Virus record (IMG/VR): IMGVR_UViG_3300028920_000043 | Coordinates: 1-64,000 of that record | DNA from: a virus | DNA: 64,000 nucleotides | Direction: 5' to 3' (one strand) | In this document: positions 1-64,000 of the stretch, piece by piece | Numbering within the stretch: the first letter of the stretch is position 1 | How the letters are laid out: each line of letters starts with the position of its first letter | Position numbers and translations under genes: made by a program | The notes under the pieces: generated by a model | What the model was told of the DNA's origin: nothing | Database searches by the model: none | What the model saw: the letters and a program-made list of their open reading frames with translations, nothing else

Positions 1-93
1 AGTTTTGTGCATATAACCGAAAATCACCGCGCTGAGCGCCTCGAATACCGTCCCATGACATATCACTCATATTGCTCGAAATAGAGCGGATTT

Positions 94-209
94 GACAGGT
101 AATTTCCAGTATTTTCCGCATATTAGAGCGTATATCGTGAGGATCTGACGATATACGCGAATACCTGTCCTAAATATGCCTCTCAGAGCTCGTCATATCG
201 CGTATATCG
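94..209. repeat. Nested inverted repeats in non-coding DNA at the window start
   Basis: GACAGGTA (94-101) pairs with TACCTGTC (162-169); GCGTATATCGT (128-138) pairs with ACGATATACGC (148-158); TCGCGTATATCG (198-209) is the reverse complement of 149-160. Confidence 0.6.
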
Positions 210-237
210 CGCCATGATCTGCGCCCTGACATATACC

Positions 238-1086
238 TCATTTCTTGGGAAACCGGACGCCCTGGCGCGTCATATATCGCTTTATCTCCTCAACGGCAAT
301 CAATGCATGATTCTTGAGATCCGTTTGATTGAATCCTCCGAAGTCAATCAGGTCCTCAATTGACTCATCCATATGCCGCTCAATATGCACTTCCCTGTCA
401 AACAACATTCCAGCAGATATCGGTACATAGCGTGCCGCATATACCTTCTTGGTTGCTTGGATCAATCCAAATGCCTCTTCCACTGATCCATCAAACTGAG
501 TAATTGGAAGCTTCTTTTCGATTCTCTTATCCCATACGATCTGGATTGAACGTTCATTCTTATAAGACTCTTTGTCCTTTTCAACATGATTGGGGCCGGT
601 GACATATACACGGTCATACGGTTCTTCCGCCCATTTCACAGGATCAACCAGTACGCTCATGTCTGTCGCTATCGCTGGAAATACTCCTGTCAATTTCTTC
701 ACCGCATCCGCTGCACGATATCCACGCGCTATATTTACCGTGCCCCGCAACAACTCATCCGGGAAGTCCTCATCAAAGCTGTGGCACATCCACGCAAACG
801 GCTTCCCTGCTTTTCGCACCATCTCGATGAGTGGCTTCTTCTCCATCGGCTTCTTGCATGATCCGCTGAGATCACATACAGCATCAGCCCAATCGATTGC
901 CGTCTTCATGTTATCCATACTCAAGTAGCTGGTCGGTCCTGATTTCGTTTTCTTGAATTCTTTTGAATCCAACAATGTACTGAACTCAGGATGTTTATCC
1001 GCTTTGGATAACCCATTCATGGCTCCGATGGCCCTTGCCCGTCCTGCCATGTCAATAAAACTCAAACCAGTAAACAACCACTTCAT
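238..1086 (-). CDS. Polysaccharide pyruvyl transferase-like protein (diverged)
   Basis: 282 aa; ADAVCDLSG, ARGYRAA, TD-x4-DP and late AARY segments resemble the family; lies near other glyco-enzymes. Confidence 0.4.
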   Translation of the reverse strand: MKWLFTGLSFIDMAGRARAIGAMNGLSKADKHPEFSTLLDSKEFKKTKSGPTSYLSMDNMKTAIDWADAVCDLSGSCKKPMEKKPLIEMVRKAGKPFAWMCHSFDEDFPDELLRGTVNIARGYRAADAVKKLTGVFPAIATDMSVLVDPVKWAEEPYDRVYVTGPNHVEKDKESYKNERSIQIVWDKRIEKKLPITQFDGSVEEAFGLIQATKKVYAARYVPISAGMLFDREVHIERHMDESIEDLIDFGGFNQTDLKNHALIAVEEIKRYMTRQGVRFPKK

Positions 1087-1415
1087 TCTTCATCCTCCTT
1101 TTCTAAATTGGAACGAAGGGGTTCTATAAGAATAACAAGCTCTGGATCAAACCAGAACTTGGTAACATGTTTTATATCCACCGAAATAGAATTCAGAAAC
1201 TTCTCTGACTCTTTATCCTTTGGAAAGATTTCCAGCTTGACTGTCTCGCGTTCATAACCACGAAACTTACAGTGTCCTAAATTATCATCCGGATCGTGCC
1301 GAAGAAGAGGAATGGGAGTATCAGAATCAAAGGACACGCCCTCTATATCCGTGAGTTCATTATTCCGATTGGGTTTCCGATATGGAATGAATGTGAAGTA
1401 GCGCTTTTTACTCAT
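1083..1415 (-). CDS. Hypothetical protein
   Basis: Start moved to the ATG of MSKKRY after GAGGAGG; overlaps its neighbours. Confidence 0.55.
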   Translation of the reverse strand: MSKKRYFTFIPYRKPNRNNELTDIEGVSFDSDTPIPLLRHDPDDNLGHCKFRGYERETVKLEIFPKDKESEKFLNSISVDIKHVTKFWFDPELVILIEPLRSNLEKEDEE

Positions 1416-1710
1416 CCTCCTCTTCCTTATCAAATATACCAACCAACTTTTCTTTCTTGTCAACAAACAAAATATCATACTCCGTCTTCTTCGTTGCTTT
1501 CATCAATCGATCCACACTCCTCTTGCTTGCTATCTTCAGAAATGCTTTCTTCCAATTCGGTGTCTTCTTTATCACATGACTCACCAAGGCACTCAATGGT
1601 CCTTCCTGAATCTCCTCGCCCTGCAAAACTCTCGACTTCAGATCCGAGTTCGTTTTCTTCAGCTTGGATTGGAGATTCTTGTAGCTCTTCATCTCTCTCT
1701 GGGTTATCAT
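1408..1710 (-). CDS. Hypothetical protein
   Basis: 100-aa ORF with normal globular composition; coupled to the next gene; overlaps 1475-2002 in another frame. Confidence 0.5.
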   Translation of the reverse strand: MITQREMKSYKNLQSKLKKTNSDLKSRVLQGEEIQEGPLSALVSHVIKKTPNWKKAFLKIASKRSVDRLMKATKKTEYDILFVDKKEKLVGIFDKEEEDE

Positions 1711-2002
1711 AGATATTCATTCTCTCATAGCTATGAAATCGTTTGGAACGTTCATTGTCCACCCATGCCTTCCAACAATTCTTATGAGTTGCAACTCCTA
1801 TCTTTTTATCATACTCACTTAATGTTTTTCCGCATATAGTACAATAACGCCAAACGTCCAACTTAGTCTTTGCCGCACGCTTTGTCTTGTTTGCTTGCTT
1901 TTTCTTTTCTCTGCACGTTCCGCATATCCCAGTTCTGGGTATTTTGAAAAGACCTTTTGAGCATAAAGGACAATAAAATACGATCTGATTTCTAGGGCGC
2001 AT
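1475..2002 (-). CDS. Cys-rich Zn-finger protein
   Basis: CPLC..CGTC and CTIC..HKNC motifs; the acidic C-terminus overlaps 1408-1710. Confidence 0.5.
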   Translation of the reverse strand: MRPRNQIVFYCPLCSKGLFKIPRTGICGTCREKKKQANKTKRAAKTKLDVWRYCTICGKTLSEYDKKIGVATHKNCWKAWVDNERSKRFHSYERMNIYDNPERDEELQESPIQAEENELGSEVESFAGRGDSGRTIECLGESCDKEDTELEESISEDSKQEECGSIDESNEEDGV

Positions 2003-2018
2003 TATAAAAACCACGGCA

Positions 2019-2225
2019 CTAACAGTTATTGTTAACCAATACTTCGTTCTCATTGGCCTTCACTATTGCATACTTGCCCTCAAAATCATAACCGGTAATC
2101 TTCCCTTCTTTGCAATGCTTCTCAATATAAGCACATACTTCTGTCTTGGCAGTATGCTCATCCTTTGCCATGACAAAAAATGATAAAGGCCCGTGCCCCT
2201 CAGGATAAAAAGCGTATAACTTCAA
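2019..2225 (-). CDS. Hypothetical protein
   Basis: 68 aa, tightly packed between neighbours. Confidence 0.55.
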   Translation of the reverse strand: MKLYAFYPEGHGPLSFFVMAKDEHTAKTEVCAYIEKHCKEGKITGYDFEGKYAIVKANENEVLVNNNC

Positions 2226-2227
2226 TG

Positions 2228-2773
2228 TTATTCTCCCTCTGCTTCGTCTTCGTCCTCTTCGCGTACCTGTTCAATAGTATTGGGATAATCCAATAAACAA
2301 TCAACACACATTACCGACGCTTCCTTGGATGAGTCTAATCTGAATGATCCTTTCTCCACGCCAAACTGGATGATTCCTTTGAACACCAACAAGCTTGGAG
2401 AATCGATTGCAAACAACTTACCACATGACCCACACTTGACCGATTGAACGATGTCAGGTTCCAGGTCTTCGATCTCTTTATCCGCAATCGTCTTCTTCAC
2501 CGGCTTGGTTTTCGCCGGCTTGGTTTCAGGTGTCGTCCTTTCAGGTTTTGATTTCGGATCTGACTGTTCCGTCTCCTCCTCCTCTTCATCATCATACTCT
2601 TCCGCGTTTGGTTCGTAAGTATCGTCTTGGATCTCCTCATCGTCCTCAATCTCGATGTCCTTTCCCGCAAGCGGATCTTTCTGATTGAGGATAGGCGTAT
2701 TGTCCCCACGCGCCTTGCGCCTCTCTTCCAAGCGTTGTCTTGCATACGACTTCTTTCTTTTTCTTCGAGACAT
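2228..2773 (-). CDS. Basic/acidic low-complexity protein with C-terminal Zn ribbon
   Basis: AGGAGG before MSRRKRKK; acidic tract; CGSC...CVDC. Confidence 0.6.
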   Translation of the reverse strand: MSRRKRKKSYARQRLEERRKARGDNTPILNQKDPLAGKDIEIEDDEEIQDDTYEPNAEEYDDEEEEETEQSDPKSKPERTTPETKPAKTKPVKKTIADKEIEDLEPDIVQSVKCGSCGKLFAIDSPSLLVFKGIIQFGVEKGSFRLDSSKEASVMCVDCLLDYPNTIEQVREEDEDEAEGE

Positions 2774-2783
2774 AGTCTCCTCC

Positions 2784-3467
2784 TTACAACGTTTTAAGAA
2801 CTTCCACAATGGCATCAAAACCGAGCTCTTTAGCTTTCTTGAAATTATCTTGAAGATCATGGTACGCAACAAAGCTCCATTCTCTCGAGAATGATCTCTC
2901 TCGTTGGCCCTTCACTATTATCATTCTGTCAACACAACTCTTTGCAGAAAAATGCTGCCAGAACTCTCCTTCAAAGGTATACTCATGCATACACAAAGGA
3001 AAGATCTTCATATCAAACACTTGCTTTGGTTTGATAAGAAATACATCAGTACTGCAAGTTGCCGGACCCCAATGATCAAATCCCCAATACCACTTATCAG
3101 CCGCTTGCCAAAAATCCTGGATCAGCTTTTGAACTTTCTTGTTGTCAAGAAACCATGTATCCGCATTGACTTTTAATACCACATCGAACTTATTAAGATA
3201 TGCACAAGCAATGCCGGCATTGATATTGTCCTGCTCTCCTAAATGCTGACCCCTATTCTGTGTGGTCCATATAACAGTATGGTACCTGTTATGAGCAATA
3301 TGGTCATGGCTAAATAATGATCTGCCACTCACTGCCAATATTACTTCCAGGTTATTAAACATCCAAGAGTCTATTACCGCTTTACAGTATTTTATCTCCC
3401 ATGGACGCAGTTCAAGACAAGAACAAATAACAACAGCGACCTTGGGACCATTAATCAAGTTAATCAT
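2784..3467 (-). CDS. Putative glycosyltransferase (GT-A-like)
   Basis: NRGQHLG...INAG followed by VLKVNADTW (DxD-like position). Confidence 0.45.
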   Translation of the reverse strand: MINLINGPKVAVVICSCLELRPWEIKYCKAVIDSWMFNNLEVILAVSGRSLFSHDHIAHNRYHTVIWTTQNRGQHLGEQDNINAGIACAYLNKFDVVLKVNADTWFLDNKKVQKLIQDFWQAADKWYWGFDHWGPATCSTDVFLIKPKQVFDMKIFPLCMHEYTFEGEFWQHFSAKSCVDRMIIVKGQRERSFSREWSFVAYHDLQDNFKKAKELGFDAIVEVLKTL

Positions 3468-3474
3468 GCTTTCC

Positions 3475-4218
3475 TTATCTGATAATATTTGGAAATACCA
3501 TCTCTTGCATTACCGGACCTGTCCGCGGATTAGTATACTTTGAAAAGATCAACTCATGAGGCTCTATGGGCTCATGGTGAATTAAACAACGTCTATGCTT
3601 TTTGGCTTCCGAGAACTCGTCCATTTGCGCTACTCGTGAATTGATAGACGCAGTACTCGCCAGATGATACCCCTTGGTTAATAATGTTTGAGATAATCCT
3701 ACCTCAAGCTCTATCGATTCTTCCCTGTCCAAATCCCTGACAATAAAAAAGCGATCTCTCAACTCTTTGAAGATCGTTAGTGGAATCATAAAGCAATACG
3801 TCTGCACATGCCATTCTGGAAACTTGTGTATATGCAATGGGGATATGGTCGGTCCTATTATTCCTATGTTTGTCTCATGTTCAAAAATTGTCTTATAGCG
3901 TTCCAACCAATGATCACAAAAAGGACCGGTACATGTATCATTGATGAAAAATAAATGAGTATGCTTGTTTATAATTCCTTCATTTACTTCCTCCAGCATC
4001 TGCGACCATATACAAAAATCCCTTCCCATATTAATCGTCTTGATCTCTCTGCAGTACGTGGCTTTCATAAGATCATCTGGTAGATCGTACTTAGTAGAAA
4101 TAGGATTGCTGATATAAGTAGTATACGGAACTTGCGTACTGCGTCCGCACAATGAACGCAAGAAGAACTCTAGATAAGCGTGTCTCGAATGATGGGCATA
4201 TAGTATCAGTACATTCAT
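3475..4218 (-). CDS. Rhamnan-synthesis protein F (RgpF)-like glycosyltransferase
   Basis: GRDF..W, FINDTCTGP, HVQTYCF and ELEVGLSQ motifs. Confidence 0.55.
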   Translation of the reverse strand: MNVLILYAHHSRHAYLEFFLRSLCGRSTQVPYTTYISNPISTKYDLPDDLMKATYCREIKTINMGRDFCIWSQMLEEVNEGIINKHTHLFFINDTCTGPFCDHWLERYKTIFEHETNIGIIGPTISPLHIHKFPEWHVQTYCFMIPLTIFKELRDRFFIVRDLDREESIELEVGLSQTLLTKGYHLASTASINSRVAQMDEFSEAKKHRRCLIHHEPIEPHELIFSKYTNPRTGPVMQEMVFPNIIR

Positions 4219-4234
4219 AATTCATTCCTGAAAT

Positions 4235-4308
4235 AAAAAACCCAGGCCGGGGCAAAAGGATGAAGAGCACTAGGCTCTCTGGGGGAAGTCGAAAATCCCC
4301 GACCTGGG
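4235..4308 (-). terminator. Terminator-like structure with a large structured loop
   Basis: Minus strand: CCCAGGTCGGGG...CCCCGGCCTGGG (12-bp stem, one G-U) followed by TTTTTT; internal AGAGC/GCTCT hairpin. Confidence 0.6.
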
Positions 4309-4317
4309 GGGAAAGTA

Positions 4318-4668
4318 TTAACAGAAATCTCCTTCACTGAATATGAATCCTTCACCATCCCAATGATCTGAGGATTGTGCATCTTTCAAGAATTCTCTAT
4401 GAGAATGCTCACGCCTCTCCATAGTATTTGATTCCTTTACTATTTTTATAAAATCATCTACTGATAATACCTGTCCATACTCGTCCGTGATCTCAACGTC
4501 CGACTTACTTTTCAAAAACGCTTTCCACTGTCTCCATGACTTTAGTTTCCGATGTTCTATACTATGAAACAGGAACGTCCAGCCCATTGGTAGCTTACCG
4601 ATATGCTCATGCTCGTGGCGTTTGCATTTACTGCAATGATCAAACGTGCAATAATAATTAGTACCCAT
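4318..4668 (-). CDS. Conserved phage hypothetical protein
   Basis: MGTNYY...HIGK..GW.F...DEYG pattern common in phage ORFs; RBS present. Confidence 0.65.
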   Translation of the reverse strand: MGTNYYCTFDHCSKCKRHEHEHIGKLPMGWTFLFHSIEHRKLKSWRQWKAFLKSKSDVEITDEYGQVLSVDDFIKIVKESNTMERREHSHREFLKDAQSSDHWDGEGFIFSEGDFC

Positions 4669-4677
4669 GATAGCTCC

Positions 4678-4962
4678 TTATGGTAAACGAAACTTATCCC
4701 GGTTGAGTACGTTCTGCTTTTCTGGATCTGCGTTCCTCATAAACGCCATTGAGTTGTCAGTCGTCATTGCCTTCTTGTGTGGTACCGGCGCTATCGTGAA
4801 TCCACGTTTCTGCATCTCTTCAATCTGAGCATACTTGATCTTCGTTCTGTTTTGAACATCTTGCCAATCGGTGAAAGGTCTTCGCTCCATCAGATGAATT
4901 GACAACTCCGTCTCACCATACATAGAATAAAAAGCATCAACAGCAATTCCATTTAGATTCAT
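4678..4962 (-). CDS. Hypothetical protein, possible degenerate helix-hairpin-helix
   Basis: NLN...RRPFTDWQDV loosely resembles ComEA-type HhH. Confidence 0.45.
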   Translation of the reverse strand: MNLNGIAVDAFYSMYGETELSIHLMERRPFTDWQDVQNRTKIKYAQIEEMQKRGFTIAPVPHKKAMTTDNSMAFMRNADPEKQNVLNRDKFRLP

Positions 4963-4973
4963 TTTACTATTCC

Positions 4974-5192
4974 TTACTTATTCCTTATTTCATTGTTTCT
5001 GGTAGATACATGCTTTCGGAGTGCGCGGATCATTGCCATTGCTTTACCCAGATGCTTTCGTGCTCTCCTTCCCGCCGCAATATTCCCTTCTTTCAATTGC
5101 TTATTGGTTTCGTATAACCCATCCTCAAATGATTCTTTGAGCAGATCCATGAGTTCTTTAGTATCTATTTGCAAATAATCCTCATACTTCAT
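4974..5192 (-). CDS. Hc1-family histone H1-like nucleoid protein
   Basis: GNIAAGRRARK matches the GNKAAxxRARK signature of bacterial Hc1 helical domains; 72 aa. Confidence 0.7.
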   Translation of the reverse strand: MKYEDYLQIDTKELMDLLKESFEDGLYETNKQLKEGNIAAGRRARKHLGKAMAMIRALRKHVSTRNNEIRNK

Positions 5193-5853
5193 TCTTATAT
5201 TCCTCAGCTCTGGTTAAGCCTTTCTTATTTTTGAACTCATATGCTTTGTCCGCAATATCCAAGAACTCGTCCTTATGAGTTATGAGAACGAATTGGATTC
5301 CTGTTTTATCGTGAAGCTGTTTAACCAGACTGGCACAGTTCGGCAGAAATGCTCGACTGGTATGCTTGAATCCTTCATCTGATATGATGAAAGGTTCTTG
5401 CTTCGGTCTATACCATAACAAGACCAATACCTGCAGAACAAAAGCGATGACATCTCGGAATCCTCCCCCATGCCCATCCTTGATAGACGTCTCCATATCC
5501 TCAGTACCAAACTTTGAAACCAAGGACGCTATAACCACCGGAACGTTTCGTTTCATATCAAAAGTCAATCTGAATTCCAAATCCTTTCGATTGAATACTA
5601 ACCGAAGCGCTTTGGTTGTTATGCGTTCCAACTTCTGCTTCGCTTCTTCGCGCTTTAACTCTCCAATCAATTCCAGTACGCGGCGAGCATCATTAGTCAA
5701 TTCAACATCCTCAGCAAGACGTTCTTGCTCCTCAACAATCCTACCGCGCTCTTTGACCTTTTGATGAAGATGAAATAACATTTCATCCAAGCGCGTGACC
5801 ACGTTGTCAAGCTGATCTGTTGCTGTTCTTATTCTGTCGCCAATCTTATTCAT
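5182..5853 (-). CDS. Rad50/SbcC-like ABC ATPase, C-terminal half
   Basis: Coiled coil, then signature-like GGG, Walker B FIISDEG and H-loop LITHK; no Walker A. Confidence 0.8.
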   Translation of the reverse strand: MNKIGDRIRTATDQLDNVVTRLDEMLFHLHQKVKERGRIVEEQERLAEDVELTNDARRVLELIGELKREEAKQKLERITTKALRLVFNRKDLEFRLTFDMKRNVPVVIASLVSKFGTEDMETSIKDGHGGGFRDVIAFVLQVLVLLWYRPKQEPFIISDEGFKHTSRAFLPNCASLVKQLHDKTGIQFVLITHKDEFLDIADKAYEFKNKKGLTRAEEYKNEV

Positions 5854-6166
5854 CTTCTTCCTCATCCAAAAGATCGTCCTCTTCTTCTTCTTCGACCTCT
5901 TCGGATTCGACCAGTTCTTCATCCGCCTGCTTCATCAAATCATCAATCCCTTTTTCCAAGGATTTGATTTCCTTCAGCAACGTCTTCTCTTCCGTTGCTA
6001 TCTTCTTATCCAAATCCTTTTCACCGACTTTGAATTTCTTCAGCGTTGCATTGCACTCCTTCAATCCCTTTTCGACTTCGCCAAGCCGACCCTCAAGTTG
6101 AGCTTTGCGCGTCTTAGCACTCTCAACTTTATCGCATAATTCGTTATACCGTTCTTGGAATCCCAT
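5846..6166 (-). CDS. Coiled-coil protein (likely middle piece of the split Rad50)
   Basis: Heptad pattern with acidic tail; coupled to both neighbours. Confidence 0.55.
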   Translation of the reverse strand: MGFQERYNELCDKVESAKTRKAQLEGRLGEVEKGLKECNATLKKFKVGEKDLDKKIATEEKTLLKEIKSLEKGIDDLMKQADEELVESEEVEEEEEDDLLDEEEDE

Positions 6167-7128
6167 TATCGCTCCACCTCCATAAGACTTGTTACTTTGT
6201 TATGCAGCCTGAAATCCTTGTATTTCTTTTTGAGTCCCAGTTTCTTGATACCCAAATCCACCAGATCATCCAGATCATTGACATTCATCTCTTGCCCTTC
6301 CTCCACGATCTCCTCTGCCAATGCCTTTATCTCTTCTTCGGTGTCGTCTATTACGTCATCAGCCTCTGCTACCCATACATCCTTCTCTATTGGTATCCTC
6401 ATCCATTTATGTGTCCAGTTATCATTGGTGACTCTCAATATTAAAAATCGCGGCTGATACTTTTTAAGATCAATTGAATCTCTACCAATCGTTCCCAACT
6501 GAAATACATACTTACCCGGTACATACTCCTCAACGAAGAAATCAGGACTGTGGACATGTCCATTGATAATGATGTCCGGTTCTATTTTCTTTGCTGCTTT
6601 CTTCAAATCACTCAGGAGGATATGATCATCATAAGGAGGACGACTCTTGAATAATGCCGCATGAGTAATCAATATTCTGAGCTGTCCGTCTTCCGTTGTG
6701 AACCGCGACTCAGTGAAGTTGTCGATTGCATTATATCCTGCCTTGTAACTGACGCCGCGAATCTCAACCAGATCATTTATGTAGGGCTTCTTGTCCAGCC
6801 ATCTCACCTTGCCAGAACGCAACAAAGCGCCGATGGCTTTGTAGCGCTCACTCTTTACCTGGTAGCCTGTTATATCGTGATTACCAATAATAGAATAAAT
6901 CCGACCTTTCAAACAGCCGAGCAGTTTATTCAACTCAGAAAATGAATAAGAATGATGTAGCTTTCTATGGAACCAATCACCAGTGCTGAATAAATCTGAT
7001 ACTCGCACTTTCTTTCTGGCGCTTTGAATATATTCCAGCTTTGCCAATAGCTGATCACCATAATCTTCTGAGCGCCGTGCCGGTGGTCGGATTGAATAAT
7101 GTAGATCGCCAAAGAATCCTAGGTTCAT
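6166..7128 (-). CDS. Mre11/SbcD-like metallophosphoesterase nuclease
   Basis: GDLH, GDWFH, GNHD, TH and GHVH motifs. Confidence 0.88.
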   Translation of the reverse strand: MNLGFFGDLHYSIRPPARRSEDYGDQLLAKLEYIQSARKKVRVSDLFSTGDWFHRKLHHSYSFSELNKLLGCLKGRIYSIIGNHDITGYQVKSERYKAIGALLRSGKVRWLDKKPYINDLVEIRGVSYKAGYNAIDNFTESRFTTEDGQLRILITHAALFKSRPPYDDHILLSDLKKAAKKIEPDIIINGHVHSPDFFVEEYVPGKYVFQLGTIGRDSIDLKKYQPRFLILRVTNDNWTHKWMRIPIEKDVWVAEADDVIDDTEEEIKALAEEIVEEGQEMNVNDLDDLVDLGIKKLGLKKKYKDFRLHNKVTSLMEVER

Positions 7129-8231
7129 AATCCCATATCCTCCACCAGATACTTTTTGCATACATCAATAAATGGTTTCTTTGTCAAAGGACATATTCCT
7201 TGCTTCTGCACCAGCTCTGATACAGCACCGATCTTTGCTTCTAAGGATTCGGTACAATCATTCAGTTCTTTCTTTAAGAATATTTGTCTCTGGCGTCCTT
7301 TTGTAAGATTGGCACTTATAGATTGCAGTCTTGAAAAGTGCTCAATCTGTTTATTCAATGTCTCAAAGTTTTCTAATACTAAAGCCAATCCACCTATGAC
7401 TCCCCCAGTGAATTGGAATTCTTCTGCAAGCTGATCACTTTTCTTTTTTGCCTCAATGATGGAGCTTAACTGACGAGCCTTACCAATTATACTCGCCGCA
7501 TCAATAATATACTTGCCCAAGGATACAATCAGCGTCTTGATCCTTATTGAATCCTCACGATGTCTTTTTAATAATTCGCGTATTGCACGAAGTTGTCTCA
7601 ATCGTTTTCTCTTACTTTGGATTTGTACCAACTTCTTGTCAATCTCAGTGGCCTTCTCTCTTATGTTTGTCAAACGCGGCAATGGTTCAAGATCAATATC
7701 CAACTCCGCCTTTTGCTTCTCAAGCATGTCTTGATCTTGTTTCAGATGCCGCAACTTGAGCACCGCTTGACGTGAGCCTTCCAGGATCATATTGATACCG
7801 GGAATCAATGATGTCACTATCTTCGCTGAATCCTGCTCGCTTTGCGAAACAATAAAGTGAGATTCAAACTGATCAATGAAGTTAAGGCGCTTGACCACCT
7901 TCTGACCAAAATCTATCTCTTTCAATCCATGCACGTCAGAGGCTTCTTCAGGACACGATTGACCAACATTGGTAAATGGTTTCTTGCCAACCGTGTACTT
8001 ATTTATGCCCTTTCCTTTTTCCCACTTCACTTTATTATCAATAGAAACCATAGATGATTTCTCACCATGAGTAACGAAATCAATACCGCGAGTGTTGAAA
8101 GCAAAATCACGCAGAGCACGAAAGAAATTGGTTTTACCAGAATCACTGTCACCGAAGATGACATTAATTCCGCCCATCTCTAATTCAATGTTCTTTAATG
8201 ATCGATAGTTTTTAATCTTTACATTGTCCAT
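7125..8231 (-). CDS. Rad50/SbcC-like ABC ATPase, N-terminal half
   Basis: IKNYRS, Walker A GDSDSGKT, Q-loop DQF, coiled coil ending in hook-like CPLT. Confidence 0.85.
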   Translation of the reverse strand: MDNVKIKNYRSLKNIELEMGGINVIFGDSDSGKTNFFRALRDFAFNTRGIDFVTHGEKSSMVSIDNKVKWEKGKGINKYTVGKKPFTNVGQSCPEEASDVHGLKEIDFGQKVVKRLNFIDQFESHFIVSQSEQDSAKIVTSLIPGINMILEGSRQAVLKLRHLKQDQDMLEKQKAELDIDLEPLPRLTNIREKATEIDKKLVQIQSKRKRLRQLRAIRELLKRHREDSIRIKTLIVSLGKYIIDAASIIGKARQLSSIIEAKKKSDQLAEEFQFTGGVIGGLALVLENFETLNKQIEHFSRLQSISANLTKGRQRQIFLKKELNDCTESLEAKIGAVSELVQKQGICPLTKKPFIDVCKKYLVEDMGL

Positions 8232-8506
8232 TACTGCACCCGTGTCTTGGTACCGCCGTAATATTCCTTCCGCCGTTTGTTGAGATCAATCTTTTCTTTC
8301 TGCGCGAAGAACTCACAAACTTTAATAACTCCCTCCGGCAGTATGATATAGGTCCCCTCACTCAATACCAACTCAACGTTCATCTGCAGAAGCTTGAACA
8401 CGTTCATCTGGAGACGACCATAAGGTATTCCCAAGAACTTAGACAGCTCAGGAATAGTGACAGGGTACTGCGCTTCTATTGGATTTCCTACTATCGGGAA
8501 TTTCAT
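8231..8506 (-). CDS. Small HTH-like protein
   Basis: VTIPELSKFLGIP HTH-like start; GGAGGAG RBS. Confidence 0.5.
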   Translation of the reverse strand: MKFPIVGNPIEAQYPVTIPELSKFLGIPYGRLQMNVFKLLQMNVELVLSEGTYIILPEGVIKVCEFFAQKEKIDLNKRRKEYYGGTKTRVQ

Positions 8507-8535
8507 TTTCTTCTCCTCCCTAAAATCTAAAGGAT

Positions 8536-8575
8536 AAAAAGTGGGCTGGATGATTTACCCGGAACCACCCAGCCC
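8536..8575 (-). terminator. Intrinsic terminator downstream of recA
   Basis: Minus strand: GGGCTGGGTGGTT/AATCATCCAGCCC stem followed by ACTTTTT. Confidence 0.65.
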
Positions 8576-8623
8576 TTATGCGAGATGCTCTGTTTGGAGG
8601 AGGCCGAACAGCTCGCGTTTTTT

Positions 8624-9628
8624 CTATTCCATTATTGCATCAAGAATCAACTTCTTATTCTTTTCCTTTCTCAATACGCTACTACATACCTCCAGTCTCG
8701 TACTTCCGATGTTCTTACCTTTATAATAAAATCCCTTCCCTTTTCCTTCGGTCTTTTCATCGAATACACGATAGTCAACTGCCGCCCTCAACATCTCCTC
8801 TTCTTTTTCGATTCCAATATTGGGCGTCACCAACCAATTGAAGCTCTTCTTTCTTCCCGATATCTTGTTCTTGAGTAGCTTGCACGTAACGAACTCGCTG
8901 TTCTCGAATCCGCGTACTCGTTTAGCATCACTACCACTCTTGCTCAACCGTGCTCTGATGGCTGACCGAAACTTTATTGACTGACCGCCCGGTGTCGTTT
9001 CAGGATTTCCGAATACCACACCGATCTTCATTCTTGTTTGATTGATAAAAATACCAACTATCTTTTTTCTGCGGATGAGCCCCAACGTCATCCGCAGGGC
9101 CTGTCCGATCTTTCTCGGCACCACGCCCATATGATGATCGCCAACCTCTCCCATCAGCTCTGCTTCCGGAACCATTGCGGCAATAGAATCTATAACAACA
9201 CATGATATTGGCAAACTGCCCAATGCATCAATCGTTAGATTCCAGCCCTGTTCCAAGCTCTCTGGTTGCGATAACAAGAAATGCTTCCTTGATATATCGC
9301 ATAAGTTGGCGGCATATCCCAGGTCAATGACATCCTCATAATCCAAATACAACGCTTTCTTTGTTGGATCCGCACGTTGACACGCACTAACGAATTCCAA
9401 TGCCAATGTAGTCTTCCCTGACTCCTCCGGTCCAAATATCTCCATGATTGTTCCGCGGGGCAATCCACCCAGGAACGCATCCCACTGCGCCAGTCCCGAT
9501 GGATAAAAATCATAGCGTTTGCGCTCAGTTATGATAGCATTCTGATACTTCTTATTCAGCAATTCCAAAACTTGTGCTTCAGTCTTTCCATCAAACTCAC
9601 TACCTTTTTTCTTTTTCTTTGCCATCAT
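8624..9628 (-). CDS. recA: RecA recombinase
   Basis: GGLPRG..EIFGPEESGKTT, VIDSIAAMVP, FINQTRMKIGVVFGNPETTPGG. Confidence 0.97.
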   Translation of the reverse strand: MMAKKKKKGSEFDGKTEAQVLELLNKKYQNAIITERKRYDFYPSGLAQWDAFLGGLPRGTIMEIFGPEESGKTTLALEFVSACQRADPTKKALYLDYEDVIDLGYAANLCDISRKHFLLSQPESLEQGWNLTIDALGSLPISCVVIDSIAAMVPEAELMGEVGDHHMGVVPRKIGQALRMTLGLIRRKKIVGIFINQTRMKIGVVFGNPETTPGGQSIKFRSAIRARLSKSGSDAKRVRGFENSEFVTCKLLKNKISGRKKSFNWLVTPNIGIEKEEEMLRAAVDYRVFDEKTEGKGKGFYYKGKNIGSTRLEVCSSVLRKEKNKKLILDAIME

Positions 9629-10141
9629 TTACCTTTGAGTTAAGATTCTAATCAAATCCGAATCCCAGCAGGCTATGCCGACCGCCAAGGCGTCATACTG
9701 CGCTTCTCGCTGTTTGGCATTGCCCTTCACATTTACATGAAAGAACTTCTTCACCGCCTTCTCGATCTGCAACTTGCTTGCATTGTTAGAGCCAGCAACG
9801 ATCTTCTTGATCTCCTGTGGCGTGCGATATGTGCAAGGCAAATCACGCGCCTCTGCTACCGTTGCTACGCATCCCTTCGCAATGCCCAGCCCTTTCGATG
9901 CCAATGCCGATTGGGATCCAGTCGGAACTTCAATGCATAGGCCTTGAATCTTATGCTTGTCGATGACACGTAACAAGCGCATACCAAGATAACGAGCTCT
10001 GTCCATATCGTCCTCAGATACACGTATCTTTTTATTCTTGGCCTTCTTCGTCTCGATCCAACCAGCGGCAATCGGTTTCTTTGCCTTGTCGAGTACGGCA
10101 TAGCCTGTGAGAGTAAAACTCGGATCAAGTAAAAGAATCAT
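9629..10141 (-). CDS. RuvC-like Holliday junction resolvase
   Basis: LDPSFTLTGYAV, IEVP, PQEIKK...NASK, YDALAV. Confidence 0.85.
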   Translation of the reverse strand: MILLLDPSFTLTGYAVLDKAKKPIAAGWIETKKAKNKKIRVSEDDMDRARYLGMRLLRVIDKHKIQGLCIEVPTGSQSALASKGLGIAKGCVATVAEARDLPCTYRTPQEIKKIVAGSNNASKLQIEKAVKKFFHVNVKGNAKQREAQYDALAVGIACWDSDLIRILTQR

Positions 10142-10143
10142 GT

Positions 10144-11457
10144 TTATCTTCTGCCGCGTTTGGTTTTCTTCTTCGCCGTCTTCTTTGCTGTTTTCTTTTT
10201 GGCTGTCTTCTTCGCGGCTTTCTTTTTCGCAACCTTCTTCTTGGCCGTTTTCTTTTTCTTTGCTGCTTTCTTCTTTCGTGTCGGAGCTGGTTCTTCTTCC
10301 TCTTCTTCGAGATCATCGTCTAAGTCATCATCCAGCTCTTCCTCTTCTTCTTCTTCCTCCTCTTCATCCTCGAGATCATCCTCTAGAGCGTCTTCGTCTT
10401 CTTCGTCTTCTTCGAGATCGTCCTCATCTTCCGACTCTTCTTCATCATCCGATTCTTCCTCTTCCTCTTCCTCATCATCCAGCTCTAGGTCGTCATCAAG
10501 CTCTTCTTCTTCTTCTTCGTCCTCATCTTCTTCTGTTTCTTCTTCGTCTTCCTCCTCCTCTTCGTCTTCGGACTCTTCCTCATCGTCGTCCTCCAGCTCT
10601 TCGTCTTCGTCTTCTTCCAACTCTTCCTCTTCGTCTTCTAGATCGGCATCTTCCTCGAGATCATCCTCTTCCTCTTCCTCTTCCTCTTCCGACTTCTTCT
10701 TTTTCTTTGAAGCTTTTTTCTTTTTCTTTTTCTTGGATGATGATTCATCGTCCATATCCATATCATCCTTCATCTCGTCATCCTCAAAGAAGTCTTCGCC
10801 TTCCTCCGGTGCGGTGTCACTGTCCTTCCGCAGACGTTCAAGCTCGCGATCCAAGAACTCTTCCATGTCGTTCTTGTGTTTGTTATATCGCTTGGTGAAT
10901 GCTTCATTCTTCGCGACCATTGAACGTTCACCGAGCAGTGGGATGAGCGTGAGCTTTTGCTTCTGCTCATCCGCACAGGTCACCACCCAATCACGCGAGA
11001 GGCAAATCTTACGCGCCTTCTCAATTGATATATTGTGTTCACTGGCGAATGTCTTGATTGCTTCATTGAGCGCCCTCATCTTGTCAGGGCCGTAGCCCCA
11101 TTTCATAATGCGACCGATTCTCTCCTTCTTTGATTTGCCCTCTTCTATTGTTTCATCATACACAGGCTTCCAAGCCTTTCGTGCATGATAATCCTGTTCC
11201 TTGAGCTGGCCAACCAAAGCCACCATTGCACCAAACTTGCGGGATACCGGAGAATCATCCCCAAGTGGGCATTCAGCGCAGAACTCATCCTCTGAGCAAC
11301 GGACGCTTCTGTTTTTGATCTTGTTGTAGTGCATATCATAGACAACAGGACGCGCCGTGAGCAATCGAATACGATCCACCAATCCTACTTTTGCTTTGTA
11401 GAATTTCGTATAGGTGCCGACTGCACTGTCATCACCATAATCCACTTTCCGTGCCAT
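10144..11457 (-). CDS. gp32-like single-stranded DNA-binding protein with a very long acidic tract and H1-like basic tail
   Basis: RIRLL..P..MHY..C..CAECP (Zn-type SSB pattern); more than 130 D/E-rich residues; KKTAKK repeats; adjacent to ruvC/recA. Confidence 0.6.
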   Translation of the reverse strand: MARKVDYGDDSAVGTYTKFYKAKVGLVDRIRLLTARPVVYDMHYNKIKNRSVRCSEDEFCAECPLGDDSPVSRKFGAMVALVGQLKEQDYHARKAWKPVYDETIEEGKSKKERIGRIMKWGYGPDKMRALNEAIKTFASEHNISIEKARKICLSRDWVVTCADEQKQKLTLIPLLGERSMVAKNEAFTKRYNKHKNDMEEFLDRELERLRKDSDTAPEEGEDFFEDDEMKDDMDMDDESSSKKKKKKKASKKKKKSEEEEEEEEDDLEEDADLEDEEEELEEDEDEELEDDDEEESEDEEEEEDEEETEEDEDEEEEEELDDDLELDDEEEEEEESDDEEESEDEDDLEEDEEDEDALEDDLEDEEEEEEEEEELDDDLDDDLEEEEEEPAPTRKKKAAKKKKTAKKKVAKKKAAKKTAKKKTAKKTAKKKTKRGRR

Positions 11458-11470
11458 ACTTCAAATCCTC

Positions 11471-11513
11471 CTGGTTCAAAAGGTTTCACGCATGAAAGCT
11501 AATCGACTAGCTC
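11471..11513. repeat. Dispersed palindrome, copy 1 (core 11483-11498)
   Basis: CTGGTTCAAAAG-GTTTCACGCATGAAAG-CTAATCGACTAG. Confidence 0.9.
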
Positions 11514-12015
11514 AATTTGAAAACTCACCGCCCGACCAGCTTATATTATGAAGATTGCAAAACAGTTTTATTTGCTGTGTTGATCCTTGCTTCCGTATCT
11601 CACAATCCTTAACAATGTTTCTTGCCATTTCTTCAAGCGCTTTTAATTTCGATAGCGCCATCTTCAGCTCATCCAGCTCTCGCACCTCCCCTCTCATCAA
11701 ATAATCAGCCATGTCTTCCTTCTCTCTCTTCGTATGCTTCAAACGTATTTCTTTATGCTCACGAAGAAGAACCTCGCGTCCTATTTTTAATATTGATTTC
11801 TTATCCTCATATTTGTGTTCCGCCAATTGTTTATGCTTAAGAACATAGTTGAGAATATTTGTTGCACGAGAATGGGCCGATATGACCTCATAAACTTTTT
11901 CTCCAAACTCCTCAACTGTTGCTTCATTGAGATCTTGAAAAAGGCGGACCTTCGATATGGTCTGTAGTTTGTTTATTACTTTCTGCTCTGCAGAAGTCCA
12001 ATGACGATCCGCCAT
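11512..12015 (-). CDS. Helical coiled-coil protein, possibly a UvsY-like recombination mediator
   Basis: All-helical, 167 aa, next to the SSB-like gene; function inferred from context only. Confidence 0.4.
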   Translation of the reverse strand: MADRHWTSAEQKVINKLQTISKVRLFQDLNEATVEEFGEKVYEVISAHSRATNILNYVLKHKQLAEHKYEDKKSILKIGREVLLREHKEIRLKHTKREKEDMADYLMRGEVRELDELKMALSKLKALEEMARNIVKDCEIRKQGSTQQIKLFCNLHNISWSGGEFSN

Positions 12016-12051
12016 TTTCTGTTTCCTCTTTGTTACTGTTTCAGATTTGGA

Positions 12052-13242
12052 TTAACCGCCAGTGACTTCCTTGCGCGCCAAACGAATCAGATCACTGACA
12101 TCCGGCTTGACCTGTTTCGCCATAGCCACGATCTCTTTCCGCACGTCAAAGCCTTTCATTGTTTTGGTTTTCTCGCTGATCTTGAGCGTCACTATAACGC
12201 TGTCACCGGATACCTTAACCGACACGTCATCCGGAAGCTCCATTGAAGGAATGCTGGCAAAGAAATTGCCTCCAGCTGATTTGACTTTTCCCTTCTTGGC
12301 TTTGTCTGCCGCTTCTTTCTGCTTTCCCTTCGGCAGTTTCATAATTGATTGGGCAACACTTACGCTGACATTCTCCTTCTTCAGAAGATCGCGTACATTG
12401 GAATCCATCTTGGCATCGTCCAATAAGGACAATGTACTGCTCACGCGAGATTCTGAACGTCCCACCATAAGAGCCAACTGACGCTGACTCTTTACATACT
12501 TCTTGGACAAAGCCCTTTTGTATGCCTCAGCACGTTCAAACTCATTGAGATCTTCCCGTGCATCATTGGAAATCAATGATGACATAAATCTCTGACCCTC
12601 CGAGTTCCGATCTTTTACTACCTGCACCAGGATTGTCTTGTGTCCCAACTTCTTCCAGGCAGTAGCACGGCGCTCGCCATCCACCATTTCTCCCTTGGTG
12701 TTAATGGTAGGCTTATTTATAATGCCGCCTTCCTCTTTGATGGCGCTCATTAGATCCTGGAACTTCTTTGTGTCGGTTCTCAGATTGGTGCTGGTTTTCA
12801 GAATATCGGAAATCTTCACTTCAACGATTGTATCCGGTTCGTACTTACCAGCACTTTTTTGCTTCGCGGATTTCTTCTTCGCTGTTTTCTTCTTCGCTGA
12901 TGATTTTGAGGGTGGAGGTGTTTCCTCTTCTTCTTCCTCCTCTTCATCACCATCAGACTCTTCATCACCATCAGATTCTTCTTCATCTTCGTCCACTGCG
13001 GCGTCAGGAAGATTCTCATCGTCCAGAAGATCGTCATTGGCATCATCCAACCCACTCAAATCGTCATCGAATTCTTCTTCTGTTTCTTCTTCGTCATCGA
13101 TATCTTCCAGATCGATATCTTCCTTCTCCTTTTTTGCTTTCTTCTTTGCTGTTTTCTTCACGACCGTCTTTTTCTTTGCAACTTTCTTCTTCGCTGTTTT
13201 CTTGACCGGCTTTTTCTTTGCAACTTTCTTCTTTGTTGCCAT
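12052..13242 (-). CDS. ParB/Spo0J-like CTPase and HTH protein with N-terminal Lys-rich and acidic extension
   Basis: VDGERR arginine patch, NDAREDL, EFERAEAY, HTH SQRQLALMVGRSESRVSSTLSLL; about 135-aa disordered N-terminus. Confidence 0.88.
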   Translation of the reverse strand: MATKKKVAKKKPVKKTAKKKVAKKKTVVKKTAKKKAKKEKEDIDLEDIDDEEETEEEFDDDLSGLDDANDDLLDDENLPDAAVDEDEEESDGDEESDGDEEEEEEEETPPPSKSSAKKKTAKKKSAKQKSAGKYEPDTIVEVKISDILKTSTNLRTDTKKFQDLMSAIKEEGGIINKPTINTKGEMVDGERRATAWKKLGHKTILVQVVKDRNSEGQRFMSSLISNDAREDLNEFERAEAYKRALSKKYVKSQRQLALMVGRSESRVSSTLSLLDDAKMDSNVRDLLKKENVSVSVAQSIMKLPKGKQKEAADKAKKGKVKSAGGNFFASIPSMELPDDVSVKVSGDSVIVTLKISEKTKTMKGFDVRKEIVAMAKQVKPDVSDLIRLARKEVTGG

Positions 13243-13300
13243 TACAGTCTCCTCCATTTATAAAAATATAATAATAAATATTGACAACCGCCCCTATCCA

Positions 13301-13771
13301 TCATGCACTGGATATATTCATCACTCTCCTTTCCCCGTGCAATGATGTACCAGAAATGTTTTCAAGCTTATACCGTTCAGTTTCCATGTTTCCATATTTG
13401 TCAATGATATCTACTGTCTCAACCCAAGCCAAACGATCCCAAGAATTGACCTGTATGTCCTCACAAAAAGCAGTGCTGGGATTTCCAGTGGTCAGCATCC
13501 CTCGTTCAAAGACATTCTGTTTTCTGTAGGTATGCCTGAGATAAGCGCGCATCATACAGAAAACTAAATATGTTTCCAGGTTTGATTTCTTAGGTTTGTG
13601 ACGCTCAAGCAATCGGCGTTCCAATACCTCAAGCCAGAGCTGTTGATACAAATCTTTATCATGTTTCTTTTTCTTTTTCGACAAGACAATCTGACACGCC
13701 CTGTCCACCGTCCGCCTCTCATCCTCTGTCATACCATTGAATCCTTTCTTATTCCCATTCCCGGCTTTCAC
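13301..13771 (-). CDS. Sigma70 region-2-like protein
   Basis: DLYQQLWLEVLE..LERHKPKKSNLETYL resembles sigma region 2; no region-4 HTH; the true start may be near 13732. Confidence 0.5.
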   Translation of the reverse strand: MKAGNGNKKGFNGMTEDERRTVDRACQIVLSKKKKKHDKDLYQQLWLEVLERRLLERHKPKKSNLETYLVFCMMRAYLRHTYRKQNVFERGMLTTGNPSTAFCEDIQVNSWDRLAWVETVDIIDKYGNMETERYKLENISGTSLHGERRVMNISSA

Positions 13772-13837
13772 GCATGAAAGCTAATCACCTAGCTCTATCT
13801 TAAAACTTTCACGCATGAAAGCTAATGAACCAGCTCT
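13764..13837. repeat. Dispersed palindrome, copies 2 and 3 (cores 13765-13780 and 13806-13821)
   Basis: Two CTTTCACGCATGAAAG cores 41 bp apart. Confidence 0.9.
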
Positions 13838-13841
13838 ATTT

Positions 13842-14141
13842 TTAATTTCTGTTTCCGATCAACCTTAAATACTCATTCAAATTATACTCGTATATTTTAG
13901 TCTCGATTTCGTTCATGTCAAATTGCCGTGCCAATTGCCTGAATATAAACTCCTGTTCAAAGCAATTTGGTTTGTACTTCTTTCTGGGTCTACGCTCCTT
14001 ACCAAACTTTATGTTGTATTCAATAAAGAAACATGTATCCTCTTGGTAATGATAAAGCTCACAAACACGAAATCCGAGTTGGATGAACTCCATTAAAATA
14101 AAACGAGTCCTCTTTGCCGCTTCGGATCTTATATTAGGCAT
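13842..14141 (-). CDS. Hypothetical protein
   Basis: 99 aa with AGGAG RBS, directly downstream of a consensus promoter. Confidence 0.6.
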   Translation of the reverse strand: MPNIRSEAAKRTRFILMEFIQLGFRVCELYHYQEDTCFFIEYNIKFGKERRPRKKYKPNCFEQEFIFRQLARQFDMNEIETKIYEYNLNEYLRLIGNRN

Positions 14142-14168
14142 TTTATCTCCTTAAGCAAATATTTTACA

Positions 14169-14196
14169 ATTATATTATACACCCGAATACTGTCAA
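14169..14196 (-). promoter_or_regulatory. sigma70/sigmaA-type promoter
   Basis: TTGACA-16 nt-TATAAT on the minus strand, intergenic. Confidence 0.75.
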
Positions 14197-14212
14197 CTTC
14201 TAAATATTTTAA

Positions 14213-14776
14213 TTATTTTTTCTGAATATCTTCTAGAGTAATCCGGTTCTTTCTTTTCTTTTTCTTTCGCTTCTTACCCAGATACTCCTGAACATCGCTT
14301 ACCGAGCACTTCAGCTTCTCAGCTATCCTGTTGACATCCGCACCGCGCTTTCTCCAGCGGATAATCTTCTTCATTCTGAATAAGCGTTGCATACGTTCCA
14401 GTCGGCCTCGAATACTTTCCAATATTATATTACCAAAAGGATTCCTTCTGAATAACAATGACTGTCTATTCAGATAACTATACATACGAATCCTTCCGGT
14501 TCTGGGATACAGATAAGCCGCATATGGATAGTAATTCAAAACATACATGAAGTTTCTCAGATTGCCTTTATACCCAGACATCAATTTTCTAGACTTATCC
14601 ACTGGCAAGTTCTTGATTGTTCTTCCTTTCTCCGTTTCTATCTCTCTGTTCTTTGTTTTCTTCTGTACTGGTTTTGGACGTTTGGCGTACCGACTCAATC
14701 TTGATCGCTTCGGTTTTATTGGATCTTCCATTTCCGATACTTTTTCTTCCTGTCTTAGCTTCTTTCCTTGCATCAT
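14213..14776 (-). CDS. Basic protein with C-terminal HTH
   Basis: GADVNRIAEKLKCSVSDVQEYL. Confidence 0.55.
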   Translation of the reverse strand: MMQGKKLRQEEKVSEMEDPIKPKRSRLSRYAKRPKPVQKKTKNREIETEKGRTIKNLPVDKSRKLMSGYKGNLRNFMYVLNYYPYAAYLYPRTGRIRMYSYLNRQSLLFRRNPFGNIILESIRGRLERMQRLFRMKKIIRWRKRGADVNRIAEKLKCSVSDVQEYLGKKRKKKKRKNRITLEDIQKK

Positions 14777-14789
14777 CTTTCTCCTCTAA

Positions 14790-15461
14790 TTAAATTCTCG
14801 GTTGTTTGTAGTGTTCCCTTACAATATCCGCACATTTTTTCAATGCTTTTCTTCTGGCATCAGCAGTATCAGCAACATTAGCAACAGCATTAGCAACAGC
14901 ACTAGCAGTAACATTAGCAGAATAAACATTAGCAGCATAAACAGCATAAACAGCAGCCTTAGCAGAATTAGTAGCATTAGCAGCATTAGCAACCTTAGAT
15001 AAATCGTTGTGCTCACCTCTGGCATAACTTTCTGCTGTCTCAATAGCAATCAGCGGTCTTTTTTCTCCTTTTGGGATATATTTCAGAGATAGTCTTGCAC
15101 AAGCACATACGCAAAGAACCAATTTTTTTCGGCTGGCAGACCCTACCTTTCCGGCCTTTTTACCCAAAAGCCATAGCATCCAATCCCCACGCTCACAAGT
15201 GTTCCAAGCCTCTTTTAATGATTTTTTAGATTCAATCCATTGGATTGCTTCTTTACAGGCATTCATCCTTCTCAACTTTTTTATTGTTTTACTCATCCTC
15301 TTTTTCCTTTTCGGCTTCCACATAAACCTTGATGTCGGATATATGCCATATTCATCTGGATTGTCCAGCATCTCTGACATGATTCTGCAAACCGCAGACC
15401 TTACTTCATCATCTCTTATTTCTGTATAGTCTATTTCTGTTGCTCCTGCTTGTTCACTCAT
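14790..15461 (-). CDS. Imm5-like domain protein with Ala/Asn repeat
   Basis: AC.EAI.W...CERGDWMLWL and CAR...RP..AIETA pattern followed by an Ala-rich repeat; internal RBS and ATG near 15296. Confidence 0.55.
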   Translation of the reverse strand: MSEQAGATEIDYTEIRDDEVRSAVCRIMSEMLDNPDEYGIYPTSRFMWKPKRKKRMSKTIKKLRRMNACKEAIQWIESKKSLKEAWNTCERGDWMLWLLGKKAGKVGSASRKKLVLCVCACARLSLKYIPKGEKRPLIAIETAESYARGEHNDLSKVANAANATNSAKAAVYAVYAANVYSANVTASAVANAVANVADTADARRKALKKCADIVREHYKQPRI

Positions 15462-15888
15462 CCTCTTTCTCCTTTGCCTTCAATAAGTATTCATCCGGTT
15501 CTGGACAGTTATGGCAAATCCAACTCTTGAACACTTCACGATCTTTTGGAATCAATGCTCGATAAAGATTCATTGCTATCTTTATATTTGCATGATGTCC
15601 CCTGATAATTATTTCCCCCGCGTCTACTTTTCGTTTGAATATGAACCGCGCCTGTTTAATTATGTCCTCCTTAATACCCTCCCCATACTTCGCTTTTATC
15701 TTTCGTTTGATATCCGCATCAGTCATATTTGGACTTCTCGGCAATAACTCAGTAGTTATATACCACATCTTATGGCGTGATTTTCCATGCCTCTTTTTAC
15801 TGTGTCTGCGCCTTTCGGGCAAAGGGACGCCGGCCTCTTCCAACTTTTCTTTCGTGAATTCTTTTAGCGAGTTATGTGTTGATTGCAT
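15454..15888 (-). CDS. Hypothetical basic protein
   Basis: 144 aa, AGGAGG RBS. Confidence 0.6.
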   Translation of the reverse strand: MQSTHNSLKEFTKEKLEEAGVPLPERRRHSKKRHGKSRHKMWYITTELLPRSPNMTDADIKRKIKAKYGEGIKEDIIKQARFIFKRKVDAGEIIIRGHHANIKIAMNLYRALIPKDREVFKSWICHNCPEPDEYLLKAKEKEDE

Positions 15889-15906
15889 GTCCGCCTCCTC
15901 CTATAT

Positions 15907-16143
15907 TCAATTCCAAACTTTCTTACACTTAACACAGCGAAACCAAATTCTACCATTCAAACGTTGAACCACTCCTTTCTCCACTACTGGCTTACCGGGA
16001 CTACCGCAATCGTAACACTTATTACTTTGCGGCCTCTTACTAAGAACTCTCTCTACATACTCTGGTGATTCTTTTGCCTTTTCCTCAAACCGCTTTGCGC
16101 GTTCCTCATGCAACTTATCTCTGTCTATTATGTTGTCTGACAT
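15907..16143 (-). CDS. Zn-ribbon protein
   Basis: CYDC...CVKC. Confidence 0.6.
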   Translation of the reverse strand: MSDNIIDRDKLHEERAKRFEEKAKESPEYVERVLSKRPQSNKCYDCGSPGKPVVEKGVVQRLNGRIWFRCVKCKKVWN

Positions 16144-16167
16144 CCTACCCGACCCCCTTTCAAAAGG

Positions 16168-16644
16168 TCAACAAATCCCCTTAGCGATTTGCTCAAGTAA
16201 CCCAACCGAATCAACAAACACCGGATGAGTTCCATTATACTTCTCAATCAATTGAATGTAGTTTGCCATATGACGTTCACGCTCATCCGGTTTCCGAGAA
16301 CACTCAGACAGCTTGTCAGATTCCGCTGCACGTATGCATATCTTTTTAATGCACTCAGGCATCTCAACACCTGACGCCATCCACACAGCACCATCTACCT
16401 GCACCTTGACATACTGGTTACCATAATCATCATACTTCACGACTTCACGCGCCATCATCTCAAACAACTTATCCTTGTTTTCGCTGATGTACTTAACCAA
16501 CTTCTTTCTTTTTGTCCCTCCTATTTTTTCCAATGGATATAAATCAACACAACCAGTACGATCTTCCCAGTCACACAAACGATCCAACGGCGTATCTCCA
16601 TCTAGTATTCCGTATCCCCACCAACCCATAATGCACCTCCTCAT
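16168..16644 (-). CDS. Hypothetical protein
   Basis: MGWWGYGILDGD start typical of a phage family; the likely start is a few codons in. Confidence 0.6.
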   Translation of the reverse strand: MRRCIMGWWGYGILDGDTPLDRLCDWEDRTGCVDLYPLEKIGGTKRKKLVKYISENKDKLFEMMAREVVKYDDYGNQYVKVQVDGAVWMASGVEMPECIKKICIRAAESDKLSECSRKPDERERHMANYIQLIEKYNGTHPVFVDSVGLLEQIAKGIC

Positions 16645-16672
16645 ATAAAACGTAAAAGGTTAATAAATCAAA

Positions 16673-17077
16673 TCAATCTTCTGCGTCTTCTGCTTCTGCG
16701 TCTTCGAGGCCACCAGCATCCCACGTCTTATACTCAGCTATACGTTCTGGATACAATGAACCATTACCATACACATCTTCAATCCAACGAATCTCATAAG
16801 CCAACCTTTTAATAGCGAAGTGCCCAATGTCGTCTTTATGCACAGCAAATAAAATGTCACTGCGACCACCAGTGCCTTCAACAGGCATTCCATTCTCCAT
16901 GTCCGGAGCGGTCTCGATAATCTCAAGAAACTGTATACGAGTATTAAGCTCATCCATGAAGAATTTCTCAAACTGTTCTACAGTAGAATCACCCAGAGTA
17001 GTTCCGGGCCATACGCATACCTGATTAAAACTATCCTTGCGTTCTACATTAGCCTTCTCTTTGGTTGCTGTTGTCAT
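16673..17077 (-). CDS. Hypothetical protein
   Basis: 134-aa ORF in the small-gene cluster. Confidence 0.65.
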   Translation of the reverse strand: MTTATKEKANVERKDSFNQVCVWPGTTLGDSTVEQFEKFFMDELNTRIQFLEIIETAPDMENGMPVEGTGGRSDILFAVHKDDIGHFAIKRLAYEIRWIEDVYGNGSLYPERIAEYKTWDAGGLEDAEAEDAED

Positions 17078-17090
17078 CCTTCACCGCCTT

Positions 17091-17360
17091 TCAATAATAG
17101 TTAATGGTTCCGCCATAACCACAACGTCTGCACTCCCAATGCTCACCTCCCGAATCCGGAGAGCACCAACTATCCGTTATGACAATATCATGGCCTCTGA
17201 TTTTACAAATAATAGCACAAACACCATCACGAATAAGATACCAAATGAACTCTAACAGGTAAAACTTTTCGCCATTGGCATGACAACACATCTCATGATC
17301 TTGCCACTCTTCCCTTAAAAAGCGTATGGCTTTCTTTATGAGACTTATTACCTTCTTCAT
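17091..17360 (-). CDS. Hypothetical protein with C-terminal Cys motif
   Basis: CKIRGH...CRRC. Confidence 0.55.
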   Translation of the reverse strand: MKKVISLIKKAIRFLREEWQDHEMCCHANGEKFYLLEFIWYLIRDGVCAIICKIRGHDIVITDSWCSPDSGGEHWECRRCGYGGTINYY

Positions 17361-17363
17361 GAC

Positions 17364-17648
17364 TTACCGCCTTTCAATTATGTTCTTGGCTCTTTCTTCT
17401 TTTGATTTTTTGAGCCACTCAATTACTTGATCCACAAGCTCACCAGTGTCGTCTGAATAAAACGACTGTCCATCCCAATCGACCTTATAAGGAGTGTGCA
17501 CTATTCTAGCATGATACGTTGCCTTATTTGCAATCGCCATCCGAAGGTCCATTGTTTCATTCTTGATCTGAGGCTGTAACTGATCCATGATTTGCTGTAG
17601 TCGTTTGCTTGACATTATAACTCCTTTCTGCTTTAAGTAAATAATCAA
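17364..17648 (-). CDS. Hypothetical protein
   Basis: ORF in the small-gene cluster; likely starts at MSSKRL. Confidence 0.55.
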   Translation of the reverse strand: MIIYLKQKGVIMSSKRLQQIMDQLQPQIKNETMDLRMAIANKATYHARIVHTPYKVDWDGQSFYSDDTGELVDQVIEWLKKSKEERAKNIIERR

Positions 17649-17941
17649 GAACGGTCTAGTGAGGTAGAATAGCTCTGTTCAATTTTCCATATTCCAATGT
17701 GTTGTTTTTCTGTTAAAGGGGCTTTTCCATAACAATTGGTCAACAAATCCAACTCCCACGCTGTCAAGTTTTCCTGATGGTGCTTTAGTATTTCACGTAT
17801 CCTTCTATCCGTATCGGATTCATGGGATGCTACATCAAACGAAGGATTATCCGGATCTTTTGTAATCTGAACAGGACCGCCAATACCTTGACCATATGGA
17901 CCAATCCCTTTTTTATTCATTTGCTTTCTCCTTATATGCAA
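17645..17941 (-). CDS. Hypothetical protein
   Basis: LTAWE...LTEKQ motif common in phage ORFs. Confidence 0.55.
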   Translation of the reverse strand: MHIRRKQMNKKGIGPYGQGIGGPVQITKDPDNPSFDVASHESDTDRRIREILKHHQENLTAWELDLLTNCYGKAPLTEKQHIGIWKIEQSYSTSLDRS

Positions 17942-18537
17942 CCGAGACGCTCAGCGATCTCTCGGCATGTCCAACATGGCTCTGTCTGTCCTTTCGATCT
18001 GCACTCTGCATGATTCAAGAATGTCTGTTCGAGTTTAGATCTCACGCCAGGAATTATTTCCATCAGGATGTGCTGCAGTTGTTCCTTCGTCAACCTCTTT
18101 ACCCAGTCCTCCGGAACAGGATTGATTGATGGCACTGCCATATCCACTTGGATGGTCTTACCTGAATCCCCGTTCCACATATAACCGAGCTTGGCATTTT
18201 TCAACAATGCACATACTGCCTCACCAATCTTCTTGGCATCAATACCAATCTCTTTGTTCTTCTTGATGGTTAATGAGCAGTATCGAATATGCAACCAACC
18301 ACTGCTATACATACTGTCTTTGTCCTGCCTGTGATAATACACAGCGCCCTTGATTGATTCCGCACTGCGCTTCCCCGCATCAATCAATCCTTCTGCTATC
18401 TCAGCCAGTTCGAATCCAGCGCAACTCGCGCAACAACTGAAATTCATACGGGCAAGGAATCCCTGCTTCCTCAACTTCTTAAATACATCTTTCAACGCTT
18501 CAACTCTTTCCTGTGATACTGTTCTCTGCCTCCTCAT
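17932..18537 (-). CDS. Conserved hypothetical protein (DUF6891-like)
   Basis: F..LRKQG.LARMNFSCCASC and YYHRQD; start after AGGAGGCAGAACA. Confidence 0.6.
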   Translation of the reverse strand: MRRQRTVSQERVEALKDVFKKLRKQGFLARMNFSCCASCAGFELAEIAEGLIDAGKRSAESIKGAVYYHRQDKDSMYSSGWLHIRYCSLTIKKNKEIGIDAKKIGEAVCALLKNAKLGYMWNGDSGKTIQVDMAVPSINPVPEDWVKRLTKEQLQHILMEIIPGVRSKLEQTFLNHAECRSKGQTEPCWTCREIAERLGCI

Positions 18538-18551
18538 TGTTCTGCCTCCTA

Positions 18552-18851
18552 TTACTCTCCAAATATGTCCTTGAGTTTTTGCATGGCTATATATGTTGCG
18601 CCTATGCGTCCGATCTTGGTGGCGCAAAGCATTTCCTCATAGCACTCTGCCAATCCAAGCTTAACAATACGCTTCAGCAATTCCGATTCTGACTTCTTCC
18701 AGAACTTGCTGATGATCATAAAATCAACTGCCGGTTTACCTTTCAGACGAAACTTAATGTCTGCCTGAAAGGTCTCGCCAGCTTGATGCCGCTTGATCAG
18801 TTCCGCTACCTCAGTAATTAGTTCACCGTCTATTTCTTTTTTCTTTGCCAT
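18552..18851 (-). CDS. Hypothetical protein, possible ribbon-helix-helix
   Basis: IKFRLKG strand followed by helices (KSESELLKRIV). Confidence 0.45.
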   Translation of the reverse strand: MAKKKEIDGELITEVAELIKRHQAGETFQADIKFRLKGKPAVDFMIISKFWKKSESELLKRIVKLGLAECYEEMLCATKIGRIGATYIAMQKLKDIFGE

Positions 18852-18864
18852 CAGTATCTCCTTT

Positions 18865-19101
18865 CTAATCCTCAAGAATGTCAACCTTGTATAGTTTCGG
18901 CGTTTTCTTTTTCGGACGATCAGCCTTTGCTTTCTTTTCAAAGGCCTCTTCGATTTCTTTTTGTACTTTATGAAATCGAGTCATGGCGCTCTTCCAACGT
19001 CTAGAGATCTTGTCATCGACCTCTAGACAATCAGCGTTCTGCCTATCGTCCGAAATAAAATGGAAGGGATAGTAGCTATCCGTATGAATATAGATCTTCA
19101 T
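18865..19101 (-). CDS. Hypothetical protein
   Basis: 78-aa ORF with RBS. Confidence 0.55.
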   Translation of the reverse strand: MKIYIHTDSYYPFHFISDDRQNADCLEVDDKISRRWKSAMTRFHKVQKEIEEAFEKKAKADRPKKKTPKLYKVDILED

Positions 19102-19112
19102 CGTCTCCCCCC

Positions 19113-20024
19113 TTACTTTGTAATGACGCTCTTGATTTCTTTCGTGATATTATCCAGCTCTTTGTCAAGATCCTTTGCTTCCTTTTGCAAATAAATCTTG
19201 TATGCCTCAACCTTTGTCCGAAGCTTCATCACATCGTTAAGACGCACTTCAGTAGAGTACTCGATTTTTTTGCTTTCCGGATCCAACTTCTTTACCTTCT
19301 CCTTTAGGTCTTCTATCATGTCTTTCGCTTCTGTCACGATTGCTCTCTTCAGCGCCCGTCTACTGTTGTTACCATCAGGCATCGGAACGAAATCAAATGC
19401 CACATCTCCCGGCATCATCTCAAAAAGCTTAATCATCTTCTCACCAATAATCTTACCTTCCGGCGGCACGAAATACAGACCTCCGGCTTTCCGCATCCGA
19501 ATCAAGTCCGCTTCTTTGTAGAACAGATCTTTCACGAACTTCCGAAAGTCCTCAGTCCTGTATGTCTGCGCCGTAATCTTGAATAGGTCAATCATTTGTT
19601 TCTTCAGTTCATTGTTATCTGAAATGATAAAGGCATCCGGACCTTGTCCAACCCTCAAGGCTTCTTTATCAATTGCGATTCTTGCTTCATACTTGAAACT
19701 GATCTTCTTGTCTACCCGTTCACTCAATTTCGCCTTCGTCAGTTCGTGCTTGTCAATCTGATATACAATCTTATTACTGTCCTCCTCAACTCGTGTCAGT
19801 GTGTCCGACTCAACCAACTGCTTAAGCGCCCTAGTGAACGCCTTACAGTCCCGGATATCCTTTATTGCGTTCTTGTCAAATCCTGCCTTCTCCACCACCT
19901 TCTGAAAATCATTTATGGTTATGCGTACCATATAGCAATCCCAATACGCCCAGTAACCAAGAACGTTACCATTCTGCGCTGCGTCTTGTGCAGCTTTCTT
20001 AACTCCCTTTGCTGTCCGTACCAT
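19113..20024 (-). CDS. Conserved hypothetical protein with C-terminal coiled coil, linked to the MoxR/VWA pair
   Basis: GGAGGAGG before MVRTAK; LGYWAYW and GGLYFVP motifs. Confidence 0.6.
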   Translation of the reverse strand: MVRTAKGVKKAAQDAAQNGNVLGYWAYWDCYMVRITINDFQKVVEKAGFDKNAIKDIRDCKAFTRALKQLVESDTLTRVEEDSNKIVYQIDKHELTKAKLSERVDKKISFKYEARIAIDKEALRVGQGPDAFIISDNNELKKQMIDLFKITAQTYRTEDFRKFVKDLFYKEADLIRMRKAGGLYFVPPEGKIIGEKMIKLFEMMPGDVAFDFVPMPDGNNSRRALKRAIVTEAKDMIEDLKEKVKKLDPESKKIEYSTEVRLNDVMKLRTKVEAYKIYLQKEAKDLDKELDNITKEIKSVITK

Positions 20025-20040
20025 TTTAATCCTCCTCCGA

Positions 20041-21423
20041 TTAGATCGAAAATATATCTTGATACTGACTGGTATCGTTTGAACGTTTATCCAATACTTC
20101 ACAATAACTATCCGATATGTCTGCCAGATCATCCTTTGCTTTATCTGCATCATTGCCCGACAGTGATCCAATGAAAACCGAGTATAATGCAAAGCCCTCC
20201 TTTCCTTTAATTGATTTGAATGACCGCTTGTATTCAGCGCTCATGCTACAATAACCATCCGTTATGAAAAGCACGTCTGGTGCTTTCGTATCTGACTCAT
20301 ACTCCTTAATGATATTGACCGAACGATTCAACGGTTGAGTGAATTCTGTTCCTCCATGCGGCATGAACTCAATTAACTGCATCAATGCCTCACCGTCCAC
20401 AATACCATTCTGTATGATCTGCTTATCAAATACTATTCCACCATTGAACAGGATAATATGATAGTCTCTCCTTTCCATAATGCAAGTTCTATGAATCATC
20501 AACGCTACTGCCTTCGCCCACTCGAATCTACGATTGGCAGTCATGGAGGAACTGACATCCATACAAACAACTACCGGGCCACGTGCCAAATCATCAACAG
20601 CACCGCGCAATTTATACTCCATCAAGCGCTTCTCAATGAATGATAAGTAAAACTCCTTGCGCCGTCCATTGCGTAACTTGACCAACTCTGTAGGAAGCAA
20701 TCGTGATATGTTGTCACCGATGCCGACCTCATAGACCTCATCCACTCCGTGACTCAACTTTGATTGAGATGTCTTCTTTGCTGTTTCCCGAAATCGTCCC
20801 GCCAAATCAATTATAGCTTTCAACTCATCATTATCTTTGATGAGTTCAACAAGTTTACTCGCTTGTTCCATTGTAACATTCTTCTTTTCTAACGGCTCTT
20901 TACTATCTCCCGCAAGCAATCCAAATGCAATCTTGAGGCTCTCAACCTCCTTCTCTGCTTCTTTTATTGCATCATTGATTGCCACGCGAACCATTGCCGC
21001 TGTGTCAGATGTTGCATCATTCAAATCTTCTTTTCCTGATGCTATCTGATCCAATGCTTTGCTTGCCTCATTGCCTCCTTTCTTATTCATTCCAAACTTA
21101 TCCATAATTTGTTTTGCTAATGACAAAGCACCCGCGGCGGATACACGTTGATCCATACGAGATGCTCGGCGCATCTTTTCTGCCTTGTCTGACATTCTAA
21201 ATCCTTCGATTATTTTAGAATGCTTTTCGGTTCCGGAATAGCCTTTATTCGGCGCTGGATTTGCTTTGTATAGCGAACTGTAAAAGTCCTGCAACATATT
21301 ATCCAGATCACCATACGTTGAATTCTCACGCACTATATCTGCTTCCGGAAACTCATCCAAGGACTCTTTACACGCCATTACATCAAAATCATCACAGCGA
21401 ATATATAAGTCCTCAGTTTTCAT
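20041..21423 (-). CDS. VWA-domain protein (ViaA-like)
   Basis: ISRLLPTEL, GPVVVCMDVSSSM (MIDAS), GGTEF, FITDG. Confidence 0.85.
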   Translation of the reverse strand: MKTEDLYIRCDDFDVMACKESLDEFPEADIVRENSTYGDLDNMLQDFYSSLYKANPAPNKGYSGTEKHSKIIEGFRMSDKAEKMRRASRMDQRVSAAGALSLAKQIMDKFGMNKKGGNEASKALDQIASGKEDLNDATSDTAAMVRVAINDAIKEAEKEVESLKIAFGLLAGDSKEPLEKKNVTMEQASKLVELIKDNDELKAIIDLAGRFRETAKKTSQSKLSHGVDEVYEVGIGDNISRLLPTELVKLRNGRRKEFYLSFIEKRLMEYKLRGAVDDLARGPVVVCMDVSSSMTANRRFEWAKAVALMIHRTCIMERRDYHIILFNGGIVFDKQIIQNGIVDGEALMQLIEFMPHGGTEFTQPLNRSVNIIKEYESDTKAPDVLFITDGYCSMSAEYKRSFKSIKGKEGFALYSVFIGSLSGNDADKAKDDLADISDSYCEVLDKRSNDTSQYQDIFSI

Positions 21424-22547
21424 TGATCCGCCTCCACCAATACCGTTGAAAGCATTTCCAGTTTGTCCTGAATGTATTCTTCCAGCTTCTTCAGATCCTC
21501 ACTACTTGAATAACGTTTCTTGGCGTCCCTCAACTTCTTCCTCAGCTCTTTTACTTTTTCAATCACTTCAGTGCATTCCGTTTGGACTTTCAAATCAGCA
21601 TTATTCAATATAGATTGAATGTTGTTTGAAATTTCCAATGCCACTTTACCTGCAGGATTGACCGACTCCATAATCACATCAACTACTAATGCAATCTGCG
21701 CTTCTTCCTTCCATAACGCATCCTTTAGAATCATAAGATCACTGACTTGGACTGCGTGATTGCCATTGAGGTATGCATTGGCCTTGATAAGTTTGATCGC
21801 TTGACGCCATTTCCTATCTGACGCCACTATTCCTTTCTGCATCAAATTAATTCTAATATCCTTCACTTTCTGGAACACGTCATTGCTGATACTCACTTTA
21901 TTCTCCACGTCCTTCTGACAACGTTCCAACTCCATCAATGAGATCTTCGGACCCGATGACGGATCAACATCGCTCATCTGTAACAGTGTCAAGAAATCAT
22001 CGTCACCAATATAATGTACCACGTACTTAAGAGCAAATCTGTCAAACATCGCTCCCAACTCTTCGCCTTCCGGAAACTCATTACTTGCCGCCACCATTGT
22101 TTGTAATGGCGTGTCCAGAATGTTTGTACCATTCTCGAACTTGCGCTCATTCATCTGGCGCAGTAATGAATTGAGTATTGCTGAATTGGCCTTGTAGACC
22201 TCATCAAGGAACGCAATAGTAGCGTCCGGCAATTTGTTTTCAATCTTGCGCTCATACTTATCATGCTCCAATCCCTTTAACGAGATCGGCCCATTTACCT
22301 CCTCTGGTGTGGAGTACTTGGTCATTAACTGCTGAAAGAACTTCGCGTCCTTAATGCACAAGCAACCTGCCAATGCCAACAATGATTTTGCTGTACCAGG
22401 AGGCCCCACCATAAGCATATGCTCTCTTGCCAATAAAGCAACGAGAAAGCCGCGTATCTCGTCCTCTCTGGAAATCAATACACTCTCCAACCATTCCTTT
22501 ATCCTGCTCATCTTGATTCCATGAGCATTCATCTTTTCCTTTGCCAT
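21420..22547 (-). CDS. MoxR/RavA-family AAA+ ATPase
   Basis: GPPGTAKS, FLDEVYKANSAILNSLL, ASNE.P, FDRF, SDRKW. Confidence 0.92.
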   Translation of the reverse strand: MAKEKMNAHGIKMSRIKEWLESVLISREDEIRGFLVALLAREHMLMVGPPGTAKSLLALAGCLCIKDAKFFQQLMTKYSTPEEVNGPISLKGLEHDKYERKIENKLPDATIAFLDEVYKANSAILNSLLRQMNERKFENGTNILDTPLQTMVAASNEFPEGEELGAMFDRFALKYVVHYIGDDDFLTLLQMSDVDPSSGPKISLMELERCQKDVENKVSISNDVFQKVKDIRINLMQKGIVASDRKWRQAIKLIKANAYLNGNHAVQVSDLMILKDALWKEEAQIALVVDVIMESVNPAGKVALEISNNIQSILNNADLKVQTECTEVIEKVKELRKKLRDAKKRYSSSEDLKKLEEYIQDKLEMLSTVLVEADQ

Positions 22548-22623
22548 TGTTCTGCCTCCTCACATTATCAATCCGGGTTTTGATTTCAACTAACTTTCTG
22601 AGCCTCTCCGCTTGATCCGCCAC

Positions 22624-22932
22624 TTACTCATCTCCTTCCTCATCCCAATCATCTCCTTCCTCATCCCAATCATCTTCATCCTCTTCGCTTTCCTTCTCAT
22701 CAATCAATGCCTCATCCGAATCCTCCAACTGCTCTCTGAGCCGATCCAGATTGGGATCGTTTGAAAGAAAGCCATGACTGTTAGTGTGATAGATCTTGAG
22801 ATGATCAATGAGATAAGCGCGCGTCATACCTTCAATACCCAAACCGCTCACCGCCTTCTCAATCAACTCAATCACTTCACCCAGCTTCTCCTGCGCGTCA
22901 TCAATGCATTCTATTCTCTCGTCCTTTGTCAT
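22624..22932 (-). CDS. Hypothetical protein with repeated DDWDEEG tail
   Basis: 21-bp tandem repeat at about 22628-22680. Confidence 0.6.
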   Translation of the reverse strand: MTKDERIECIDDAQEKLGEVIELIEKAVSGLGIEGMTRAYLIDHLKIYHTNSHGFLSNDPNLDRLREQLEDSDEALIDEKESEEDEDDWDEEGDDWDEEGDE

Positions 22933-23054
22933 CGTCCTTCACCTCCTTTCCTGGTTTTTGTTTTCCTTGCACGTTTACGCCGCATCTTCAACACGTGCTT
23001 CTTGTGCGCCTCACGATCCTCAACCAACTCAAGCACTTTCGTTTTCCGTTTCAT
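22929..23054 (-). CDS. Small basic protein (41 aa), absent from the ORF track
   Basis: AGGAGGCAGAGC-ATG; MKRKTKVLELVEDREAHKKHVLKMRRKRARKTKTRKGGEGR; the stop overlaps the next ATG. Confidence 0.6.
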   Translation of the reverse strand: MKRKTKVLELVEDREAHKKHVLKMRRKRARKTKTRKGGEGR

Positions 23055-23067
23055 GCTCTGCCTCCTT

Positions 23068-23121
23068 TTCAAATTGATCCAGTTCATTAGCTTTCATGCG
23101 TGAAAGCTTTTTAACTAGCTC
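23068..23121. repeat. Dispersed palindrome, copy 4 (core 23091-23106, opposite orientation)
   Basis: CCAGTTCATTAG-CTTTCATGCGTGAAAG-CTTTTTAACTAG. Confidence 0.9.
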
Positions 23122-23158
23122 TGCCTCCTTATTAAGATTAATGACTTAAATCATTTAC

Positions 23159-23362
23159 TTACTCATTCCGACCAACACTCCTACCATGCTCATCTTGCCA
23201 CCATTCTGTTGAAGAGTGTTCTGCCTGTAAGTATTCCGAAACATCGTACTCCAATGTTTCCAAGACATCCATTACATTGGTATTGGTCTCTTCAGCATAG
23301 GTAATTATACTTTCACTGATCTTCTTAATCATATCCTTTTTATTAATGTCTTTCGCCACCAT
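23159..23362 (-). CDS. Hypothetical protein
   Basis: AGGAGGCAGAACA-ATG leader. Confidence 0.6.
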   Translation of the reverse strand: MVAKDINKKDMIKKISESIITYAEETNTNVMDVLETLEYDVSEYLQAEHSSTEWWQDEHGRSVGRNE

Positions 23363-23387
23363 TGTTCTGCCTCCTCAAAATAAAATA

Positions 23388-23579
23388 TTAATGAAAATCA
23401 AAACCAAGGATTGCTGCGTCATTCAAAATCATGTTATTGTAAGCAATGATTTCTTTCTCAGTACAATCCTTGAAGACTTCTTCTTCTGCTTTATTGTACT
23501 GATCTGAAAAATCAATATGATTCTCATCCACGCTTATCCTGCTAAAGATTTCCTTTTTAATATCTGCAGGACTTCTCAT
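23388..23579 (-). CDS. Hypothetical protein
   Basis: GAGGAG RBS before MRSPAD. Confidence 0.55.
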   Translation of the reverse strand: MRSPADIKKEIFSRISVDENHIDFSDQYNKAEEEVFKDCTEKEIIAYNNMILNDAAILGFDFH

Positions 23580-23638
23580 TTTATATCTCCTCAAAATAAA
23601 ATGAATGTTTACGCGCCGGGTACGCGGGTTTATTGATC

Positions 23639-23881
23639 TTACAGAAACTGAATGTCTGTCATCTTCTCAACAATGTCCAGGAAAGAAATAGCGTCCTGTT
23701 CAGTTTCAAAATCATAGGACGTCTCCCTACCACTCTCTTCGTGATAGTGAGCAACTACATATGTAAACTTTCCATCATCATCATACTCCACTATGGTACT
23801 TATGCATCCTTCCTTCTCGCGCTTGCATACCATCCGCGCCTTTCCAATCGCTTCCAATTCATTCTTTTTCTCAAACAACAC
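23639..23881 (-). CDS. Hypothetical acidic protein, first gene after the hammerhead
   Basis: GAGGAGGTG RBS at 23886-23894. Confidence 0.6.
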   Translation of the reverse strand: MLFEKKNELEAIGKARMVCKREKEGCISTIVEYDDDGKFTYVVAHYHEESGRETSYDFETEQDAISFLDIVEKMTDIQFL

Positions 23882-23907
23882 AATTCACCTCCTCTAAAAA
23901 ATGTTAT

Positions 23908-23980
23908 ATGGCTGTCTCATCAGTACCGCGGCACCACCCGCGATATATGAGCGCCCAAACAAGCGCGCTCATTTCAACAA
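23908..23980 (-). ncRNA. Type II hammerhead ribozyme
   Basis: Minus strand: TTGTT-GAAA-TGAGCGC(loop)GCGCTCA-TA-TATCGCGG(GTGGTG)CCGCGGTA-CTGATGA-GACAG-CCAT. All core nucleotides and three stems are present; loop I can pair with the 3' GCCAT (pseudoknot); predicted cleavage between 23946 and 23945. Confidence 0.9.
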
Positions 23981-24039
23981 GAAGGATTTGAAGTATTTCT
24001 TTTTCCTATTCAACAGGTATCCGATAACGCCTTCAACGT

Positions 24040-24583
24040 TTCGGTGATCAGGAATCCTTGTTGTAATACGTCCAGGCTGAATTGACTTACATGGCTAACA
24101 TGATGATTGCTGTCCGTGACCGCCGCGCCGATCACAATTAAATCTTCTTCGCGGTTTATTTTGAATCATCATAAAACGCCAACGCTCGACCTACTCACAC
24201 CAAAATGCCGCTCTCACTTTCTCGTGGGTGCTTTCGCATCATTCAAAACAAGGCTTGCTAATCCAACCCCTGCCCGACCTTGGAGGACGTGTCCCTATTC
24301 TAGTCTCCTACTTCCTTACTCGCCGTTGTCAATGTATTGTGGGCCGCGCTTACCCAATCGCTTCGCTTCGCGTTTTTTGCCATCGGCATTTATTGACAAC
24401 CATCAGCTTTGGTTTTCAGATTTCGATACCGTCCAACTTCGTCTAGCGCTGTCCGCCGCGCTGCATCGAGCAACTCCCAACTTGGCTTTGTGTTTTTAAT
24501 GTGCGTTTTCCGCGCCGCTTGCACTTGCGCGCTCGCCTTGTCTTCGTTGCTTATATTGTTGTCAATGATCACCTTCCCGCTTC
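24040..24583 (-). ncRNA. Candidate large structured ncRNA (~540 nt)
   Basis: No credible ORF; 5' GGTGATCA pairs with 3' TGATCACC; several 7-9-bp internal helices; GCAA and GAAA tetraloops and G-U pairs favour the minus strand; TATGAT -10-like box just upstream. Confidence 0.55.
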
Positions 24584-24731
24584 AATATAATCATACCTTG
24601 TAAATGAACTAGATCCACCTTAAAATCATAAAAATTTCCGGACATAATAATAATGTATAATGAAAATATTAGGAATTTCTTCCTAAAATATTCTATATAA
24701 ACAGTTAGGACAAAATACCGGAATTTGAAGG

Positions 24732-24755
24732 AAAAGGTGTGTTTTCACACCTTTT
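24732..24755 (-). terminator. Intrinsic terminator at the end of the replication operon
   Basis: AAAAGGTGTG-AAAA-CACACCTTTT overlapping the stop codon of the primase Zn-finger gene. Confidence 0.65.
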
Positions 24756-25371
24756 TAGATACCCGTGTTTTTCGGGTGTTTTGACGTGTTTTGCCGCGTT
24801 TGGGGACGGGATCATACATACCAAATATAGCACGGGAATACTGTAGGAATCGCCGCACTCGCTTGGGAGTTACTCTCATGGATTCAAATAAGTCTTCCAC
24901 CTCCTCCAACAAGTATAAGTATATCGAACCAAGATAATATCCTACTCTCTTCTCATGCTTTACATACAGTTTCAATACTTCTTGGATTACTTCATGTTTC
25001 AATGTCTCTTGGATTTCATTGTAGTAAGTTTTGATAGGCTGGTATTCTGGATACTCTGATTTCTCTACTTTCAATAAATCATCTTTTGATATCTTGACGC
25101 CTGCCCACTTTGCGGCCTTTCTCAATGCATCCTTGAATTCCAATCCATCCTTTATCTGAATTAGATTTATTACATCACCACGCTTGCCGCATCCAAAGCA
25201 ATTGAAACGAGAACCATCCGCAAAGATAGAAAACGATGCTTCCGCTTCTTGATGGAACGGGCATCGTATCTTCTGCTTGCCAGCGTTTGATTTTATCTCT
25301 ATGCCGTAGCGCTCAAGGGCTTGGATCACTGACAAGCGATCCTTGATTCTTCTTATTTGATTTTCTAACAT
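24745..25371 (-). CDS. DnaG-type CHC2 zinc-finger protein (no TOPRIM domain)
   Basis: CPFHQE...SF.I...FNCFGCGKRGDVI...F.DAL..AA; only 208 aa. Confidence 0.82.
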   Translation of the reverse strand: MLENQIRRIKDRLSVIQALERYGIEIKSNAGKQKIRCPFHQEAEASFSIFADGSRFNCFGCGKRGDVINLIQIKDGLEFKDALRKAAKWAGVKISKDDLLKVEKSEYPEYQPIKTYYNEIQETLKHEVIQEVLKLYVKHEKRVGYYLGSIYLYLLEEVEDLFESMRVTPKRVRRFLQYSRAIFGMYDPVPKRGKTRQNTRKTRVSKKV

Positions 25372-26855
25372 TAGTCTTCTGAAGCAAAGGAATCGTCATC
25401 TTCAAATAATTGTTTCTCAATATCTTTTTCCAAGGAGTCTGCATCAGCTTTCTTCAGCTCCTTATCCACTCCCAACTTCGCGTTTACTTCTTCGTCTTTC
25501 AATATATCAGGACCGACCAAGTTAGTTGAGAAACGCTGTTGCGTGAATCTACCCTTCAAACATATATCTCCACCACGATTCTTTGCCAGGCCTATATTAA
25601 CCAATCCGGATGGTCTATGTGCCTCTCCTACGAATAACCATGGCATTGCATCCGCTGTTCTTTCTGCAATAGATGTCTCACTGAAATCATCCATTAAATA
25701 AAACCCACCACGATCCCGCGCTCTTCGTTTACCGTCCCTACTGATCTGCCATGCTGACAATATCGGTATTCCTTTTCCTTCGTTGAAGCTCAATGCCAAC
25801 TCTTTTGTATCCTCTAATAATCCTGACTGTTCATAACGCTTGTTCCCTGTTACCTTTTTGGGAGCTACCAACTGCAAATAATCAATGAATACCGCATCAA
25901 TGTTTATTGAGTAATGACAATAGTTCAGCATATCGCGTATAGACCATACTGTCGTATTTGCTGGTGCTTGCCATATGATAAACTTACCACGTTTCATATC
26001 CATCCAACTTCTTATTGTTCTCTTATATCTTTTATATTCCTTCGGCATCAATTCGCCTTTACTCAATCGTGAATAATTGACACCAATCGTTCTTTGTCTT
26101 ATATAGTTTGAATGACAGCACTGTAGCCTTCGCTTCACTTGATCCTTGGTCTCTTCCAATGTTACAAATAAAACATTATGGCCTTCCGCTACAGCATTGC
26201 GTGCCACATTAATCATGGTAGTTGTTTTTCCTTCAGATGTGAACGCTCCCAGTAGCCATAGATTACTCGGATATAATCCTCCTGTAAGATTATCCCAAAG
26301 CTGAATACCGGTCGGTATGTGTTTCTTATGTTGTTTAAGCAGATCTTCATACTCGTCTATACTATTTACAAAGTCATCATCTGTATCTATCAATTGATCT
26401 TCTTGTGGAGACTGTCCCCGAATATCCATAAGCCCCTCGGTCATTAACCGCTCAGCCTTATCCGGATCCTTATCCTCCTCATTAGCCATTACTACTTCAT
26501 AAAGTTTCTTATTGATTAAGCGCCGTTTGTATTCTCGCTTAAGCGCATCAAGTAAAAACTCAAACTGATTACTTGACAGCTCGTCTATCTTTGCCAGCTC
26601 TGTGAAAAAGATAGTCAGCTTCTCACGCGTCTTTGGCTTCTTTATCGTTCCCAAATACGTCTCGAAACTTTCAAGATCCATATGCTTACCTGTACGCCTG
26701 TGGTAATTTCGGATCTTATTGAATACCGCTCTTGCTATCTTTGAATAAAAATACTTTGAGCTTATTCCTTTTAATCCTGCTAACCGATGGGGTTGCTCCA
26801 ATAATCCAAATATTATTTGAAGCTCTATCATCGTGAAGTCGTGTTCATCCGCCAT
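25371..26855 (-). CDS. DnaB-like replicative helicase
   Basis: IPTG...TGGL, Walker A AFTSEGKTT, LEE, IDYLQL, QISR, KNRGG. Confidence 0.92.
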   Translation of the reverse strand: MADEHDFTMIELQIIFGLLEQPHRLAGLKGISSKYFYSKIARAVFNKIRNYHRRTGKHMDLESFETYLGTIKKPKTREKLTIFFTELAKIDELSSNQFEFLLDALKREYKRRLINKKLYEVVMANEEDKDPDKAERLMTEGLMDIRGQSPQEDQLIDTDDDFVNSIDEYEDLLKQHKKHIPTGIQLWDNLTGGLYPSNLWLLGAFTSEGKTTTMINVARNAVAEGHNVLFVTLEETKDQVKRRLQCCHSNYIRQRTIGVNYSRLSKGELMPKEYKRYKRTIRSWMDMKRGKFIIWQAPANTTVWSIRDMLNYCHYSINIDAVFIDYLQLVAPKKVTGNKRYEQSGLLEDTKELALSFNEGKGIPILSAWQISRDGKRRARDRGGFYLMDDFSETSIAERTADAMPWLFVGEAHRPSGLVNIGLAKNRGGDICLKGRFTQQRFSTNLVGPDILKDEEVNAKLGVDKELKKADADSLEKDIEKQLFEDDDSFASED

Positions 26856-26865
26856 TGTTGTTTTC

Positions 26866-29295
26866 CTATTTCTTCGTCTTTACGATTCTATTATCTTTCC
26901 ATTCAGCAATCTTATCTCCCCAGTTCCGCATAATCTCAATATCAATCTCTAACGGAACTATCAACCAAGGAAATTCGAACTGCTCCATCTCTTCCTTCAG
27001 CATTTTACAACACCACTTCACTTCGTTTTTTGGCACATCCAATACCACCGAATCGTGAATAGTAAATACTAATCGTGATTTCTTTTTCTCTTTCTGTATT
27101 CGTAATATAATTCTATCTAGAGCCATCAATGTAATATCAGATGCTGTTGACTGAATTACATGATTAACTGCCATCCGTTGAGCCTCTGCTCGTTTGAACT
27201 TATTATCTGATCTAATATCAGGCAAGCGCCGTCTGCGTCCGAATAAACTGGAAACATAAATCTTCTCTTTAACTGTCCTATGAATACGTCCGATATATCT
27301 TTTTACTCCTGCATAACGCACAAAGTAATCTCGTCTGAATTGCTCAGCGCGGTCCACTGATATCTTAAGACTCTGGGCTAATCCTCTTGCCTGCCGTCCA
27401 TAGTTTAATCCGAAACTGACCGCGCCCTTCGCTTCCTGTCTCTGATCTTTTGTTACTTCATCATACTCAACGTTGAACATAGCCGCCGCGGCCATTCTAT
27501 GAGCATCCAAGCCCTCTTTATAGATCTTAATCAATCTCTCATCCTTCGCGGCGCATGCCATTATCCTCAACTCCAATTGAGAATAATCAGCATTGATTAT
27601 GTAGTTCCCTTCACGCGGCCGCACCATCCTCTTGATTTCTTTGTCTCGCGGAAAGTTCTGACTGTTCGGCTTCTCCGAGGACAGCCTACCCGTTACTGTC
27701 TTGCATAAGTTATAAGTGGTATGGACTCTACCATCCTCACCACGCCAATCAAGTGCTGGCCCTATATAGGTCGAAAGCATTTTATTTACTTTCGATAATT
27801 TTATAAGAAGTGTAATTAGTTTTGGATATTTATTCTGAAATAATTTTAATGCCTCAACTGATGTTGAAGGCAATCCAGAATCCGTTCTGTGCTCTGGAGA
27901 CTCAGGACACTTCAGTTCCTTATAAATCAAATAGCGCACTTGCTGATCCGAGTCAGGATTAAAGCGCTTCTTGAAATGCATTCCAGTTCTTTTAACCGGA
28001 TCCAAATGCCACAGCATGGACTGTGCTCTCTTCTGAGCTAACGAATACTTTCTAGTTAATCTTGAAATGTGATCCACGTCCAATTCAATGCCAGTCAGTT
28101 CCATGAATCCCAATGCTCTACTTGCCGGCATCAATATGTCACTCATTACTCTGAAGAACTTCTTGTCCACAGACAATGCCTTAAGCTCTAGTTCCAGTAT
28201 CCGAAATGTAGCATCAACATCTGCACAGTTATAACAAAGTAATTTATCTTCAGGTACCGAATCCAATCGGTCCTTATAGGGCTGGAGCTCCTCATCATAA
28301 TTTCCCATATCCGTATATAGTCGCGCTAACTGTTTCAAGCTAGGCATTGCATAAGTCTCATCCATCAAGTAATGCCCAAGCTGTGTATCCCATTGACAAT
28401 ATCCAACCGTCACTCCAAACTTGAAAAGATACTTACAATCGAACTGCGCGTTATGCCCTACCAACTTTCCTTTTCGTTTCTTAAAAAATAAATTCAACCA
28501 GCGAAGTCTTTTCTTGTAGGACAAAGCGCCGATAGTTGATTTCTTCAATAAGAATCCTGTGCCTGTTCTGGATTTCGTGGAAAATGCAATAGATAATAAT
28601 CTGGCTCTGCTTGCAAGGGGATCCAATCCTACAGTTTCTATGTCAAACGTTATCCAATTCTCTTTCCTTACCAATTGAACTAAGAAACGTTTTACTTCCG
28701 CATCGGATTCTAATATAGTATAGTTTCTCTTTCCCTGTGTCGCTTGTCCTTTTCCTGTTTGTAAGTAACGCTTCACCAACTTCAAATCTTTTATTACTGA
28801 ATCCTTAGCAGACGCATTATACAAAAGATATGCCGGATGAAATGTTGCAAATAATTTAGCGCCTTCAAACGTTCCGAGATCCTCCAATCGTTGTTTTGAA
28901 ATCCCAGTACGGCCTGTCAGTGCTTGTAAAGGAGTGTCTCCTAGCATCACTACCACTTTCGGTTTATAATCTCTGATTTCTTTTTTCAATCTGTCGAGAC
29001 ACGCCTTGATTTCTTTTTGCTTTGGTTTTCTATTATTCTCTGGTCTGCATGCCACCGCATTTGTAATATAGATCTTGGAAAGATTGAACTTCAGTTCCTT
29101 TATTAATTTTTTCAACATGTTTCCTGCGTCACCGATGAATACCTTTCCTTTAATGTCCTCATTCTTTCCCGGAGCTTCCCCCACAAACATGATGTCTGGA
29201 TGATCCGTGCATCCGCGTCCTTGAATATTAGGAGTCTTACACGTCTTATATAAATCGCACTTCATACAATCTGATCTAACATCTATGAATGGCAC
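26866..29295 (-). CDS. Family A DNA polymerase with N-terminal family-4 uracil-DNA glycosylase domain and 3'-5' exonuclease
   Basis: UDG: CxxC..C, GEAPG, C-RP-NR-P, FHPAYLL. Exo: FDIET, GHNAQFD, YNCADV. Pol: TGRLSS..PN.QN, DYSQLELR, HDS. Confidence 0.95.
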   Translation of the reverse strand: MPFIDVRSDCMKCDLYKTCKTPNIQGRGCTDHPDIMFVGEAPGKNEDIKGKVFIGDAGNMLKKLIKELKFNLSKIYITNAVACRPENNRKPKQKEIKACLDRLKKEIRDYKPKVVVMLGDTPLQALTGRTGISKQRLEDLGTFEGAKLFATFHPAYLLYNASAKDSVIKDLKLVKRYLQTGKGQATQGKRNYTILESDAEVKRFLVQLVRKENWITFDIETVGLDPLASRARLLSIAFSTKSRTGTGFLLKKSTIGALSYKKRLRWLNLFFKKRKGKLVGHNAQFDCKYLFKFGVTVGYCQWDTQLGHYLMDETYAMPSLKQLARLYTDMGNYDEELQPYKDRLDSVPEDKLLCYNCADVDATFRILELELKALSVDKKFFRVMSDILMPASRALGFMELTGIELDVDHISRLTRKYSLAQKRAQSMLWHLDPVKRTGMHFKKRFNPDSDQQVRYLIYKELKCPESPEHRTDSGLPSTSVEALKLFQNKYPKLITLLIKLSKVNKMLSTYIGPALDWRGEDGRVHTTYNLCKTVTGRLSSEKPNSQNFPRDKEIKRMVRPREGNYIINADYSQLELRIMACAAKDERLIKIYKEGLDAHRMAAAAMFNVEYDEVTKDQRQEAKGAVSFGLNYGRQARGLAQSLKISVDRAEQFRRDYFVRYAGVKRYIGRIHRTVKEKIYVSSLFGRRRRLPDIRSDNKFKRAEAQRMAVNHVIQSTASDITLMALDRIILRIQKEKKKSRLVFTIHDSVVLDVPKNEVKWCCKMLKEEMEQFEFPWLIVPLEIDIEIMRNWGDKIAEWKDNRIVKTKK

Positions 29296-29314
29296 TTACT
29301 GTCTCCTTCGGATA

Positions 29315-29360
29315 GAGCTAGTTGGTTAGCTTTCATGCGTGAAAGCTTTTGAACTAGTTC
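29315..29360. repeat. Dispersed palindrome, copy 5 (core 29330-29345)
   Basis: CTAGTTGGTTAG-CTTTCATGCGTGAAAG-CTTTTGAACTAG. Confidence 0.9.
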
Positions 29361-30219
29361 ATTTCGTAGATTGCTTGATCTTTGCAAAGCACGCGAGCAA
29401 TTGAAGCAGTCGATTTGTTCCCAAACTCATTCTATAATCTGCTTCCGCAACATGAATAAGCATCTTTGGATTCTTGAGCGTCAGCACTTCCCTGTGTAAC
29501 TGATTCAAAATCAAATCCGGATCGCTCGCGTTCTTATACACGAAGGATTGGAACGCGGCAAACGTCATCTTCAATAACTCCTTGTCCGACTCCACGTCTT
29601 TATTGTACCCGGACTCGACCAGATTGAGGGCTCTGCGTAAACTGCCGTTTGCTTTTTTCGCAATTCGCTTTACTTGATCCTTCGCAATTCGTTTTTCTAG
29701 ATTTGGATTCACCCTCTTCCACAAATACACAGCGATGTCTCGCTCAGCCAGATCTTCAAAATGGAACTGAGCGCATCGGTCACGGATCGGTGGTATGATC
29801 TTCTCCAGATAATTCGTTGACAGAATGAAGCGGCACGTTTCATAATAGTCTTCCATGACTCGCCGCATTGCTGTCTGTGCGTCTCGTGTCAACGCTTCGA
29901 CTTCATCCAGGAAGATGATCTTCGGTTTGTCGCTGCCCACCGTTCTCGCCTTCGCGCGCTGTTGCACCAGTCCCCGAATAACATCAATGCCGCGGTCACT
30001 GGATGCGTTCATATCATAGAAGTTCGATTTGTAATTCTCTCCGAATATCGTTCTGCCTATGATATGCGCTACCGTTGTTTTCCCAACACCAGGACTTCCA
30101 TAGAAAAGTAGATTGGGAATTTCTCCCTTCTTCTTTATCATCAATCGTATTTTCTTAATGATGTCCTGATGACCCCCGACCTCATCAAATGTCTTGGGTC
30201 TAAATTCCTCTGTAAGCAT
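29359..30219 (-). CDS. Replication factor C small-subunit-like clamp loader
   Basis: EEFRPKTFDEV, PNLLFYGSPGVGKTT, NASSDRGIDVIR, LDEVEALT.DAQ, CRFIL..NY..KII.PIRDRC. Confidence 0.93.
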   Translation of the reverse strand: MLTEEFRPKTFDEVGGHQDIIKKIRLMIKKKGEIPNLLFYGSPGVGKTTVAHIIGRTIFGENYKSNFYDMNASSDRGIDVIRGLVQQRAKARTVGSDKPKIIFLDEVEALTRDAQTAMRRVMEDYYETCRFILSTNYLEKIIPPIRDRCAQFHFEDLAERDIAVYLWKRVNPNLEKRIAKDQVKRIAKKANGSLRRALNLVESGYNKDVESDKELLKMTFAAFQSFVYKNASDPDLILNQLHREVLTLKNPKMLIHVAEADYRMSLGTNRLLQLLACFAKIKQSTK

Positions 30220-30773
30220 TTTAACCCCTTTCCTATCCTGTACTGGTATCGTATAAAGCCACGCGCCGGTATTGGGCGTACTCCAAATGCCAAGAACTCA
30301 TAAAACCATTCCGGTGACTTCTTATGAAGAATCTTCTCATCCAAATACATCAGAAGATTTTCATTTCGTATCTTATCGATGTTTGACGCCATCCAATTAA
30401 ATAAAAGCAATGGTGGTGGTTTCTTGTCAAGTAAATATTTAAGAACTGACTGCCTATCTTTGCTTTTGAATACTGTATTCAAACACTCAAATATATCTAC
30501 TGACTCTCCCCACTTATTATGCTCCATTACTGAAATGCTTTTTGGAAGACGTTTCAGCTTCTCACGATTCCGCACAAGCAAGACAACATTCATCTGCGCG
30601 TTCTCAATGATCCACTTGATGTCCTTGGCATTTATTTTCAGGTCATCACAATCTACAAACCATCCTTTTACTTCTATGATGGAACGCAGACGAAAGACAT
30701 CCTTCCGGAATGCCGAAAGACGTTTGAATCCCTCCGGCATTTTATGATCACCCACTATTATCTTTACGCTCAT
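30141..30773 (-). CDS. Putative clamp-loader accessory subunit (degenerate RFC-large/gp62-like)
   Basis: Lies between clamp and RFC-small; DIFECL..VF..KDR and P.LLFNW..SN recall the RFC-large collar; no Walker A. Confidence 0.5.
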   Translation of the reverse strand: MSVKIIVGDHKMPEGFKRLSAFRKDVFRLRSIIEVKGWFVDCDDLKINAKDIKWIIENAQMNVVLLVRNREKLKRLPKSISVMEHNKWGESVDIFECLNTVFKSKDRQSVLKYLLDKKPPPLLLFNWMASNIDKIRNENLLMYLDEKILHKKSPEWFYEFLAFGVRPIPARGFIRYQYRIGKGLKCLQRNLDPRHLMRSGVIRTSLRKYD

Positions 30774-31582
30774 TCCCAAGGCCTCTTCACTGGCTCATTG
30801 ACAATATAGACAAATCTGCATATCCCATCCTGTCCCTTGATATGCATTGCCGTTCTATTGAGAAATCGAATCTCAACCGACTCACCACTTATGCATCCCA
30901 AAGTTTCTGCCAGACCAAACTCATAGTATGAATCTGTGTCTGAGCATTGAAGCTTTCCAAATAACTGAGTGATGGTGTCATTATCCCTTCTGATCACCAC
31001 GCTCAACTTTCCTTTCGATTCAAGGAAATGAAACGACTGCTTGCCGATTGCATCCGAGTCGCTTATCAATGCCTTCATGCTGGAAACCGGAATGATCAGC
31101 TTGTCTGATTTCTTGAAATTCAACTCCCCTACCTTTTTAGTTTTCAGAATAAGGGGCTCATACTGCAAGGGTGCCGCGGCTATATGACTATCAATCTGGT
31201 CTTCTTTGTTGATAGTCAAATCTGCACGCTTGCCCTTCTGCCCTATGGACAAACGAGAGCCGCTTAGTTTCAAATAAACCTTTCCTTCAAATCTATCCAG
31301 TATCTTTTGCAGATAATCGATTCCCGGAACAGGAATATGACCATCGCCGACCGTCTCCGCTTTTAGTGAGACATTAAACACCACAACTCCCTGAACACAA
31401 ATACCGAACGTGCTCAGCATACCCTCCCCGATATGCAATAAGCAATCCGATATGACACCAGAGACCGAGATCTTGCTGAAGAACTTTTTGAGATCAGCAA
31501 CATCTGCTGTTGCCTTAAGCTCTTCGCGTGCCGATGTGGTTTTCTTTTTTACAACCTTCTTCTTTGTTTTCTTTTTGACCAT
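30770..31582 (-). CDS. PCNA-like sliding clamp with Lys-rich N-terminal arm
   Basis: About 250-aa two-domain core; LKKFFSKIS..ISDC.L.I.EG.L and GIDYLQKIL resemble PCNA; adjacent to the loader. Confidence 0.68.
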   Translation of the reverse strand: MVKKKTKKKVVKKKTTSAREELKATADVADLKKFFSKISVSGVISDCLLHIGEGMLSTFGICVQGVVVFNVSLKAETVGDGHIPVPGIDYLQKILDRFEGKVYLKLSGSRLSIGQKGKRADLTINKEDQIDSHIAAAPLQYEPLILKTKKVGELNFKKSDKLIIPVSSMKALISDSDAIGKQSFHFLESKGKLSVVIRRDNDTITQLFGKLQCSDTDSYYEFGLAETLGCISGESVEIRFLNRTAMHIKGQDGICRFVYIVNEPVKRPWE

Positions 31583-31596
31583 TACCTTCAATCCTC

Positions 31597-32493
31597 CTAA
31601 ACAAAACTTCTATAGGTTGTCGGTTCCCATTTCCATAAGCGCTCAAATTCCAAAAAGAATATTGTATTGAACTCGCATCTCATATAATAATTGACACGAA
31701 GTTCCTCAAACGGATAGCGCTCAGGATCATCAAAATATTGTTGACCCCAATCCTGTAAACGCTTCTTTATTACTTTCTGAACTTTCAATGGAAGTTTCTT
31801 TATGTATGTCTTCTCATGCTCTCTCCTTTCCGATACTATCAACCGTGTAGGTATGTTCCTAAACCAAGGACTGTAACATTCAGGAAATGTTTTCTTATCC
31901 ATGATAATAGTTCCCATCGCTGACGCTATTGTCCACGTTGTAGAATCAACTGAGAACCATGGATACTTTTTCATCAGCTCTTGAGACGTCATTCCAAATC
32001 CATGAATCCGAATGCCTTTTTCTTGAGTGATCCTAAATGCCTTGTCTAATCTTCCTATGGTTATTCGTTCCGGAACTTCGTTCTTTGCAAGACCACCAAA
32101 TCCAATATAATCATATCCGGCATCCACATACTTTTGTAAAATATCTAAATCCTCAAACGGAGGATGCCAAACGGGTAAAGGCATCAATCCTTTCTTCTCC
32201 ATGTACCGTTGATTCTTCCACGTCCCTTCTGGAGATCCGATAACATCGAGATTAACATATGTACCAATCTTATTCTTATACTCTTTTATGAACTCAATAT
32301 ACTCATCGAGATTCACTTCTTTACCACGAGTATAAGCAGAGAACGCTCCTGAGTCCAAGAAGATTTTCTTTCTCTTCTTCTTGAAGTATTTAAGAAGCTT
32401 TTTCTTCTCCAGGAAATTCTCAAGACCATTTGCATCCAAAAATCCAAGATCCTGAGACTCCCTGTGCATGGTTGCGGCAAGATAAATAATCAC
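31597..32493 (-). CDS. dpdA: DpdA-like DNA 7-deazaguanine transglycosylase (TGT fold)
   Basis: FLDSGAFS, NLDVIG, PVWH, IGFGGL, IHGFG, SVDSTTW; inside the que operon. Confidence 0.75.
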   Translation of the reverse strand: MIIYLAATMHRESQDLGFLDANGLENFLEKKKLLKYFKKKRKKIFLDSGAFSAYTRGKEVNLDEYIEFIKEYKNKIGTYVNLDVIGSPEGTWKNQRYMEKKGLMPLPVWHPPFEDLDILQKYVDAGYDYIGFGGLAKNEVPERITIGRLDKAFRITQEKGIRIHGFGMTSQELMKKYPWFSVDSTTWTIASAMGTIIMDKKTFPECYSPWFRNIPTRLIVSERREHEKTYIKKLPLKVQKVIKKRLQDWGQQYFDDPERYPFEELRVNYYMRCEFNTIFFLEFERLWKWEPTTYRSFV

Positions 32494-32498
32494 AATTA

Positions 32499-33122
32499 CT
32501 ATTCTCCCTTCTTCTTGCTCTCCCGGTACTCATTCATTACCTGGCAATTGTTGCACTCGCCGCAGGGCTTTCCTTTGACAGGGAAGAAGCAATTGAAAAT
32601 ATCATCCAGCGTGATTCCGTTCAACTCAAGCTCTTCGAATACCTCATTCTTCTTCATCTTGTCATGCCGGTTCTCCGCGAGCGGCACTCTGACTTTGACA
32701 TTGTGAATATTCAGGTAGTCCACAAGCCCTTGCATCATCTGATAGAATATCAGAGTGCTGTCGGTGTAACTGTATGGGTCTTCCTCAACGTATCCGATTC
32801 CTTTTGATCCGGAACACACTTCACCAGCATCGATGCTCGCCGCGTAGTTCAGTGCCAATGTGGTTATCAGCACGTTCCGAAAAGGAATGAATACCTTTCC
32901 CCTATCGAATTTCAAACCATCGACCTTGACCACGTGAGGAGGTGCCAACATCAAGAGATTTGAGATATGCTCGCAAGCATGAATCTCCTCAGCGATATAC
33001 GGCTGACCATAATTGACAAAGCAAGGGTATACTACCTTGCCCTCCTTCTTCAGCCGCAATGCCACCAACGCACTGTCTGCGCCTCCTGACAACTCCACTA
33101 CCGACTTGAACTTCTTTTCCAT
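32499..33122 (-). CDS. queC: 7-cyano-7-deazaguanine synthase
   Basis: SGGADS, NYGQ, IPFRN, C-terminal C..PCGECNNC. Confidence 0.88.
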   Translation of the reverse strand: MEKKFKSVVELSGGADSALVALRLKKEGKVVYPCFVNYGQPYIAEEIHACEHISNLLMLAPPHVVKVDGLKFDRGKVFIPFRNVLITTLALNYAASIDAGEVCSGSKGIGYVEEDPYSYTDSTLIFYQMMQGLVDYLNIHNVKVRVPLAENRHDKMKKNEVFEELELNGITLDDIFNCFFPVKGKPCGECNNCQVMNEYRESKKKGE

Positions 33123-34018
33123 GCCAGCATCTCCTTTGCTAAGGTTTCATAAACTTTCGGATCCGTATAATTATACGTACTGATCTGAAACTTGTCTCCT
33201 AAATAAACATTATAATAGACTGAGTAGTTTCTTGTTTTCAAATACTCAACCAGTTTCTTATCATAATCAAAAGTCAAGATTGGGGCCGGACAATCTCCAT
33301 ACCGTCCCGGCATGAATTGAAAGAAAGAACTATTGGTATCAATGATACTTCTTACTTTTTCAATATCAAAGTGAAGAAGTGATTGCTGCAATGAAAAGAT
33401 CTGAGGGATAAGTGACGTGTTTGGCGTTTGATATTTCTTCGAGTACTCGTAGATGTTACAAAGATCCAATATAGTTCCTTTGTGTCGTACCAATAGGGTT
33501 CCGGCAATGAGATCCTTCTTTATGAAAATAATTCCCATCGTGGGCAAGCCACCCAATATCTTTCCCGAAGATCCAATGATAACATCCGCATTCCAATTTA
33601 TTTCGTAATAGCCTATTCCACTCGCGTAGTCCAAAAGATTCATACCAGATACCAACTCAGGCTCTTTGAACTCGCTCTTAGATGTTTCAAACGGACAGCA
33701 GATAAAACAGTCTCCGAACTCCCAACCGTTATAATCACAATATAAGTCCATAGTCTTATGAAATCTTTTATTGAATTCTCCCCGTTCTTCTTCACTGCGA
33801 AAAGAATTCAACGAAGGACCTATAGACGCGCATACCGTTTCTATTGCTACCGTGGTGCTTCCATTGGCAAACAATATCACAAACTCATCCGGTACCCGTA
33901 ACCGATCCCGTAATAACTCAACCGTGCGCTTGTATAAATCACAGAACTCAGCAGAGCGGTGATGGTAATTGAAAATCTCACCACCATAGAAAGGCCTGTT
34001 CACACCAAGATAAATCAT
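33098..34018 (-). CDS. Class V PLP-dependent aminotransferase-like enzyme
   Basis: HHRS.EF, GSTT.AIE, DYASGIG, SSGKILGG.P..G (PLP lysine), QTPNT. Confidence 0.8.
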   Translation of the reverse strand: MIYLGVNRPFYGGEIFNYHHRSAEFCDLYKRTVELLRDRLRVPDEFVILFANGSTTVAIETVCASIGPSLNSFRSEEERGEFNKRFHKTMDLYCDYNGWEFGDCFICCPFETSKSEFKEPELVSGMNLLDYASGIGYYEINWNADVIIGSSGKILGGLPTMGIIFIKKDLIAGTLLVRHKGTILDLCNIYEYSKKYQTPNTSLIPQIFSLQQSLLHFDIEKVRSIIDTNSSFFQFMPGRYGDCPAPILTFDYDKKLVEYLKTRNYSVYYNVYLGDKFQISTYNYTDPKVYETLAKEMLAWKRSSSR

Positions 34019-34019
34019 C

Positions 34020-34910
34020 TCACTCTCCCACTAATTTCAAAAACTCGTTCCTCACTTGTGGATCGTCCCGAAAGACTCCTGTCATCGAACTGGTTACCAT
34101 CCAGCTATGTTGTTTCTCTACTCCGCGCGCCACCATGCATAAGTGCTGAGCCTTCACAACCACGCCCACTCCCTTTGGTTTCAAAACATCGTTGAGCGCA
34201 TTGGAGATCTGTGTTGTCAATCGTTCTTGTATCTGAAGACGTCTGGAAAAACATTCGACCAATCTCGCCAACTTACTGATCCCCACTACCTTTCCATCCG
34301 GTAGATATCCTATATGAATACTTCCATAGAACGGTAGCATATGATGCTCGCAATTTGAATAAAACTCAATTCCTTTTAATGCTACAATCTCATCATAGTC
34401 ACCACTTTCAGAAAAAACAGTACTGAGAATGTCCTTGGGTCTAATAAAGTACCCCCCATACAATCTATTCCATGATTTCACTACGCGCTTTGGCGTGTCC
34501 TTCAATCCTTCGCGTTCTGGATCTTCACCTATCGCTTGTAGAATTCTTATCACTGCATCCTCTGCTGGTGCTTCGTTCTGTGCGCGCTCCCAGGGAAAGA
34601 CCAACCATTCAGTCTTTCTCGATTCAAACAACGGAAAGAAGTGCGGGAATTGTCTGAAGCGCTTTCGTGTTTCTCCTGTGTCCTTTATGTCATCAATAAT
34701 CGCTACTACATTTGTAGCCTCACCTCCCATATCCACCAGATCATCCAGCAGTGTCCGATGGATCATCTTAGCGATGATTGCCGCTGGTGTTATTCCCCCA
34801 CGCGGCACGCCATAAATATATTTGATCTGATTTCCCATCGCTCGTATCTGTTCGGCTATTCTATCACACTCTTGGAATATTTCTGTCCAGTCAACGTTAT
34901 ACCTGTCCAT
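34020..34910 (-). CDS. folE: Type I phosphoribosyltransferase fused to GTP cyclohydrolase I
   Basis: N-terminal GVPRGG, IIDDIKDTGET, WLVFPWE; C-terminal GEDPEREGLKDTPKRV, CEHHMLPF, GISKLAR, LQIQERLT, HLCM..RGV. Confidence 0.92.
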   Translation of the reverse strand: MDRYNVDWTEIFQECDRIAEQIRAMGNQIKYIYGVPRGGITPAAIIAKMIHRTLLDDLVDMGGEATNVVAIIDDIKDTGETRKRFRQFPHFFPLFESRKTEWLVFPWERAQNEAPAEDAVIRILQAIGEDPEREGLKDTPKRVVKSWNRLYGGYFIRPKDILSTVFSESGDYDEIVALKGIEFYSNCEHHMLPFYGSIHIGYLPDGKVVGISKLARLVECFSRRLQIQERLTTQISNALNDVLKPKGVGVVVKAQHLCMVARGVEKQHSWMVTSSMTGVFRDDPQVRNEFLKLVGE

Positions 34911-35494
34911 TACTGCACTCCTATCATCTTTTGGGTTTGCAGACTCAACCTCCAGTCCGGGTATTCTTTACACAGCTCCACAACCTCCTCAATGTTTTTC
35001 TCTGAGCATGGTTGAAGATAGTGATATACGAACCGACCAAACTTCTTTGGAGTTGCCAAGTCCTTTCGATTCGGAAAGTCCTCGGTGACAACAATCTTAA
35101 TCTCGTCACCATAATCTTGCGCGTACTCTCCGCACTTTGGAGACACCGTGACCCAGGACAACCAATGGCCTATTCCAATGTCATATAGTCGGATTGTTCC
35201 ATTCGTTTCAATCGCTGTCTTCATTCCGTGTTCCAATCGCAATGGTTTGAGAATGTCCGCGTCCAATTGCAATGCAGGCTCACCACCTGTAAAGATAACG
35301 AAGTTACACGGGAAACTACAAATGCGCTCTATGAGCTGTTTGGCATCTGGAGATTCGTTTACCGTGTGGACTGTATCGCAAAAGTCACAGTTCAAATTGC
35401 ATCCGGCGAATCTCACAAAGACTGCGGGGCGTCCTGTATTCGCGCCTTCACCTTGCAACGAATAAAAGATCTCGGTTATATTATAACTCGTCAT
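34910..35494 (-). CDS. queE: 7-carboxy-7-deazaguanine synthase (radical SAM)
   Basis: EIFYSLQGEG..TG, CNLNCDFCDT, TGGEP, IETNGT, VSPK, LSLQTQK. Confidence 0.95.
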   Translation of the reverse strand: MTSYNITEIFYSLQGEGANTGRPAVFVRFAGCNLNCDFCDTVHTVNESPDAKQLIERICSFPCNFVIFTGGEPALQLDADILKPLRLEHGMKTAIETNGTIRLYDIGIGHWLSWVTVSPKCGEYAQDYGDEIKIVVTEDFPNRKDLATPKKFGRFVYHYLQPCSEKNIEEVVELCKEYPDWRLSLQTQKMIGVQ

Positions 35495-35825
35495 TGATCC
35501 AGGTACACTCATTGCCTTCATTCTCCTTTATAAGAACAATAGCGGCCCCCAGTTTTTTGCCAATCGTCACTGCCAGGTTTTCCATTGTCGGATTCTTATC
35601 CTTGAACTCTTCGAGATCATTGAGGTTGACGTGATCGAACCGCTTCAGGTATTCCTTAGCCTCTCTGCAATCAATCACGAAACCATGCTCATCCAGTTCA
35701 TCATCCTGGCATTGGAACGTAACTTCCAGATGATAATTGTGCCCGTGCTGATTCGCGCAAGGTCCAGAATAGTCACGCAAGAAATGCCCGGCACTTATTT
35801 CCTTAGTTACTGTTAAGTTAAACAT
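35481..35825 (-). CDS. queD: 6-carboxytetrahydropterin synthase
   Basis: AGH.L..Y.G.C...HGHNY, FDH..LND, NPT.EN. Confidence 0.93.
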   Translation of the reverse strand: MFNLTVTKEISAGHFLRDYSGPCANQHGHNYHLEVTFQCQDDELDEHGFVIDCREAKEYLKRFDHVNLNDLEEFKDKNPTMENLAVTIGKKLGAAIVLIKENEGNECTWINDEL

Positions 35826-35827
35826 AC

Positions 35828-36748
35828 TTATCCTCCAAATAGATCATAAAGAGTTCTAACATCCTTCTGCTTCACCAATCCTTTTTCCAAACTATTAAAC
35901 TCATACGTTCGGTATTCTTTTAATACTTGCTTATATGTCAAGTCAAGTATGCCATCAATGTTCAATACTATCTTCCGTATTGTGGAATGCTCAAACTTCT
36001 TATCCAACTTCATGAGTTTTATATTTCGGCGTACTTTTTTCAGTTCCTTTTGTATTATTATATAAAACTTTTCCAGAGGTTCTCCAGAAAAATCATTTTC
36101 TTTTAAGAAAGTTATTAGATTCTTTTCTCCGATCAACCGTTCCGATATCTTACGAGCGCGCACCGGCCCCAATCCTTTGATGCCGTCTATGTTGTCTGAC
36201 GTGTCCCCAATCAATGCTCGTTCCAATATCCATAAGTTTTTAGTTATGCCATTCTGTTTGAAAAACTCATCCCCAATAACTGTTTCCCCATCCTTACTTA
36301 TCTTGACCTTCTTGGACAGCAACTGAATGAAATCCTTGTCACTGCCCCGTATGATTGCCTCATGCCCGTTCCGTTCCAACTCTCCGCACACTGCGGCGAT
36401 AATATCATCCCCCTCATTGCGCTTCAAAGAAAAACTATGGATATTGAGCGCTTTCAAAAGCTTTCGAGCATTATGGATACTTTCAAAATAGCGCTTCCAA
36501 TCAATCTCGTCTTTCTTTTCTCTACGCTGCGCTTTGTACTCTGGATAGATCTCACGTCTCTTCTCTGATCCGTCCCGACTGTCCCAACACACCACTACGC
36601 TATCACACTGGAGCTTCTCATAACAAGCTCGCATATCCTGAAACAAACCATAAGCAACTGTTGTATCTCTGCCATCATACGTGCAAAGACTACGAGTAAC
36701 AAATGATTTGAATGCTATCCAGTTTCCATCGTATACTAAAACTCTCAT
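35828..36748 (-). CDS. 5'-3' exonuclease / flap endonuclease (PolI N-terminal, T4 RNase H-like)
   Basis: DGN, RREIYPEYKAQR, EGDDII, DKDFIQL, GDTSDNIDGIKGLG. Confidence 0.92.
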   Translation of the reverse strand: MRVLVYDGNWIAFKSFVTRSLCTYDGRDTTVAYGLFQDMRACYEKLQCDSVVVCWDSRDGSEKRREIYPEYKAQRREKKDEIDWKRYFESIHNARKLLKALNIHSFSLKRNEGDDIIAAVCGELERNGHEAIIRGSDKDFIQLLSKKVKISKDGETVIGDEFFKQNGITKNLWILERALIGDTSDNIDGIKGLGPVRARKISERLIGEKNLITFLKENDFSGEPLEKFYIIIQKELKKVRRNIKLMKLDKKFEHSTIRKIVLNIDGILDLTYKQVLKEYRTYEFNSLEKGLVKQKDVRTLYDLFGG

Positions 36749-36778
36749 TTTTCAAAATCCCCTAGTTCATTCTGAAAC

Positions 36779-36828
36779 TTTCAAATTGGACTAGTTCATT
36801 AGCTTTCATGCGTGAAAGCTTTTGAACC
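36779..36828. repeat. Dispersed palindrome, copy 6 (core 36803-36818)
   Basis: TTTCAAATTGGACTAGTTCATTAG-CTTTCATGCGTGAAAG-CTTTTGAAC; extra half-arm CTAGTTCATT at about 36762. Confidence 0.9.
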
Positions 36829-37054
36829 TCCCCAGCATGCCTGTTAAGAACGTTTTCTTTTCCTGTGTCTCTTCACCAGCAACTTCAATCTCAACGATGA
36901 CTTCACCATTGATCATGGCTACCAATACTTCGTTTCCGTTCTTGTGCATAGTGACAACATTCATCTTTATTTCGTGGATACCCTTTTTGAGTATTGCACG
37001 TTCCACTGCTTGCTCAATCTTATCTTTGATATTATCCAGCTCTGCTTTTTTCAT
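36806..37054 (-). CDS. Hypothetical protein
   Basis: 82 aa with GGGGAG RBS; the stop falls inside palindrome copy 6. Confidence 0.55.
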   Translation of the reverse strand: MKKAELDNIKDKIEQAVERAILKKGIHEIKMNVVTMHKNGNEVLVAMINGEVIVEIEVAGEETQEKKTFLTGMLGRFKSFHA

Positions 37055-38780
37055 GCTTTCTCCCCGTTGAGAAAATCAAACTCCTCAACTTCATCGGACT
37101 CCACTTATGAATATCGATTCTGGTCAGCTTAAAACTATCTGAGAATAACTTATTGAATAACTGCGCTTTCTTATGAAAGATCTCAAACACTCGTTCTTCC
37201 ACAGAGTCCTTTGCAAAAAAGTTAATGACCGTAATCACTTTTGCTTTTGAATTGAATCTTCTGGCTCTTCCGATACGCTGACGCATCCGCGCCGGATTGT
37301 ATGGTATGTCAAGATTGATAACAACGTTTGCTTCCGGAAAGTTCAATCCGCGCTCTCCAGCACCTGTCATTATAAGTATGGCCGTATGGCTTTTACTAGA
37401 TCGAAATCCCTGGTACTGTAAGGACCTATCAAAATCTTTCATGCCTCCATAAACATAAAAAGGCTTATATGCCTTCAACTCTTTAATCGCTTCCTTTACA
37501 AACATCTTGCTTTCCGAAAAGATAATTATTTTCTTTCCACGCAATTCATTCTCTAAAAGTATTTTCAGTTCTTCTATCTTTGCGGACTTCTCGTTCTTGT
37601 ATTCTGGAAAGATATTCAACGAAGAACAAACCTTTCGGAGATGAATTATCGTTGCCAGCAAGTTATCAGAATTGTACTCCTCCAAAACCCCATCTTTTAT
37701 TTCTTCATATACTTTCCTTTGTTGCTTAGTTAAGTCAATTGGATAATTGCTTATGACGATTCTCGGTAGTTGTTTGTCAATCTCGTCTGTGGTTCGTTGT
37801 AGGTAGTATGGATCTATTCGCGCTTTAACCTCCTCCAGACGTTTATAATCCACCACCTTCTTATACATGTAACCTGTCTTGTGGTTCTTCTTTTCTTCAA
37901 TCACCAAATGCCTGCGCTTGAAAAAATTATGACTCCAAAATAAATTACTATCCAGCAAGCGCATAATTCCATATAGATCTTCCAGTCCATTCTCGACTGG
38001 CGTTGCCGTCAAGCATATCTTGTATCTTGCATTCTTGAACTGCTTGTAGATTTGCTTGTGTGTTGCGGTACCGGTGTTTCGTATTCTTGATGCTTCATCA
38101 CAAATCACCATCCGCTTTCTATATCGCTTCAGTATTTGCATCCAGTAATGCTTATCACGGATCAGTAATTCATAATTAACCATCACCACCGGAACTTTAC
38201 GAGATTTCAAATTCCAAAGCTTTGAGTACTTCGCTTTTCGATCTGCCGGCTCTCCCATCATTCTCAATATGCCAATCTTCTTTTTGAATTTCTTTGTCAA
38301 GCATTCTTTTATTTCTTGCGCCCATTGAAACTTCAATGGACTGGGACAAAGAACAATAACGATATCTACATTCCGTTCTTCAACAGCACGAATCATCACT
38401 CCTATACTTTGCAATGTCTTTCCCAAACCAACATCATCTGCCAACAAACCACTTTCACTCTTATATAAAAAATCGATTCCTTGCTCTTGAAAGAGATATG
38501 GTTTTTTATTCTTGGTAAAAAACTGAGAGTAGTCAAAAGCAGGCTTCTGTTTCTTTGCCGCTTGCAACTTCTTCTTTCTTTCAAGCAATTTCCAATAAGG
38601 GCTGTCATCCTTGAGTCTAAAATCATACCCATACCGCTTCTTGAGGTATGCAAGATAAGACCAATGGATGAACGATCCGGAAGCGAGATCAATAAATATC
38701 CCCATCCGAGAACGTTCGGTTCTGGAGATTCCTTTTACATGAAAGAATCCGCATTGATAATAACTGACTTTGATTTTCAT
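37032..38780 (-). CDS. SNF2-family helicase
   Basis: LLADDVGLGKT, DEAS, TATPVENGL, GLN..AN.VI..D.P.NP...QRIGR. Confidence 0.92.
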   Translation of the reverse strand: MKIKVSYYQCGFFHVKGISRTERSRMGIFIDLASGSFIHWSYLAYLKKRYGYDFRLKDDSPYWKLLERKKKLQAAKKQKPAFDYSQFFTKNKKPYLFQEQGIDFLYKSESGLLADDVGLGKTLQSIGVMIRAVEERNVDIVIVLCPSPLKFQWAQEIKECLTKKFKKKIGILRMMGEPADRKAKYSKLWNLKSRKVPVVMVNYELLIRDKHYWMQILKRYRKRMVICDEASRIRNTGTATHKQIYKQFKNARYKICLTATPVENGLEDLYGIMRLLDSNLFWSHNFFKRRHLVIEEKKNHKTGYMYKKVVDYKRLEEVKARIDPYYLQRTTDEIDKQLPRIVISNYPIDLTKQQRKVYEEIKDGVLEEYNSDNLLATIIHLRKVCSSLNIFPEYKNEKSAKIEELKILLENELRGKKIIIFSESKMFVKEAIKELKAYKPFYVYGGMKDFDRSLQYQGFRSSKSHTAILIMTGAGERGLNFPEANVVINLDIPYNPARMRQRIGRARRFNSKAKVITVINFFAKDSVEERVFEIFHKKAQLFNKLFSDSFKLTRIDIHKWSPMKLRSLIFSTGRKHEKSRAG

Positions 38781-38814
38781 TTCAATTCCATGCAGAAAGT
38801 AATCTTACAATTTT

Positions 38815-38842
38815 ATTATATTCCTGCTGAAATCGAAAGCAA
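38815..38842 (-). promoter_or_regulatory. sigma70-type promoter of the modification/replication operon
   Basis: TTGCTT-16 nt-TATAAT. Confidence 0.6.
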
Positions 38843-38897
38843 TAGAAAAATAAAAAAAACTAGGAAGGAGGGGATGCGTTCTTTTGGGCTTGCGTTG

Positions 38898-38997
38898 TTG
38901 TATTTATATTTATATTTTATATGTATTCATTTTTTATTTCTATATTCCATATACCATACACTATTGTATATTATATTATATATTATATTATATATAG
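38898..38997. other. Extremely AT-rich (TA-repeat) intergenic tract
   Basis: TATATTATATTATATATTATATTATATATA and similar runs between the tail and replication modules. Confidence 0.7.
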
Positions 38998-39017
38998 AGC
39001 GTCCAAGAAAAAACTCG

Positions 39018-42000
39018 TTAAGATACCCTACTGAAATAATAACCACCGGCGCCTTGCGCTTCTATTATACTACTTACTTCAATCTTCCAATGAACATAAT
39101 AAGGCTGTATGGCTTTTTTGACAGTCTTTTGGTATTCTGTTACGGTAGTGCTTAAAGTTTCGCCACTCCAAGAGAAGGGAGCAAATCCTTTGGTTGCCCT
39201 AGACACTACTACCGTCACTTCCATAATCACTTTTTCAGTACTTGGATTATAATCGAAAGAGAATGAAATACTTTTTGCCATGTAACTGTTAGCAGTATGA
39301 TTATAGGTTATGGAAGTAGATATGGATTCCTTGTAATACTGCTCACTTCCTGCTTTGTATCCGTAGAAAACAGCACTGGAGTTATTAGTATCGTGCAGAC
39401 TCTCATGGAATCGAATTGTGGCAATAGCATTATTTGTGTAGTATCCATTTCCTTTATCGTTGGGCCAACCACTCGTATTCAAATGAGTAAAATAACTGCC
39501 TATGTCAATGGTTCCTAAATATGGCCTTGCATTATTAACGATCTGAGACATGGATTGAAAATCGTCTTCCAAGAATGTAAGATCAACAGTCATTTGATCT
39601 CCTATTCTTGGCGGAGAAGTAGGATAGTATTGAGTATCGATTGTGAGTATTTTTCCTGCCTCTGAAAAGGTATAAGGATACGTGCTGAGACCTTCAGGCC
39701 ACGCAGTCCCGGTCTCCGCGGATTTGACCCATTCAACATACGCTTTTCTGTTCAGCCCTGACCGACCAGGCCATCCAGGAATTATCTTATAATAGTTATA
39801 AATTGATGACCCTGATTTCTTGGTCGATATATAAAAATATACATCATGGTCGGGACTGTTTATGGCGATGTCTTTTATACCGTTTGCTGTAATAGATTCT
39901 CCGTGGATATGTGCTTCAAAATCTGGCGCACTATAACCCAATAAAAGACCTTCTATTTGGTACCCATTATTGTTGATTGCTTCCAATGGGGAAACATAAA
40001 GAACGCAAGCATCTTCGTCCACGTATGCCCCGGTTGAGGCGTTCACTCTCAGCTTTCCATATTCAATGTTATCCGTATCCAAGGTTGATAGAATAGGCAC
40101 CATAAAGACATCGCCATCGTAAGGACTCGGCCACATGGTGGTAAACAACCATACTTTTGCAAGAGAATCCTTGTTTATTCTTATCAGGTCTCGGTAATTG
40201 GAATTCGTATAATTATAAATGTTGATAAAAAGACAGTCTTTGGATTCATTGTAAATAAGAGACGACCAATCTCCTTTCCACATATTATCATTGGAAGCAT
40301 ACCCATGAACCTCAACATCCGTCTCTACGTAATCAGCATCTCCGTTGAATAGTTTTTCTTTATTTATTTTTGCAAGGCGTACTTTGTCATCCCGCCACCG
40401 TCTCATGTATAGACAATACAGATAAGTACCATCATCACACATTGACCGGATATAAGTCTGGATTGTTCCGGCACTTTCTACGGTTGGCGCATCAGTCGGT
40501 TCTTTGAATAAATATAACTTGTCTCCCGCTTGAAGAAAGCTGGCCGGGGTTCCAAAAGCACTATAAAGAAATCCTTGAACCCAGTACATGTTATAAACAG
40601 TATAAGCGGCATAATTCTCGCCATCATGCTTTACAAACTCACCATTCCGGTAAACATATAAATAGTATCCTTGACATCTCCAATCAGAATAAAGATGATA
40701 CATGTTAGGAGAATCCCACCACACCTGTCCGTCTTCAAATGCGGGACTGACATACTCATCTCCTGTAGCAAAATATATCTTTACATAACTTGGATTGAAT
40801 ACATAAGTACTTAATACCGGAACGTAATTATCCCCAAGAATAACATTGTCTCTATGTCTTTCTGTTTGGTTATAATAATCTACTTCTTGAAGCCTTACAC
40901 CAGTATCCTGTTCATCAGTATCTTCCGGCCAAGTACACCTATATATCTTTCCATCATCTGCACTTTCAGAATTGAAATCTTTACAGATTCCGACCGACAT
41001 TAAATAATTACTATTCAGCTCGGTTTCATTCGCCAGAAGTTTTGTACTTCTGAGAATCTTGGTATGCTTCAAATAATAATTCTGATCTTGTTGATCATCC
41101 GCCGGATCCCTGCGAGATAGAATCTTAGACTGTATTGGAGTTATCTGAAGATGCGCGTGGCAATCCATCTGAATGGAATCGGTTTTATAGTACATAGAGA
41201 ACGGCTTAATCTCATTGGTATACAAAGCAATAGGTTGGCGTTCAGACATCAATGGACTCTTATCCAAAACTCTCACAATATTTGCTGATGTAAGTTCCGA
41301 TGGCAATGGAACGCTTCTCAATATCTCTGCATTGGTATATCCTGCAAACCATATGGCACTAGCAGATGACCAATCGAATATTCTTTGATCTCCATAAAGA
41401 CGTACCACTACCAAATGCGTGGAAGTGAGAACGTATAATCTATCAGATCCGTTGTATCTGATTATACTCTTTGAAGTGCCAGGCAAATCAAGAATCTTAT
41501 TGAGACTGAAAGTAGCCAACTGTGATCCAGCGTAATTCCAATATCCCAAACTCTCTACGGTCCCATAGGTGTATGAAATGTCTCCCCAGTTTCCTCCCCA
41601 TATTCTCACCGCTTGTTGAGGATAATTCTGACGCTTGGTAGTAGAGCTTCCAGGAACCAAAGTATACAGTCCATCAGATTTCAGTAGAACATAACAACTC
41701 ATGCTCTGTCCGTGTTGGGCCCAATAATTAGTACCGCTATCCCCGCTGTTATTAGCAGGCGTTCCTACTACTGCATCCAATATTCCATCTTCCGGATCGA
41801 AAGAATCCCCACTGTTCTTCAAGTAGTTTACTGTGTAGGATGGAGTAAAGGTTTTGCATACATGAGATATATCAAAGCTGATTTTGGTAGGAGTATTTGC
41901 CGGCCGCTCAGAAGCCGCCGGACCCGATACATTATAGATCACTCCGCCCACCAATGCCGGTAGTTTGTTTCTGGCGGGAAACCAACTGAATACTTCTGAG

Positions 42001-43397
42001 TAGCTCCCTACCGATGTATTATCAGAATGATATCCAATGGCTGTAAGCCTCTCGGGGGCTACAGTCAGCTTTTCAGGATTATCACTTGCAACCATTTCCC
42101 CTTTGAGTAAAGATAAAGAAAGATCGATGACTTTTACTTCTTGATCAAATAAGCCATATAAGAAATTTCTGTTCTGAATAAAATCTGTGATATACCAAGG
42201 CTCTACTTTCGCAAGAGTCGCCCCGCCTATCTGTTTACCAGTATGATCAAATATAGGATTGTTAAGTAATGTTCCGCCTTCGTCATACTTGGGAAACTGT
42301 AATGCCATTGCTTGAGCATCGTTGAATATAGTACTCGCTTTTATATCAGCAAAAGATATATCCAAATAACGCTTGCTATACTGACTCTGAAATATATCTT
42401 TGAATTTCTTTTTCTCAAACTTATTAAGATCCGCAGCACTCCACCAAGCCAGGTAACCATACCGTCCAAGATTAAAATCCAATGACGGATAATAAGTTCC
42501 CAGAAATAACTTGTGAAGCAAATTGACATAGTAAGAATTCATTGAGCGCGTGGGGATAAACTTGGCTAATTGAGATCCGTTATAGTATGTCCAGAAACTC
42601 GTGGAAGGAAAGTTTCGTTGGTTGCTATCGGTATCTTCAAACACCAATCCTATATCGGAAGTCAATACAACGTTTATTCCCGGACGTACTTTGAATAATG
42701 TAGGGCCGGAAACATAGGAAGGAGTGAACTCCACAAAGTCTGTTCCCAATGCACCGTAAAGAGGACCGGAAGGAGTTTGAGCACTTGTTATCGTGGGATA
42801 AAGGGTAACATCTACCTTATGCCCTACTGTCGGTGAGGAAGAAACAGTTAAAGTAAAAAAGAGATTATAGCCTATTGAGTTTCCAGGGGTAGTTTGAAAT
42901 GTTTGAGATCCAATAGTTATCGTAACCACTCCAGATTCAATCGCTGTTATCTCAGCAGTGAAATTACTTTGAACTGGATTCCCGTCATCATTCCACTTAT
43001 CTACATCAAAAGCTACTCCCAACGAATCTCCTGTCTTTGTCACCCATGGAACTCCATCACTGAAAGTTGCCTCTCCTATATAGCCTTCCCCGGCATATAA
43101 CATTCTACCATCTTTGGTAAATGCATTTGCCGTTCTGTCAGTATTATACGTGTTAAAAGGATCTGGATATATGCAAGGGATTATTAATTGATTATCCAAA
43201 AAGGTTTCAAAGAAGCGATCAAATTGTGGAACGAAACCAATCAGTGCTGCAGACTTTTCATCGTAGACAGGAAAGTGAATGTACTCTTGATACTTCCGAG
43301 TAACCATTCTGGCTACTCGTTCTCTATCAAGATATTCTTGAGGAAAATCAAAAGGTTTTAATGTAGGACCACCAGTGCTCATTCTGTTTACCGTCAA
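39018..43397 (-). CDS. Large tail/receptor-binding protein
   Basis: 1459 aa, rich in Y/S/T/G beta-type sequence, last gene of the tail module. Confidence 0.55.
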   Translation of the reverse strand: MTVNRMSTGGPTLKPFDFPQEYLDRERVARMVTRKYQEYIHFPVYDEKSAALIGFVPQFDRFFETFLDNQLIIPCIYPDPFNTYNTDRTANAFTKDGRMLYAGEGYIGEATFSDGVPWVTKTGDSLGVAFDVDKWNDDGNPVQSNFTAEITAIESGVVTITIGSQTFQTTPGNSIGYNLFFTLTVSSSPTVGHKVDVTLYPTITSAQTPSGPLYGALGTDFVEFTPSYVSGPTLFKVRPGINVVLTSDIGLVFEDTDSNQRNFPSTSFWTYYNGSQLAKFIPTRSMNSYYVNLLHKLFLGTYYPSLDFNLGRYGYLAWWSAADLNKFEKKKFKDIFQSQYSKRYLDISFADIKASTIFNDAQAMALQFPKYDEGGTLLNNPIFDHTGKQIGGATLAKVEPWYITDFIQNRNFLYGLFDQEVKVIDLSLSLLKGEMVASDNPEKLTVAPERLTAIGYHSDNTSVGSYSEVFSWFPARNKLPALVGGVIYNVSGPAASERPANTPTKISFDISHVCKTFTPSYTVNYLKNSGDSFDPEDGILDAVVGTPANNSGDSGTNYWAQHGQSMSCYVLLKSDGLYTLVPGSSTTKRQNYPQQAVRIWGGNWGDISYTYGTVESLGYWNYAGSQLATFSLNKILDLPGTSKSIIRYNGSDRLYVLTSTHLVVVRLYGDQRIFDWSSASAIWFAGYTNAEILRSVPLPSELTSANIVRVLDKSPLMSERQPIALYTNEIKPFSMYYKTDSIQMDCHAHLQITPIQSKILSRRDPADDQQDQNYYLKHTKILRSTKLLANETELNSNYLMSVGICKDFNSESADDGKIYRCTWPEDTDEQDTGVRLQEVDYYNQTERHRDNVILGDNYVPVLSTYVFNPSYVKIYFATGDEYVSPAFEDGQVWWDSPNMYHLYSDWRCQGYYLYVYRNGEFVKHDGENYAAYTVYNMYWVQGFLYSAFGTPASFLQAGDKLYLFKEPTDAPTVESAGTIQTYIRSMCDDGTYLYCLYMRRWRDDKVRLAKINKEKLFNGDADYVETDVEVHGYASNDNMWKGDWSSLIYNESKDCLFINIYNYTNSNYRDLIRINKDSLAKVWLFTTMWPSPYDGDVFMVPILSTLDTDNIEYGKLRVNASTGAYVDEDACVLYVSPLEAINNNGYQIEGLLLGYSAPDFEAHIHGESITANGIKDIAINSPDHDVYFYISTKKSGSSIYNYYKIIPGWPGRSGLNRKAYVEWVKSAETGTAWPEGLSTYPYTFSEAGKILTIDTQYYPTSPPRIGDQMTVDLTFLEDDFQSMSQIVNNARPYLGTIDIGSYFTHLNTSGWPNDKGNGYYTNNAIATIRFHESLHDTNNSSAVFYGYKAGSEQYYKESISTSITYNHTANSYMAKSISFSFDYNPSTEKVIMEVTVVVSRATKGFAPFSWSGETLSTTVTEYQKTVKKAIQPYYVHWKIEVSSIIEAQGAGGYYFSRVS

Positions 43398-43696
43398 GAA
43401 ATATTAGAGGCTACCAATGCCGCAGGAACCAGATTCATTATTCCAGAGGTAAGAAGATCACTGGCAACAAGGGGGTAATGAGTACTGAATGCTAATCCCA
43501 AATCTCTAGCATATAAATGATGGTGAATTGAAATGCCTCCACTATCTTCATCGGATACACCTCCACCACCTCCCGGGACCACTATTTCTTCTTCCGGCTC
43601 TTCTCGCAATGTAGATCTTCTGACACTCTCGAGACGATTAACGCGCTTCTCCAGCGCGCGTATATATGCCAGTACTTGATTGACATCTGTTCTCAT
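43394..43696 (-). CDS. Small tail-associated protein
   Basis: IRALEKRVNRLE coiled coil and poly-Gly; coupled to neighbours. Confidence 0.55.
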   Translation of the reverse strand: MRTDVNQVLAYIRALEKRVNRLESVRRSTLREEPEEEIVVPGGGGGVSDEDSGGISIHHHLYARDLGLAFSTHYPLVASDLLTSGIMNLVPAALVASNIS

Positions 43697-45924
43697 TATT
43701 TGTTCCTTAACGTGCCGGAAGTTTTGAATCCTTGAAGATCCAATGCCAAGCCTACAACAGTCAATTCCAATCCAGTGAATTCTGAATTCTCAAACTCATT
43801 CACTTTATCTCCCGGTCTCAATGTTGCATCGAATCTTGGATTCATCCACGTTGCCGAGAATGCCGCATCTTTTAATCCGGCCACTTCAGAATCAATGAAG
43901 GCAGCAAGCTCTTCGTAGTTATTGAATTTTATTTCCGTCTTCAAATTCAATCCAGTTTTGCCTGTCGTCTCCTCCCATTCTAAAGGATCAGTTTCCACAG
44001 TAGGTATTTTCGGCCTGTACTTACCATCCGGATCTGGTAGCATAGATTCAAACTTTAGTTGCGCTTTGAAATCCCCTTCGCGGTCTTCCGTGCGTTCTAT
44101 GGTAATGGGTACAGTGCCTTGACGTTCGGAATCATAATACAACCGAGCATTAGTCTTGAGAACGGCAGTCAAGAATATTCGTTTGGTAATCCAGGTATCC
44201 GGATTACTGGCCGTAATGTTATTATAGTTCGTTCCATCATACGAAGTGAAGTTAATTGCTTCTCGTACCACATTGAAAGTCGAGAATTCCAATGTTCCAG
44301 TTTTGGGATCGAACTTATAACCTGATTCGGTTCCAGATACTTCTTCATATACCTCTATGAGACTCGTGGTGGCCTTACTCGGATCTTGTCTGATTTCATT
44401 GACTATCACTTTCAACTTCGGATGAACACTTTTCTTCTTCTTGTCATCCCAGACTTCCGTGATCAGTTTCGGTAATGCCGTTGCCTGCTTTCCAGGAAAG
44501 AACCATGATGTTTCAATATCGAATGCCTCCGGAGTACCAAATATACCATCAAGATGTTCTTCGATTCTTTCGTAATCATAATCTTCTGGGATTCTCCAAC
44601 AGCGAAATACCTTACCGATGTTCTTACCGCTCGAGTCATTGGCATCTGTGGTCTTCAAACTCTTGGAGAGTTGTGCCATGGCCTGCGCCGTTGTCTTTCC
44701 CGCGGATCTCAAGTTGGCAAACTCAGTCTTGAAATTAGTGAAGTCTTCATCTGACCATGCCGGTTCCAATTCAATCGTTGTCTCTACTTCAATATTTCCT
44801 CCTACACCGTGGAGTCTGTTTACAACATCCGCAGCATTTTGACTGACACTCAAACTACCCACATTATATTCCGGATGATCCGTTACTCCGTTTCCGGAAA
44901 CACCAATCACTACTCGTCTTGTTTTTTCTTGCGCGTTCAATACTGCTGTTTGATACAACTCACTTGGGGAAGGAGTACCACTCGTTCCTGTAACTGCTGA
45001 CGGATTGTTCCGTGTATTTTCAGGACGTGTTGAAAACACGATTAAATCTGACTCTTTCTTTTTATGAAAGACATAACTGTTCATATCGTCCAAGTACCAA
45101 CTGTTCAATGGATCCGCGTCTTTCACTATTCTAGTAATGGCATTTGTGAAATTGGATCCCTCCAACTCATAATCAAAAGCATTATGACTTGAGTTCAGTT
45201 GAATCTCAGTCTCTTCGGGCAGACGAATGACTCCGGGCAATCGCTGACCGATTTCCAGAAACAACATATACTCCAGAACATCATCCAGAGTCCAAAACTG
45301 CGCCTTGTCCGAATCCTTAGAAAATACATGAACCTTTCTGGAATAAGGATTCAATAATCCTGTTCCGGACTCTGCGGATACGCTTACTTTATTGGGAGAC
45401 TTATCCGGCTTGCCATTCTCATTGAATACCAATCTCTGAAAAGGATTCTTGGCATAAGAAGTAACGTTCCTATCTTCATCATATTCCGTTGCCATCCATG
45501 AACCGTGCGCTTGCTTTGATGATAAGACAAACTTATAACCGACCGCACGAAAAGAATTGCCGTCCGCACTACTACCCAACTCGTTCGATGGCTCTAAAAT
45601 GATTCCGCGGAATAGTTGAATTGATCCGACCGGCAGATGCGCCCAATATGCTTTTATCTTTATCGGTGTTCCGATTACCGTACCGCCTTCGGAAAAGCGT
45701 TCCTGAGGAAACGATACTTCCGCAGTATTGTTCTCATCATTGATTCCCAAAGTGATTCCAGAAACCGATGCTACTGCTACACGATTCGGTGACAGCGTTG
45801 CTCGCCGTCCGAAGGTAGTATGATAAAATCCAGACCACCAAGACAAGCTACCGGTGCGTTCTGCTTGCACGTAGATTCTTGGAGGCTGAACCAAGGAAGG
45901 ACTGTATGTTAATCCAACACCCAT
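43696..45924 (-). CDS. Tail hub/baseplate-like protein
   Basis: LFRGII, VVNRLHGVG and LRPGDKV segments resemble Tal/gpD-type hub proteins; position in the tail module. Confidence 0.5.
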   Translation of the reverse strand: MGVGLTYSPSLVQPPRIYVQAERTGSLSWWSGFYHTTFGRRATLSPNRVAVASVSGITLGINDENNTAEVSFPQERFSEGGTVIGTPIKIKAYWAHLPVGSIQLFRGIILEPSNELGSSADGNSFRAVGYKFVLSSKQAHGSWMATEYDEDRNVTSYAKNPFQRLVFNENGKPDKSPNKVSVSAESGTGLLNPYSRKVHVFSKDSDKAQFWTLDDVLEYMLFLEIGQRLPGVIRLPEETEIQLNSSHNAFDYELEGSNFTNAITRIVKDADPLNSWYLDDMNSYVFHKKKESDLIVFSTRPENTRNNPSAVTGTSGTPSPSELYQTAVLNAQEKTRRVVIGVSGNGVTDHPEYNVGSLSVSQNAADVVNRLHGVGGNIEVETTIELEPAWSDEDFTNFKTEFANLRSAGKTTAQAMAQLSKSLKTTDANDSSGKNIGKVFRCWRIPEDYDYERIEEHLDGIFGTPEAFDIETSWFFPGKQATALPKLITEVWDDKKKKSVHPKLKVIVNEIRQDPSKATTSLIEVYEEVSGTESGYKFDPKTGTLEFSTFNVVREAINFTSYDGTNYNNITASNPDTWITKRIFLTAVLKTNARLYYDSERQGTVPITIERTEDREGDFKAQLKFESMLPDPDGKYRPKIPTVETDPLEWEETTGKTGLNLKTEIKFNNYEELAAFIDSEVAGLKDAAFSATWMNPRFDATLRPGDKVNEFENSEFTGLELTVVGLALDLQGFKTSGTLRNK

Positions 45925-45937
45925 GATCTGGCTTCCT

Positions 45938-45998
45938 GGCTTTCACGCATGAAAGCTTTTGAACTAGCTCTGTCTTAAAACTTTCACGCATGAAAGCC
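45938..45998. repeat. Dispersed palindrome, copies 7 and 8 (cores 45940-45955 and 45981-45996)
   Basis: Two cores 41 bp apart; linker CTAGCTCTGTCTTAAAA nearly identical to that of the 13.8-kb pair. Confidence 0.9.
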
Positions 45999-46172
45999 GC
46001 ATAAAATAACTATTTTATCCGGTCATGCCTAACAAACTACCCGGTTTATTATGATTAAAAAATAAACGACCCACTCAGACCGTCTAGGCTTCTCCGTATT
46101 GCATCAATGACAAATCACTCAAGTATCGAAAAGCAGCGCGAAATACCATAGGATTTCGCAGGATTTCCCGCA

Positions 46173-48593
46173 CTATAGTACCGGCTCTCCGTTCAACGAT
46201 GTAACCGGGGCTGGTGCGCGTCCATCAAGATCCGCAGTATAGACATCTGTGTTTCCGTCATTCACCGTTCCGCTTGCGCGTCTTGCTCTAATCACAAACT
46301 GCCAGACCTCATGCTCTGCTGCTGTCAATCCACTTTCCGTATGCTCATAGAAATTGACACCATCGGAATACGCAACAGTGAAGAGTGGCGTATTATAATC
46401 TATCGTCCCAGTTCCACTGTCCGTGTAAACTGCAAAGTCCTCTGGTAGTGGTCGTGAGAAATCAGAAAAGTAAGCCCATGAAAAGTACGCTCCACCGTTT
46501 GGCCTTGCTTCAACATATAAATCAGTTGAGCCCACATCCGACCGATCTATCTCCTCATGAGGAAAGCCAGGCTTATTAGGCGGCTCGGTATCCGGAATCC
46601 ACAATACATGGCAATCCGTATTTCTTTCTATATGTCCTGCCGAATCCACTGCCCTTAATCCAAACCCCCATCCACCATTTGCCAATACTGGCGATGTCCA
46701 TTCCTGCACTCCCGCACTGACTTGATCTACAACGGTTCCCCAATCCGGAGGAGCATCATCTACTCCGGCATTATCATAAATATAAATCTTATCCAGATCG
46801 GAATCGGTTGGATCGATCCATGTTATCTTAATCTTTGGTCCCGCGATCTCCTCAAGAACTACATTGGTGACCGGTTCCGGAAAAGAATCAATCGTTACTG
46901 AAATATCTTTCACCGTGCTTTCGTTTCCTACTTCATCCACAGCAACGACTCGAAACTTATACGTGCCATCATCCAAATGCTCAGTCAAATGATAATATAG
47001 GACCCATTGAATCTCATAGACTATTCTTGCATCTTTCGATACTTCCAAATCCCTAGAATAGGCCAACTCCCCATCCCGGTGCATTTCCAAATCTGTTTCA
47101 AACAAAAGATCCGCAGTCTTGTCCAGGAGAGTATTCAAAGCATAGGCCATTTCTCCATCTGCAGTCTCTGTGAATCCTGCGTACTTGTAAACTACAGAAC
47201 CGTCCTTTTTCAGAGATCCTAAATAATCATAAGATATCTCTCCGTCTTCCTCAAGCTCTATAGAATAAGGCTCAGTTGATGGAGTAAAGCTTGCGATATG
47301 ACGAGCGATTCCATTGGAGAATCTAATCTCGTCATAGAATCCATCCATGGCTGAAAGCACTCCACCGTCAGATGTGGTGATGTTTGGAAATCTAAACTCG
47401 CCTGAGAAGTTAGAAAATGTTATAGAGAGTGGTGCCGTTCCAAGAAGATCACCATCCTTGAAAGCATACACAGTATTTCCAAACCGACAGATTTCAAAAT
47501 GTACCCACTCTTCTCCTGATCCAAACCCTGGTGACCAATCAATGCCCACTCCGAAAGGCGTATCCGCGGATTCTCCGTTTACAAAAATATCAGAATTGCC
47601 ACCAGCATTATAAGGGTAAACATAAATATAATTAGCAGCATCTTGTCTTTGGCTGAAGCCTGCCACTCTATCATCAGTTGAGTACAATGGGTAGAACCAA
47701 AAATCAATCGTCCAGTCACCATTCAAAAACCAATCATCAGAATCTGGAATAGCAAAATACGAAACACTGTCAAAGCGTTTCCATAGGGATCCAAGTCCAA
47801 ACTTCTTCACACTCTTAATCAGTTTGGCTTGAGGTAATCCTGATGAAGTAAATACGTGTCCGGTATCATCCGTAAATGGAGTCGGATTGTCTGTTGTTTT
47901 TGGCTGGACTAAAACTTTTGTATTTCCATCAACCGTGAACTTCGTAGTCGGCTTGGAAAAGTTTGTGGTGTATCGAGCATTATCACTAATCCGCAGAACT
48001 GCCATATGTCCTTGCCAGGGTCTTACAATATTCTGCTTTCTTGCAAGATGAAACGTTCCACCACTGAAACTAGGAATGGTATCGGAATCCGTAGCCGTTC
48101 CAATGCTCGTACCATCCACAAACATTTCATAAGACGTTCCTTGCTTCACTACTGCCAAATGATAATACGTGAACTGATTCAAGCTAGTTGCTTTTGAGAT
48201 ATCTATGATTGTTGCACCACCGCTGACCACCGTGAATCTCAGATTAGCCCCATCATACCAAAAGCCCCAAGCATTGTTGTCATCAATTCTATATCCACAG
48301 ATGCCATTATCAACCGGCCACGAAATCGGATTGTAATTGTTGAACACGTAAGTCTCAACCGTAAAGTCTGTTCCGGTGAGATCAAAATCAGAATCGGAAG
48401 GAGAGTTGAATCTATAACCACTGCTGAAGTACAGAATCCCTTCACCGTCCGTGAACGGATGGCGATATGCAGCGCACTGATTTTGACAAGTGACAGCATG
48501 ATCCGAAGTACTGAAATCTTTCAGACTCTGTTGCTTATCGTCTTCATCACAATGAAGAATCAGTTTGGTATATTCATCAATTCCGCCAGCCAT
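46173..48593 (-). CDS. Fibre protein: two LamG/ConA-like domains, 14-aa repeats, FN3-like domains
   Basis: DFTVET..YYHLAVV..FVDG..RIS..ARYT twice; xDG..xY repeats; YKFRVVAVD.VGNES. Confidence 0.75.
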   Translation of the reverse strand: MAGGIDEYTKLILHCDEDDKQQSLKDFSTSDHAVTCQNQCAAYRHPFTDGEGILYFSSGYRFNSPSDSDFDLTGTDFTVETYVFNNYNPISWPVDNGICGYRIDDNNAWGFWYDGANLRFTVVSGGATIIDISKATSLNQFTYYHLAVVKQGTSYEMFVDGTSIGTATDSDTIPSFSGGTFHLARKQNIVRPWQGHMAVLRISDNARYTTNFSKPTTKFTVDGNTKVLVQPKTTDNPTPFTDDTGHVFTSSGLPQAKLIKSVKKFGLGSLWKRFDSVSYFAIPDSDDWFLNGDWTIDFWFYPLYSTDDRVAGFSQRQDAANYIYVYPYNAGGNSDIFVNGESADTPFGVGIDWSPGFGSGEEWVHFEICRFGNTVYAFKDGDLLGTAPLSITFSNFSGEFRFPNITTSDGGVLSAMDGFYDEIRFSNGIARHIASFTPSTEPYSIELEEDGEISYDYLGSLKKDGSVVYKYAGFTETADGEMAYALNTLLDKTADLLFETDLEMHRDGELAYSRDLEVSKDARIVYEIQWVLYYHLTEHLDDGTYKFRVVAVDEVGNESTVKDISVTIDSFPEPVTNVVLEEIAGPKIKITWIDPTDSDLDKIYIYDNAGVDDAPPDWGTVVDQVSAGVQEWTSPVLANGGWGFGLRAVDSAGHIERNTDCHVLWIPDTEPPNKPGFPHEEIDRSDVGSTDLYVEARPNGGAYFSWAYFSDFSRPLPEDFAVYTDSGTGTIDYNTPLFTVAYSDGVNFYEHTESGLTAAEHEVWQFVIRARRASGTVNDGNTDVYTADLDGRAPAPVTSLNGEPVL

Positions 48594-49224
48594 CGTCTAC
48601 TACCTCTTGGAATGCTGTATTAATAACAGAAGCATAAGCCTTTTCTATCTGAACTCCTGTCGGATTCAATTTCAAAAACTTAACTATTCTGTCAATTTCA
48701 TATTTCTTATTTCTCAATATTCTCTCGAAACTGCAATGGAGCACTGGATAAGCTCCATCATTCTCTCGTACCCAATTTATTATCTCCGTATAATCCCTCA
48801 AGCGATTGAGCATCGTCCCACTCAATGGAGCATCGTCAGCGTCTCGGTAGTGTATGGATTGCGCCATTGCAAACACATCTCTCCAGACACAGATGACATA
48901 AGGATTCCTCACTGATGAAATAATCTGCTCTATGTAAGTATAGAGTAACTGATCCTTCCAGCCCCATACGTTGTAAGTTTTGTTTCTTTCTTCAATAATC
49001 GGTTTTATCTTATCACCGATCTCGCTGTGCTTGCCTTCAAAAGCCAATGGGTAACTCTCCCGAGTAAACGTCCAGTCCTCATAATCGTAACCAAACCAGG
49101 ACGGCTCGAACTCTTCAGTCTTTCCCATGAAGATTCCGAGATGATCCATGATCTTCGCCACGCTGGACGTTCCACCCCTACCCAGCCCCATTACTAATAT
49201 AGTCTGACAGTTTGTATTTTCCAT
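48577..49224 (-). CDS. Sulfotransferase-family protein
   Basis: GLGRGGTS (PAPS loop), WGWKD, WRD...AQS, SFE. Confidence 0.75.
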   Translation of the reverse strand: MENTNCQTILVMGLGRGGTSSVAKIMDHLGIFMGKTEEFEPSWFGYDYEDWTFTRESYPLAFEGKHSEIGDKIKPIIEERNKTYNVWGWKDQLLYTYIEQIISSVRNPYVICVWRDVFAMAQSIHYRDADDAPLSGTMLNRLRDYTEIINWVRENDGAYPVLHCSFERILRNKKYEIDRIVKFLKLNPTGVQIEKAYASVINTAFQEVVDDGWRN

Positions 49225-49783
49225 TATCGAAATCAACCAATCTCTTTCTGTTGAACCCAACCAATGCCTTCTCAACTCTACTCTCATCAATATCCAAAAA
49301 CGCCAACATCTTTTCAACTTCTCGTTTCGGATTCCGTATTAAGCGCTCGAAGCTCAATAGTAAAAATGGATACGAACTTTCAGAAATGAAATCCAAAATC
49401 TTTTGATATATTACCAAACGACTTCGGATGAACGATTTTGGAACATACTTAACCTTGTCTCTGTTTGTAACCGAATCAAATGCCGCTATAGGATCTCTGA
49501 ATACAAAAATCAATCTTGGGTTTCTAATCTCGTGAATAATCTCCAATCGATTAACCAAGAACGGATCCTTCCAACCCCAAATGTCAAACTGTTTATTCCG
49601 CTCTTCAATCTTAACGCGCATCTCATCCAGACTCTTTCCTACAAAATCTATATCCTCGAAATTTCCAGCCTCCTTGAATTGATAACCAAAGAATAATCCG
49701 GCACTGATGAGTATGCTGGCAATGGCAGAAGTGCCACCTCTTGCCGTTCCAAGAATAACAATTGTCTTTTCGTTAGTCAACAT
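49178..49783 (-). CDS. Sulfotransferase-family protein
   Basis: GTARGGTS, FED, WGWKDP, FRDP...S, SFERLI.NP...L.FL. Confidence 0.8.
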   Translation of the reverse strand: MLTNEKTIVILGTARGGTSAIASILISAGLFFGYQFKEAGNFEDIDFVGKSLDEMRVKIEERNKQFDIWGWKDPFLVNRLEIIHEIRNPRLIFVFRDPIAAFDSVTNRDKVKYVPKSFIRSRLVIYQKILDFISESSYPFLLLSFERLIRNPKREVEKMLAFLDIDESRVEKALVGFNRKRLVDFDNGKYKLSDYISNGAG

Positions 49784-52700
49784 TTACCAATACATCATCC
49801 AATAAAACATCAGGCGTTCCCCCTTGTCCCTGATCCCAATAAATACGATACTTAACAACATCCCCGGAATTAGATCCTTGCCACGTCAGAAATGCTTTAT
49901 CACCCACTTGAGAATAATCGAAAGTTCTGGTACTCCAGGTAAACGGTTTGGCAATTACATCTATAATATACTTGCCTCCGCGTGCCATGCCTCCTATTAC
50001 TCGTCTGAAATCATCTTCCTCTTTTATGTTCTCTGCATACAGCGCACCATTCCGATACACGTCAAATAATACTTGCCCTGCATACCCCGCTGGCTTGCTC
50101 GTGTAGTCCCAGGTTGCTATTACTGAATCTTGCGAAGCAGGATGTTGAATTACTTTTATCCAATCCATCCACTCCTCTATCATATCATACACGAAAGAAC
50201 CGTCCTTCACCGCGGACTGATTGTACTGATACAGCAAGTTTCCATCTTTGTAAAGGGGCCCAGTATACATGTAAAAGATCGGACCGTCTACCTGTAATAA
50301 TTGAATCAACTGATAGGCAAATGCTCCATTCTTCGCCACATCCAGAACTGTATCGTACACGATAGAACCATCTTTTATCAACGTCCCCTTGTAGGCATAT
50401 GCTATATTGCCATCGATCTCGAACCGGTTGATTATATCATATAGAATTCCACCATCTTTTTTGATGTCATTTAGAATTCTATAGAGTACTTGCGCGTCTT
50501 TGATGGGAACGCCTGAATATCGATATAATAGACTTCCATCTTTCACCACTGACTTAACATAATCATAAAGTACTTGTCCATCCTTCAGGTACTCATTAAT
50601 ATACTTGTAAAGAATTCCTCCATCGGCATGTGGGTATTGTTGATAGTAGTCATAGACAACTTCAGCATCCTTTACCAAATTGGAAAGATAATCATAAACA
50701 ACTTGACCGTCCTTACTTAATTCTTTTAGAATCTCATATAGTATATCGGAATCTTTTGAAAGCTTAGAATGATAGTCATATAGAATTGGTCCATCTGATT
50801 TTATCTTCCCATCGTAACCATATAAGATATCTCCATCACTTCCTATGAAGACATCCCCAATAGCGTAAGTAATAGGACCATCCGATGTCCACTCTTTTGT
50901 GTATTCAGAATTCGGTGGCGTAAAATCGGAAGTCCATCGGGCGATCCCTTTGCTGATCCGCGGTTCGTCTATCCTTCCAGCCAAATAATTCCCATCCCAG
51001 CGTCTGCCGTAGTAAACACCATTCATATCCACGCTGTTCGAATTCGACCAGTTGGATCCCTTCTGCACGCCATCCACAAAGAATTTAACGGTGCCGCTGG
51101 TCCTTATCATCGCCATGTGCATCCATTCGCCTATTTTTATATCTGAATCAGAAAACTTTGTTGACGATCCTCCCAGCATAACATCCCACCGATTACCCGC
51201 CTTGAATGGTTGAATATAAAGTTGATTGCTGGTAATAGAACTGATGAACATATCAGTGGCGGCTTGGGCGTCCAAAAGTAGCCACCCTTCAACTGTGAAA
51301 TCTCCTGTTCCAAAATTCCAATCATCGTGGTCGGCAATAGAAAGATAATCGGTGGTGCCATCAAATATACACGATCCTCTCCCAAATCTTCCGCAGGTTC
51401 TTACTTTTACATTTCCATAAGGTCTCAATGCTCGATTGCTGCTAGAGCTATCAATTACACCGCCACCATGTATTAATAACTTTGTGTAGGAATCAGCAGT
51501 GTACTTTGATGTTTCTGGTGTAAAGCCTGAAGTCCATCTGGCTATCCCTCTTGAGACTCTAAACTCCGTAATTCTGCCGGTCAAATCCATCGTACCGTTT
51601 CCCCACTCTCCTATTTTCTTTGCTTCATCCTTAGTCACGATACTACCAGAAACAGTAATATCAATATCCTTAACCCCGTTTATGAACGTCATCCAATTAT
51701 TACCGTTTCTAACAGCGGCGAAATGATTCCAAGTATTCAAGGTTAAGGAGGTAGACCCTATACCATTACCGCCCGGATCCGCATTTATTAAATTCCATGA
51801 ACTCCCGTTACCAGATACCCAAAGATTAATATTTCGCGTTCCTTGATAATGATAGTCAAATCCAAACCAGTAATCTGTCGATCCAGCAAATAGAGCGAAT
51901 CTGCCTTCTACCGTTGGATAAAACCAGAAATCAACGGTTAAGTCGTCTGATCCAAAATCAAAATCAGGAAAGTTTCTTATGGACAAATAATCATTGGATC
52001 CGCTAAAAATCATCTCCCATTGATTATCCACTAGAGGCTTCGTTACTTTTACATAAGCATCTCCGGAACCAGTAATCGTATGGGAAGACCCTGATGAATC
52101 TTCCGGTGTCGTATCGCCTTCCACATCGTTGGCGTGGATTAATAGTTTTGTGTAAGAATCAGAAGAATATTGAGTGGACTGTGGTGTAAATGCGGAAGTC
52201 CACCTAGCCACTCCTTTGGAAATTCTTATCTCGGTCAGATACCCTTTGAATACTCTGGAGGAATAATACGCGTCCCTACCAATCCCTAATAAGCTGTTTG
52301 GATCGTTTACAGAACTGCTTCCAATATCTGAAGAAGCACTTCCCGTTCCCATAGCAACGCCATTCAGGTAAGCCGTAACGGTGGAGCCATTTCTTACCAG
52401 AGCTATGTGGCTCCAAGCATCGAAAGTGACATTCTCTGCATCATAGGATCCGTAATCATCGGATCCAGAAAAGACAACCACTCTCCATTTACTTGAAGTA
52501 TGTCCTATAAAAATTCCTATAGTTGTATTACCAGAACCGGATCGAGTAGTAAGAATGTACGGATCGGATGCCCCCGATATAGGATATACCAAGAAATCTA
52601 AAGTGAAATCACCTGAACCCAATTCCCAATCTGCCGAATCTGGTGTAGTAAAATAATCTCCAGTTCCATCAAAAACCAGTATCCCTTTACCATCATTTAG

Positions 52701-53498
52701 CGGATGTGTTTTATCTGAATAAACATCTCCAACGGTTGTTACAAAATGTCCAGAATCACTTTCGTCTTTTGCGGCAACTGTCAGGTCTGGTTCATCAGTA
52801 TGGATTAATAGTAGTGTATTGGCATCTTCTGCATACTGTGAAGTCTCTGGAGTGAAACCAGACGTCCAACGGGCTATATCGGAAATTCGCATTTCCGTGA
52901 TATACCCTTTATAATATCCATTTCCGCCATCCCATGTAGCCCATCCAAGTCTAACAGAACCACCATAAGCCAAATCCAAATCGGTCGAAATACTAGAATC
53001 AGAATCTTCCAAAGTACCATCTACAAATAGGTAAAGATTACTTCCACTCCTTACCACTGCCACATGATGCCAAGTCCCAGTAGCGAAAGTATTCGTTGAT
53101 GTTAAAATTGGGTCACCTTCTGGTTGCCAATGAACACTTACCTTTTGAGCTTGTCCAACATTATTGTATCGAATAGCAAACCCATTAGCCCAACCGCCTT
53201 GAGTTGCTATAAAACTAGGATAGTTTGCAGAAGATCCATCGTCCTTAAACCAAAAGTCAATCGTAAAGGCATTGCTTCCAAAATTAAAATCATCCGAATC
53301 TGGTATGTGAAGATAGTCACCGGACCCATCAAAGTACAAAGCACCCCTCCCGTCCAATAAAGGATGGGAGAAGTGCTGTGCATCTCCATTTGCAGTTATG
53401 GTATGATTTTGTCCCGAGTAGTCTTGGAAATTCTGACCAGCGTCGGGACCATTGAAATGATCAAGAAGTTTCGTGTATTCATCGATTCCTACAGGCAT
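49773..53498 (-). CDS. Fibre protein: four LamG/ConA-like domains, about 17 x 14-aa repeats, partial FN3
   Basis: Four FDG..DY..FT.DFW..W.H.A.VR.G..RISKG.ARWT units; KDG..LY repeats. Confidence 0.8.
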   Translation of the reverse strand: MPVGIDEYTKLLDHFNGPDAGQNFQDYSGQNHTITANGDAQHFSHPLLDGRGALYFDGSGDYLHIPDSDDFNFGSNAFTIDFWFKDDGSSANYPSFIATQGGWANGFAIRYNNVGQAQKVSVHWQPEGDPILTSTNTFATGTWHHVAVVRSGSNLYLFVDGTLEDSDSSISTDLDLAYGGSVRLGWATWDGGNGYYKGYITEMRISDIARWTSGFTPETSQYAEDANTLLLIHTDEPDLTVAAKDESDSGHFVTTVGDVYSDKTHPLNDGKGILVFDGTGDYFTTPDSADWELGSGDFTLDFLVYPISGASDPYILTTRSGSGNTTIGIFIGHTSSKWRVVVFSGSDDYGSYDAENVTFDAWSHIALVRNGSTVTAYLNGVAMGTGSASSDIGSSSVNDPNSLLGIGRDAYYSSRVFKGYLTEIRISKGVARWTSAFTPQSTQYSSDSYTKLLIHANDVEGDTTPEDSSGSSHTITGSGDAYVKVTKPLVDNQWEMIFSGSNDYLSIRNFPDFDFGSDDLTVDFWFYPTVEGRFALFAGSTDYWFGFDYHYQGTRNINLWVSGNGSSWNLINADPGGNGIGSTSLTLNTWNHFAAVRNGNNWMTFINGVKDIDITVSGSIVTKDEAKKIGEWGNGTMDLTGRITEFRVSRGIARWTSGFTPETSKYTADSYTKLLIHGGGVIDSSSSNRALRPYGNVKVRTCGRFGRGSCIFDGTTDYLSIADHDDWNFGTGDFTVEGWLLLDAQAATDMFISSITSNQLYIQPFKAGNRWDVMLGGSSTKFSDSDIKIGEWMHMAMIRTSGTVKFFVDGVQKGSNWSNSNSVDMNGVYYGRRWDGNYLAGRIDEPRISKGIARWTSDFTPPNSEYTKEWTSDGPITYAIGDVFIGSDGDILYGYDGKIKSDGPILYDYHSKLSKDSDILYEILKELSKDGQVVYDYLSNLVKDAEVVYDYYQQYPHADGGILYKYINEYLKDGQVLYDYVKSVVKDGSLLYRYSGVPIKDAQVLYRILNDIKKDGGILYDIINRFEIDGNIAYAYKGTLIKDGSIVYDTVLDVAKNGAFAYQLIQLLQVDGPIFYMYTGPLYKDGNLLYQYNQSAVKDGSFVYDMIEEWMDWIKVIQHPASQDSVIATWDYTSKPAGYAGQVLFDVYRNGALYAENIKEEDDFRRVIGGMARGGKYIIDVIAKPFTWSTRTFDYSQVGDKAFLTWQGSNSGDVVKYRIYWDQGQGGTPDVLLDDVLVNVD

Positions 53499-53537
53499 CG
53501 TGACTCTCTCCTACGTCATCAGTTTGCTTCCGGATGT

Positions 53538-54053
53538 TTATGACCCGGCTGTCTGGCCTTTAAGTCTCAATGTCGCCGGAACTGACGCGTCTGCCTGAGT
53601 ACCTGCTGGAATCGTTTGCTTCAACCAAACTCCTTGTGCTGATCCGGCAGTCAAGCTGCCACTGTTGGCAACATCGATTGCCGCGCCTTCTGATGGAGCG
53701 TCAGCAAATACGATGTCACTGGGTGCAGTGAGCGGATTGGGAATACTCTTGGTATCATCGAGTGACGATGCCAATCCGATCTGAATCTGCCCAGCGTGCT
53801 CTTGTGCCTGAATCCAAACCTTCGATGCTGTGAGCGGTGTGGTTGCGTTCTTGTTCTTTGCGAATACCTTCTGGAACCGAATCACATCCGAACCGCCTGC
53901 TTCTTGTGCTGCGACTGTATAGAACACCTGACCCAATGTTCCATCCAGCTCTGTCTCTGAACCGTCTTCTCCGCCACCTGCCGGTGCACCATCACTGGGC
54001 GCCATCATTGACGAAAGAATCCACAATAGATCACTTGCGACTACTGGAGACAT
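53538..54053 (-). CDS. Putative virion structural protein
   Basis: AGGAGG before MSPVVASD; beta-rich, L.AG...GVWL motif seen in tail-associated proteins. Confidence 0.55.
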   Translation of the reverse strand: MSPVVASDLLWILSSMMAPSDGAPAGGGEDGSETELDGTLGQVFYTVAAQEAGGSDVIRFQKVFAKNKNATTPLTASKVWIQAQEHAGQIQIGLASSLDDTKSIPNPLTAPSDIVFADAPSEGAAIDVANSGSLTAGSAQGVWLKQTIPAGTQADASVPATLRLKGQTAGS

Positions 54054-55959
54054 TCGTTTCCTCCTTTCCAAGTTCTGTCAAACTTTTCACCTTGATATTG
54101 GGGCCATATAAAATTCCCGCATCGGTGATATTAAAAAACTCAATTTGCTTATAAGCGCTTGTCAATTCTACCAAGGTTTCTCGCATCTCGTTATAGAGCA
54201 GATTGGTAATTACTGCTCCGTCTTTAACATCCTTGGCAATCAATAAACCTTCTTTCTGAATATCCTCATATCTTATCGTCTCATCGTAATACTTTTTACC
54301 GCCGGTGTATGCCAAATCAACTCCACCAATAAGAATCTTTTTGCAACCCATACCGATCAAACAACTGATACCGGTAAATACAACGGATAAGGCAGATCCG
54401 AGAATCGTCAGTTTAACTTCATCCAGTATGTTAGGATGTACCGATCCAATTCCCATAGTATGGAAAAATCTCTTCTTACCCTTCCACGCTTTAATCACTT
54501 CAGGGTGAAGTACTGACGACGCCAGCATCTCATGCTTCGATGTATCCACTCCATCAAAATGCCTTACCACATTATCCTCTGGATGGATTGCAATAAAGTA
54601 GTCTGGCTCTATACCCCACTCACACATAATCCTGAAACCTGAATTAGCACCTATTACTATGCGCTTGGTTCTTCCCATCCCCAGAAATCCCTTCAAATCG
54701 TCTTTAATATTATTAACTGATGGTGCGGAGGAGATCAATACTCCCACCTTATCCTCAGACGATTTGAATAGATCATCCAGAGTTTTCGATTTGGAAAGCT
54801 CAGGTTTATTCCTCTTGAAGTTTTCTGCCCAAACATTCTTCCACGTATTCATGGTTAAATCATTCACCGCTTCTCTTGCATTTCCCAACGTAACTGGTAC
54901 CATAACTCTATTCTCATCAGCGCCAGTAAACTTCAAAACATCTTTGGCTCTGTTTTCATAAGTATGATTTTTTAGAACGTGACTTCTTGCTCGTGCAATC
55001 AACTGCTCACGTTCTTTTCTGTTCTTCATGTAGTGCTCTATGATCTTCGGTATCTCGTCTATCTCATCATAAAGTGCTACAATATCATCCGGAAATAGCT
55101 CCTTGACTGCTTCACGCTTTTTCCATGTCAGCAATAATGCTCCTGCCGCGGGCACTTCAAATACTCTCGGAGATACCGTGGTAGATAAAATCCCCGGATT
55201 GGTTCTTCCGTATTCAGAAACCATTTCGTTTCTGGGAATATCCAATGCTATCTTTGTACCGGCATCGAACTTCGCCATTTCTTCTATTGATACGCTTCCC
55301 CTTCTCCAAATAGAATTCAAATAATCCGACTTGAAATTTCTTCTTGAGTTTCCAACGATCTTCAAGCGGTACCGTTTCAATTCCTTTTCTAGCTTATCCA
55401 GTGCATCCATTCTTTCCGCGAATAATGATCCGCCAATTAAGACATCAGACAAATAGTTTCTGGGAACGCGGCGTGGGTAAAATACATTAGGATCCACAGC
55501 AGTGGGTAAGTACATCGTCTTATCTTCACCATGTACTTTTACTGTATTCTTTTCATTGGTAAAGACATAATCATAGTAAGGCGTGAATTCTTTTGAAACA
55601 TTTACCTGCTGAGGCTCATCTGTCAAATATACTGCTGTTTTGATTCCAAGCTTCTTTACATTGGTTATTATCCCAGTATGAATATTGGCACCATGAATGA
55701 CAAAGACAAAATCTATTGCATACCTCACGCAATAGTTCAAGATGCCTTGAGCAATAAGCTCAAAGAAATCATTCTTGGACATATTCAATTCTGGATCGAA
55801 TATCGAGTTTACTTGAATCGCTTTTTGAAAGAAATCCAAAACCCGATTGGTTTCATAATCCCAGACAGTATGCCCAAGACGCCGAAATGCTTCTGAAAAG
55901 CCTTCACCAACATCCTTCGTACTAAACGCAAATCCACTACCCACCATTAAAATATTCAT
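54031..55959 (-). CDS. CgeB-like GT-B glycosyltransferase fused to a MAF/DUF115-like domain
   Basis: N-terminal YLPTAVDP..F.P, RVFEVPAAG, HTYENRA; C-terminal ISSAPSV, GIEPDY, MGCKKI...GVDLAY. Confidence 0.78.
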   Translation of the reverse strand: MNILMVGSGFAFSTKDVGEGFSEAFRRLGHTVWDYETNRVLDFFQKAIQVNSIFDPELNMSKNDFFELIAQGILNYCVRYAIDFVFVIHGANIHTGIITNVKKLGIKTAVYLTDEPQQVNVSKEFTPYYDYVFTNEKNTVKVHGEDKTMYLPTAVDPNVFYPRRVPRNYLSDVLIGGSLFAERMDALDKLEKELKRYRLKIVGNSRRNFKSDYLNSIWRRGSVSIEEMAKFDAGTKIALDIPRNEMVSEYGRTNPGILSTTVSPRVFEVPAAGALLLTWKKREAVKELFPDDIVALYDEIDEIPKIIEHYMKNRKEREQLIARARSHVLKNHTYENRAKDVLKFTGADENRVMVPVTLGNAREAVNDLTMNTWKNVWAENFKRNKPELSKSKTLDDLFKSSEDKVGVLISSAPSVNNIKDDLKGFLGMGRTKRIVIGANSGFRIMCEWGIEPDYFIAIHPEDNVVRHFDGVDTSKHEMLASSVLHPEVIKAWKGKKRFFHTMGIGSVHPNILDEVKLTILGSALSVVFTGISCLIGMGCKKILIGGVDLAYTGGKKYYDETIRYEDIQKEGLLIAKDVKDGAVITNLLYNEMRETLVELTSAYKQIEFFNITDAGILYGPNIKVKSLTELGKEETNVSSSRK

Positions 55960-56002
55960 CCTAATCTTCTCCTAGAAACTCAATTGCCAATTATCCTAAT
56001 CT

Positions 56003-56383
56003 TCACGCAATCGATCTTAAAAAGTTAGCACTGAATGTAGCCCAATGCCTGTCTTCAGTGCCGTAAGACAAGCCCTGAAAAAAACAATTAGAATATTCAT
56101 AGGTAAAATCATACAAGGATGCCGGAGCTGATACCGCCGATAGCTGTTCCAGTAACTGCTGTAAGTAGGCTATCAATGTCATCCTGCTCCGAGTCTCTTG
56201 GGTGATCCAACCCGCCACTGAAAGAGACTGTTGACCCCCTCCGAGATCTTTAATATAAACTCCTTCGGCTCTCGGTATTTGTTCCGTCAGCAAATTACGC
56301 TCAACATTAGGAACAGCATAAGAATGAGTTCCAATCTTTACTGTTCCAAACGTAACTACCGAACCGTGTTGAAGTATTGCCAT
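56003..56383 (-). CDS. Distal tail (Dit)-like protein
   Basis: Directly follows the tape measure gene; IPRAEG...LGG...LSVAG pattern. Confidence 0.5.
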   Translation of the reverse strand: MAILQHGSVVTFGTVKIGTHSYAVPNVERNLLTEQIPRAEGVYIKDLGGGQQSLSVAGWITQETRSRMTLIAYLQQLLEQLSAVSAPASLYDFTYEYSNCFFQGLSYGTEDRHWATFSANFLRSIA

Positions 56384-58785
56384 TATCCGCTCCAGTAAGC
56401 TCTGCGTTCACTCAATGACGTTTGTCCGGATCCCTCAACTTCAAACTGACGTAACCGAACTTGAATAGCACCCAGAGCTTTTCGTTCTGCTTCGGTATTA
56501 ATATACTGCTTCTGTTGATCAATGAGATCTAAAAATCCCTTATATGTTTCTTCTTTCATTGTACGCGACTTGCCCAGCAACTCGCGCAGCAGTTTTACCT
56601 GTGATAGTAATTGTGGTACTACATTTCTGTCCTCAACCACTGCCTCTCCCCCAGTCTTTGCTTCCTTAGGCGCTACTGCTTTCTTTGCTTCGACCGACGC
56701 TGCTTTCATTCGAGAGCCAGCCTCTTTTGCAATACCAGCACCGAAAGGCTGTCCCTTTCCTACATCGGATACCTTCTTCCAAAGATTACCAATTTCTTGT
56801 TGCATCAAAGGAGTAATTCCCTTAACTTTGTTCCGCATATCATCAATCTTAGACTGAGGAATGAGATCCGGCGCTTTGGTTTCGATAATTTGCCGGAGAC
56901 CCTCATTTATGGTCTCACCAGCTTTCTTAGCTTGAATCTTTGCTATCTTGGAAGAGTCACCTAGAAAATCAACCTTTCTTACCTTGATTACTTTTTCCAA
57001 ACGCAAAGCATAAATGGTCTGCTGTGCCTTCTTAATAAAAAAATTCAAGGCATTGTTTAACGATGTAGTAATAGCGGCTGACATTTTCCAAAACATTTGC
57101 TGAGCAGTTCCTGATACTACCTTAAACATTCCAATCATTCTTCCCTTGAAGCTCGCCATCTGTTGCCAAATCCAATTTATTGCTTCGGCAACTTGAGTAG
57201 CCATGCTCCAGAAGGCTACTTGTACCGTTGGTATTGCAGCCTTGATTAATTGAATTCCGATTATGATTCCTTCATAAATTTTCTTTCCTACCCACATTGC
57301 CGCAGAACCAATTCCTCTTATGGTAGAAGTAATGGAACTGATTACTTCTTTGTTCTTTGCTAAATCCTGCAACTTCAAACCAAGCTGAGTAACCCCTTCT
57401 ACAAAAGCACTACCTGACTCTTTTGCAGGACCAAACAAGTCGATACCAATAGCTCCGACCATATCGATTATTCCGCGTGCCAATGAAGAAACCGCTACCC
57501 ATATTTTATTCACCATGGTTCTGAAAGTTTCTGAAGTTCTGACAGACTTCGCCACGGCGCCTATCCAGGCTGCGGTTCTTCTTATGATATTTGACAGCTT
57601 CTGGGAATACGTCTCGAATACTTCAATGGAAAGAGCCTGCATTGCCGACTTGAGAATATGCAAAGCAGGAAACAATCCTTTATCCATTTCCTTCTGCATT
57701 GAAATTGTTCTTCCTTCAATACCCTGCAATCCTGCTTGATATTTTTTGATTGCTACCGATCCTTTATCCAGTAGCGCCTTTACTGCTGGACCACCACGTT
57801 CACCAAACAACTCGAAAGCTGTTGCCGAATCCAATCCGGCCTTCTCCATCTTCTGAATGATCTCGGTGAGCGAATTGGTTTTGGGATCGAGATCCGCAAC
57901 CTCAAGGCCGTACTTCTTCAATGCCTTGGTCAATGCGGGAGAGGCCTTATACAAAGCTGAAAACATTCTCCTCAAACCTGTGCCGGCCATGCCTCCCTTC
58001 AAACCTGACTCCGCAAGAACGTCCAATGCCGCGGCGGCTTCTTTCACGCTTGTCTTCGCTGTTGTGATTGCCGGAGCCACGAACTTAAATGCTTCCTTCA
58101 TTTCCATTATATTGGTATTGGCTTGCGCTGAAGCAACAGTAACAATATCCATTACTTCTCCAGCATCCTTCACTTTCTTTGCCAATGGGCCATAAATACG
58201 AGCAACGATATCCGCAGAATCCGCTAATGCTATATTATTCGCTTGTGCTCCTGCAAGTACCGTACTCATAGCACCAATTGTTTTATCCGCATTGAATCCA
58301 GCACGAGTCAATAACTCCATACCATCCGCGGCTTCTTTAGCAGTGAACTTTGTAGTCGCTCCTAGATCTTTCGCTTTTGCCCTCATTCTATCCAGAGCTT
58401 CCGCAGTATAATTTCCTGCGCCGACCATTACTCCTTTTATAATGTTCATCTGCTTTTCAAATGTACCACCTACATAGGTCATTCCGGCAAATGCTATGGT
58501 TCCGATTGTCCCCATTCTCTTTGCCGCTCGACCCAAGCCCTGCACTCCATTGGCGGCCGCTGTTATTCCCTTACTCAATCCTGCAAACGAAACCGCTGCA
58601 ACCTTTCTCATGGATGCCGCCATGAGTGTAAGCGATTTAGAAGCAACTGAAGCAGAGGCAGCAACAGTCCGTGCCATTCCGGATAGTGACGCCAACTTTG
58701 CCGCCGCCATTCTTATGCCAGTATTGAATTTCCTTACATTGGCAGAAACACGAACTGAAAGATCACCAATCACTTGTGCAGGCAT
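56383..58785 (-). CDS. Tail tape measure protein (TP901 family)
   Basis: IGDLSVRV, AKDLGATTKFTAKEAA.GM..L.RAG, EAFKFVAP, GLKGGMAGTGLR; Ala-rich helical, 800 aa. Confidence 0.93.
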   Translation of the reverse strand: MPAQVIGDLSVRVSANVRKFNTGIRMAAAKLASLSGMARTVAASASVASKSLTLMAASMRKVAAVSFAGLSKGITAAANGVQGLGRAAKRMGTIGTIAFAGMTYVGGTFEKQMNIIKGVMVGAGNYTAEALDRMRAKAKDLGATTKFTAKEAADGMELLTRAGFNADKTIGAMSTVLAGAQANNIALADSADIVARIYGPLAKKVKDAGEVMDIVTVASAQANTNIMEMKEAFKFVAPAITTAKTSVKEAAAALDVLAESGLKGGMAGTGLRRMFSALYKASPALTKALKKYGLEVADLDPKTNSLTEIIQKMEKAGLDSATAFELFGERGGPAVKALLDKGSVAIKKYQAGLQGIEGRTISMQKEMDKGLFPALHILKSAMQALSIEVFETYSQKLSNIIRRTAAWIGAVAKSVRTSETFRTMVNKIWVAVSSLARGIIDMVGAIGIDLFGPAKESGSAFVEGVTQLGLKLQDLAKNKEVISSITSTIRGIGSAAMWVGKKIYEGIIIGIQLIKAAIPTVQVAFWSMATQVAEAINWIWQQMASFKGRMIGMFKVVSGTAQQMFWKMSAAITTSLNNALNFFIKKAQQTIYALRLEKVIKVRKVDFLGDSSKIAKIQAKKAGETINEGLRQIIETKAPDLIPQSKIDDMRNKVKGITPLMQQEIGNLWKKVSDVGKGQPFGAGIAKEAGSRMKAASVEAKKAVAPKEAKTGGEAVVEDRNVVPQLLSQVKLLRELLGKSRTMKEETYKGFLDLIDQQKQYINTEAERKALGAIQVRLRQFEVEGSGQTSLSERRAYWSG

Positions 58786-58786
58786 A

Positions 58787-59122
58787 TCAACTCCTTGCTT
58801 TCGCTTTCGCTACATTCAAACACGCTTGCCGAGTGTCCATGACTATTGAACCATCCTGCTTATCCGGATCAACTCCATGCAGAATGAACCACGCTCTCAA
58901 TCCGTCTTCGGAATCGCAGTCTATAACATCCTTTCTTTTTGATGAAGGCAAAGAATCAGGATGTTCTGATAATGCCAATTCCAAATCTTCTTGATCTTCT
59001 CCTATCCGTTTGAGAAGCTCAAAAGCCATAGTAGAATCCAGGCTCTCGATATACTCAATGGACCATCCATAGGACGTAGCAAGTCTATGGATTAAATCGA
59101 CAAGGTTTATTCCGAAGGGTTT
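58787..59122 (-). CDS. Tail assembly chaperone gpT segment, reached by -1 frameshift
   Basis: The -1 frame is open from 59122 (KPFGINLVDLIHRLATSYGWSIEYIESL...) into ORF 58787-59029. Confidence 0.75.
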   Translation of the reverse strand, partial: KPFGINLVDLIHRLATSYGWSIEYIESLDSTMAFELLKRIGEDQEDLELALSEHPDSLPSSKRKDVIDCDSEDGLRAWFILHGVDPDKQDGSIVMDTRQACLNVAKAKARS

Positions 59123-59442
59123 TCAGCTTCTGAATCTCCTTCGTTCTGTTTGGGCATTTTTCCCGAAATCAAGTCGGTAATTATTTCAACGTCTCCCATA
59201 TCCACGACTTTACTCACCCTCTCTTCAGTTATATCTGAATGAGTACGCCGTGCTGATGCCGTGAACAAACGAAGGATTAACTGCCACTGTTCGATGATAG
59301 GCGTTTGATCTCCTTCTGCGTTCAACTTCATCAGCTTTTCCAGATCTTCACCATGCTGCATCATCTGCTCTATGGTGTACGGGCGAAACGTTACTTGCTC
59401 ACTACCATCCTCCGACTTCAATACTACCCTTACCTTACTCAT
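59107..59442 (-). CDS. Tail assembly chaperone gpG
   Basis: Lies between tail tube and tape measure genes; ends with slippery A-AAC-CCT. Confidence 0.78.
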   Translation of the reverse strand: MSKVRVVLKSEDGSEQVTFRPYTIEQMMQHGEDLEKLMKLNAEGDQTPIIEQWQLILRLFTASARRTHSDITEERVSKVVDMGDVEIITDLISGKMPKQNEGDSEAENPSE

Positions 59443-59483
59443 AATAATCCTCTCCTTCGTTAAAAATGAAACATGCTACTTGC

Positions 59484-59882
59484 TTATGACGTTTGCTTCG
59501 TCATATCACTTCCCGGATCGATCTGCCGGAAGGTAAATGTACCGGTGACATAATCGGTCTGGGCTGAACTGATTTCGTGAGAAACCAATTTGCATCCCGC
59601 GATAGTACCGACCAAGCCACCACTGTTCTTTCCAACACCCAGAACCACATCGACCTTAGCACCATCCAAGATATCCTGGATATTGCCATACGTGTTGATT
59701 CTGATTGCCGTTGCTGTGATCTCAACCGACATATCGCCGAGTTCGATTGCCAAGGGTAAACGATAATCTCCACCGCGCAGTTCTTCCGGCGAACCATCAT
59801 AGCTCACAGTGCAATCTTGCAGGGTACCGATGTCATTGCCACCCATCTGCAATGTTCCAACTGAAAAACGATACTTAGCCAT
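59484..59882 (-). CDS. Major tail tube protein
   Basis: 132 aa, beta-rich, directly upstream of the chaperones. Confidence 0.65.
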   Translation of the reverse strand: MAKYRFSVGTLQMGGNDIGTLQDCTVSYDGSPEELRGGDYRLPLAIELGDMSVEITATAIRINTYGNIQDILDGAKVDVVLGVGKNSGGLVGTIAGCKLVSHEISSAQTDYVTGTFTFRQIDPGSDMTKQTS

Positions 59883-59903
59883 TTATAATCTCCTTCTCAA
59901 AGA

Positions 59904-61166
59904 TTAAGTTAACAAAGAGCTGACTGTCTCAATCCTAGAATCCCATGAGCATTCAAGAACTTCTTTATACAGATTTTCAGCTCTTAAATTTCTTTCAGAG
60001 CTATCTCGCTCTACTGCTTTCATTTTATCAACCAAATCATCCTCATCTACAACTGCAAATTCTTCTCCTTTATAATAATCAGAAGTACCCAAATAAAGAT
60101 CTTTATCCGCTTCCCGAAATCCTTTCACGCGCACCAAATAAGAATTGCCGTGGTTCAAATAGTCTCGGAATCCACCCCAATCTGTTTGAATCACTGGCTT
60201 CTTCATAGCACCGAATTGCAATCCGGGCAACCATGTACTTTCTCCCTTGGAAGCGCCGATACCACAATCCATTCTTGCCATGAGATGCGGCATTAAATTC
60301 GGATGAAGCGAAACATCACAGATCTTTATTGTAGGAATCTGTGAGTTAAGGAAATCAGACGTTATATCAGAATACTCTTTTTGTATCGTCCAATGATCCT
60401 TTATGAATCTCTTCCAACCATAAGGCCGATTTGAATACTTGGCAAACATTAAAAGAGCCACGTCCTTCCGGCCTTCAAAAGCACGAATAAAACTTCTTAC
60501 TATTTCCTTCACTCCTTTTCTCGCATTCCATGATCCAACGAATCCAAAAACAAACTTATCCTGCAATCCTTCAATCTTCATGGGTTCCACGTTTGGATTA
60601 TACTTGTTAATATCGACACCCAAACGAACTACCTTTACCGAGCATCCGGTTACTTTCAAATACTCGAATCTCACCTTGTCCAATGGCGTAGGCATCCAAA
60701 CTTCGTCCACCTGATCAAACCATTTCTTCATATACTTTGGAAACTTTCGGCTCTCCGTCATCGTCCACGCTATTTTTGTTTTTACTTTCCGCTTCCTTTC
60801 ATGCCACATCCAACCAGGGCCGGCAATCAATAGCATAGTAGCCTTTTTTGGATTGACTCTCCGGAATGTATAGCGTAGAATTCGCTGATACTCAAATGGA
60901 TCCAGATCTATCAGCGATGGTATTTTCTCAAGCTGTATGTGAAACTTATGACTCTCATCCAATCGTGTCAATACTTCTCTCGTATGCTCCGCATATCCTC
61001 CAAGAAAATCAGTGAAGCCTTTTATCAATAATGGAGTGCTGTCAATATTAGACAATGAAAAGAAATTAAATGTCCGATCATTACAAGTCACGGATTCCAA
61101 GCTCTCTGGATTGAGCGTTGGAAAATCAGACTTCTTTTGGTTTACTTTTCTTGTATCTAACTTCAT
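59904..61166 (-). CDS. GT4-family glycosyltransferase
   Basis: GGYAEH, WTMTES, LGVD, FVGSWNARKG, SKGESTWLPGLQ..AM.KPVI.T.WGG. Confidence 0.85.
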   Translation of the reverse strand: MKLDTRKVNQKKSDFPTLNPESLESVTCNDRTFNFFSLSNIDSTPLLIKGFTDFLGGYAEHTREVLTRLDESHKFHIQLEKIPSLIDLDPFEYQRILRYTFRRVNPKKATMLLIAGPGWMWHERKRKVKTKIAWTMTESRKFPKYMKKWFDQVDEVWMPTPLDKVRFEYLKVTGCSVKVVRLGVDINKYNPNVEPMKIEGLQDKFVFGFVGSWNARKGVKEIVRSFIRAFEGRKDVALLMFAKYSNRPYGWKRFIKDHWTIQKEYSDITSDFLNSQIPTIKICDVSLHPNLMPHLMARMDCGIGASKGESTWLPGLQFGAMKKPVIQTDWGGFRDYLNHGNSYLVRVKGFREADKDLYLGTSDYYKGEEFAVVDEDDLVDKMKAVERDSSERNLRAENLYKEVLECSWDSRIETVSSLLT

Positions 61167-61648
61167 TTCATCTTATACACTTTCTTGAACCGACTCAATA
61201 ATACGCGCTCACCATATTTGATTGCCGGCCTCATAAACGGTTGTTTCTTTTGTCCTTTGACCCTCTTTCTTACTATCTCTGTTCCATCCGGCAACTCAAA
61301 TGCCATTGCTTCCTGCGTCTTCGGATAGATCCATTGCTTCTTCGGACCGTACATTCCAGTTCCATACTCAACAAAGTACGCATAAGGAATATCTGTCTTT
61401 CCTTGCATCCGTGTTCCAACATAACCCTCAAAAACATGAGGACCGCTTTTGGTCATCCAACTCTCAATGCTTGCTGCCAAAGCACCTGATTCACCAACCG
61501 GAGCTTTTTCAGTTGCTCGCGTCTCCACCGCCAGCAGTATTTGCTGAAATGCCATCTTTGCTTCCAATTGCTTTTGTTTGCGAACCATTGCAAACTTCCG
61601 CATGAGGCTTGGAAGCCCGATGACTTTTATCTCTACTACGCCTGCCAT
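61163..61648 (-). CDS. HK97 gp10-like tail completion protein
   Basis: APV.ESG.L..SI, YA.FVEYGTG, GQKKQPFMRPA. Confidence 0.85.
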   Translation of the reverse strand: MAGVVEIKVIGLPSLMRKFAMVRKQKQLEAKMAFQQILLAVETRATEKAPVGESGALAASIESWMTKSGPHVFEGYVGTRMQGKTDIPYAYFVEYGTGMYGPKKQWIYPKTQEAMAFELPDGTEIVRKRVKGQKKQPFMRPAIKYGERVLLSRFKKVYKMK

Positions 61649-61995
61649 CAGTCGTTCTCGTCATCAGTATGCTGAATCTCATCAGCAAGAATTTCCAAAT
61701 GATGTCCTTGTCCACCTGCATCGTGAGGCTTAATTATTTTATACCTATCCGAGTTGACCCAGATCTCGTAGTTATTTTTTACTGGCGCATTGATAGAAGC
61801 GAAGATAACCACATCGGCATTTGTAACTTCACCAAACTCCTCCTGCTCCTCCTTAGCGCTTATGGGCTGAACTCGAACTCTAACCTCTGATGCTATGATC
61901 TGCAGAACATTCTTGGACTCACCGAACTCGTTTACCGATCCAGCAGTCCATTTCTTAATAACGGCCGTAGTATTCAATAAAGAACTGAAAGACAT
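61648..61995 (-). CDS. Head closure (SPP1 gp16-like) protein
   Basis: NEFGE, RVQPISAKE, HHLEI. Confidence 0.75.
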   Translation of the reverse strand: MSFSSLLNTTAVIKKWTAGSVNEFGESKNVLQIIASEVRVRVQPISAKEEQEEFGEVTNADVVIFASINAPVKNNYEIWVNSDRYKIIKPHDAGGQGHHLEILADEIQHTDDEND

Positions 61996-62012
61996 TTCTG
62001 ATTCCTCAAGAC

Positions 62013-62447
62013 TTATGGATCGTTGTTTGCTGGATCTTCCTCATACACCGTGTCAAAGTTTATTGGGTATGACCATATATCCAGATCAGAATCATATACC
62101 GCGAATCCTCCTCCCGACTTTACAAACAAGTTTACTACCAAGCCACCGGTGCTCAGTGCTACATTCTGTTTGTTTAGTAAGGTAATCAATCGCTCACCAA
62201 TATCACTCACCAATGTCTTGTAAGGCTGATCATCCGACCCCTTGACCCACGCAGTAATTATTATGGTGTCGCTTGCTGATGGAAATACAGCATGGCTCTC
62301 GCCAGGCGTCTCGCGTATAGTGATCATCGGATAAGTCATGTCCTTCTCAGGATCGACCCATCCGGTTTTGACTTTCTTAACAGGACTGGGATAGAGCTGG
62401 TTGTCCTGCATTATTCGCGTCAGGATATTTGGAATTAACAATGGCAT
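62013..62447 (-). CDS. Tail terminator-like protein
   Basis: YPMITI motif, size and position among the neck genes. Confidence 0.55.
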   Translation of the reverse strand: MPLLIPNILTRIMQDNQLYPSPVKKVKTGWVDPEKDMTYPMITIRETPGESHAVFPSASDTIIITAWVKGSDDQPYKTLVSDIGERLITLLNKQNVALSTGGLVVNLFVKSGGGFAVYDSDLDIWSYPINFDTVYEEDPANNDP

Positions 62448-63097
62448 TATATTGCCTCCCCTACTATATCACCCGCACCACCATACCGAGACATGATGTC
62501 ATCCATCTCCTCTTCGATGACTTGCTTGGGCGATAACGTTTCACCGGTTGACTTTTTCTTGTAGGAGTATCGACCAATCGTCTCGGCTATGATGTCACCG
62601 GTTGCTTCTCCTCCTTTGAACGTCAACGCTTTCTTGACCACAAACAAAGTGGCGAGTGCTATAATATCATTCGGAACTGTTGGCCATCCGAATATGCCAG
62701 TGATCTCGATATTCAACAGTCCGCGTTTCTCCGGGGAGTAATCAGGGCTTATCGTCCTGACGTAAGAACCGTCCACTTGCAAGTCCGAAAGATCATCCGC
62801 CCAACTGGTCAGGCGGATGTATCCTTCTGAAGTGTAGATCTTCATATTTGCAGCATCAACTTCGTTGCCATCAATCTTCAGACTGGAAATAGATTGGATC
62901 GGACCATGGGTCTCTCGCTGATTGATGTCGATGAAGTTCGAGTCAATCGAATCTATCTCTATTGTTTCTGATTCGGTATTGCCGAACTTTCCAAGATTAG
63001 AATTCACAAAATCATCTGCTTCTTGGATCCATGTATCCGGAATATCCGCTTCGGCAATGCCATACTCTGTTACTTTTGTTTTATTTGTATATGGCAT
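62447..63097 (-). CDS. Head-tail adaptor (gp15/gp6-like)
   Basis: PIQSISSL, GWPTVPNDI, ETIGRYSY. Confidence 0.72.
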   Translation of the reverse strand: MPYTNKTKVTEYGIAEADIPDTWIQEADDFVNSNLGKFGNTESETIEIDSIDSNFIDINQRETHGPIQSISSLKIDGNEVDAANMKIYTSEGYIRLTSWADDLSDLQVDGSYVRTISPDYSPEKRGLLNIEITGIFGWPTVPNDIIALATLFVVKKALTFKGGEATGDIIAETIGRYSYKKKSTGETLSPKQVIEEEMDDIMSRYGGAGDIVGEAI

Positions 63098-63108
63098 TTC
63101 CTATCTCC

Positions 63109-64000
63109 TCAAAAAATATCACCGCACTCCGCAAAAAAGCTTTCCATATCTTTCATCAGGTTCAGAAACTTTATGTTGTAATATTTTGGATTGAGAAGAT
63201 CAGAACGATCTGGAAACTCACTCATCAACTGTTTCCACAATGTCTGTACCGTTTCAATCACTCCCGTCTTTGGCGCATCGAATCCAATTAACTGTTTAAG
63301 CCTCTCTCCTGATATACTGTAACTTCTGACTTCCCTGCTGTCGTAGTCCGGAATCACTTCTATAGGAATATCCGGCTCTACTGTATGTATGCAATGCCGA
63401 ACATAATTTCCAAGCTCAGAAATACGGTAGTTCTTATGCATTACATTTACTGTCTGATACTTTATATTATCTATCGGCATTTCCAGTAGCTTTGTCCAAA
63501 CTTTCGCCACGTCTACAACGTTCACCAATGGACGCCAACACTCCCCTCCGGCTACCAACAAAATCCGACCAAGAAGTAATGCGTCCTTGACCATCGTATT
63601 CACCACCAGATCAAACCGCGGCCGGATAGATGCACCCATCACTGTCGCTTGCCGAAGCAATGTAGGTTTGAGTGTTCCGTGCTCCGCGATCTTTAACATT
63701 CCGCATTCCGCATTGTACTTTGCTTCCGCGTAGAATGATTTAGGATCTACAGGACTTTCTTCCGTGAGAATATTCGTATCCTGGAATCCATACACTGCGG
63801 CAGAAGACGCAAAGATGAAACGCTCAATTCCAGCCTTCGCGCACTCCTCCGCGAACTTCACAGCACCAACATTGTTTATGGCATCGTTGGCCTCCGGATT
63901 AAAATTCGCCATTGGATCGTTTGACAATCCAGCAAGATGGCAAACGGCATCAAAGCCTTTCAAATCCTCAGCGGTGAATGATCTGAAATCCTTTCGGATG
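63109..64000 (-). CDS. NAD-dependent epimerase/dehydratase (5'-truncated by the window edge)
   Basis: HLAGLSNDP, FASSAAVYG, YAEAK, RFDLVVN. Confidence 0.88.
   Translation of the reverse strand, partial: IRKDFRSFTAEDLKGFDAVCHLAGLSNDPMANFNPEANDAINNVGAVKFAEECAKAGIERFIFASSAAVYGFQDTNILTEESPVDPKSFYAEAKYNAECGMLKIAEHGTLKPTLLRQATVMGASIRPRFDLVVNTMVKDALLLGRILLVAGGECWRPLVNVVDVAKVWTKLLEMPIDNIKYQTVNVMHKNYRISELGNYVRHCIHTVEPDIPIEVIPDYDSREVRSYSISGERLKQLIGFDAPKTGVIETVQTLWKQLMSEFPDRSDLLNPKYYNIKFLNLMKDMESFFAECGDIF

Follow-up and report, generated by a model that had tools for sequence, protein, structure and literature searches.

An orphan ParB and a dispersed parS-like palindrome at cistron starts in a large, lytic-looking phage

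The parB operon

The stretch of phage DNA analysed here (the window) comprises 64,000 nucleotides of a 111,210-bp record, in which the minus strand is the coding strand throughout. At 12052-13257 (minus strand) it encodes an orphan ParB of 401 amino acids, which is immediately preceded by a gene for a 143-residue protein with a weak Sigma70 region 2 match (13301-13732, minus) and immediately followed by a UvsY-like gene (11512-12015, minus) with 49% identity to its counterpart in a relative, G001, described below. Beyond these lies the gene for a gp32-like single-strand-binding protein, whose sequence combines a long acidic tract with a Lys-rich tail (10144-11457, minus); the UvsY-like and gp32-like assignments are leads only. 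The phage comes from marine sediment.

The ParB has an N-terminal tail that is Lys-rich and then acidic, followed by a ParB_N fold, an HTH_ParB domain and a clade-specific C-terminal domain. The HTH_ParB profile (PF17762) is matched with an E-value of 4.1e-11 and 43.4 bits against a cut-off of 22.6 bits, while the match to PF02195 scores 20.5 bits, below the cut-off of 26.3 bits. The protein aligns through its recognition helix with structures of Myxococcus, Helicobacter and Caulobacter ParB, Spo0J and Noc (PDB matches to ParB, Spo0J and Noc of 1e-5 to 1e-11), and it carries the DGERRATA motif and the helix GRSESRVSSTLSLL to which a preliminary description of this DNA had drawn attention. Judged by these profile and structure matches, it belongs to the ParB family. 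The box II Gly, Arg and Arg and the box III Asn and Arg are retained, and the 150 best homologs show little or no variation at these positions. There are two departures, the third box II Arg being replaced by Thr and the box III Glu by Ser; the loss of this catalytic Glu suggests that any CTP hydrolysis would be slow.

No parA gene had been seen in the window, and this holds more widely. A search with PF13614 found no ParA-type ATPase in the present record or in that of G001, both of them incomplete, and recovered one in 14 of 14 control genomes; a 10-kb metagenome contig from a near-identical phage, which bridges the record (L029), contains no ParA-sized ORF. For the sequence that these records cover, a ParABS partition system, in which a ParA/Soj-type ATPase is the partner, was rejected on this ground.

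A palindrome confined to cistron starts

A motif search with the core CTTTCA-YGCR-TGAAAG gave eight matches in the window, at each of the eight positions first described. Dinucleotide shuffles of the window (n=100), which served as the chance baseline, contained 0.07 matches on average, and a count of eight was reached in 0/100. Counted genome-wide, as had been proposed, there are 15 copies in the whole record, seven of them beyond the window (64466, 74448, 74513, 92538, 92603, 110242 and 110398), and the bridging contig adds three more to give about 18 in total. A single decayed copy lies at 102374.

Three copies flank the parB operon, in agreement with the preliminary description. The copy at 11483-11498, which has one mismatch (first base G on the plus strand), separates the UvsY-like gene from the gp32-like gene, which is the first gene after it, and has an equivalent in G001 (site 73404). 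The other two form a tandem pair with a 41-bp period, of which the proximal core (13765-13780) lies 33 nt ahead of the sigma-like gene, and the distal core (13806-13821) is downstream of a sigma-70-type promoter match, TTGACA-16-TAAAAT, at 13921-13894 on the minus strand. Further along the window, a core with both outer arms (23091-23106) is found 36 nt upstream of the start of a small ORF, one at 29330-29345 separates a clamp-loader gene from a UDG-PolA DNA polymerase gene, and one at 36803-36818 separates an SNF2 helicase gene from a 5'-3' exonuclease gene. A second tandem pair, again with a 41-bp period, consists of a proximal core (45940-45955) 15 nt upstream of a 742-aa gene and a distal core (45981-45996) that is preceded by a terminator-like hairpin at 46086-46063; a stretch of about 200 nt ahead of 45981 shares homology with the sequence that precedes site 64466.

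The placement at gene boundaries noted earlier proved to be strict. Every core lies between ORFs with a start codon 15-54 nt downstream, and there are no copies within gene bodies, in a genome that is covered to about 95% by ORFs at their maximal extent. The sites are not restricted to one temporal class, being found ahead of early-region, replication and structural genes, and most of them sit inside polycistronic units that have no recognisable promoter.

The centre of the core is TGCG or CGCA in every copy and no other sequence, and at four base pairs it makes the spacer 2 bp longer than that of parS, as the preliminary description had stated. On the gene strand the window has five TGCG and three CGCA centres. 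That both orientations occur is thus correct, but the argument built on it, that this points to a site acting at the level of DNA, is a weak one, since the nine asymmetric centres of G001 all face one way relative to transcription. Likewise, the 40-bp palindrome proposed as an extended consensus is a fair consensus, but both outer arms are present in only about one third of copies, and changes in an outer arm on one side are never compensated on the other. Boxes of the sequence GAGCTAGTTCA adjoin the core in this phage and both flank flavours are found on the sense strand; the boxes are absent from G001. Tandem copies occur with periods of 41, 55, 60 and 65 bp, and the copy at 23091 is flanked by a 12-bp direct repeat.

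A relative with the same layout and a different palindrome

G001 is a syntenic relative whose ParB, PolA and RecA are 48%, 53% and 65% identical to those of this phage. The preliminary description had proposed asking whether motif and ParB occur together in related phages; in this one relative, G001 encodes a ParB and carries 28 copies of a palindrome that shares the geometry TTTxAYG|CRTxAAA and differs in sequence (GTTTAAC-GC-GTTAAAC in G001 versus a CTTTCA-YGCR-TGAAAG core here). Its sites also lie at cistron starts, so that this placement applies to all copies of both phages (15 in the record, three in the bridging contig and 28 in G001), and they bracket the parB operon in the same way, the common order being site, sigma-like gene, parB, UvsY-like gene, site and gp32-like gene. 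Most of the other site positions differ between the two phages.

Within each genome the copies (18 and 28) are near-identical, and in G001 conservation ends at the 24-bp dyad, with nothing conserved outside it. Homogeneity within a genome combined with divergence between genomes points to a sequence-specific factor acting in trans, and near-identical copies with no conservation beyond the dyad are the hallmark of a protein that binds specific sequences as a dimer. The co-variation, which is between two genomes only, therefore supports the view of the sites as targets for a sequence-specific trans factor that evolves together with them.

The same comparison bears on the idea, raised in the preliminary description, of a REP-like mobile hairpin. 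A selfish REP- or MITE-like miniature inverted repeat that colonises the gaps between genes and is of no use to the phage would fit the strictly intergenic location, the fast turnover of copies, the tandem periods and the direct repeat around the 23091 copy. However, a search with PF01797 identified no Y1/HUH transposase in either phage record, so that the proposed search of the rest of the genome for ParA or an HUH transposase, as far as the record covers it, yielded neither. Furthermore, the G001 copies are only 24 bp long and lack flanking target duplications, and G001 has a different sequence but keeps both the geometry and the pair of sites around the parB operon, which indicates selection and not drift. 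A REP/RAYT or MITE mobile repeat was accordingly rejected as a match to a known element, and we regard a selfish origin as highly improbable.

The presence of all copies at gene starts fits an expression signal, which could equally well operate at the RNA level. The element might be a short hairpin in 5'-UTRs and between cistrons, with a stem of 8-10 bp and a YGCR tetraloop just upstream of the Shine-Dalgarno sequence, which would be bound by a sequence-specific phage or host factor, serve as a processing site, stabilise transcripts against 5'-exonucleases or, as a leaky attenuator, break up long one-strand transcripts. All copies lie where one cistron meets the next, on the transcribed strand, those of G001 often overlap the upstream stop codon and end 3-14 nt before the Shine-Dalgarno sequence, and its nine asymmetric centres are co-oriented with transcription (9/9 CGCA on the sense strand and 0 TGCG). 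At 45981 and 64466 the hairpin would, in addition, lie roughly at the transcript start predicted from the conserved upstream block. Set against this, a function in structure only would allow compensated drift of the stem, but the copies are identical in sequence and show no compensation; the G001 hairpin, whose stem spans about 10 bp, is weak, at about -5.4 kcal/mol, and folds no better from the sense strand than from its complement; in this phage the sense strand carries both orientations of the centre and both flank flavours; and an Rfam search of the element matched no family. We consider an RNA element rather unlikely.

Two specific forms of such an element were rejected. The RNase processing stem put forward in the preliminary description would, as an RNase III hairpin of the T7 or SP82 type, have a paired stem of about 20 bp or more, but so long a stem is absent from G001 and from two thirds of the copies here, and the uncompensated outer arms argue against it. 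An intrinsic terminator would have a G+C-rich stem and then a U run on the transcribed strand, but the stems here are A/T-rich with T runs of 3-4 bases, and a terminator scan flagged only the 23091 copy, on the plus (antisense) strand.

ParB as the candidate binder

We infer that, in each phage, ParB is the most plausible binder of the sites, on the basis of the half-site, the occurrence of the 4-bp-centre geometry at parAB loci elsewhere, and the co-variation of residue 173 with the first base of the site. The half-site (TTTCA/TGAAA) is typical of the ParB family. Canonical parS is a 16-bp palindrome, TGTTTCAC|GTGAAACA, with G as base 1 and half-sites that abut at a 2-bp CG centre, whereas the phage core has C as base 1 and a 4-bp centre; no canonical parS is among the repeats reported. 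In two unrelated betaproteobacterial replicons (a Noviherbaspirillum contig and a betaproteobacterial MAG), three palindromes each of the type CTTTCACGCGTGAAAG, which is nearly the same core with a CGCG centre, surround the parA-parB operon, one of them directly before the start of parA, indicating that parS with a 4-bp centre occurs naturally. Unlike the phage, these plasmid-type loci encode ParA, one of them together with a Rep3 initiator, and their sites are local rather than dispersed. Identity between their ParBs and the phage protein is only about 18%, and the recognition helices differ.

Caulobacter ParB uses R173 to form a hydrogen bond with guanine 1 of parS, and Noc uses Q173 to read adenine 1 (PMC7383237). 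The corresponding residue is Glu in this phage, where base 1 is C, and Lys in G001, where base 1 is G, and both pairings fit the usual preferences of these amino acids for bases. In the betaproteobacterial ParBs, however, position 173 is Leu and base 1 is C, so that a residue-to-base code would not be general. Furthermore, the phage protein has substitutions at four parS-contact residues (R173E, N178S, G201S and R204Q) that ParB, or ParB and Noc alike, conserve, which leaves the retention of TTTC in the site without a simple explanation. A symmetric dimer also does not predict the strand bias of the G001 centres, which is a point against ParB as the reader of the sites.

Most proteins of both phages lack a family assignment, and another DNA-binding protein could therefore be the real partner. 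The sites would then be operators of a different phage-encoded dimeric protein, and their likeness to parS a coincidence within an A/T-rich dyad. Dyad symmetry and homogeneity within each genome would be expected whatever the binder, the GAGCTAGTTCA boxes hint at a second factor, and there are weak helix-turn-helix and ribbon-helix-helix-like matches near parB (GerE-like at 14213-14776, and RHH-like in a 53-aa ORF after G001 site 71259). Nevertheless, no alternative candidate is both conserved in the two phages and adjacent to a site, the only clear HTH protein with sequence specificity that both share is ParB, and neither the parAB-linked geometry elsewhere nor the behaviour of residue 173 would follow. 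For these reasons we think a different binder unlikely.

The gene upstream of parB suggests a further role for the sites, as promoters or activator sites used with the sigma-like protein, which a ParB clamp might deliver or activate, as the T4 clamp does for gp55. The 143-residue protein and its ortholog in the same position in G001 are 29% identical (E 2e-10) and match the same positions of the Sigma70 region 2 profile (E 0.017 and 5.9e-4), but both matches are under the Pfam cut-off. The N-terminal 72 residues are modelled as a helical bundle with weak Foldseek matches that include several ECF sigma factors, which makes the protein a candidate phage sigma-like factor; fusions of a ParB fold to a Sigma70 domain have been reported in bacteria (bioRxiv 10.1101/2025.10.10.680097). 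Identical copies upstream of genes also resemble the promoter sets of phage-specific transcription systems, which would pair an asymmetric conserved block and a fixed start site with a phage RNA polymerase or sigma factor. No signature of a T7-like or multisubunit RNA polymerase (including the DFDGD motif) was found in either phage. However, a perfect dyad without asymmetric conservation in its flanks does not look like a promoter, the centre takes both orientations in this phage, and the genes served belong to early-region, replication and structural classes. In places the Shine-Dalgarno sequence begins 3-5 nt past the core, and a start site downstream of the core would truncate it. A promoter function is, on balance, quite improbable.

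Known systems and a possible role in gene expression

The nearest parallel may be KorB of the IncP plasmid RK2, a ParB-family HTH protein that controls many operons from about a dozen dispersed palindromes at or near gene starts. KorB is reported to act as a CTP-dependent clamp, has the ParA-type IncC and the co-repressor KorA as partners, and its operators are fixed relative to promoters. The phage resembles the KorB/OB system in that many copies of one palindrome are dispersed over the starts of genes or operons and an HTH protein of the ParB family is encoded alongside; no RNA run was found to contain the phage sequence. It differs in that ParA is missing, most sites lie in polycistronic units with no recognisable promoter, the ParB has a charged, H1-like tail and the element is a large, lytic-looking phage.

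Canonical parS and NBS sites, by comparison, are not confined to gene starts, unlike the phage sites, which are found only at intergenic gene starts. With chromosomal ParB-parS and Noc-NBS the phage system shares the fold, the HTH, the TTTC half-site and residue 173 as a switch for base 1 (PMC7383237), and with Noc-NBS also dispersed sites and a ParB that lacks a ParA partner. It is set apart by half-sites 2 bp further apart, C at base 1, the four replaced contact residues and the box III Ser, and the phage ParB lacks the membrane-targeting helix of Noc.

Among phages, the Cluster O mycobacteriophages (the Corndog group) are not obviously temperate, encode a protein with a ParB-like domain, have no parA and carry more than 30 invariant 17-bp dyad repeats over the genome, for which a dimeric DNA-binding protein was predicted and the function was left unknown (PMC4351075). 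Their repeats are unrelated in sequence to those described here, about a third of them are intragenic with no tie to start codons, and a link to the ParB-like protein was neither proposed nor tested (PMC4351075). Cluster A stoperators and Cluster K start-associated sequences, which act on gene expression genome-wide, also comprise dozens of identical short sites in short gaps or before starts (PMC4351075). However, stoperators lack symmetry, follow the direction of transcription and are recognised by the immunity repressor of a temperate phage, and start-associated sequences include the ribosome-binding site, whereas the phage dyad sits upstream of the Shine-Dalgarno sequence.

The reading we tentatively prefer is that a dimer of the orphan ParB binds the palindromes, as diverged parS sites with their TTTCA/TGAAA half-sites moved 2 bp apart, and controls expression genome-wide. 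Since every copy is at the start of a cistron or operon, bound ParB would most likely govern gene expression across the whole genome in the manner of KorB, and the strict placement suggests control of expression of the KorB or stoperator kind rather than segregation. The preliminary description had proposed an orthogonal ParB-site pair for compaction, positioning or operon-wide regulation; of this, the pairing of the sites with a co-evolving trans factor stands, but compaction or positioning fails to explain why the sites are at cistron starts. From its sites ParB may spread as a CTP-dependent clamp and would serve as a roadblock or silencer, and its Lys-rich, histone-H1-like tail could help to coat or condense the phage DNA.

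The fullest version of this proposal, in which an orphan ParB CTP clamp with an H1-like tail governs transcription of the whole genome from dozens of sites, either as a roadblock or silencer or, with the adjacent sigma-like protein, as a mobile activator comparable to the T4 sliding clamp with gp55, and has its specificity re-tuned between related phages through residue 173, is a doubtful one as it stands. If true, control of an entire viral genome by a ParB clamp would be a previously undescribed phage system.

Sites at the starts of cistrons

A search of the window for the core CTTTCA-CGCA-TGAAAG, allowing up to two mismatches, returned exactly the eight copies listed in the preliminary description, against a mean of 0.07 matches in shuffled sequence. 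The full 111,210-bp record, whose first 64 kb make up the window, contains 15 cores, with a 4-bp centre that is always TGCG or CGCA, plus one decayed copy at 102374. A 10.3-kb metagenome contig from a near-identical phage (L029) matches window positions 1-145 and record positions 110796-111210 at 98-100% identity; it bridges both ends of the record, which makes the phage genome circular or circularly permuted, with a length of ~121 kb. L029 supplies ~9.7 kb of small genes that the record is short of and brings the genome-wide count to 15 cores in the record and three more, in tandem, upstream of a gene whose product is Lys-rich.

Essentially all genes of the record lie on the minus strand and, read on that strand, every core falls in an intergenic gap with a start codon 15-54 nt downstream. 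The sites occupy ~11 loci, each marking the start of a module; those headed by sites are the portal, head, tail, 742-aa gene, exonuclease, DNA polymerase, parB operon and gp32-like gene modules. Since ~95% of the genome is coding (ORFs taken at maximal extent), and 18 of 18 sites in this phage and ~28 of 28 in its relative G001 lie at cistron starts, this placement cannot be due to chance. We know of no such confinement to cistron starts for canonical parS or NBS sites, and the difference implies either that the role of the element is tied to gene expression or that sites arise by insertion. That the element is a mobile repeat, the REP-like hairpin of the preliminary description, is nevertheless most improbable, as a search for an HUH transposase found none in either phage record.

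The invariant part of the element in this phage is a 16-20-bp dyad. Many copies carry a GAGCTAGTTCA box flanking the core on one side or both, the two-base step from box to core being TT/TT or AA/AA in all cases and never complementary, and some have an additional small dyad. Because both outer boxes are present in only about one third of copies, and a mutated outer box is never compensated by its partner, the 40-bp palindrome described previously holds as a consensus of modules and not as a conserved stem.

Matches to sigma-70-type promoters near the sites did not exceed shuffle expectation, and the candidate late-promoter motifs TATATAAG, TATAAATA and SPO1-like TTAGG-N-GATTT were not enriched at them. 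A perfect TTGACA-16-TATAAT at 14196-14169 (-) and a TTGACA-16-TAAAAT at 13921-13894 (-), just upstream of the parB-operon sites on the gene strand, are the best candidates in that region for host-type promoters. The stretches at window 45925-46180 and record 64425-64680 (L056:425-680) share ~200 nt of homology upstream of sites 45981 and 64466, each with a terminator-like hairpin and a conserved block whose final TTTATGCGG directly adjoins the core; the shared stretch may be a terminator-promoter-leader cassette that is present twice, or a structured RNA. At the early end of the record (110200-110730; L058) two copies of the palindrome lie interspersed with further short ACGACTTRAGTCATATG-like repeats. 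Window positions 23906-23979 (-), in a long stretch with few genes (23.6-24.7 kb), match a type II hammerhead ribozyme (41.1 bits, above the Rfam gathering threshold). Five consecutive large genes (543-655 aa) separate the portal gene from a MuF-like head gene (record 78065-89602; L056/L057); they gave no Pfam match, a search of them for the RNA polymerase DFDGD motif was negative, and one of them has a homologue in G001.

A syntenic relative with its own palindrome

An exhaustive HMMER search identified a small clade of ParB proteins with a common charged tail and a specific C-terminal domain, which includes P0004, P0005 (36% identity), P0006 (Glu173), P0027, P0034 and P0073. As queries for ParB relatives, neither ParB by itself nor an alignment of seven sequences yielded a usable relative; only P0004 gave one. 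It is encoded on G001, a 76-kb IMG/VR contig that is syntenic with this phage, the two sharing RecA (65% identity), a clamp loader (63%), an SNF2 helicase (55%), DNA polymerase PolA (53%), a gp32-like protein (53%), DnaB (49%), a UvsY-like protein (49%) and ParB itself (48%). G001 has a ParB of the clade and its own set of dyads, but not a single copy of the core of this phage. The G001 palindrome, aaAAGTTTAAC-GC-GTTAAACTTTt, is present in 28 copies (centre CGCG in 17, CGCA in nine, degenerate in two). A TTTxAYG|CRTxAAA layout is common to the sites of both phages, with half-sites that differ at base 1 (C in this phage, G in G001) and base 5 (C versus A).

Conservation in G001 is confined to the 24-bp dyad and does not extend to the flanks. 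Most copies end 3-14 nt upstream of a Shine-Dalgarno sequence, and 12 of the 28 overlap the upstream stop codon, with the dyad supplying a TAA stop. Site positions are mostly unshared between the two phages; the order site, small gene, parB, UvsY-like gene, site, gp32-like gene is kept in both, as is the flanking of the parB region by sites that had been noted earlier. A set of sites that is uniform in each genome, changes from one genome to the other and keeps its geometry is the pattern left by a co-evolving, sequence-specific trans factor.

The element could alternatively act at the RNA level, as a hairpin, since it is always transcribed and adjoins the ribosome-binding site, and the nine CGCA centres of G001 share one orientation relative to transcription. 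We consider this rather unlikely, however, because the copies are sequence-identical without compensation, the stem in G001 is weak, with no advantage of the sense over the antisense strand, and both orientations are used in this phage. The RNase III version of the processing stem that was formerly suggested fails because the outer boxes are uncompensated and G001 conservation stops at the dyad, and a terminator fails on a terminator scan.

Comparison of 20 kb with phage GenBank records by megablast brought up no close relative, and exact matches to the core in IMG/VR came to no more than one each in 27 contigs, a chance-level yield, and these contigs were unrelated by tblastn. Repeated palindromes were not found in two contigs encoding distant ParBs (L034, L055) or in one encoding a distant PolA relative (L028), a contig with a G001-type match (G002) has one copy only, and an IMG/VR scan with the gp32-like domain returned nothing beyond G001. 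In the literature library searched, no paper contains either core sequence. The only sequencing run listed for this DNA is a marine-sediment DNA sample, probably its source, and no RNA run is listed.

ParB as the candidate binder

The phage ParB (12052-13257 (-), 401 aa) opens with a Lys-rich run and then an Asp/Glu-rich one, together spanning residues 1 to ~135; the remainder matches HTH_ParB (4.1e-11) and, more weakly, ParB_N, and can be aligned with solved ParB, Spo0J and Noc structures. Relative to the 150 best of 7,448 homologues it retains the Gly-x-Arg-Arg, which is invariant, as well as Asn and Arg of box III, with Ser at the box III Glu position. Among the parS-contact residues (Caulobacter numbering) Q162, G170 and S172 are kept, whereas K171 is replaced by Arg, R173 by Glu, N178 by Ser, G201 by Ser and R204 by Gln. 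The apparent lack of parA extends beyond the window, with no ParA-type ATPase found in the full record, L029 or G001. parB heads a T4-like recombination module of UvsY-like, gp32-like, RuvC, RecA/UvsX, SbcC-like and SbcD-like genes. Long Lys-rich (AKKK-type) runs also occur in the gp32-like protein (10144-11457 (-)), where ~170 acidic residues precede a Lys-rich tail, and in the product of L029:4387-5022, and very long Asp/Glu tracts are found in ParB and the gp32-like protein; such charged runs seem to be a lineage-wide trait of DNA-handling proteins.

Known half-sites of the ParB family are GTTTCAC (parS) and ATTTCCC (NBS), and the phage half-site, judged by its sequence, is of this type. 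Its diverged geometry, with a 4-bp centre, is confirmed, and base 1 is C. Scanning a genome collection with the 20-nt core matched two betaproteobacterial loci, each with three CTTTCACGCGTGAAAG-type dyads around a parA-parB operon and one also with a Rep3 initiator; a 4-bp centre is therefore found in naturally occurring parS. Four AGCTTTCAC-type dyads, grouped into two inverted pairs that surround an A/T-rich repeat, are present at 1127-1325 of L030, a 2-kb metagenome contig (GC 54%) with no clear ORFs.

Glu commonly prefers cytosine, and Lys guanine. In the Caulobacter ParB-parS and Noc-NBS co-crystals base 1 is read by residue 173, which is Arg with G and Gln with A (PMC7383237). This phage combines Glu173 with C at base 1, and G001 Lys173 with G, a co-variation that agrees with the common preferences and is suggestive, not conclusive, because it comprises one pair in two genomes. 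Leu173 accompanies C in the betaproteobacterial ParBs, and the residue 173 rule is therefore not universal. A cognate protein-site system is very likely present, with ParB as the leading candidate for the binder; less probably, another, unannotated DNA-binding protein binds the sites.

Expression control and the ParB family

Sites lie ahead of early-region genes as well as of replication and structural genes, which argues against a promoter or operator of a single temporal class. In G001 the gap between stop codon and site is too small for a promoter and no upstream element is conserved, and most sites must therefore lie inside polycistronic units. Of the roles proposed earlier for an orthogonal ParB-site pair, operon-wide regulation is favoured: genome-wide control of expression is more likely than partition. 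At the starts of cistrons a bound protein, or a loaded clamp, would block or tune transcription, and the H1-like tail of ParB may add DNA coating. As working models, KorB and its scattered operators and the stoperator concept come closest, and the system would be a variant of the ParB/KorB/Noc kind. A precedent for dispersed phage dyads with a ParB-like protein and no ParA is provided by Cluster O mycobacteriophages, whose 17-bp dyads number more than 30, are invariant and have no assigned function (PMC4351075).

An attractive variant would couple ParB with a putative sigma-like factor. In the two phages the genes that immediately precede parB (13301-13732 (-) and L053:11533-11955) are orthologues, a pairing kept in both, and each weakly matches Sigma70 region 2 at the same profile positions; fusions of ParB-fold and Sigma70 domains are reported from bacteria (bioRxiv 10.1101/2025.10.10.680097). 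The small gene may thus encode a phage sigma-like factor. Its model has low confidence (pLDDT 52) with no Foldseek match reaching E 0.001, and a complex prediction with ParB, at a score of 0.01, speaks neither for nor against the pairing.

Members of the ParB family are CTP switches with varied outputs: ParB segregates chromosomes, Noc positions the division septum, KorB silences plasmid operons and VirB counter-silences virulence genes. Orphan phage ParBs are common and, to our knowledge, almost none has an assigned role. The phage pair is a natural experiment: the two ParBs are orthologous, the two site sequences share one unusual geometry, and a single residue is the candidate for specificity. 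The rules by which ParB recognises its site, and those for the spacing of half-sites, can therefore be tested directly. If ParB does bind the sites, the two protein-site pairs would be orthogonal tools for DNA labelling or silencing. The long-unexplained dispersed dyads of other phages, such as the Cluster O mycobacteriophages, may likewise find an explanation here.

Follow-up and report, generated by a model that had tools for sequence, protein, structure and literature searches.

A type II hammerhead ribozyme between a gene-free stretch and a small gene in a viral genome from IMG/VR

Type II hammerhead ribozymes are already known by the thousands, and a single further case adds little on its own. 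Among the type II hammerheads of Rfam family RF02276 (Perreault et al., 2011; PMC3088659), the pseudoknotted representatives cleave rapidly in vitro, and the clustered copies of phages and prophages cut polycistronic RNA both in vitro and in E. coli (PMC3088659). Prophage hammerheads flank single genes or short gene blocks (PMC3088659), and activity was shown for three type II hammerheads in Desulfovibrio (PMC8782182). Their role in phages is in general still unproven and remains an open question (PMC6765202). The ribozyme described here shares with the RF02276 representatives the core, the permutation, the pseudoknot, the phage setting and the position before the ribosome-binding site (RBS) of a small gene; it differs from them in being a single copy, in the approximately 770 nt of gene-free sequence on its 5' side, in its AUA cleavage triplet and in its G10.1.U11.1 pair.

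The window, as we call the 64,000-nt stretch of DNA that was analysed, comprises positions 1-64000 of a 111,210-nt virus contig in IMG/VR whose completeness is estimated at 80%. An initial annotation had placed a complete type II hammerhead at 23908-23980 and had named a cmscan search with hammerhead models as a way to check it. This search returned Hammerhead_II (RF02276) on the minus strand at 23979-23906, in agreement with the annotated position to within 2 nt, and with 41.1 bits, where the gathering score is 37. The match covers the full length of the model (positions 1-66 of 66), was recovered again in a sensitive rescan of 22500-25500, and has an E value of 5.8e-5 when the window is compared with all 4227 families and of 2.4e-8 when this one family is compared with the 111-kb record. 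RF02276 is the sole Rfam family above its gathering score in the 64-kb window; the four further Rfam 15 matches in 22500-25500 (E 2.3 to 8.7) all lie far under their own gathering scores, and cmscan found no Rfam family in the remaining 47 kb of the record. The segment 23906-23980 is consequently a type II hammerhead ribozyme of a well-described family; its parts and the features of its surroundings are collected in Table 1.

Table 1. Features of the ribozyme locus (window coordinates)
Feature	Position	Strand	Basis
Small ORFs of 68 and 67 aa downstream of ORF80; clear Shine-Dalgarno sequence only at the 67-aa ORF	23159..23594	minus	ORF list
ORF80, acidic 80-aa protein, first gene 3' of the ribozyme	23639..23881	minus	ORF list
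Shine-Dalgarno sequence AGAGGAGGUGA, 6 nt ahead of the GUG start	23885..23895	minus	sequence
Type II hammerhead	23906..23980	minus	Rfam RF02276 match and base-by-base reading; made up of stem II (5' strand), GAAA, stem III with its loop, A17, stem I with its loop, CUGAUGA, stem II (3' strand) and pseudoknot tail
3' tail GCCA(U), pseudoknot partner of UGGU in loop I (23936-23933)	23908..23912	minus	sequence; tail and loop also in the Rfam consensus
Predicted scissile bond, 3' of A17 (23946); downstream product from U 23945	23945..23946	minus	A17 in the cmscan alignment and hammerhead chemistry (inference)
Gene-free stretch from the Zn-ribbon primase-like gene to the ribozyme	23981..24744	minus	six-frame translation; gap list
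Segment complementary to 23988-23971 (covers the 5' strand of stem II and GAAA), possible competitor helix	24053..24067	minus	inverted repeats I5 and I9; used in the MFE fold
Conserved non-coding block 2, 66% identical to L092 12429-12527; holds AAGGUCGG.C.GGGGUUGG and GAUGCGAAAG	24231..24327	minus	blastn of the gaps
Conserved non-coding block 1, 64% identical to L092 12307-12424; two hairpins with loops kept and stems changed	24411..24527	minus	blastn of the gaps; alignment and consensus fold
10-bp hairpin with A and U tracts, overlaps the stop codon of the Zn-ribbon gene	24732..24755	minus	inverted repeat I11; L092 shows a hairpin and then U's at the corresponding site
208-aa protein, DnaG CHC2 zinc ribbon only; last gene of the conserved replication block	24745..25371	minus	Pfam PF01807

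Read base by base, the motif contains all bases of the catalytic core (C3 U4 G5 A6 N7 G8 A9, G12 A13 A14, the A15.1-U16.1 pair and an H17 that is not G), and its helices are free of mismatches. The GAAA formed by G12 A13 A14 A15.1 occupies 23975-23972, the CUGAUGA core 23923-23917, and A15.1-U16.1 is the pair of A 23972 with U 23947. [quoted passage not shown] Stem II is open, being formed by the 5' and 3' ends of the motif (UGUU 23979-23976 with GACA 23916-23913), and comprises 4 bp, or 5 if 23980.23912 is counted. In the pseudoknot, UGGU 23936-23933 pairs with GCCA 23912-23909, to which G 23937.U 23908 may be added, giving 4-5 pairs. Both hairpins are formed in the RNAfold structure of an 86-nt piece (z -2.4). 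The complete core, the 8-bp stem I and the pseudoknot between loop I and the 3' tail that the initial annotation had described were all borne out by this reading; its 5 bp for stem II hold if 23980.23912 is included, whereas its 7 bp for stem III have to be corrected to 8. The cleavage site that it had placed at 23946/23945 coincides with A17 (23946) in the cmscan alignment, and the 2',3'-cyclic phosphate on the upstream and the 5'-OH on the downstream product are what hammerhead chemistry would lead one to expect.

For comparison, viral contigs were scanned for exact occurrences of a 15-mer that spans the end of the core and the tail, which yielded 87 stretches; a simple descriptor applied to these found 56 type II hammerheads in 37 loci. 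This comparison set is sound: in the 15 loci that were checked, 28 copies were confirmed by Rfam with 37.9-60.1 bits, a range in whose lower part the window copy falls. In stem lengths and pseudoknot the window copy is ordinary when set beside the 56 other viral copies, 51 of which have a pseudoknot of 4-6 bp, a feature that is usual in the family and not universal. Its cleavage triplet, AUA, is found in none of the 56 (51 carry GUC), and its 10.1/11.1 pair is G.U and not G-C; C11.1 is present in 54 of the other copies, and the two with U11.1 (L031 and L073) both pass Rfam at 48-49 bits. The G10.1-C11.1 pair and the GUC triplet, absent from the window copy, are typical of RF02276, not defining for it. 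AUA satisfies the NUH rule, with cleavage slower than for GUC, and U11.1 is still able to pair with G10.1. AUA and U11.1 probably slow the reaction, and we expect from its sequence that the window ribozyme is active, perhaps at a reduced level.

On its 3' side the window copy fits the pattern of the gene-linked viral copies. Among the 55 copies of the comparison set that have a downstream ORF, 28 have its start at most 60 nt past the 3' end of the ribozyme, with a median of 59 nt from cut to start codon and a median ORF of 85 aa; the corresponding values here are 64 nt and 80 aa. This gene-side layout agrees with the published picture of prophage hammerheads (PMC3088659). The 5' side departs from the set. 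The other viral copies lie, with few exceptions, directly behind the stop codon of an upstream ORF (median gap 1 nt), and at least 400 nt of ORF-free 5' sequence is found in none of the 56, whereas the window copy abuts no upstream stop codon and lies 409 nt from a doubtful 60-codon ORF and 765 nt from the Zn-ribbon gene. The linkage of the ribozyme with ORF80 is therefore standard, and the sole unusual side is the 5' one. Motif, strand, geometry and gene-side likeness to other phage copies can all be read directly from the DNA. The window hammerhead is a lone copy, while several of the sampled phage loci hold two to eight; on one IMG/VR viral contig (L087), Rfam recognizes eight of type II in a stretch of about 4.3 kb (7402-11682).

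The pseudoknot tail ends 12 nt 5' of the Shine-Dalgarno sequence at 23895-23885, in keeping with the initial placement of the ribozyme just upstream of the RBS of ORF 23881-23639. ORF80 and the two small ORFs that follow it have no Pfam or PHROGs match, and ORF80 found no relatives among 5.8 billion proteins; nothing about these ORFs bears on timing, and their designation as early-type genes was not upheld. An unmasking of the RBS by cleavage was considered and rejected. In partition-function calculations, its accessibility is 0.42 in the cut product and 0.42-0.43 in precursors of 131-296 nt, so that no translational effect is visible in silico. A CCUUCU stretch that immediately precedes stem II on its 5' side is capable of base pairing with the Shine-Dalgarno sequence of ORF80. 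A 19-nt purine-rich direct repeat (24015-23997 and 23880-23862; 79%) brackets the hammerhead and the RBS, its second copy being the start of ORF80; it is possible as the footprint of an insertion, but the repeat is at chance level, and we made no use of it. Just past the small ORFs, at 20041-22547, lie a MoxR-type AAA ATPase (PF20030) and a VWA-domain protein.

All identifiable genes near the ribozyme lie on the minus strand, which puts the ribozyme on the transcribed strand as had been proposed, and the large non-coding region announced on its upstream side is present as well. This region (23981-24744; approximately 770 nt) is the longest gene-free stretch of the record and consists of an AT-rich stretch and, after it, some 600 nt of richer composition that are interrupted by stop codons in every frame. 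In the order of transcription, the genes ahead of it encode an RFC-like clamp loader, PolA fused to UDG (29295-26866), the helicase DnaB (26855-25371) and the 208-aa Zn-ribbon protein (25371-24745). In the fusion protein, a family A DNA polymerase, an N-terminal domain of the uracil-DNA glycosylase superfamily (PF03167, residues 28-169) is followed by exonuclease and polymerase domains. The CHC2 zinc-ribbon protein is the sole primase-like gene product of the record, in whose six frames (80% complete) no Toprim or DnaG core domain was found at E values up to 1. The hairpin that overlaps the stop codon of the Zn-ribbon gene is likely an intrinsic terminator. On its minus strand, the gap contains no good sigma-70-type promoter; the candidates are weak (8/12 matches) and lie nearly all in 24713-24583. 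That one transcript leads from the gap through the ribozyme was assumed in the initial annotation, and such promoters lend this assumption no support.

A protein search with the DnaB helicase returned two relatives (50% and 45% identical), the first of which is encoded on a 76-kb IMG/VR contig, L092. Its proteins follow the same order as those of the window phage, with identities of 63% for the RFC-like protein, 54% for PolA, 50% for DnaB and, over nearly the full length, 34% for the Zn-ribbon protein (L092 11513-12106), which is equally short. After the Zn-ribbon gene, L092 has the layout of the window: a hairpin with U's, an AT-rich stretch, about 540 nt of gene-free sequence and an RBS. The genes past the gap are not common to the two phages. 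When the two gaps were compared by blastn, we found two conserved blocks (Table 1) and, past them, a third shared piece, a 10-mer; the element as a whole extends over 24188-24527 in the window and 12307-12623 in L092, with approximately 83 extra nt in the former (24410-24328) and a pyrimidine-rich insert in the latter (12528-12613). The shared blocks lie in differing reading frames and are therefore not protein-coding. The lack of common genes past the gap associates the element with the replication block and not with the following genes, and since L092 keeps the element without a hammerhead, the ribozyme is no integral part of it. Neither a hammerhead nor another known ribozyme was found in L092, where a long and very stable hairpin (12714-12763; z -5.5) occupies the junction before the RBS.

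Two hairpins in block 1 suggest that the element is a folded RNA. In one of them, the window has CGCGC[AAGUGCAAGCG]GCGCG where L092 has CCCUC[AAGAGGAAGCG]GAGGG, and in the other, GCGC[GGCGGACA]GCGC stands against GGAC[GGCGGACA]GUCC, so that the changes in both stems are paired. For the two sequences, the consensus fold energy is better than that of 199 of 200 column shuffles, but the compensatory pairs (14 versus 11.2 +/- 2.7 in column shuffles) show no excess, and the leader taken as a whole has no advantage in fold energy over shuffles (z +0.71). The element could also act as DNA, for instance as an origin beside the replication genes. The upstream non-coding RNA proposed in the initial annotation is supported in part: the stretch holds conserved blocks, shared with L092 in frames that are not kept, and its folding into an RNA structure is suggested at most. 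The pairwise comparison shows a conserved non-coding element upstream of the ribozyme, known from these two sequences. It matches no Rfam family at E values up to 10. For the Zn-ribbon protein, neither a protein search nor single-protein scans of viral contigs returned close relatives, and searches for the locus by blastn of phage GenBank entries and by a scan of metagenomes with an RFC alignment, as well as DNA-pattern scans for the element in viral contigs (two scans) and in genome contigs (one scan), were blank or gave chance matches. No further members of locus or element were found in the viral, metagenome and genome collections scanned, and by the outcome of these searches the phage is nearly an orphan.

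Three other explanations of the gap were discarded. It is not the decayed Toprim half of a primase, given that it holds no DnaG core or Toprim signal and that the short Zn-ribbon protein of the relative aligns nearly end to end. Nor does it appear to code for a small protein: the 60-codon ORF (24572-24390) has no RBS, and the shared blocks are in differing frames. A second ribozyme that would excise a leader was sought, and no other match was found at E values up to 10 in 22500-25500, nor any elsewhere in the genome.

The reading that we favor, and hold to be rather probable, is that the hammerhead works and serves as the 5' module of a unit made up of ribozyme, RBS and small gene, and that the RNA leading from the gap to ORF80 cleaves itself at 23946/23945. 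Minus-strand RNA passing through the gene-free stretch would fold into the hammerhead and cut itself between these two nucleotides. Through the type II permutation, the cut falls between two closed hairpins. The upstream product would end in the 8-bp stem III hairpin plus an A with a 2',3'-cyclic phosphate, and the ORF80 message would start with a 5'-OH flush on the 8-bp stem I hairpin, 64 nt ahead of the start codon. In bacterial RNA decay, terminal hairpins hinder 3' exonucleases and nucleases that depend on the 5' end; hence, both RNAs released by the cut should be protected, and the leader should have a fixed length of 64 nt. The likely effects would be an uncoupling of the small-gene message from the upstream RNA, a single fixed 5' leader and exonuclease-protected ends on both products. 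Processing of RNA beside a small gene, the ordinary role proposed for phage copies, is probably what the ribozyme does here as well. Three points stand against so simple a picture, namely the rare AUA and U11.1, the competing helix discussed below, and the fact that transcription through the ribozyme, its cleavage in vivo and any influence on stability and expression are inferred. In addition, the relative L092 manages without a hammerhead, and there is no homologous copy by which the conservation of this particular ribozyme could be tested.

Two known systems resemble this arrangement. The RNase III hairpins between the early genes of phage T7 likewise provide a cut at the RNA level between parts of a unit and products capped by hairpins, and at the same junction the relative L092 carries a long hairpin; the difference is that here the RNA would cut itself, leaving a 2',3'-cyclic phosphate and a 5'-OH. 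The L092 hairpin would fit a site of RNA processing or end protection at this junction, and that RNase III cleaves it is our guess. In RiboJ-type insulators, which combine a hammerhead and a hairpin before the RBS, self-cleavage strips variable upstream RNA and leaves a fixed leader headed by a hairpin, as it would here; these insulators were engineered from a satellite-RNA hammerhead, whereas insulation by natural phage copies is putative.

That the motif is a chance look-alike of a hammerhead is scarcely conceivable: its score lies merely 4 bits over the cut-off, but both E values given above speak against chance, and so do the pseudoknot and the gene-side spacing, which are typical too and which the Rfam score does not fully reward. 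Rather unlikely is an inactive or barely active relic without a present role, perhaps brought in with ORF80 from another phage. The core bases, the two mismatch-free 8-bp hairpins and the pseudoknot are all intact, which would not be expected from drift; the AUA triplet obeys the NUH rule and U11.1 pairs with G10.1 according to general hammerhead biochemistry, although their rarity, the Rfam score in the lower part of the range, the competing upstream helix, the missing hammerhead in L092 and the lone copy, compared with two to eight in several sampled phage loci, could all be taken as signs of decay. The competing helix, 24067-24053 with 23988-23971, is a possible rival of the weak stem II in the folding model, whose minimum is -63.7 kcal/mol and -54.1 when the hammerhead is enforced, in a calculation that includes neither the pseudoknot nor tertiary terms. 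One might read it as a switch in which 24067-24053 captures GAAA and the 5' strand of stem II, so that cleavage would occur only if a factor, the temperature or the speed of transcription prevented the helix. To this we give very little credence: the complementarity to the 5' strand of the ribozyme is 11/12 and the MFE fold uses the helix, but we estimate that about one such repeat is to be expected by chance in the 941-nt region, homologues for a test of conservation do not exist, and the energy model leaves out the pseudoknot.

A further possibility turns the view to the 5' side. The main job of the ribozyme might be 3'-end formation for a conserved non-coding RNA (about 600 nt) that belongs to the replication module, with release of the ORF80 message as a by-product; we regard this as unlikely. 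It would make sense of ordered blocks that are shared with L092 in frames that are not kept, although the flanking proteins are merely 34-54% identical, of the terminator hairpin and AT-rich stretch that lie ahead of the element in both phages, of the association of the element with the replication genes (those past the gap not being shared), of the two hairpins with kept loops and changed stems, and of the consensus fold energy that beats 199/200 column shuffles. There is also a precedent among the RAGATH RNAs. On an unrelated viral contig, a RAGATH-24 RNA (RF03049; 81.6 bits) precedes a type II hammerhead by 80 nt, both on the minus strand (L018 3017-3265), and is thus, like the window element, a non-coding element directly 5' of such a ribozyme; the window element differs in that it has no Rfam match, is known from two phages only and has a relative without a ribozyme. 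Indeed, L092 retains the element without any ribozyme, the conserved blocks stop about 200 nt short of the hammerhead, the leader as a whole folds no better than shuffles (z +0.71), its compensatory pairs are at shuffle level, the spacing of ribozyme and ORF80 matches that of gene-linked phage copies, and the element could work as DNA, as an origin next to the replication genes for example.

In its widest form, which we consider speculative and on balance improbable, the gap would code for a novel phage RNA associated with a replication module of unusual make-up, composed of the RFC-like clamp loader, the UDG-PolA fusion, DnaB and a zinc-ribbon-only "primase" in a record without a Toprim domain. 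This RNA would need a defined 3' end, provided by the hammerhead here and by a long hairpin cut by a host nuclease in the sister phage; if so, the ribozyme would be a lineage-specific, protein-independent substitute for a processing site. The conserved gene-free element and the contrast between ribozyme and hairpin are more interesting than the ribozyme itself, on the basis of two sequences only. The two related phages offer a natural comparison, with a common replication block and non-coding element, and with a ribozyme in one and a long hairpin in the other at the junction before unrelated small genes. Should RNA prove to be processed at both junctions, one could ask with this pair whether phage hammerheads merely replace nuclease sites. 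As a lone copy, the window ribozyme would also lend itself to simple reporter assays of how self-cleavage affects the stability of a message.

A palindrome of 18 nt, GCTTTCAYGCRTGAAAGC, is present in 15 copies in the 111-kb record, all of them intergenic; possibly it represents a phage-specific module with terminator, operator or promoter function. In the window it is found at 23090-23107, 29329-29346, 11482-11499, 13764-13822, 36802-36819 and 45939-45997, and past it, in record coordinates, at 64465-64482, 74447-74464, 74512-74529, 92537-92554, 92602-92619, 110241-110258 and 110397-110414. The block that reaches from PolA to the small ORFs is flanked by one copy on each side. Flanking sequences (ctagttca ... 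tgaacta) lengthen the palindrome to about 40 nt, and on one side caatttgaaa(c/g)tttc often follows.

Follow-up and report, generated by a model that had tools for sequence, protein, structure and literature searches.

A conserved non-coding element with a covariation-supported pseudoknot follows the replication genes in two distantly related phages

To our knowledge, few large structured RNAs are known from phages, and the functions of those that are, ROOL and GOLLD, are unknown. ColE1 RNA II is a structured pre-primer of ~550 nt used by DNA polymerase I, and together with the promoter-dependent origins of T7 and T4 it provides a precedent for origin transcripts. The pRNA of phi29, ~170 nt long, is encoded at the end of its genome and functions in packaging. 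ROOL (RF03087) and GOLLD (RF01998) are large phage RNAs of unknown function that are often found near tRNA islands of phages or prophages and form RNA-only cages (PMC12286853). For phage hammerhead ribozymes, a role in dividing long transcripts into units has been proposed (Perreault et al. 2011, PMC3088659).

We analyzed the first 64 kb (64,000 nt, hereafter the window) of IMG/VR virus record IMGVR_UViG_3300028920_000043, which comprises 111,210 bp and is ~80% complete by estimate. The ORF map placed all long ORFs on the minus strand, where a UDG-PolA fusion (26866-29295), a DnaB-type helicase (25371-26855) and a 208-aa protein with the DnaG zinc ribbon only (DnaG-Zn; 24745-25371) are followed by a gap, by small ORFs without family matches, and then by a MoxR ATPase and a vWA protein. 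In the 111,210 bp of the record, no stretch free of minus-strand ORFs of at least 75 aa is longer than the gap (23882-24744), as the original prediction had proposed, and the GC content of the gap is 49-50% compared to 42% for the genome. The DnaG-Zn "primase" consists of the DnaG zinc ribbon plus ~110 aa, and the catalytic primase domains DNAG_N, Toprim_2, Toprim_4 and Prim-Pol were absent in six-frame searches of the whole 111-kb record (~80% complete). GC skew was monotonic across the genome, without an origin signal. The sole mid-distance relative with the gap that we retrieved was IMG/VR contig 3300013103_000005 (76 kb; hereafter L003), in which genes for a clamp loader, PCNA, PolA, DnaB and an equally short DnaG-Zn protein (197 aa) precede a gap of ~690 nt.

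The two copies of the gap were searched against Rfam with cmscan, using the gathering score for the window and E ≤ 10 for positions 23600-25000 and for L003 15150-15900. The results showed a match to the hammerhead only, in the window, which agrees with the original prediction of an undescribed RNA. The comparison with the ROOL and GOLLD classes made at that time did not hold, since neither covariance model matched even at E ≤ 10 and ARAGORN detected no tRNA or tmRNA gene in the 64-kb window. Similarly, no tmRNA or tRNA-like match was obtained with Rfam or ARAGORN, and neither Intron_gpII nor group-II-D1D4 matched in the gap. As a putative RNA, the element resembles both ROOL and GOLLD in being phage-carried, non-coding, >400 nt long and endowed with a pseudoknot, with no known protein partner (PMC12286853). 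It differs from ROOL in lacking an RF03087 match, in its replication-gene neighbors (DnaB, DnaG-Zn and small ORFs) and in having two members, and from GOLLD in lacking a match to RF01998 (the conserved 3' region) and a tRNA context, again with replication-gene neighbors. Unlike ROOL and GOLLD, for which an elaborate fold and oligomers are described, the element is known from its sequence and from covariation in its 5' domain alone. Its likeness to the hammerhead-delimited transcript units of phages (PMC3088659) lies in a type II ribozyme on the transcribed strand, situated between two units of a long one-directional transcript. Here, however, the unit ahead of the ribozyme would be non-coding and conserved instead of being an mRNA, the ribozyme is single in the record, and L003 has none. 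ColE1 RNA II is comparable in size, in being structured, in its position next to replication functions of a replicon with a family A polymerase, and in its G-rich segment, but homology is not expected and the predicted ribozyme-cut end of the element could not prime. The pRNA of phi29 is likewise structured, encoded by a phage and active as a free RNA together with the phage machinery, as we propose for the element, which has no Rfam match.

Sampling of this lineage is sparse, and L003 was the one real relative among 39 loci obtained in a PolA-alignment search. At the level of PolA there were two mid-distance relatives, with ~53-54% (L003, also designated P0006) and 50% (P0007, on a 15-kb Logan contig) amino acid identity. 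Locus searches with the single primase or helicase protein returned no relatives, the DnaG-Zn protein had three homologs, all distant, and the helicase was at most 26% identical to proteins of GenBank phages by tblastn; no GenBank phage matched the region by blastn. The proteins upstream of the gap were 29-63% identical between the window phage and L003, and the 6.5 kb downstream of it contained zero homologous proteins. Exact-pattern scans of the conserved blocks against viral_contigs, metagenome_contigs and genome_contigs yielded the L003 contig alone among the matches listed, the rest being chance. A covariance model of the 5' domain (R1) found no third member among 38 PolA-UDG viral records; it scored L003 at 179.6 bits, which is expected because L003 is part of the model. 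The family therefore has two members, the window phage and L003, in the collections searched. Recurrent pattern matches in metagenomes corresponded to a multi-copy group II intron unrelated to the RNA element (contigs L267, L272, L304, L307, L264 and L268), which has the pattern GGTCGG...GGGGTTGG...GCGAAAG in common with it by chance; group II intron models did detect introns in the chance-pattern contigs. CheckV rated the 76-kb L003 contig 18% complete, which implies a genome of several hundred kb, and the window record 80% complete at 111 kb. It may be that the two genomes are of very different size, or that one completeness estimate is off.

Comparison of the two gaps revealed a conserved core of ~548 nt on the minus strand of the window (24004..24551), homologous to L003 15344-15756 (~413 nt), with about ten colinear identical blocks of 8-14 nt. 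The shared blocks are, in order, AAAAACACAAAG, CGGCGGACAG, CGAAAUC, GGCGAGUA, AAGGUCGG, GGGGUUGG, GAUGCGAAAG, UGAGUAGGUC, GAUCGG, GGACAG and GGAUACCUG. Chained colinearly, exact matches of at least 8 nt added up to 92 nt at best, compared to a mean of 33 nt and a maximum of 69 nt in shuffled sequences (0/300). Over 361 aligned columns the gaps were 57% identical. By comparison, four-fold synonymous sites at identical residues of PolA, DnaB and DnaG-Zn were saturated, at 32-36% identity (random: ~26%), and first codon positions of PolA and DnaB were 60-62% identical. Purifying selection therefore acts on the nucleotide sequence of the gap, with a strength similar to that seen for the replication proteins. 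The conserved blocks A-J, the P1 helix, the S1/S2 pseudoknot and the P2 hairpin are all present, in fixed order, in both copies. All conserved blocks differ from one another except GGACAG, and there are no iterons. Judged by this comparison, the conserved non-coding element with its predicted RNA structure is real.

The sequence alignment of the 5' domain (A3) was unambiguous, and four helices in it were assessed for compensatory changes. The predicted domain (24469..24551, minus strand) is closed by the 6-bp helix P1 (24551-24546 with 24474-24469), which encloses an H-type pseudoknot formed by two interleaving helices, S1 (24531-24527 with 24515-24511; five pairs, two compensatory changes) and S2 (24526-24520 with 24505-24499; seven pairs, two compensatory changes). 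The conserved A-rich block AAAAACACAAAG (24497-24486) lies 3' of S2. It is followed by the P2 hairpin (24445..24462; 24462-24458 with 24449-24445), which has two compensatory changes and an 8-nt loop, GGCGGACA, identical in both phages. A candidate 3-bp helix, P2b (24427-24425 with 24404-24402), in which two of the three pairs are compensatory, surrounds block CGAAAUCnGAAAnCC; it is tentative and has a competing long-range partner. In L003, P1 is a perfect helix of 17 bp (15344-60 with 15411-27) whose sequence is unrelated to that of P1 in the window. Taken together, S1, S2, P2 and P2b comprise 20 pairs (40 cells), of which 92.5% pair, and eight of the 20 pairs were changed on both sides with pairing kept, with no one-sided change. 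In slid controls, in which the 3' partner was moved by 1-3 columns, pairing fell to 25-49% with 0-2 double changes; with a two-row alignment the floor of the shuffle control is ~1/256. All these counts are small because there are just two sequences, and the covariation reaches the first ~150 nt, i.e. the 5' third, only. Additionally, the L003 5' domain had a folding energy of z = -3.75. The supported helices are pure Watson-Crick, without G-U pairs, so the RNA strand is assigned from context only. The covariation proposed as a check on the original prediction was thus found in the 5' domain, including the pseudoknot. The local hairpin GCGC-GCAA-GUGC, put forward in the same prediction, conflicts with the covariation-supported pseudoknot.

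The central domain (24186..24324, minus strand) contains the conserved blocks GGCGAGUA (24324-17), AAGGUCGG (24281-74), GGGGUUGG (24270-63), CCUUG (24253-49) and GAGUAGGUC (24196-88), together with the GNRA hairpin UGC-GAAA-GCA (24238-29). Two alternative helices fit the conserved G-rich block GGUCGGnCnGGGGUUGG. The 3' domain (24004..24185, minus strand) contains GAUCGG (24133-28), GGACAG (24115-10) and GGAUACCUG (24022-14), and it is interrupted by a window-only insertion of ~87 nt (24109-24023). In each phage, ACCUG offers block GAGUAGGU a complementary partner, with no covariation. A further window-only insertion of ~76 nt (24325..24400, minus strand), absent from L003, carries a perfect 9-bp stem (24400-24392 with 24333-24325) enclosing ~58 nt, and its local fold had z = -2.5. 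The arm 24392-24400 had originally been paired with 24558-24566; its most plausible partner is instead the local segment 24325-24333.

Every complementary pair listed in the original prediction is present in the sequence, and perfect inverted pairs are enriched between 24040 and 24600: seven of at least 8 nt, compared to 1.5 ± 1.2 in shuffled sequences (0/500 dinucleotide shuffles reach seven), and three of at least 9 nt, compared to 0.37 (P = 0.002). Of the long-range pairs, the proposed closing helix (24566-73 with 24043-50) and three others fall within window-only insertions or the non-conserved leader, and may be real peripheral helices of the window copy. The folding energy of the window copy did not beat that of shuffled sequences (z = +0.59 for 23980-24600, +1.4 for 24552-24010), which formally amounts to one of the refuting outcomes named in the original prediction; we did not treat this result as decisive because the comparative evidence is stronger. 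When the minimum-energy structure of a single copy was moved to the other copy, 58-59% of its pairs were canonical compared to 26-49% in slid controls, and changed pairs were kept no oftener than in those controls. A whole-length RNAalifold consensus overfits with two sequences. Since the transfer signal is weak and the consensus overfits, we propose no full secondary structure, and the "ornate" global fold first suggested is not established. We therefore limit the claim to a structured 5' domain and a conserved remainder of unsolved pairing.

Upstream, a perfect 10-bp hairpin (24732..24755, minus strand) overlaps the stop of the DnaG-Zn gene, and L003 has a hairpin likewise placed after its DnaG-Zn gene. 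A terminator had been predicted at this site; the hairpin itself is there, whereas a consensus terminator scan made no call, and it is possibly a weak or bidirectional terminator. Between the hairpin and the element lies an AT-rich spacer (24600..24731, minus strand; ~31% GC), which ranks in the top three of the genome for AT content and is the presumed promoter or regulatory region of the RNA. Within this otherwise diverged spacer stands the 14-nt motif TTTTATGATTTTAA (24633-24620, minus strand), which is identical in L003 (15237-15250) and unique in the 111-kb genome; it is possibly a promoter, start-site or origin element. A consensus scan found no sigma-70-like promoter on the minus strand of the window, and the TATGAT box at ~24590 named in the original prediction is not kept in L003. 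In L003, a promoter-like site lies directly upstream of TTTTATGATTTTAA.

Downstream, a type II hammerhead (RF02276) was identified at 23979-23906 on the minus strand, scoring 41.1 bits against the Rfam gathering score of 37. The match is full-length (1-66), with the core CUGAUGA and GAAA intact and stems I and III loop-closed, and it is the one and only hammerhead in the 111-kb record. Because the GUC triplet of the model aligns to AUA at 23948-23946, the cut is predicted after A23946, the same position as originally proposed. An A-rich linker of ~25 nt separates the last conserved block from the ribozyme, which sits ~15 nt before the RBS of the downstream ORF 23639-23881. After the predicted cut, the upstream RNA would end in the stem III hairpin and a 2',3'-cyclic phosphate, ~606 nt from P1, and the stem I hairpin, the RBS and ORF 23639-23881 would pass to a 5'-OH mRNA. 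The size of the element, counted as a core of ~550 nt or as the ~606 nt between the first conserved helix and the predicted cut, is near the figure given in the original prediction. L003 contains no hammerhead in its 76 kb and no other Rfam ribozyme; at the position of the hammerhead it has two long perfect hairpins (15765-15786 and 15785-15816) before the next RBS. The ribozyme is therefore a feature of the lineage and not of the family, so that release by the ribozyme, plausible in the window phage, is not a conserved property. Segment 24053-24067, in the window-only 3' insertion, is complementary (11/12, in two registers) to the hammerhead stem II strand and GAAA core (23971-23988, minus strand), and such pairing could keep the ribozyme from cutting until the RNA adopts another fold. 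The L003 copy has a pyrimidine-rich insertion (15628-15645) that shows 11-bp complementarity with the RBS of the next ORF (15848-15858) and is missing in the window copy.

In both phages the element comes immediately after the PolA, DnaB and DnaG-Zn genes, at a position that is fixed. Its retention at the same place in a distant relative, together with the covariation-supported pseudoknot in part of it, makes it look like a new, rare structured RNA, and the finding is real and probably new. Since the downstream genes are not conserved, the RNA appears to belong with the replication module. As a whole, we consider it reasonably probable that the gap encodes a processed, trans-acting structured RNA of an undescribed family, associated with the replication genes. 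According to this model, transcription on the gene strand would start in the conserved AT-rich spacer or read through the DnaG-Zn hairpin, and in the window phage self-cleavage by the hammerhead after A23946 would free the 3' end. The released RNA would then act in trans in its folded form, by scaffolding a protein of the phage or the host or by assembling from RNA alone, and would work with the replication module rather than with the downstream genes. We infer the trans role and the link to replication from position alone.

A gene in the gap is imaginable in two forms. Nothing but the zinc ribbon is left in the DnaG-like protein upstream, and a lost catalytic half could persist as a remnant; alternatively, a small protein could be encoded by the 60-aa ORF (24390-24572), and a 130-aa ORF is present on the plus strand. 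However, L003 has the same short DnaG-Zn protein followed by the gap, and a six-frame profile search with stops read through detected no DnaG catalytic (DNAG_N) or Toprim remnant in the gap, from which we conclude that the gap is not the decayed half of a primase. Each minus-strand frame of the gap contains at least eight stops. Between the window and L003 the reading frame shifts between conserved blocks, no conserved peptide was found in any translated frame of the gap, and the 60-aa ORF gave no alignment at E ≤ 100 with the ORF over the homologous L003 stretch. With no frame conserved in L003, the gap is non-coding as originally proposed, and a decayed or small gene is highly improbable and largely refuted. 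A purely DNA-level element, i.e. protein-binding sites or single-strand initiation hairpins without a functional RNA, would fit the place beside the helicase and primase-like genes, the two GGACAG copies in each phage, and the all-Watson-Crick helices, which could form in single-stranded DNA of either strand. Such an element is nevertheless disfavored by the interleaving of S1 and S2 as a pseudoknot in which both helices covary; the GNRA hairpin, the purine-rich conserved loops and the ribozyme all lie on the gene strand, and ten differing blocks over 400 nt are unlike repeated binding sites. We regard it as very unlikely.

An origin-of-replication transcript would require the AT-rich spacer to unwind and the structured, G-rich RNA to serve as a persistent hybrid or, after processing, as a leading-strand primer for PolA. 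Several features are in line with this: in both phages the element adjoins the genes for DnaB and DnaG-Zn, the spacer directly upstream is one of the genome's three richest in AT and carries the conserved 14-mer, block GGUCGGnCnGGGGUUGG is conserved and G-rich, and a family A polymerase is present while no catalytic primase domain is recognizable in six frames of the 111-kb record. That record is ~80% complete, however, so the primase may be elsewhere. The blocks all differ save for the two GGACAG copies and form no iterons, the monotonic GC skew is uninformative, a hammerhead-cut 3' end bears a cyclic phosphate and cannot prime, and an R-loop primer needs neither a pseudoknot nor a conserved hairpin loop, though RNA II is also structured. 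On balance an origin transcript is unlikely. A cis-acting leader or spacer of the downstream operon, controlling its translation, stability or read-through without any role as a free RNA, is unlikely to much the same degree, if slightly more so. The element stands after a terminator-like hairpin and ahead of the next genes, with which it is probably co-transcribed, and both the complementarity of the L003 insertion (~15628-15645) to the next RBS over 11 bp and that of window segment 24053-24067 to the hammerhead stem II and core, which could gate cleavage, would suit regulation in cis. Each of these two stretches is nevertheless limited to one lineage, and the downstream genes are unrelated between the phages, which makes a leader less likely, whereas conservation of the element equals that at first codon positions of PolA. 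The ribozyme would also detach the window element from the mRNA, and 400-550 nt far exceeds known leaders of such type.

Under the preferred reading of a processed, trans-acting RNA, an unrelated family tied by position to replisome genes instead of tRNA islands would provide a second genomic context from which the function of large phage RNAs could be guessed. Its rarity, with two members in the searched collections, restricts how certain the finding is and how far it reaches. The lineage is itself unusual in combining a UDG-PolA fusion and DnaB with a zinc-ribbon-only DnaG, and its record has no detectable catalytic primase; the conserved RNA is therefore a concrete candidate for an RNA-dependent step of replication. 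It is quite unlikely that the element founds a new class of large structured phage RNAs in the replication apparatus, which would supply or position a primer, or would scaffold the helicase and the zinc-ribbon-only "primase", with the hammerhead setting its 3' end. Additionally, GGACAG occurs twice per RNA (window: 24450-24456 and 24110-24115; L003: 15442-15447 and 15735-15740), one copy in the invariant P2 loop and the other in the 3' domain, and the paired copies could be two sites for one partner.

Follow-up and report, generated by a model that had tools for sequence, protein, structure and literature searches.

A transaminase gene coupled to a QueC-like gene in a phage 7-deazaguanine cluster: a possible route to an undescribed DNA base

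Phage DNA is known to contain eight 7-deazaguanine derivatives, all of which arise via QueC, QueF, amidotransferase or DpdL/M/N chemistry. The virus record IMGVR_UViG_3300028920_000043 contains a cluster of 7-deazaguanine genes which also includes a gene for a PLP enzyme, here called P0001. The question that this locus raises is what such an enzyme does in the cluster, i.e. whether it takes part in making the modified base and, if so, which base would result.

The 7-deazaguanine cluster

The window, i.e. the whole stretch of DNA that was analysed, comprises positions 1 to 64,000 of the record (64,000 nucleotides); the whole record has 111 kb and is estimated to be 80% complete. The genes of the cluster run in the order queD, queE, a fusion of a PRT-like segment with folE, the PLP gene, the QueC-like gene and dpdA (Table 1). 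All are on the minus strand and neighbouring genes abut or overlap, which bears out the arrangement described in an earlier, sequence-only reading of this DNA. A single base separates the folE stop from the PLP start. The PLP gene and the queC-like gene overlap by 25 nt, an AAGGAG box is located 8 nt upstream of the queC-like ATG, and the QueC-like gene is predicted from this layout to be translationally coupled to the PLP gene.

Table 1. Genes of the cluster, with positions in the window and the evidence for each assignment.
Gene or product	Length (aa)	Position	Strand	Evidence
queD (6-carboxytetrahydropterin synthase, PTPS fold)	114	35481..35825	-	Pfam PTPS 3.1e-27
queE (radical SAM CDG synthase)	203	34910..35521	-	Pfam Radical_SAM 1.1e-9
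short PRT-like N-terminus fused to GTP cyclohydrolase I (FolE)	296	34020..34910	-	
P0001, compact class V / subgroup IV PLP transaminase	306	33098..34018	-	fold, family profile, relatives
P0151, atypical QueC-like PP-loop ATPase	207	32499..33122	-	Pfam QueC 8.2e-23
DpdA (DNA guanine transglycosylase)	298	31597..32493	-	phrog_887 1.5e-47; NCBIfam DpdA 1.6e-5

The FolE part of the fusion protein matches GTP_cyclohydroI over residues 117-294 (4.2e-73), and the PRT-like part matches Pribosyltran at residues 8-50 (1.6e-4) as well as the NCBIfam xanthine PRT model (1.2e-8). Homologs of queE are also found in related que clusters, and DpdA has tblastn matches in 243 GenBank phage records, with identities up to 38%. 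DpdA is thus accompanied by FolE, QueD, QueE and a QueC-family gene, the gene content of a phage DpdA-type 7-deazaguanine system.

As in the phage DpdA systems described before (Hutinet 2019, PMC6884629; Cui 2023, PMC10516641), preQ0-type genes and DpdA share one operon; the difference is that here there is an additional PLP transaminase, coupled to a divergent QueC-like enzyme. Of the tailoring enzymes known from those systems, QueF, the Gat domain and ArcS were looked for in the record and not found, in agreement with the absence of queF, gat-queC and arcS noted in the sequence-only reading. The sole match to QueF (PF14489) in the 111-kb record was a T-fold cross-hit inside FolE, and searches of the same record for GATase_7 (PF13537) and TGT/ArcS (PF01702) gave nothing. 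Neither was a CBASS or Qat partner gene (CD-NTase, QatB) found in the cluster. The further point of that reading, that the published tailoring enzymes do not include one of the PLP kind, also stands: Hutinet 2019, Cui 2023 and Libby 2026 name none in these clusters, and the sole "aminotransferases" mentioned there are amidotransferases that make G+ from preQ0 (PMC6884629, PMC10516641, PMC13329287). The pairing of a PLP gene with a QueC-like gene is not described in the literature searched.

The PLP enzyme P0001

The AF2 model of P0001 has a pLDDT of 93. When it was compared with the PDB using Foldseek, TMq values of 0.75-0.84 were obtained to Ser, PSer, AEP and AGXT transaminases, with a probability of 1.00 to 2dr1, 3ffr, 7e7g and 1m32; the top neighbours are all transaminases. 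Since P0001 itself reaches only 19.0 bits against Pfam PF00266 (Aminotran_5), which is under the gathering score of 21.5, its assignment to class V rests on its relatives, five of which exceed the threshold (P0008, P0116, P0059, P0010 and L042), on the family profile, which finds class V transaminases in the PDB at 4e-25, and on the fold. All NCBIfam equivalog scores of P0001 are far under their cut-offs; its relative P0002 matches the PhnW-AepZ model at 9e-25.

The distribution of conserved residues was investigated in 106 family sequences. H20, R21, D130, P246 and Y268 are invariant, and K153, G53, S54, E60, E111 and T201 are conserved in at least 90% of the sequences. By comparison with known enzymes Lys153 would be the Schiff-base lysine, Asp130 would pair with the pyridine N and His20-Arg21 would form a SerC-like anion site. 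The lysine motif SSGK, previously read as intact, is so in the alignment as well, where Lys153 coincides with the Schiff-base lysine (SSQK) of 2dr1. His20-Arg21 is aligned with the SHRG motif of phosphoserine aminotransferases, whose His and Arg bind the substrate phosphate in AtPSAT1 (PMC6043687). The carboxylate is bound in AtPSAT1 by R403 on the C-terminal strand (PMC6043687); at this canonical substrate-binding Arg position of the FRIG-type strand the P0001 family has an invariant Gln278, as judged by sequence alignment only (MAFFT with longer relatives).

P0001 has in common with SerC, PhnW/AEPT, PntC-AEPT, AGXT and PH1308 (2dr1) the fold type I and the Lys, Asp, GS(G)T, ETS and TPxT motifs, and with SerC also the His-Arg of the SHR(S/G) motif. 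It falls some 60-80 residues short of class V / subgroup IV transaminases, having lost one unit of its large domain, and it differs from them also by the Gln that the alignment places at the Arg position. Taken together, the model and the conserved residues indicate that P0001 is an intact, presumably working, compact class V transaminase. Sulfur transfer, one of the options of the sequence-only reading, is disfavoured, and the idea of a cysteine desulfurase serving the PP-loop enzyme was rejected, as no conserved Cys is present among the invariant or nearly invariant columns of the family (25 and 106 sequences), which argues that P0001 is not a desulfurase, and the listed top structural neighbours include no desulfurase.

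Linkage to QueC-like genes and other contexts of the family

The neighbourhood of the PLP homologs was surveyed in viral and metagenome contigs. A QueC-like gene was found within 600 nt of the PLP homolog in 30 of 47 distinct family proteins. By data set, the first scan gave ten viral loci, all with the two genes adjacent; a scan that took in a distant subfamily gave 29 loci, about 12 of them with this adjacency; and of the 21 metagenome loci 16 have it. The linkage is reciprocal, i.e. the PLP gene is directly upstream in 13 of the 13 viral loci that have a close relative of P0151 (at least 29% identity), and there is no PLP gene in the 14 loci with a distant QueC-like gene. It is conspicuous that the linked loci show several gene orders, and once opposite strands, so the adjacency outlasts rearrangements. 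Placing the QueC-adjacent label on the family tree requires at least 6 to 8 changes; the pairing is therefore not one inherited block. Part of the synteny is nevertheless inherited, because many of the linked loci belong to related phages that share PolA and RFC. The neighbourhood survey suggested in the sequence-only reading thus yielded about 30 distinct linked loci, and the recurrent adjacency and varied gene order support its view that the PLP gene is functionally part of the 7-deazaguanine cluster.

Among 50,697 GenBank phage records no real counterpart of either P0151 or P0001 was found. When three PLP family members were compared with the GenBank phages by tblastn, two had no match and the third had one weak, partial match, at 26% identity across 60% of the query, to a faecal contig that carries no annotation. 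In other words, the pairing is kept in dozens of distant uncultured phages and is absent from the cultured ones, as far as the GenBank phages searched are concerned. A Pfam search of the recurrent neighbours of the que loci (families F11, F13, F17, F53, F54, F93 and F140) gave no matches. An apparent DpdA-PLP fusion at one locus (L033) was rejected as an artefact, a long out-of-frame ORF in GC-rich DNA.

The PLP family is also found outside the que context. In phages that have no QueC, some members are flanked by a HAD-like gene and by an ATP-grasp ligase of the RimK-like type; three complete phage genomes contain a family member but neither QueC nor FolE; and cytidylyltransferase genes adjoin cellular and giant-virus members. 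Further contexts are operons with ATP-grasp, PIG-L and glycosyltransferase genes, and operons of a cytidylyltransferase with TagF-like genes. In at least 12 cluster representatives a HAD phosphatase domain is fused N- or C-terminally to the PLP domain; P0008 is one such fusion protein, and this fused form was not found in IMG/VR. The ATP-grasp neighbour had no match in the PDB. The PLP proteins of one ATP-grasp locus (L012) and one QueC locus (L013) are 84% identical, an argument that is softened by a weak QueC-like match about 12 kb away on the L012 contig.

In the cellular loci a 367-aa neighbour is AtzD/TrzD-like, and a TPP enzyme is fused to a hydrolase. 2-Aminoethylphosphonate biosynthesis was considered and rejected, as the cellular loci have no PEP mutase and this phage has no such genes.

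The QueC-like partner and the candidate base

P0151 keeps the SGGxDS P-loop (SGGADS, residues 12-17) and a complete zinc motif, C(x)8CxxCxxC, whose cysteines C178, C187, C190 and C193 are invariant across its clade. The motifs of canonical QueC are YxQxHxxE, VPxRN and YPDC (Libby 2026, PMC13329287). The P0151 clade retains PxRN; in YxQxHxxE the His has given way to Y, C, V or others, and YPDC reads [YFW]xD[SC]. The protein scores above the Pfam QueC threshold; against the NCBIfam QueC model TIGR00364 it reaches 73 bits, where the equivalog cut-off is 150.

The best PDB match of P0151 is Cap9 of type IV CBASS (9nto_B; 7.7e-7 by sequence and 6.5e-11 with Foldseek). With Cap9 and QatC it shares the compact QueC fold, the P-loop and the base-stacking Arg, Tyr and Asp, and the base-binding R86, Y115 and D117 of Cap9 align with R82, Y119 and D121 of P0151. 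Note that the fold of P0151 is about equally near true QueC and Cap9 (TMq 0.73-0.75 for all three compared), i.e. the protein is no more similar to Cap9 than to QueC. Cap9 and QatC ligate CDG to a primary amine, namely that of a protein N-terminus (10.1101/2025.04.06.647259; PMC13329287). Both belong to defence systems and act on proteins, whereas P0151 is found in a DpdA operon and its amine would be a small molecule that the transaminase next to it supplies; the proposed analogy lies in an amine that would replace ammonia in the attack on the CDG adenylate.

From the gene content, the intact catalytic residues, the fold and the recurrent reciprocal linkage we propose the following scheme. 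The cluster is a phage system of the DpdA type, which would exchange DNA guanine for a 7-deazaguanine, and FolE, QueD and QueE would produce 7-carboxy-7-deazaguanine (CDG). P0001 would take a small oxo compound that bears an anionic group, probably phosphate, and convert it to the corresponding primary amine. Our first guess for this reaction, which draws on the gene context and one conserved dyad, is that dihydroxyacetone phosphate may be converted to serinol phosphate; 3-phosphohydroxypyruvate or glycolaldehyde phosphate would be alternative substrates. The amine is probably phosphate-bearing, to judge from the His-Arg dyad, the HAD fusions and the cytidylyltransferase neighbours. P0151 would adenylate the carboxylate of CDG, which would then be attacked by the transaminase-made amine and not by ammonia. 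The product would be an N-substituted 7-amido-7-deazaguanine, which could not be dehydrated to the nitrile preQ0, and DpdA, which would have to take a bulkier base, would swap it for guanine in the phage DNA.

Taken as a whole, i.e. a transaminase making a small, probably phosphorylated amine, P0151 ligating it to CDG and DpdA inserting the product, this scheme is held tentatively, at slightly less than an even chance. Among the chemistries listed in the sequence-only reading, the one that agrees best with the evidence is an enzyme supplying the amine for ligation to CDG by QueC; what we infer are the substrate, the ligation by P0151 and the final base, each of which may be as drawn here. The two separate contexts of the family, QueC-like and ATP-grasp, suggest that the partner of the transaminase is an amide ligase. 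No HAD phosphatase was found in the 111 kb of this phage, so either a phosphatase of the host would have to act on a phosphorylated amine or the phosphate would stay. The base may for example be an amide of CDG with serinol, ethanolamine or serine, and the phosphate is possibly retained in this phage because it has no HAD phosphatase.

A similar logic, to be taken as an analogy only, is established chemistry in the capsule amidation module of C. jejuni HS:2, whose transaminase Cj1437 belongs to another aminotransferase class. There, Cj1437 converts dihydroxyacetone phosphate to serinol phosphate, Cj1438C is an ATP-dependent amidoligase and Cj1435 a HAD phosphatase (PMC12096443). The succession of a transaminase, an ATP-dependent ligase acting on a carboxylate and a HAD phosphatase appears to be mirrored by the phage ATP-grasp/PLP/HAD operons. 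In the present cluster, by contrast, the ligase would be a PP-loop QueC-like protein, the carboxylate that of CDG, and there is no HAD gene.

It is less probable, though far from negligible, that the final base is already known (dPreQ0 or dADG), in which case P0151 would be an ordinary QueC and the transaminase only a helper that supplies nitrogen under limitation or stabilises P0151 as its partner in a complex. P0151 could still make ADG or preQ0 with ammonia, since QueC motifs are kept (P-loop, PxRN, aromatic-x-Asp and the complete zinc motif) and its fold is as near QueC as Cap9; in addition, it passes the Pfam threshold, the record contains no second QueC, and the DpdA belongs to the mainstream phage type and has relatives in phages whose bases are of the preQ0 type. 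On the other hand, the clade of P0151 is without the canonical His and YPDC and scores below the equivalog cut-off. Moreover, transaminases hand nitrogen to an oxo acceptor via PMP and release no ammonia, we know of no PP-loop amidotransferase that uses a PLP partner, and the same family, with one member 84% identical, serves ATP-grasp pathways and cytidylyltransferase pathways in phages that have no que genes.

Direct action of the PLP enzyme on a 7-deazaguanine intermediate or on the modified DNA, which the sequence-only reading had also considered, is improbable, and so are two examples of such action, transamination of 7-formyl-7-deazaguanine to preQ1 (independent of QueF) and decarboxylation or transamination of an amino acid appended to the base. 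The position of the PLP gene between folE and the queC-like gene and the absence of QueF from the record would agree with it, but the cluster has no reductase to make the aldehyde. Further, the complete genomes without QueC or FolE and the close ortholog in the ATP-grasp operon disfavour it, and the His-Arg dyad, the HAD fusions and the cytidylyltransferase neighbours speak for a substrate that is small and phosphorylated and not for a purine-like base. Tryptophan synthase beta has a PLP fold different from that of P0001. A point in favour of direct action is that PLP enzymes are known to remodel amino acids carried by thymidine in phage DNA; the decarboxylases among them are reported to match tryptophan synthase beta (PMC8989533); homology of P0001 to them was rejected on account of this other fold, and they are a conceptual precedent only.

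About as doubtful is an auxiliary metabolic or glycan-decoration gene that is unrelated to DNA modification and merely accompanies queC as a result of shared ancestry and the shuffling of modules: the family does work in non-DNA contexts and many linked loci come from related phages, but near the que genes there is no candidate user of the product, be it a glycosyltransferase, an ATP-grasp enzyme or a cytidylyltransferase, and the persistence of the adjacency through rearrangements, its reciprocity, the coupling seen here and the number of changes on the tree all speak against it.

If the amine-ligation scheme is correct, a carbon-bearing amine is joined to the C7 carboxylate by a new route, and a new class of DNA base results. 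We would put the existence of such an undescribed hypermodified base in phage DNA, an N-substituted 7-amido-7-deazaguanine from a widespread two-enzyme module of uncultured phages, at not quite an even chance. To our knowledge the only QueC-family proteins seen so far to ligate amines are Cap9 and QatC, both from bacterial defence; phages would then use this activity too, on small molecules. Such a base would bear on the escape of phages from restriction and CRISPR, on the reading of modified DNA by nanopore and SMRT sequencing and on enzymatic tools for DNA labelling. The module itself is compact, consisting of two genes in about 1.5 kb.

A PLP and QueC-like gene pair within a 7-deazaguanine cluster

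The window belongs to the 111-kb record of an uncultured virus, which is 80% complete. All genes surrounding that of P0001, the 306-aa PLP protein, lie on the minus strand. The sequence-only reading had described a cluster queD-queE-(PRTase-folE)-PLP-queC-dpdA without QueF, and the open reading frames, their order and spacing, and the family matches bear this out: a single base separates the folE stop from the PLP start, and the PLP gene shares 25 nt with queC. An AAGGAG box is located 8 nt upstream of the queC start. Neither QueF, nor a glutamine amidotransferase domain, nor a Pfam TGT/ArcS match was found in the 111-kb record at its 80% completeness.

Positions of the genes in the window, in order of transcription, and of features in related loci
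Locus	Feature	Coordinates	Strand
Window	5'-3' exonuclease, before queD		-
Window	queD	35481-35825	-
Window	queE	34910-35521	-
Window	FolE with short phosphoribosyltransferase-like N-terminus	34020-34910	-
Window	PLP protein P0001, 306 aa	33098-34018	-
Window	QueC-like protein P0151, 207 aa	32499-33122	-
Window	DpdA	31597-32493	-
Window	Clamp, clamp-loader and polymerase genes, after DpdA		-
Window	Immediately 3' of dpdA: 273-aa gene without family match, weak RFC-large-like gene, RFC-small-like AAA+ clamp loader	29359-31591	-
Window	Polymerase-sized large gene, after clamp loader	26866-29295	
L005, L006	301-aa fused PRT-like-FolE	6993-7898	
L007	Non-specific endonuclease and pyrimidine-dimer glycosylase-like gene	5510-7338	
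L017	dCMP deaminase	9385-9867	
L076-L089	Distant QueC-like gene, ~170 aa	6001-6513 in most	
L012, L014, L020-L022, L025-L029, L031	ATP-grasp-type phage loci	about 6000-12000 in each	
L041	Cytidylyltransferase-type locus	7824-11461	
L042	Cytidylyltransferase-type locus	7899-12779	
L038	Cytidylyltransferase-type locus	7267-9534	

The phosphoribosyltransferase-like N-terminus of FolE spans about 110 aa (Pribosyltran, 1.6e-4; xanthine PRT, 1.2e-8), and the fused form recurs in two related loci. In many related loci the que cluster is bordered by homologs of the polymerase-sized gene.

P0151, the QueC-like partner, scores above the Pfam QueC threshold and below the NCBIfam equivalog cut-off. It retains SGGxDS, PxRN, the aromatic-x-Asp motif and the full zinc motif; relative to the canonical QueC signature (YxQxHxxE, YPDC; PMC13329287), its clade has lost the His of the former motif and carries [YFW]xD[SC] in place of the latter. 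Its top PDB match by both sequence and fold is Cap9, with two true QueC structures close behind, and its R82, Y119 and D121 align with the base-holding residues of Cap9. Cap9 and QatC adenylate 7-carboxy-7-deazaguanine (CDG), which is then attacked by a protein N-terminal amine and not by ammonia (10.1101/2025.04.06.647259; PMC13329287). Among 50,697 GenBank phage records DpdA of the window is matched in 243, P0151 in only 5 (identity at most 28%) and P0001 in none, so the unusual part of the cluster is exactly the PLP-QueC pair.

A possible amine-ligation route

The most economical model, to which we give somewhat less than an even chance, has four steps. FolE, QueD and QueE would make CDG; the transaminase P0001 would convert a central oxo metabolite into a small, probably phosphorylated amine; P0151 would join this amine to CDG; and DpdA would insert the resulting N-substituted 7-amido-7-deazaguanine. 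The proposal parallels the established transaminase, ATP-dependent amidoligase and HAD phosphatase logic of the Campylobacter jejuni capsule, where serinol phosphate, made from DHAP by Cj1437, is ligated by Cj1438C and dephosphorylated by Cj1435 (PMC12096443); this is an analogy, homology not being shown. No HAD phosphatase was found in the 111-kb phage record; under the model a host enzyme would remove the phosphate, or it would be retained. No PLP-dependent enzyme or transaminase of 7-deazaguanine DNA modification turned up in full-text literature searches, the single occurrence of 'aminotransferase' denoting the amidotransferases by which preQ0 is converted to G+. That a known base is made and the transaminase is only a helper seems unlikely to us.

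Family and substrate of the PLP protein

P0001 matches Pfam Aminotran_5 below threshold and is thus highly diverged. An exhaustive HMMER search gave 206 cluster representatives of its family, mostly of 280-330 aa. Residues invariant in a 25-sequence alignment include H20, R21, G53, S54, E60, E111, D130, K153, T198, T201 and Q278; among 106 sequences H20, R21, D130, P246 and Y268 are still invariant, and K153, with which the Schiff-base lysine of 2dr1 aligns, is retained in at least 90%. The PDB neighbours of the AlphaFold model (pLDDT 93, pTM 0.91) are all subgroup IV transaminases, i.e. PH1308, SerC, AEP transaminases and AGXT (TMq 0.75-0.84), and the family profile searched against the PDB agrees. 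Since neither family alignment contains a conserved cysteine, a desulfurase role is excluded, and the sulfur-transfer option considered earlier is not sustained. H20-R21 correspond in the alignment to the SHRG motif of phosphoserine aminotransferases, a loop whose His-Arg binds the substrate phosphate in AtPSAT1 (PMC6043687). Sequence alignment places the invariant Gln278, in lieu of Arg, on the strand that bears the substrate-binding Arg in canonical enzymes.

The family also occurs in other contexts. In about 11 phage loci, three of them in complete genomes with terminal repeats, the PLP gene adjoins a RimK-like ATP-grasp ligase and a HAD-like gene, in operons that lack que genes and also encode a PIG-L deacetylase, sugar transferases, an epimerase/dehydratase and a methyltransferase. 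FolE was absent from all 15 contigs searched, and only one gave a QueC match above threshold. The operons are similar to the glucuronamide (serinol/ethanolamine) module of C. jejuni, and glycan decoration is a possible role for them. In two bacterial MAGs, one of Melainabacteria, and in a 430-kb provirus the PLP gene adjoins an IspD/MobA-like cytidylyltransferase and a methyltransferase, followed in both MAGs by a TagF-like phosphotransferase, which suggests a CDP-activated amino-alcohol phosphate pathway. At least 12 family representatives are fused to a HAD phosphatase domain, mostly N-terminal and starting with a DFDG motif (C-terminal in the representative P0074). The PLP protein encoded in the ATP-grasp operon of L012 shares 84% identity with that of the que cluster in L013, which makes a common reaction very likely. 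Taken together, these contexts and this identity argue for a small metabolite with a phosphate group as the substrate, and against the deazaguanine skeleton; we accordingly consider it quite improbable that the enzyme acts directly on DNA or on a deazaguanine intermediate. They also point to a product that is consumed by a cytidylyltransferase or by an amide ligase dependent on ATP.

Linkage of the PLP and QueC-like genes

A PLP homolog directly adjoined a QueC-like gene in 10/10 loci of the first viral scan, in about 12 of 29 in the scan using the distant subfamily, and in 16/21 metagenome loci. Removal of identical proteins left 47 PLP proteins, of which 30 are linked, a QueC-like gene lying no more than 600 nt away; 10 lie beside an ATP-grasp gene and 7 elsewhere. 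Gene order differs between the PLP-QueC loci: dpdA-PLP-queC-queD-queE-folE (L033), PLP-queC-queD-queE-folE-dpdA (L030), polA-PLP-queC (L004) and dpdA-queC-PLP (L017), the PLP gene of L013 being on the opposite strand. In the reverse scan with the QueC-like clade, all 13 loci of at least 29% identity have the PLP gene directly upstream, and 14 further loci, whose QueC-like gene is distant and of 170 aa, have none. The link is reciprocal, and that the PLP gene is an unrelated hitch-hiker is very improbable.

Those 14 loci are viral contigs mostly from one sample set, in which the QueC-like gene has 26-28% identity to P0151 and a PLP gene is absent within 6 kb. In some clusters further genes are interspersed with the que pathway genes, namely the endonuclease and the glycosylase-like gene in those of the L007 type, and the dCMP deaminase in L017.
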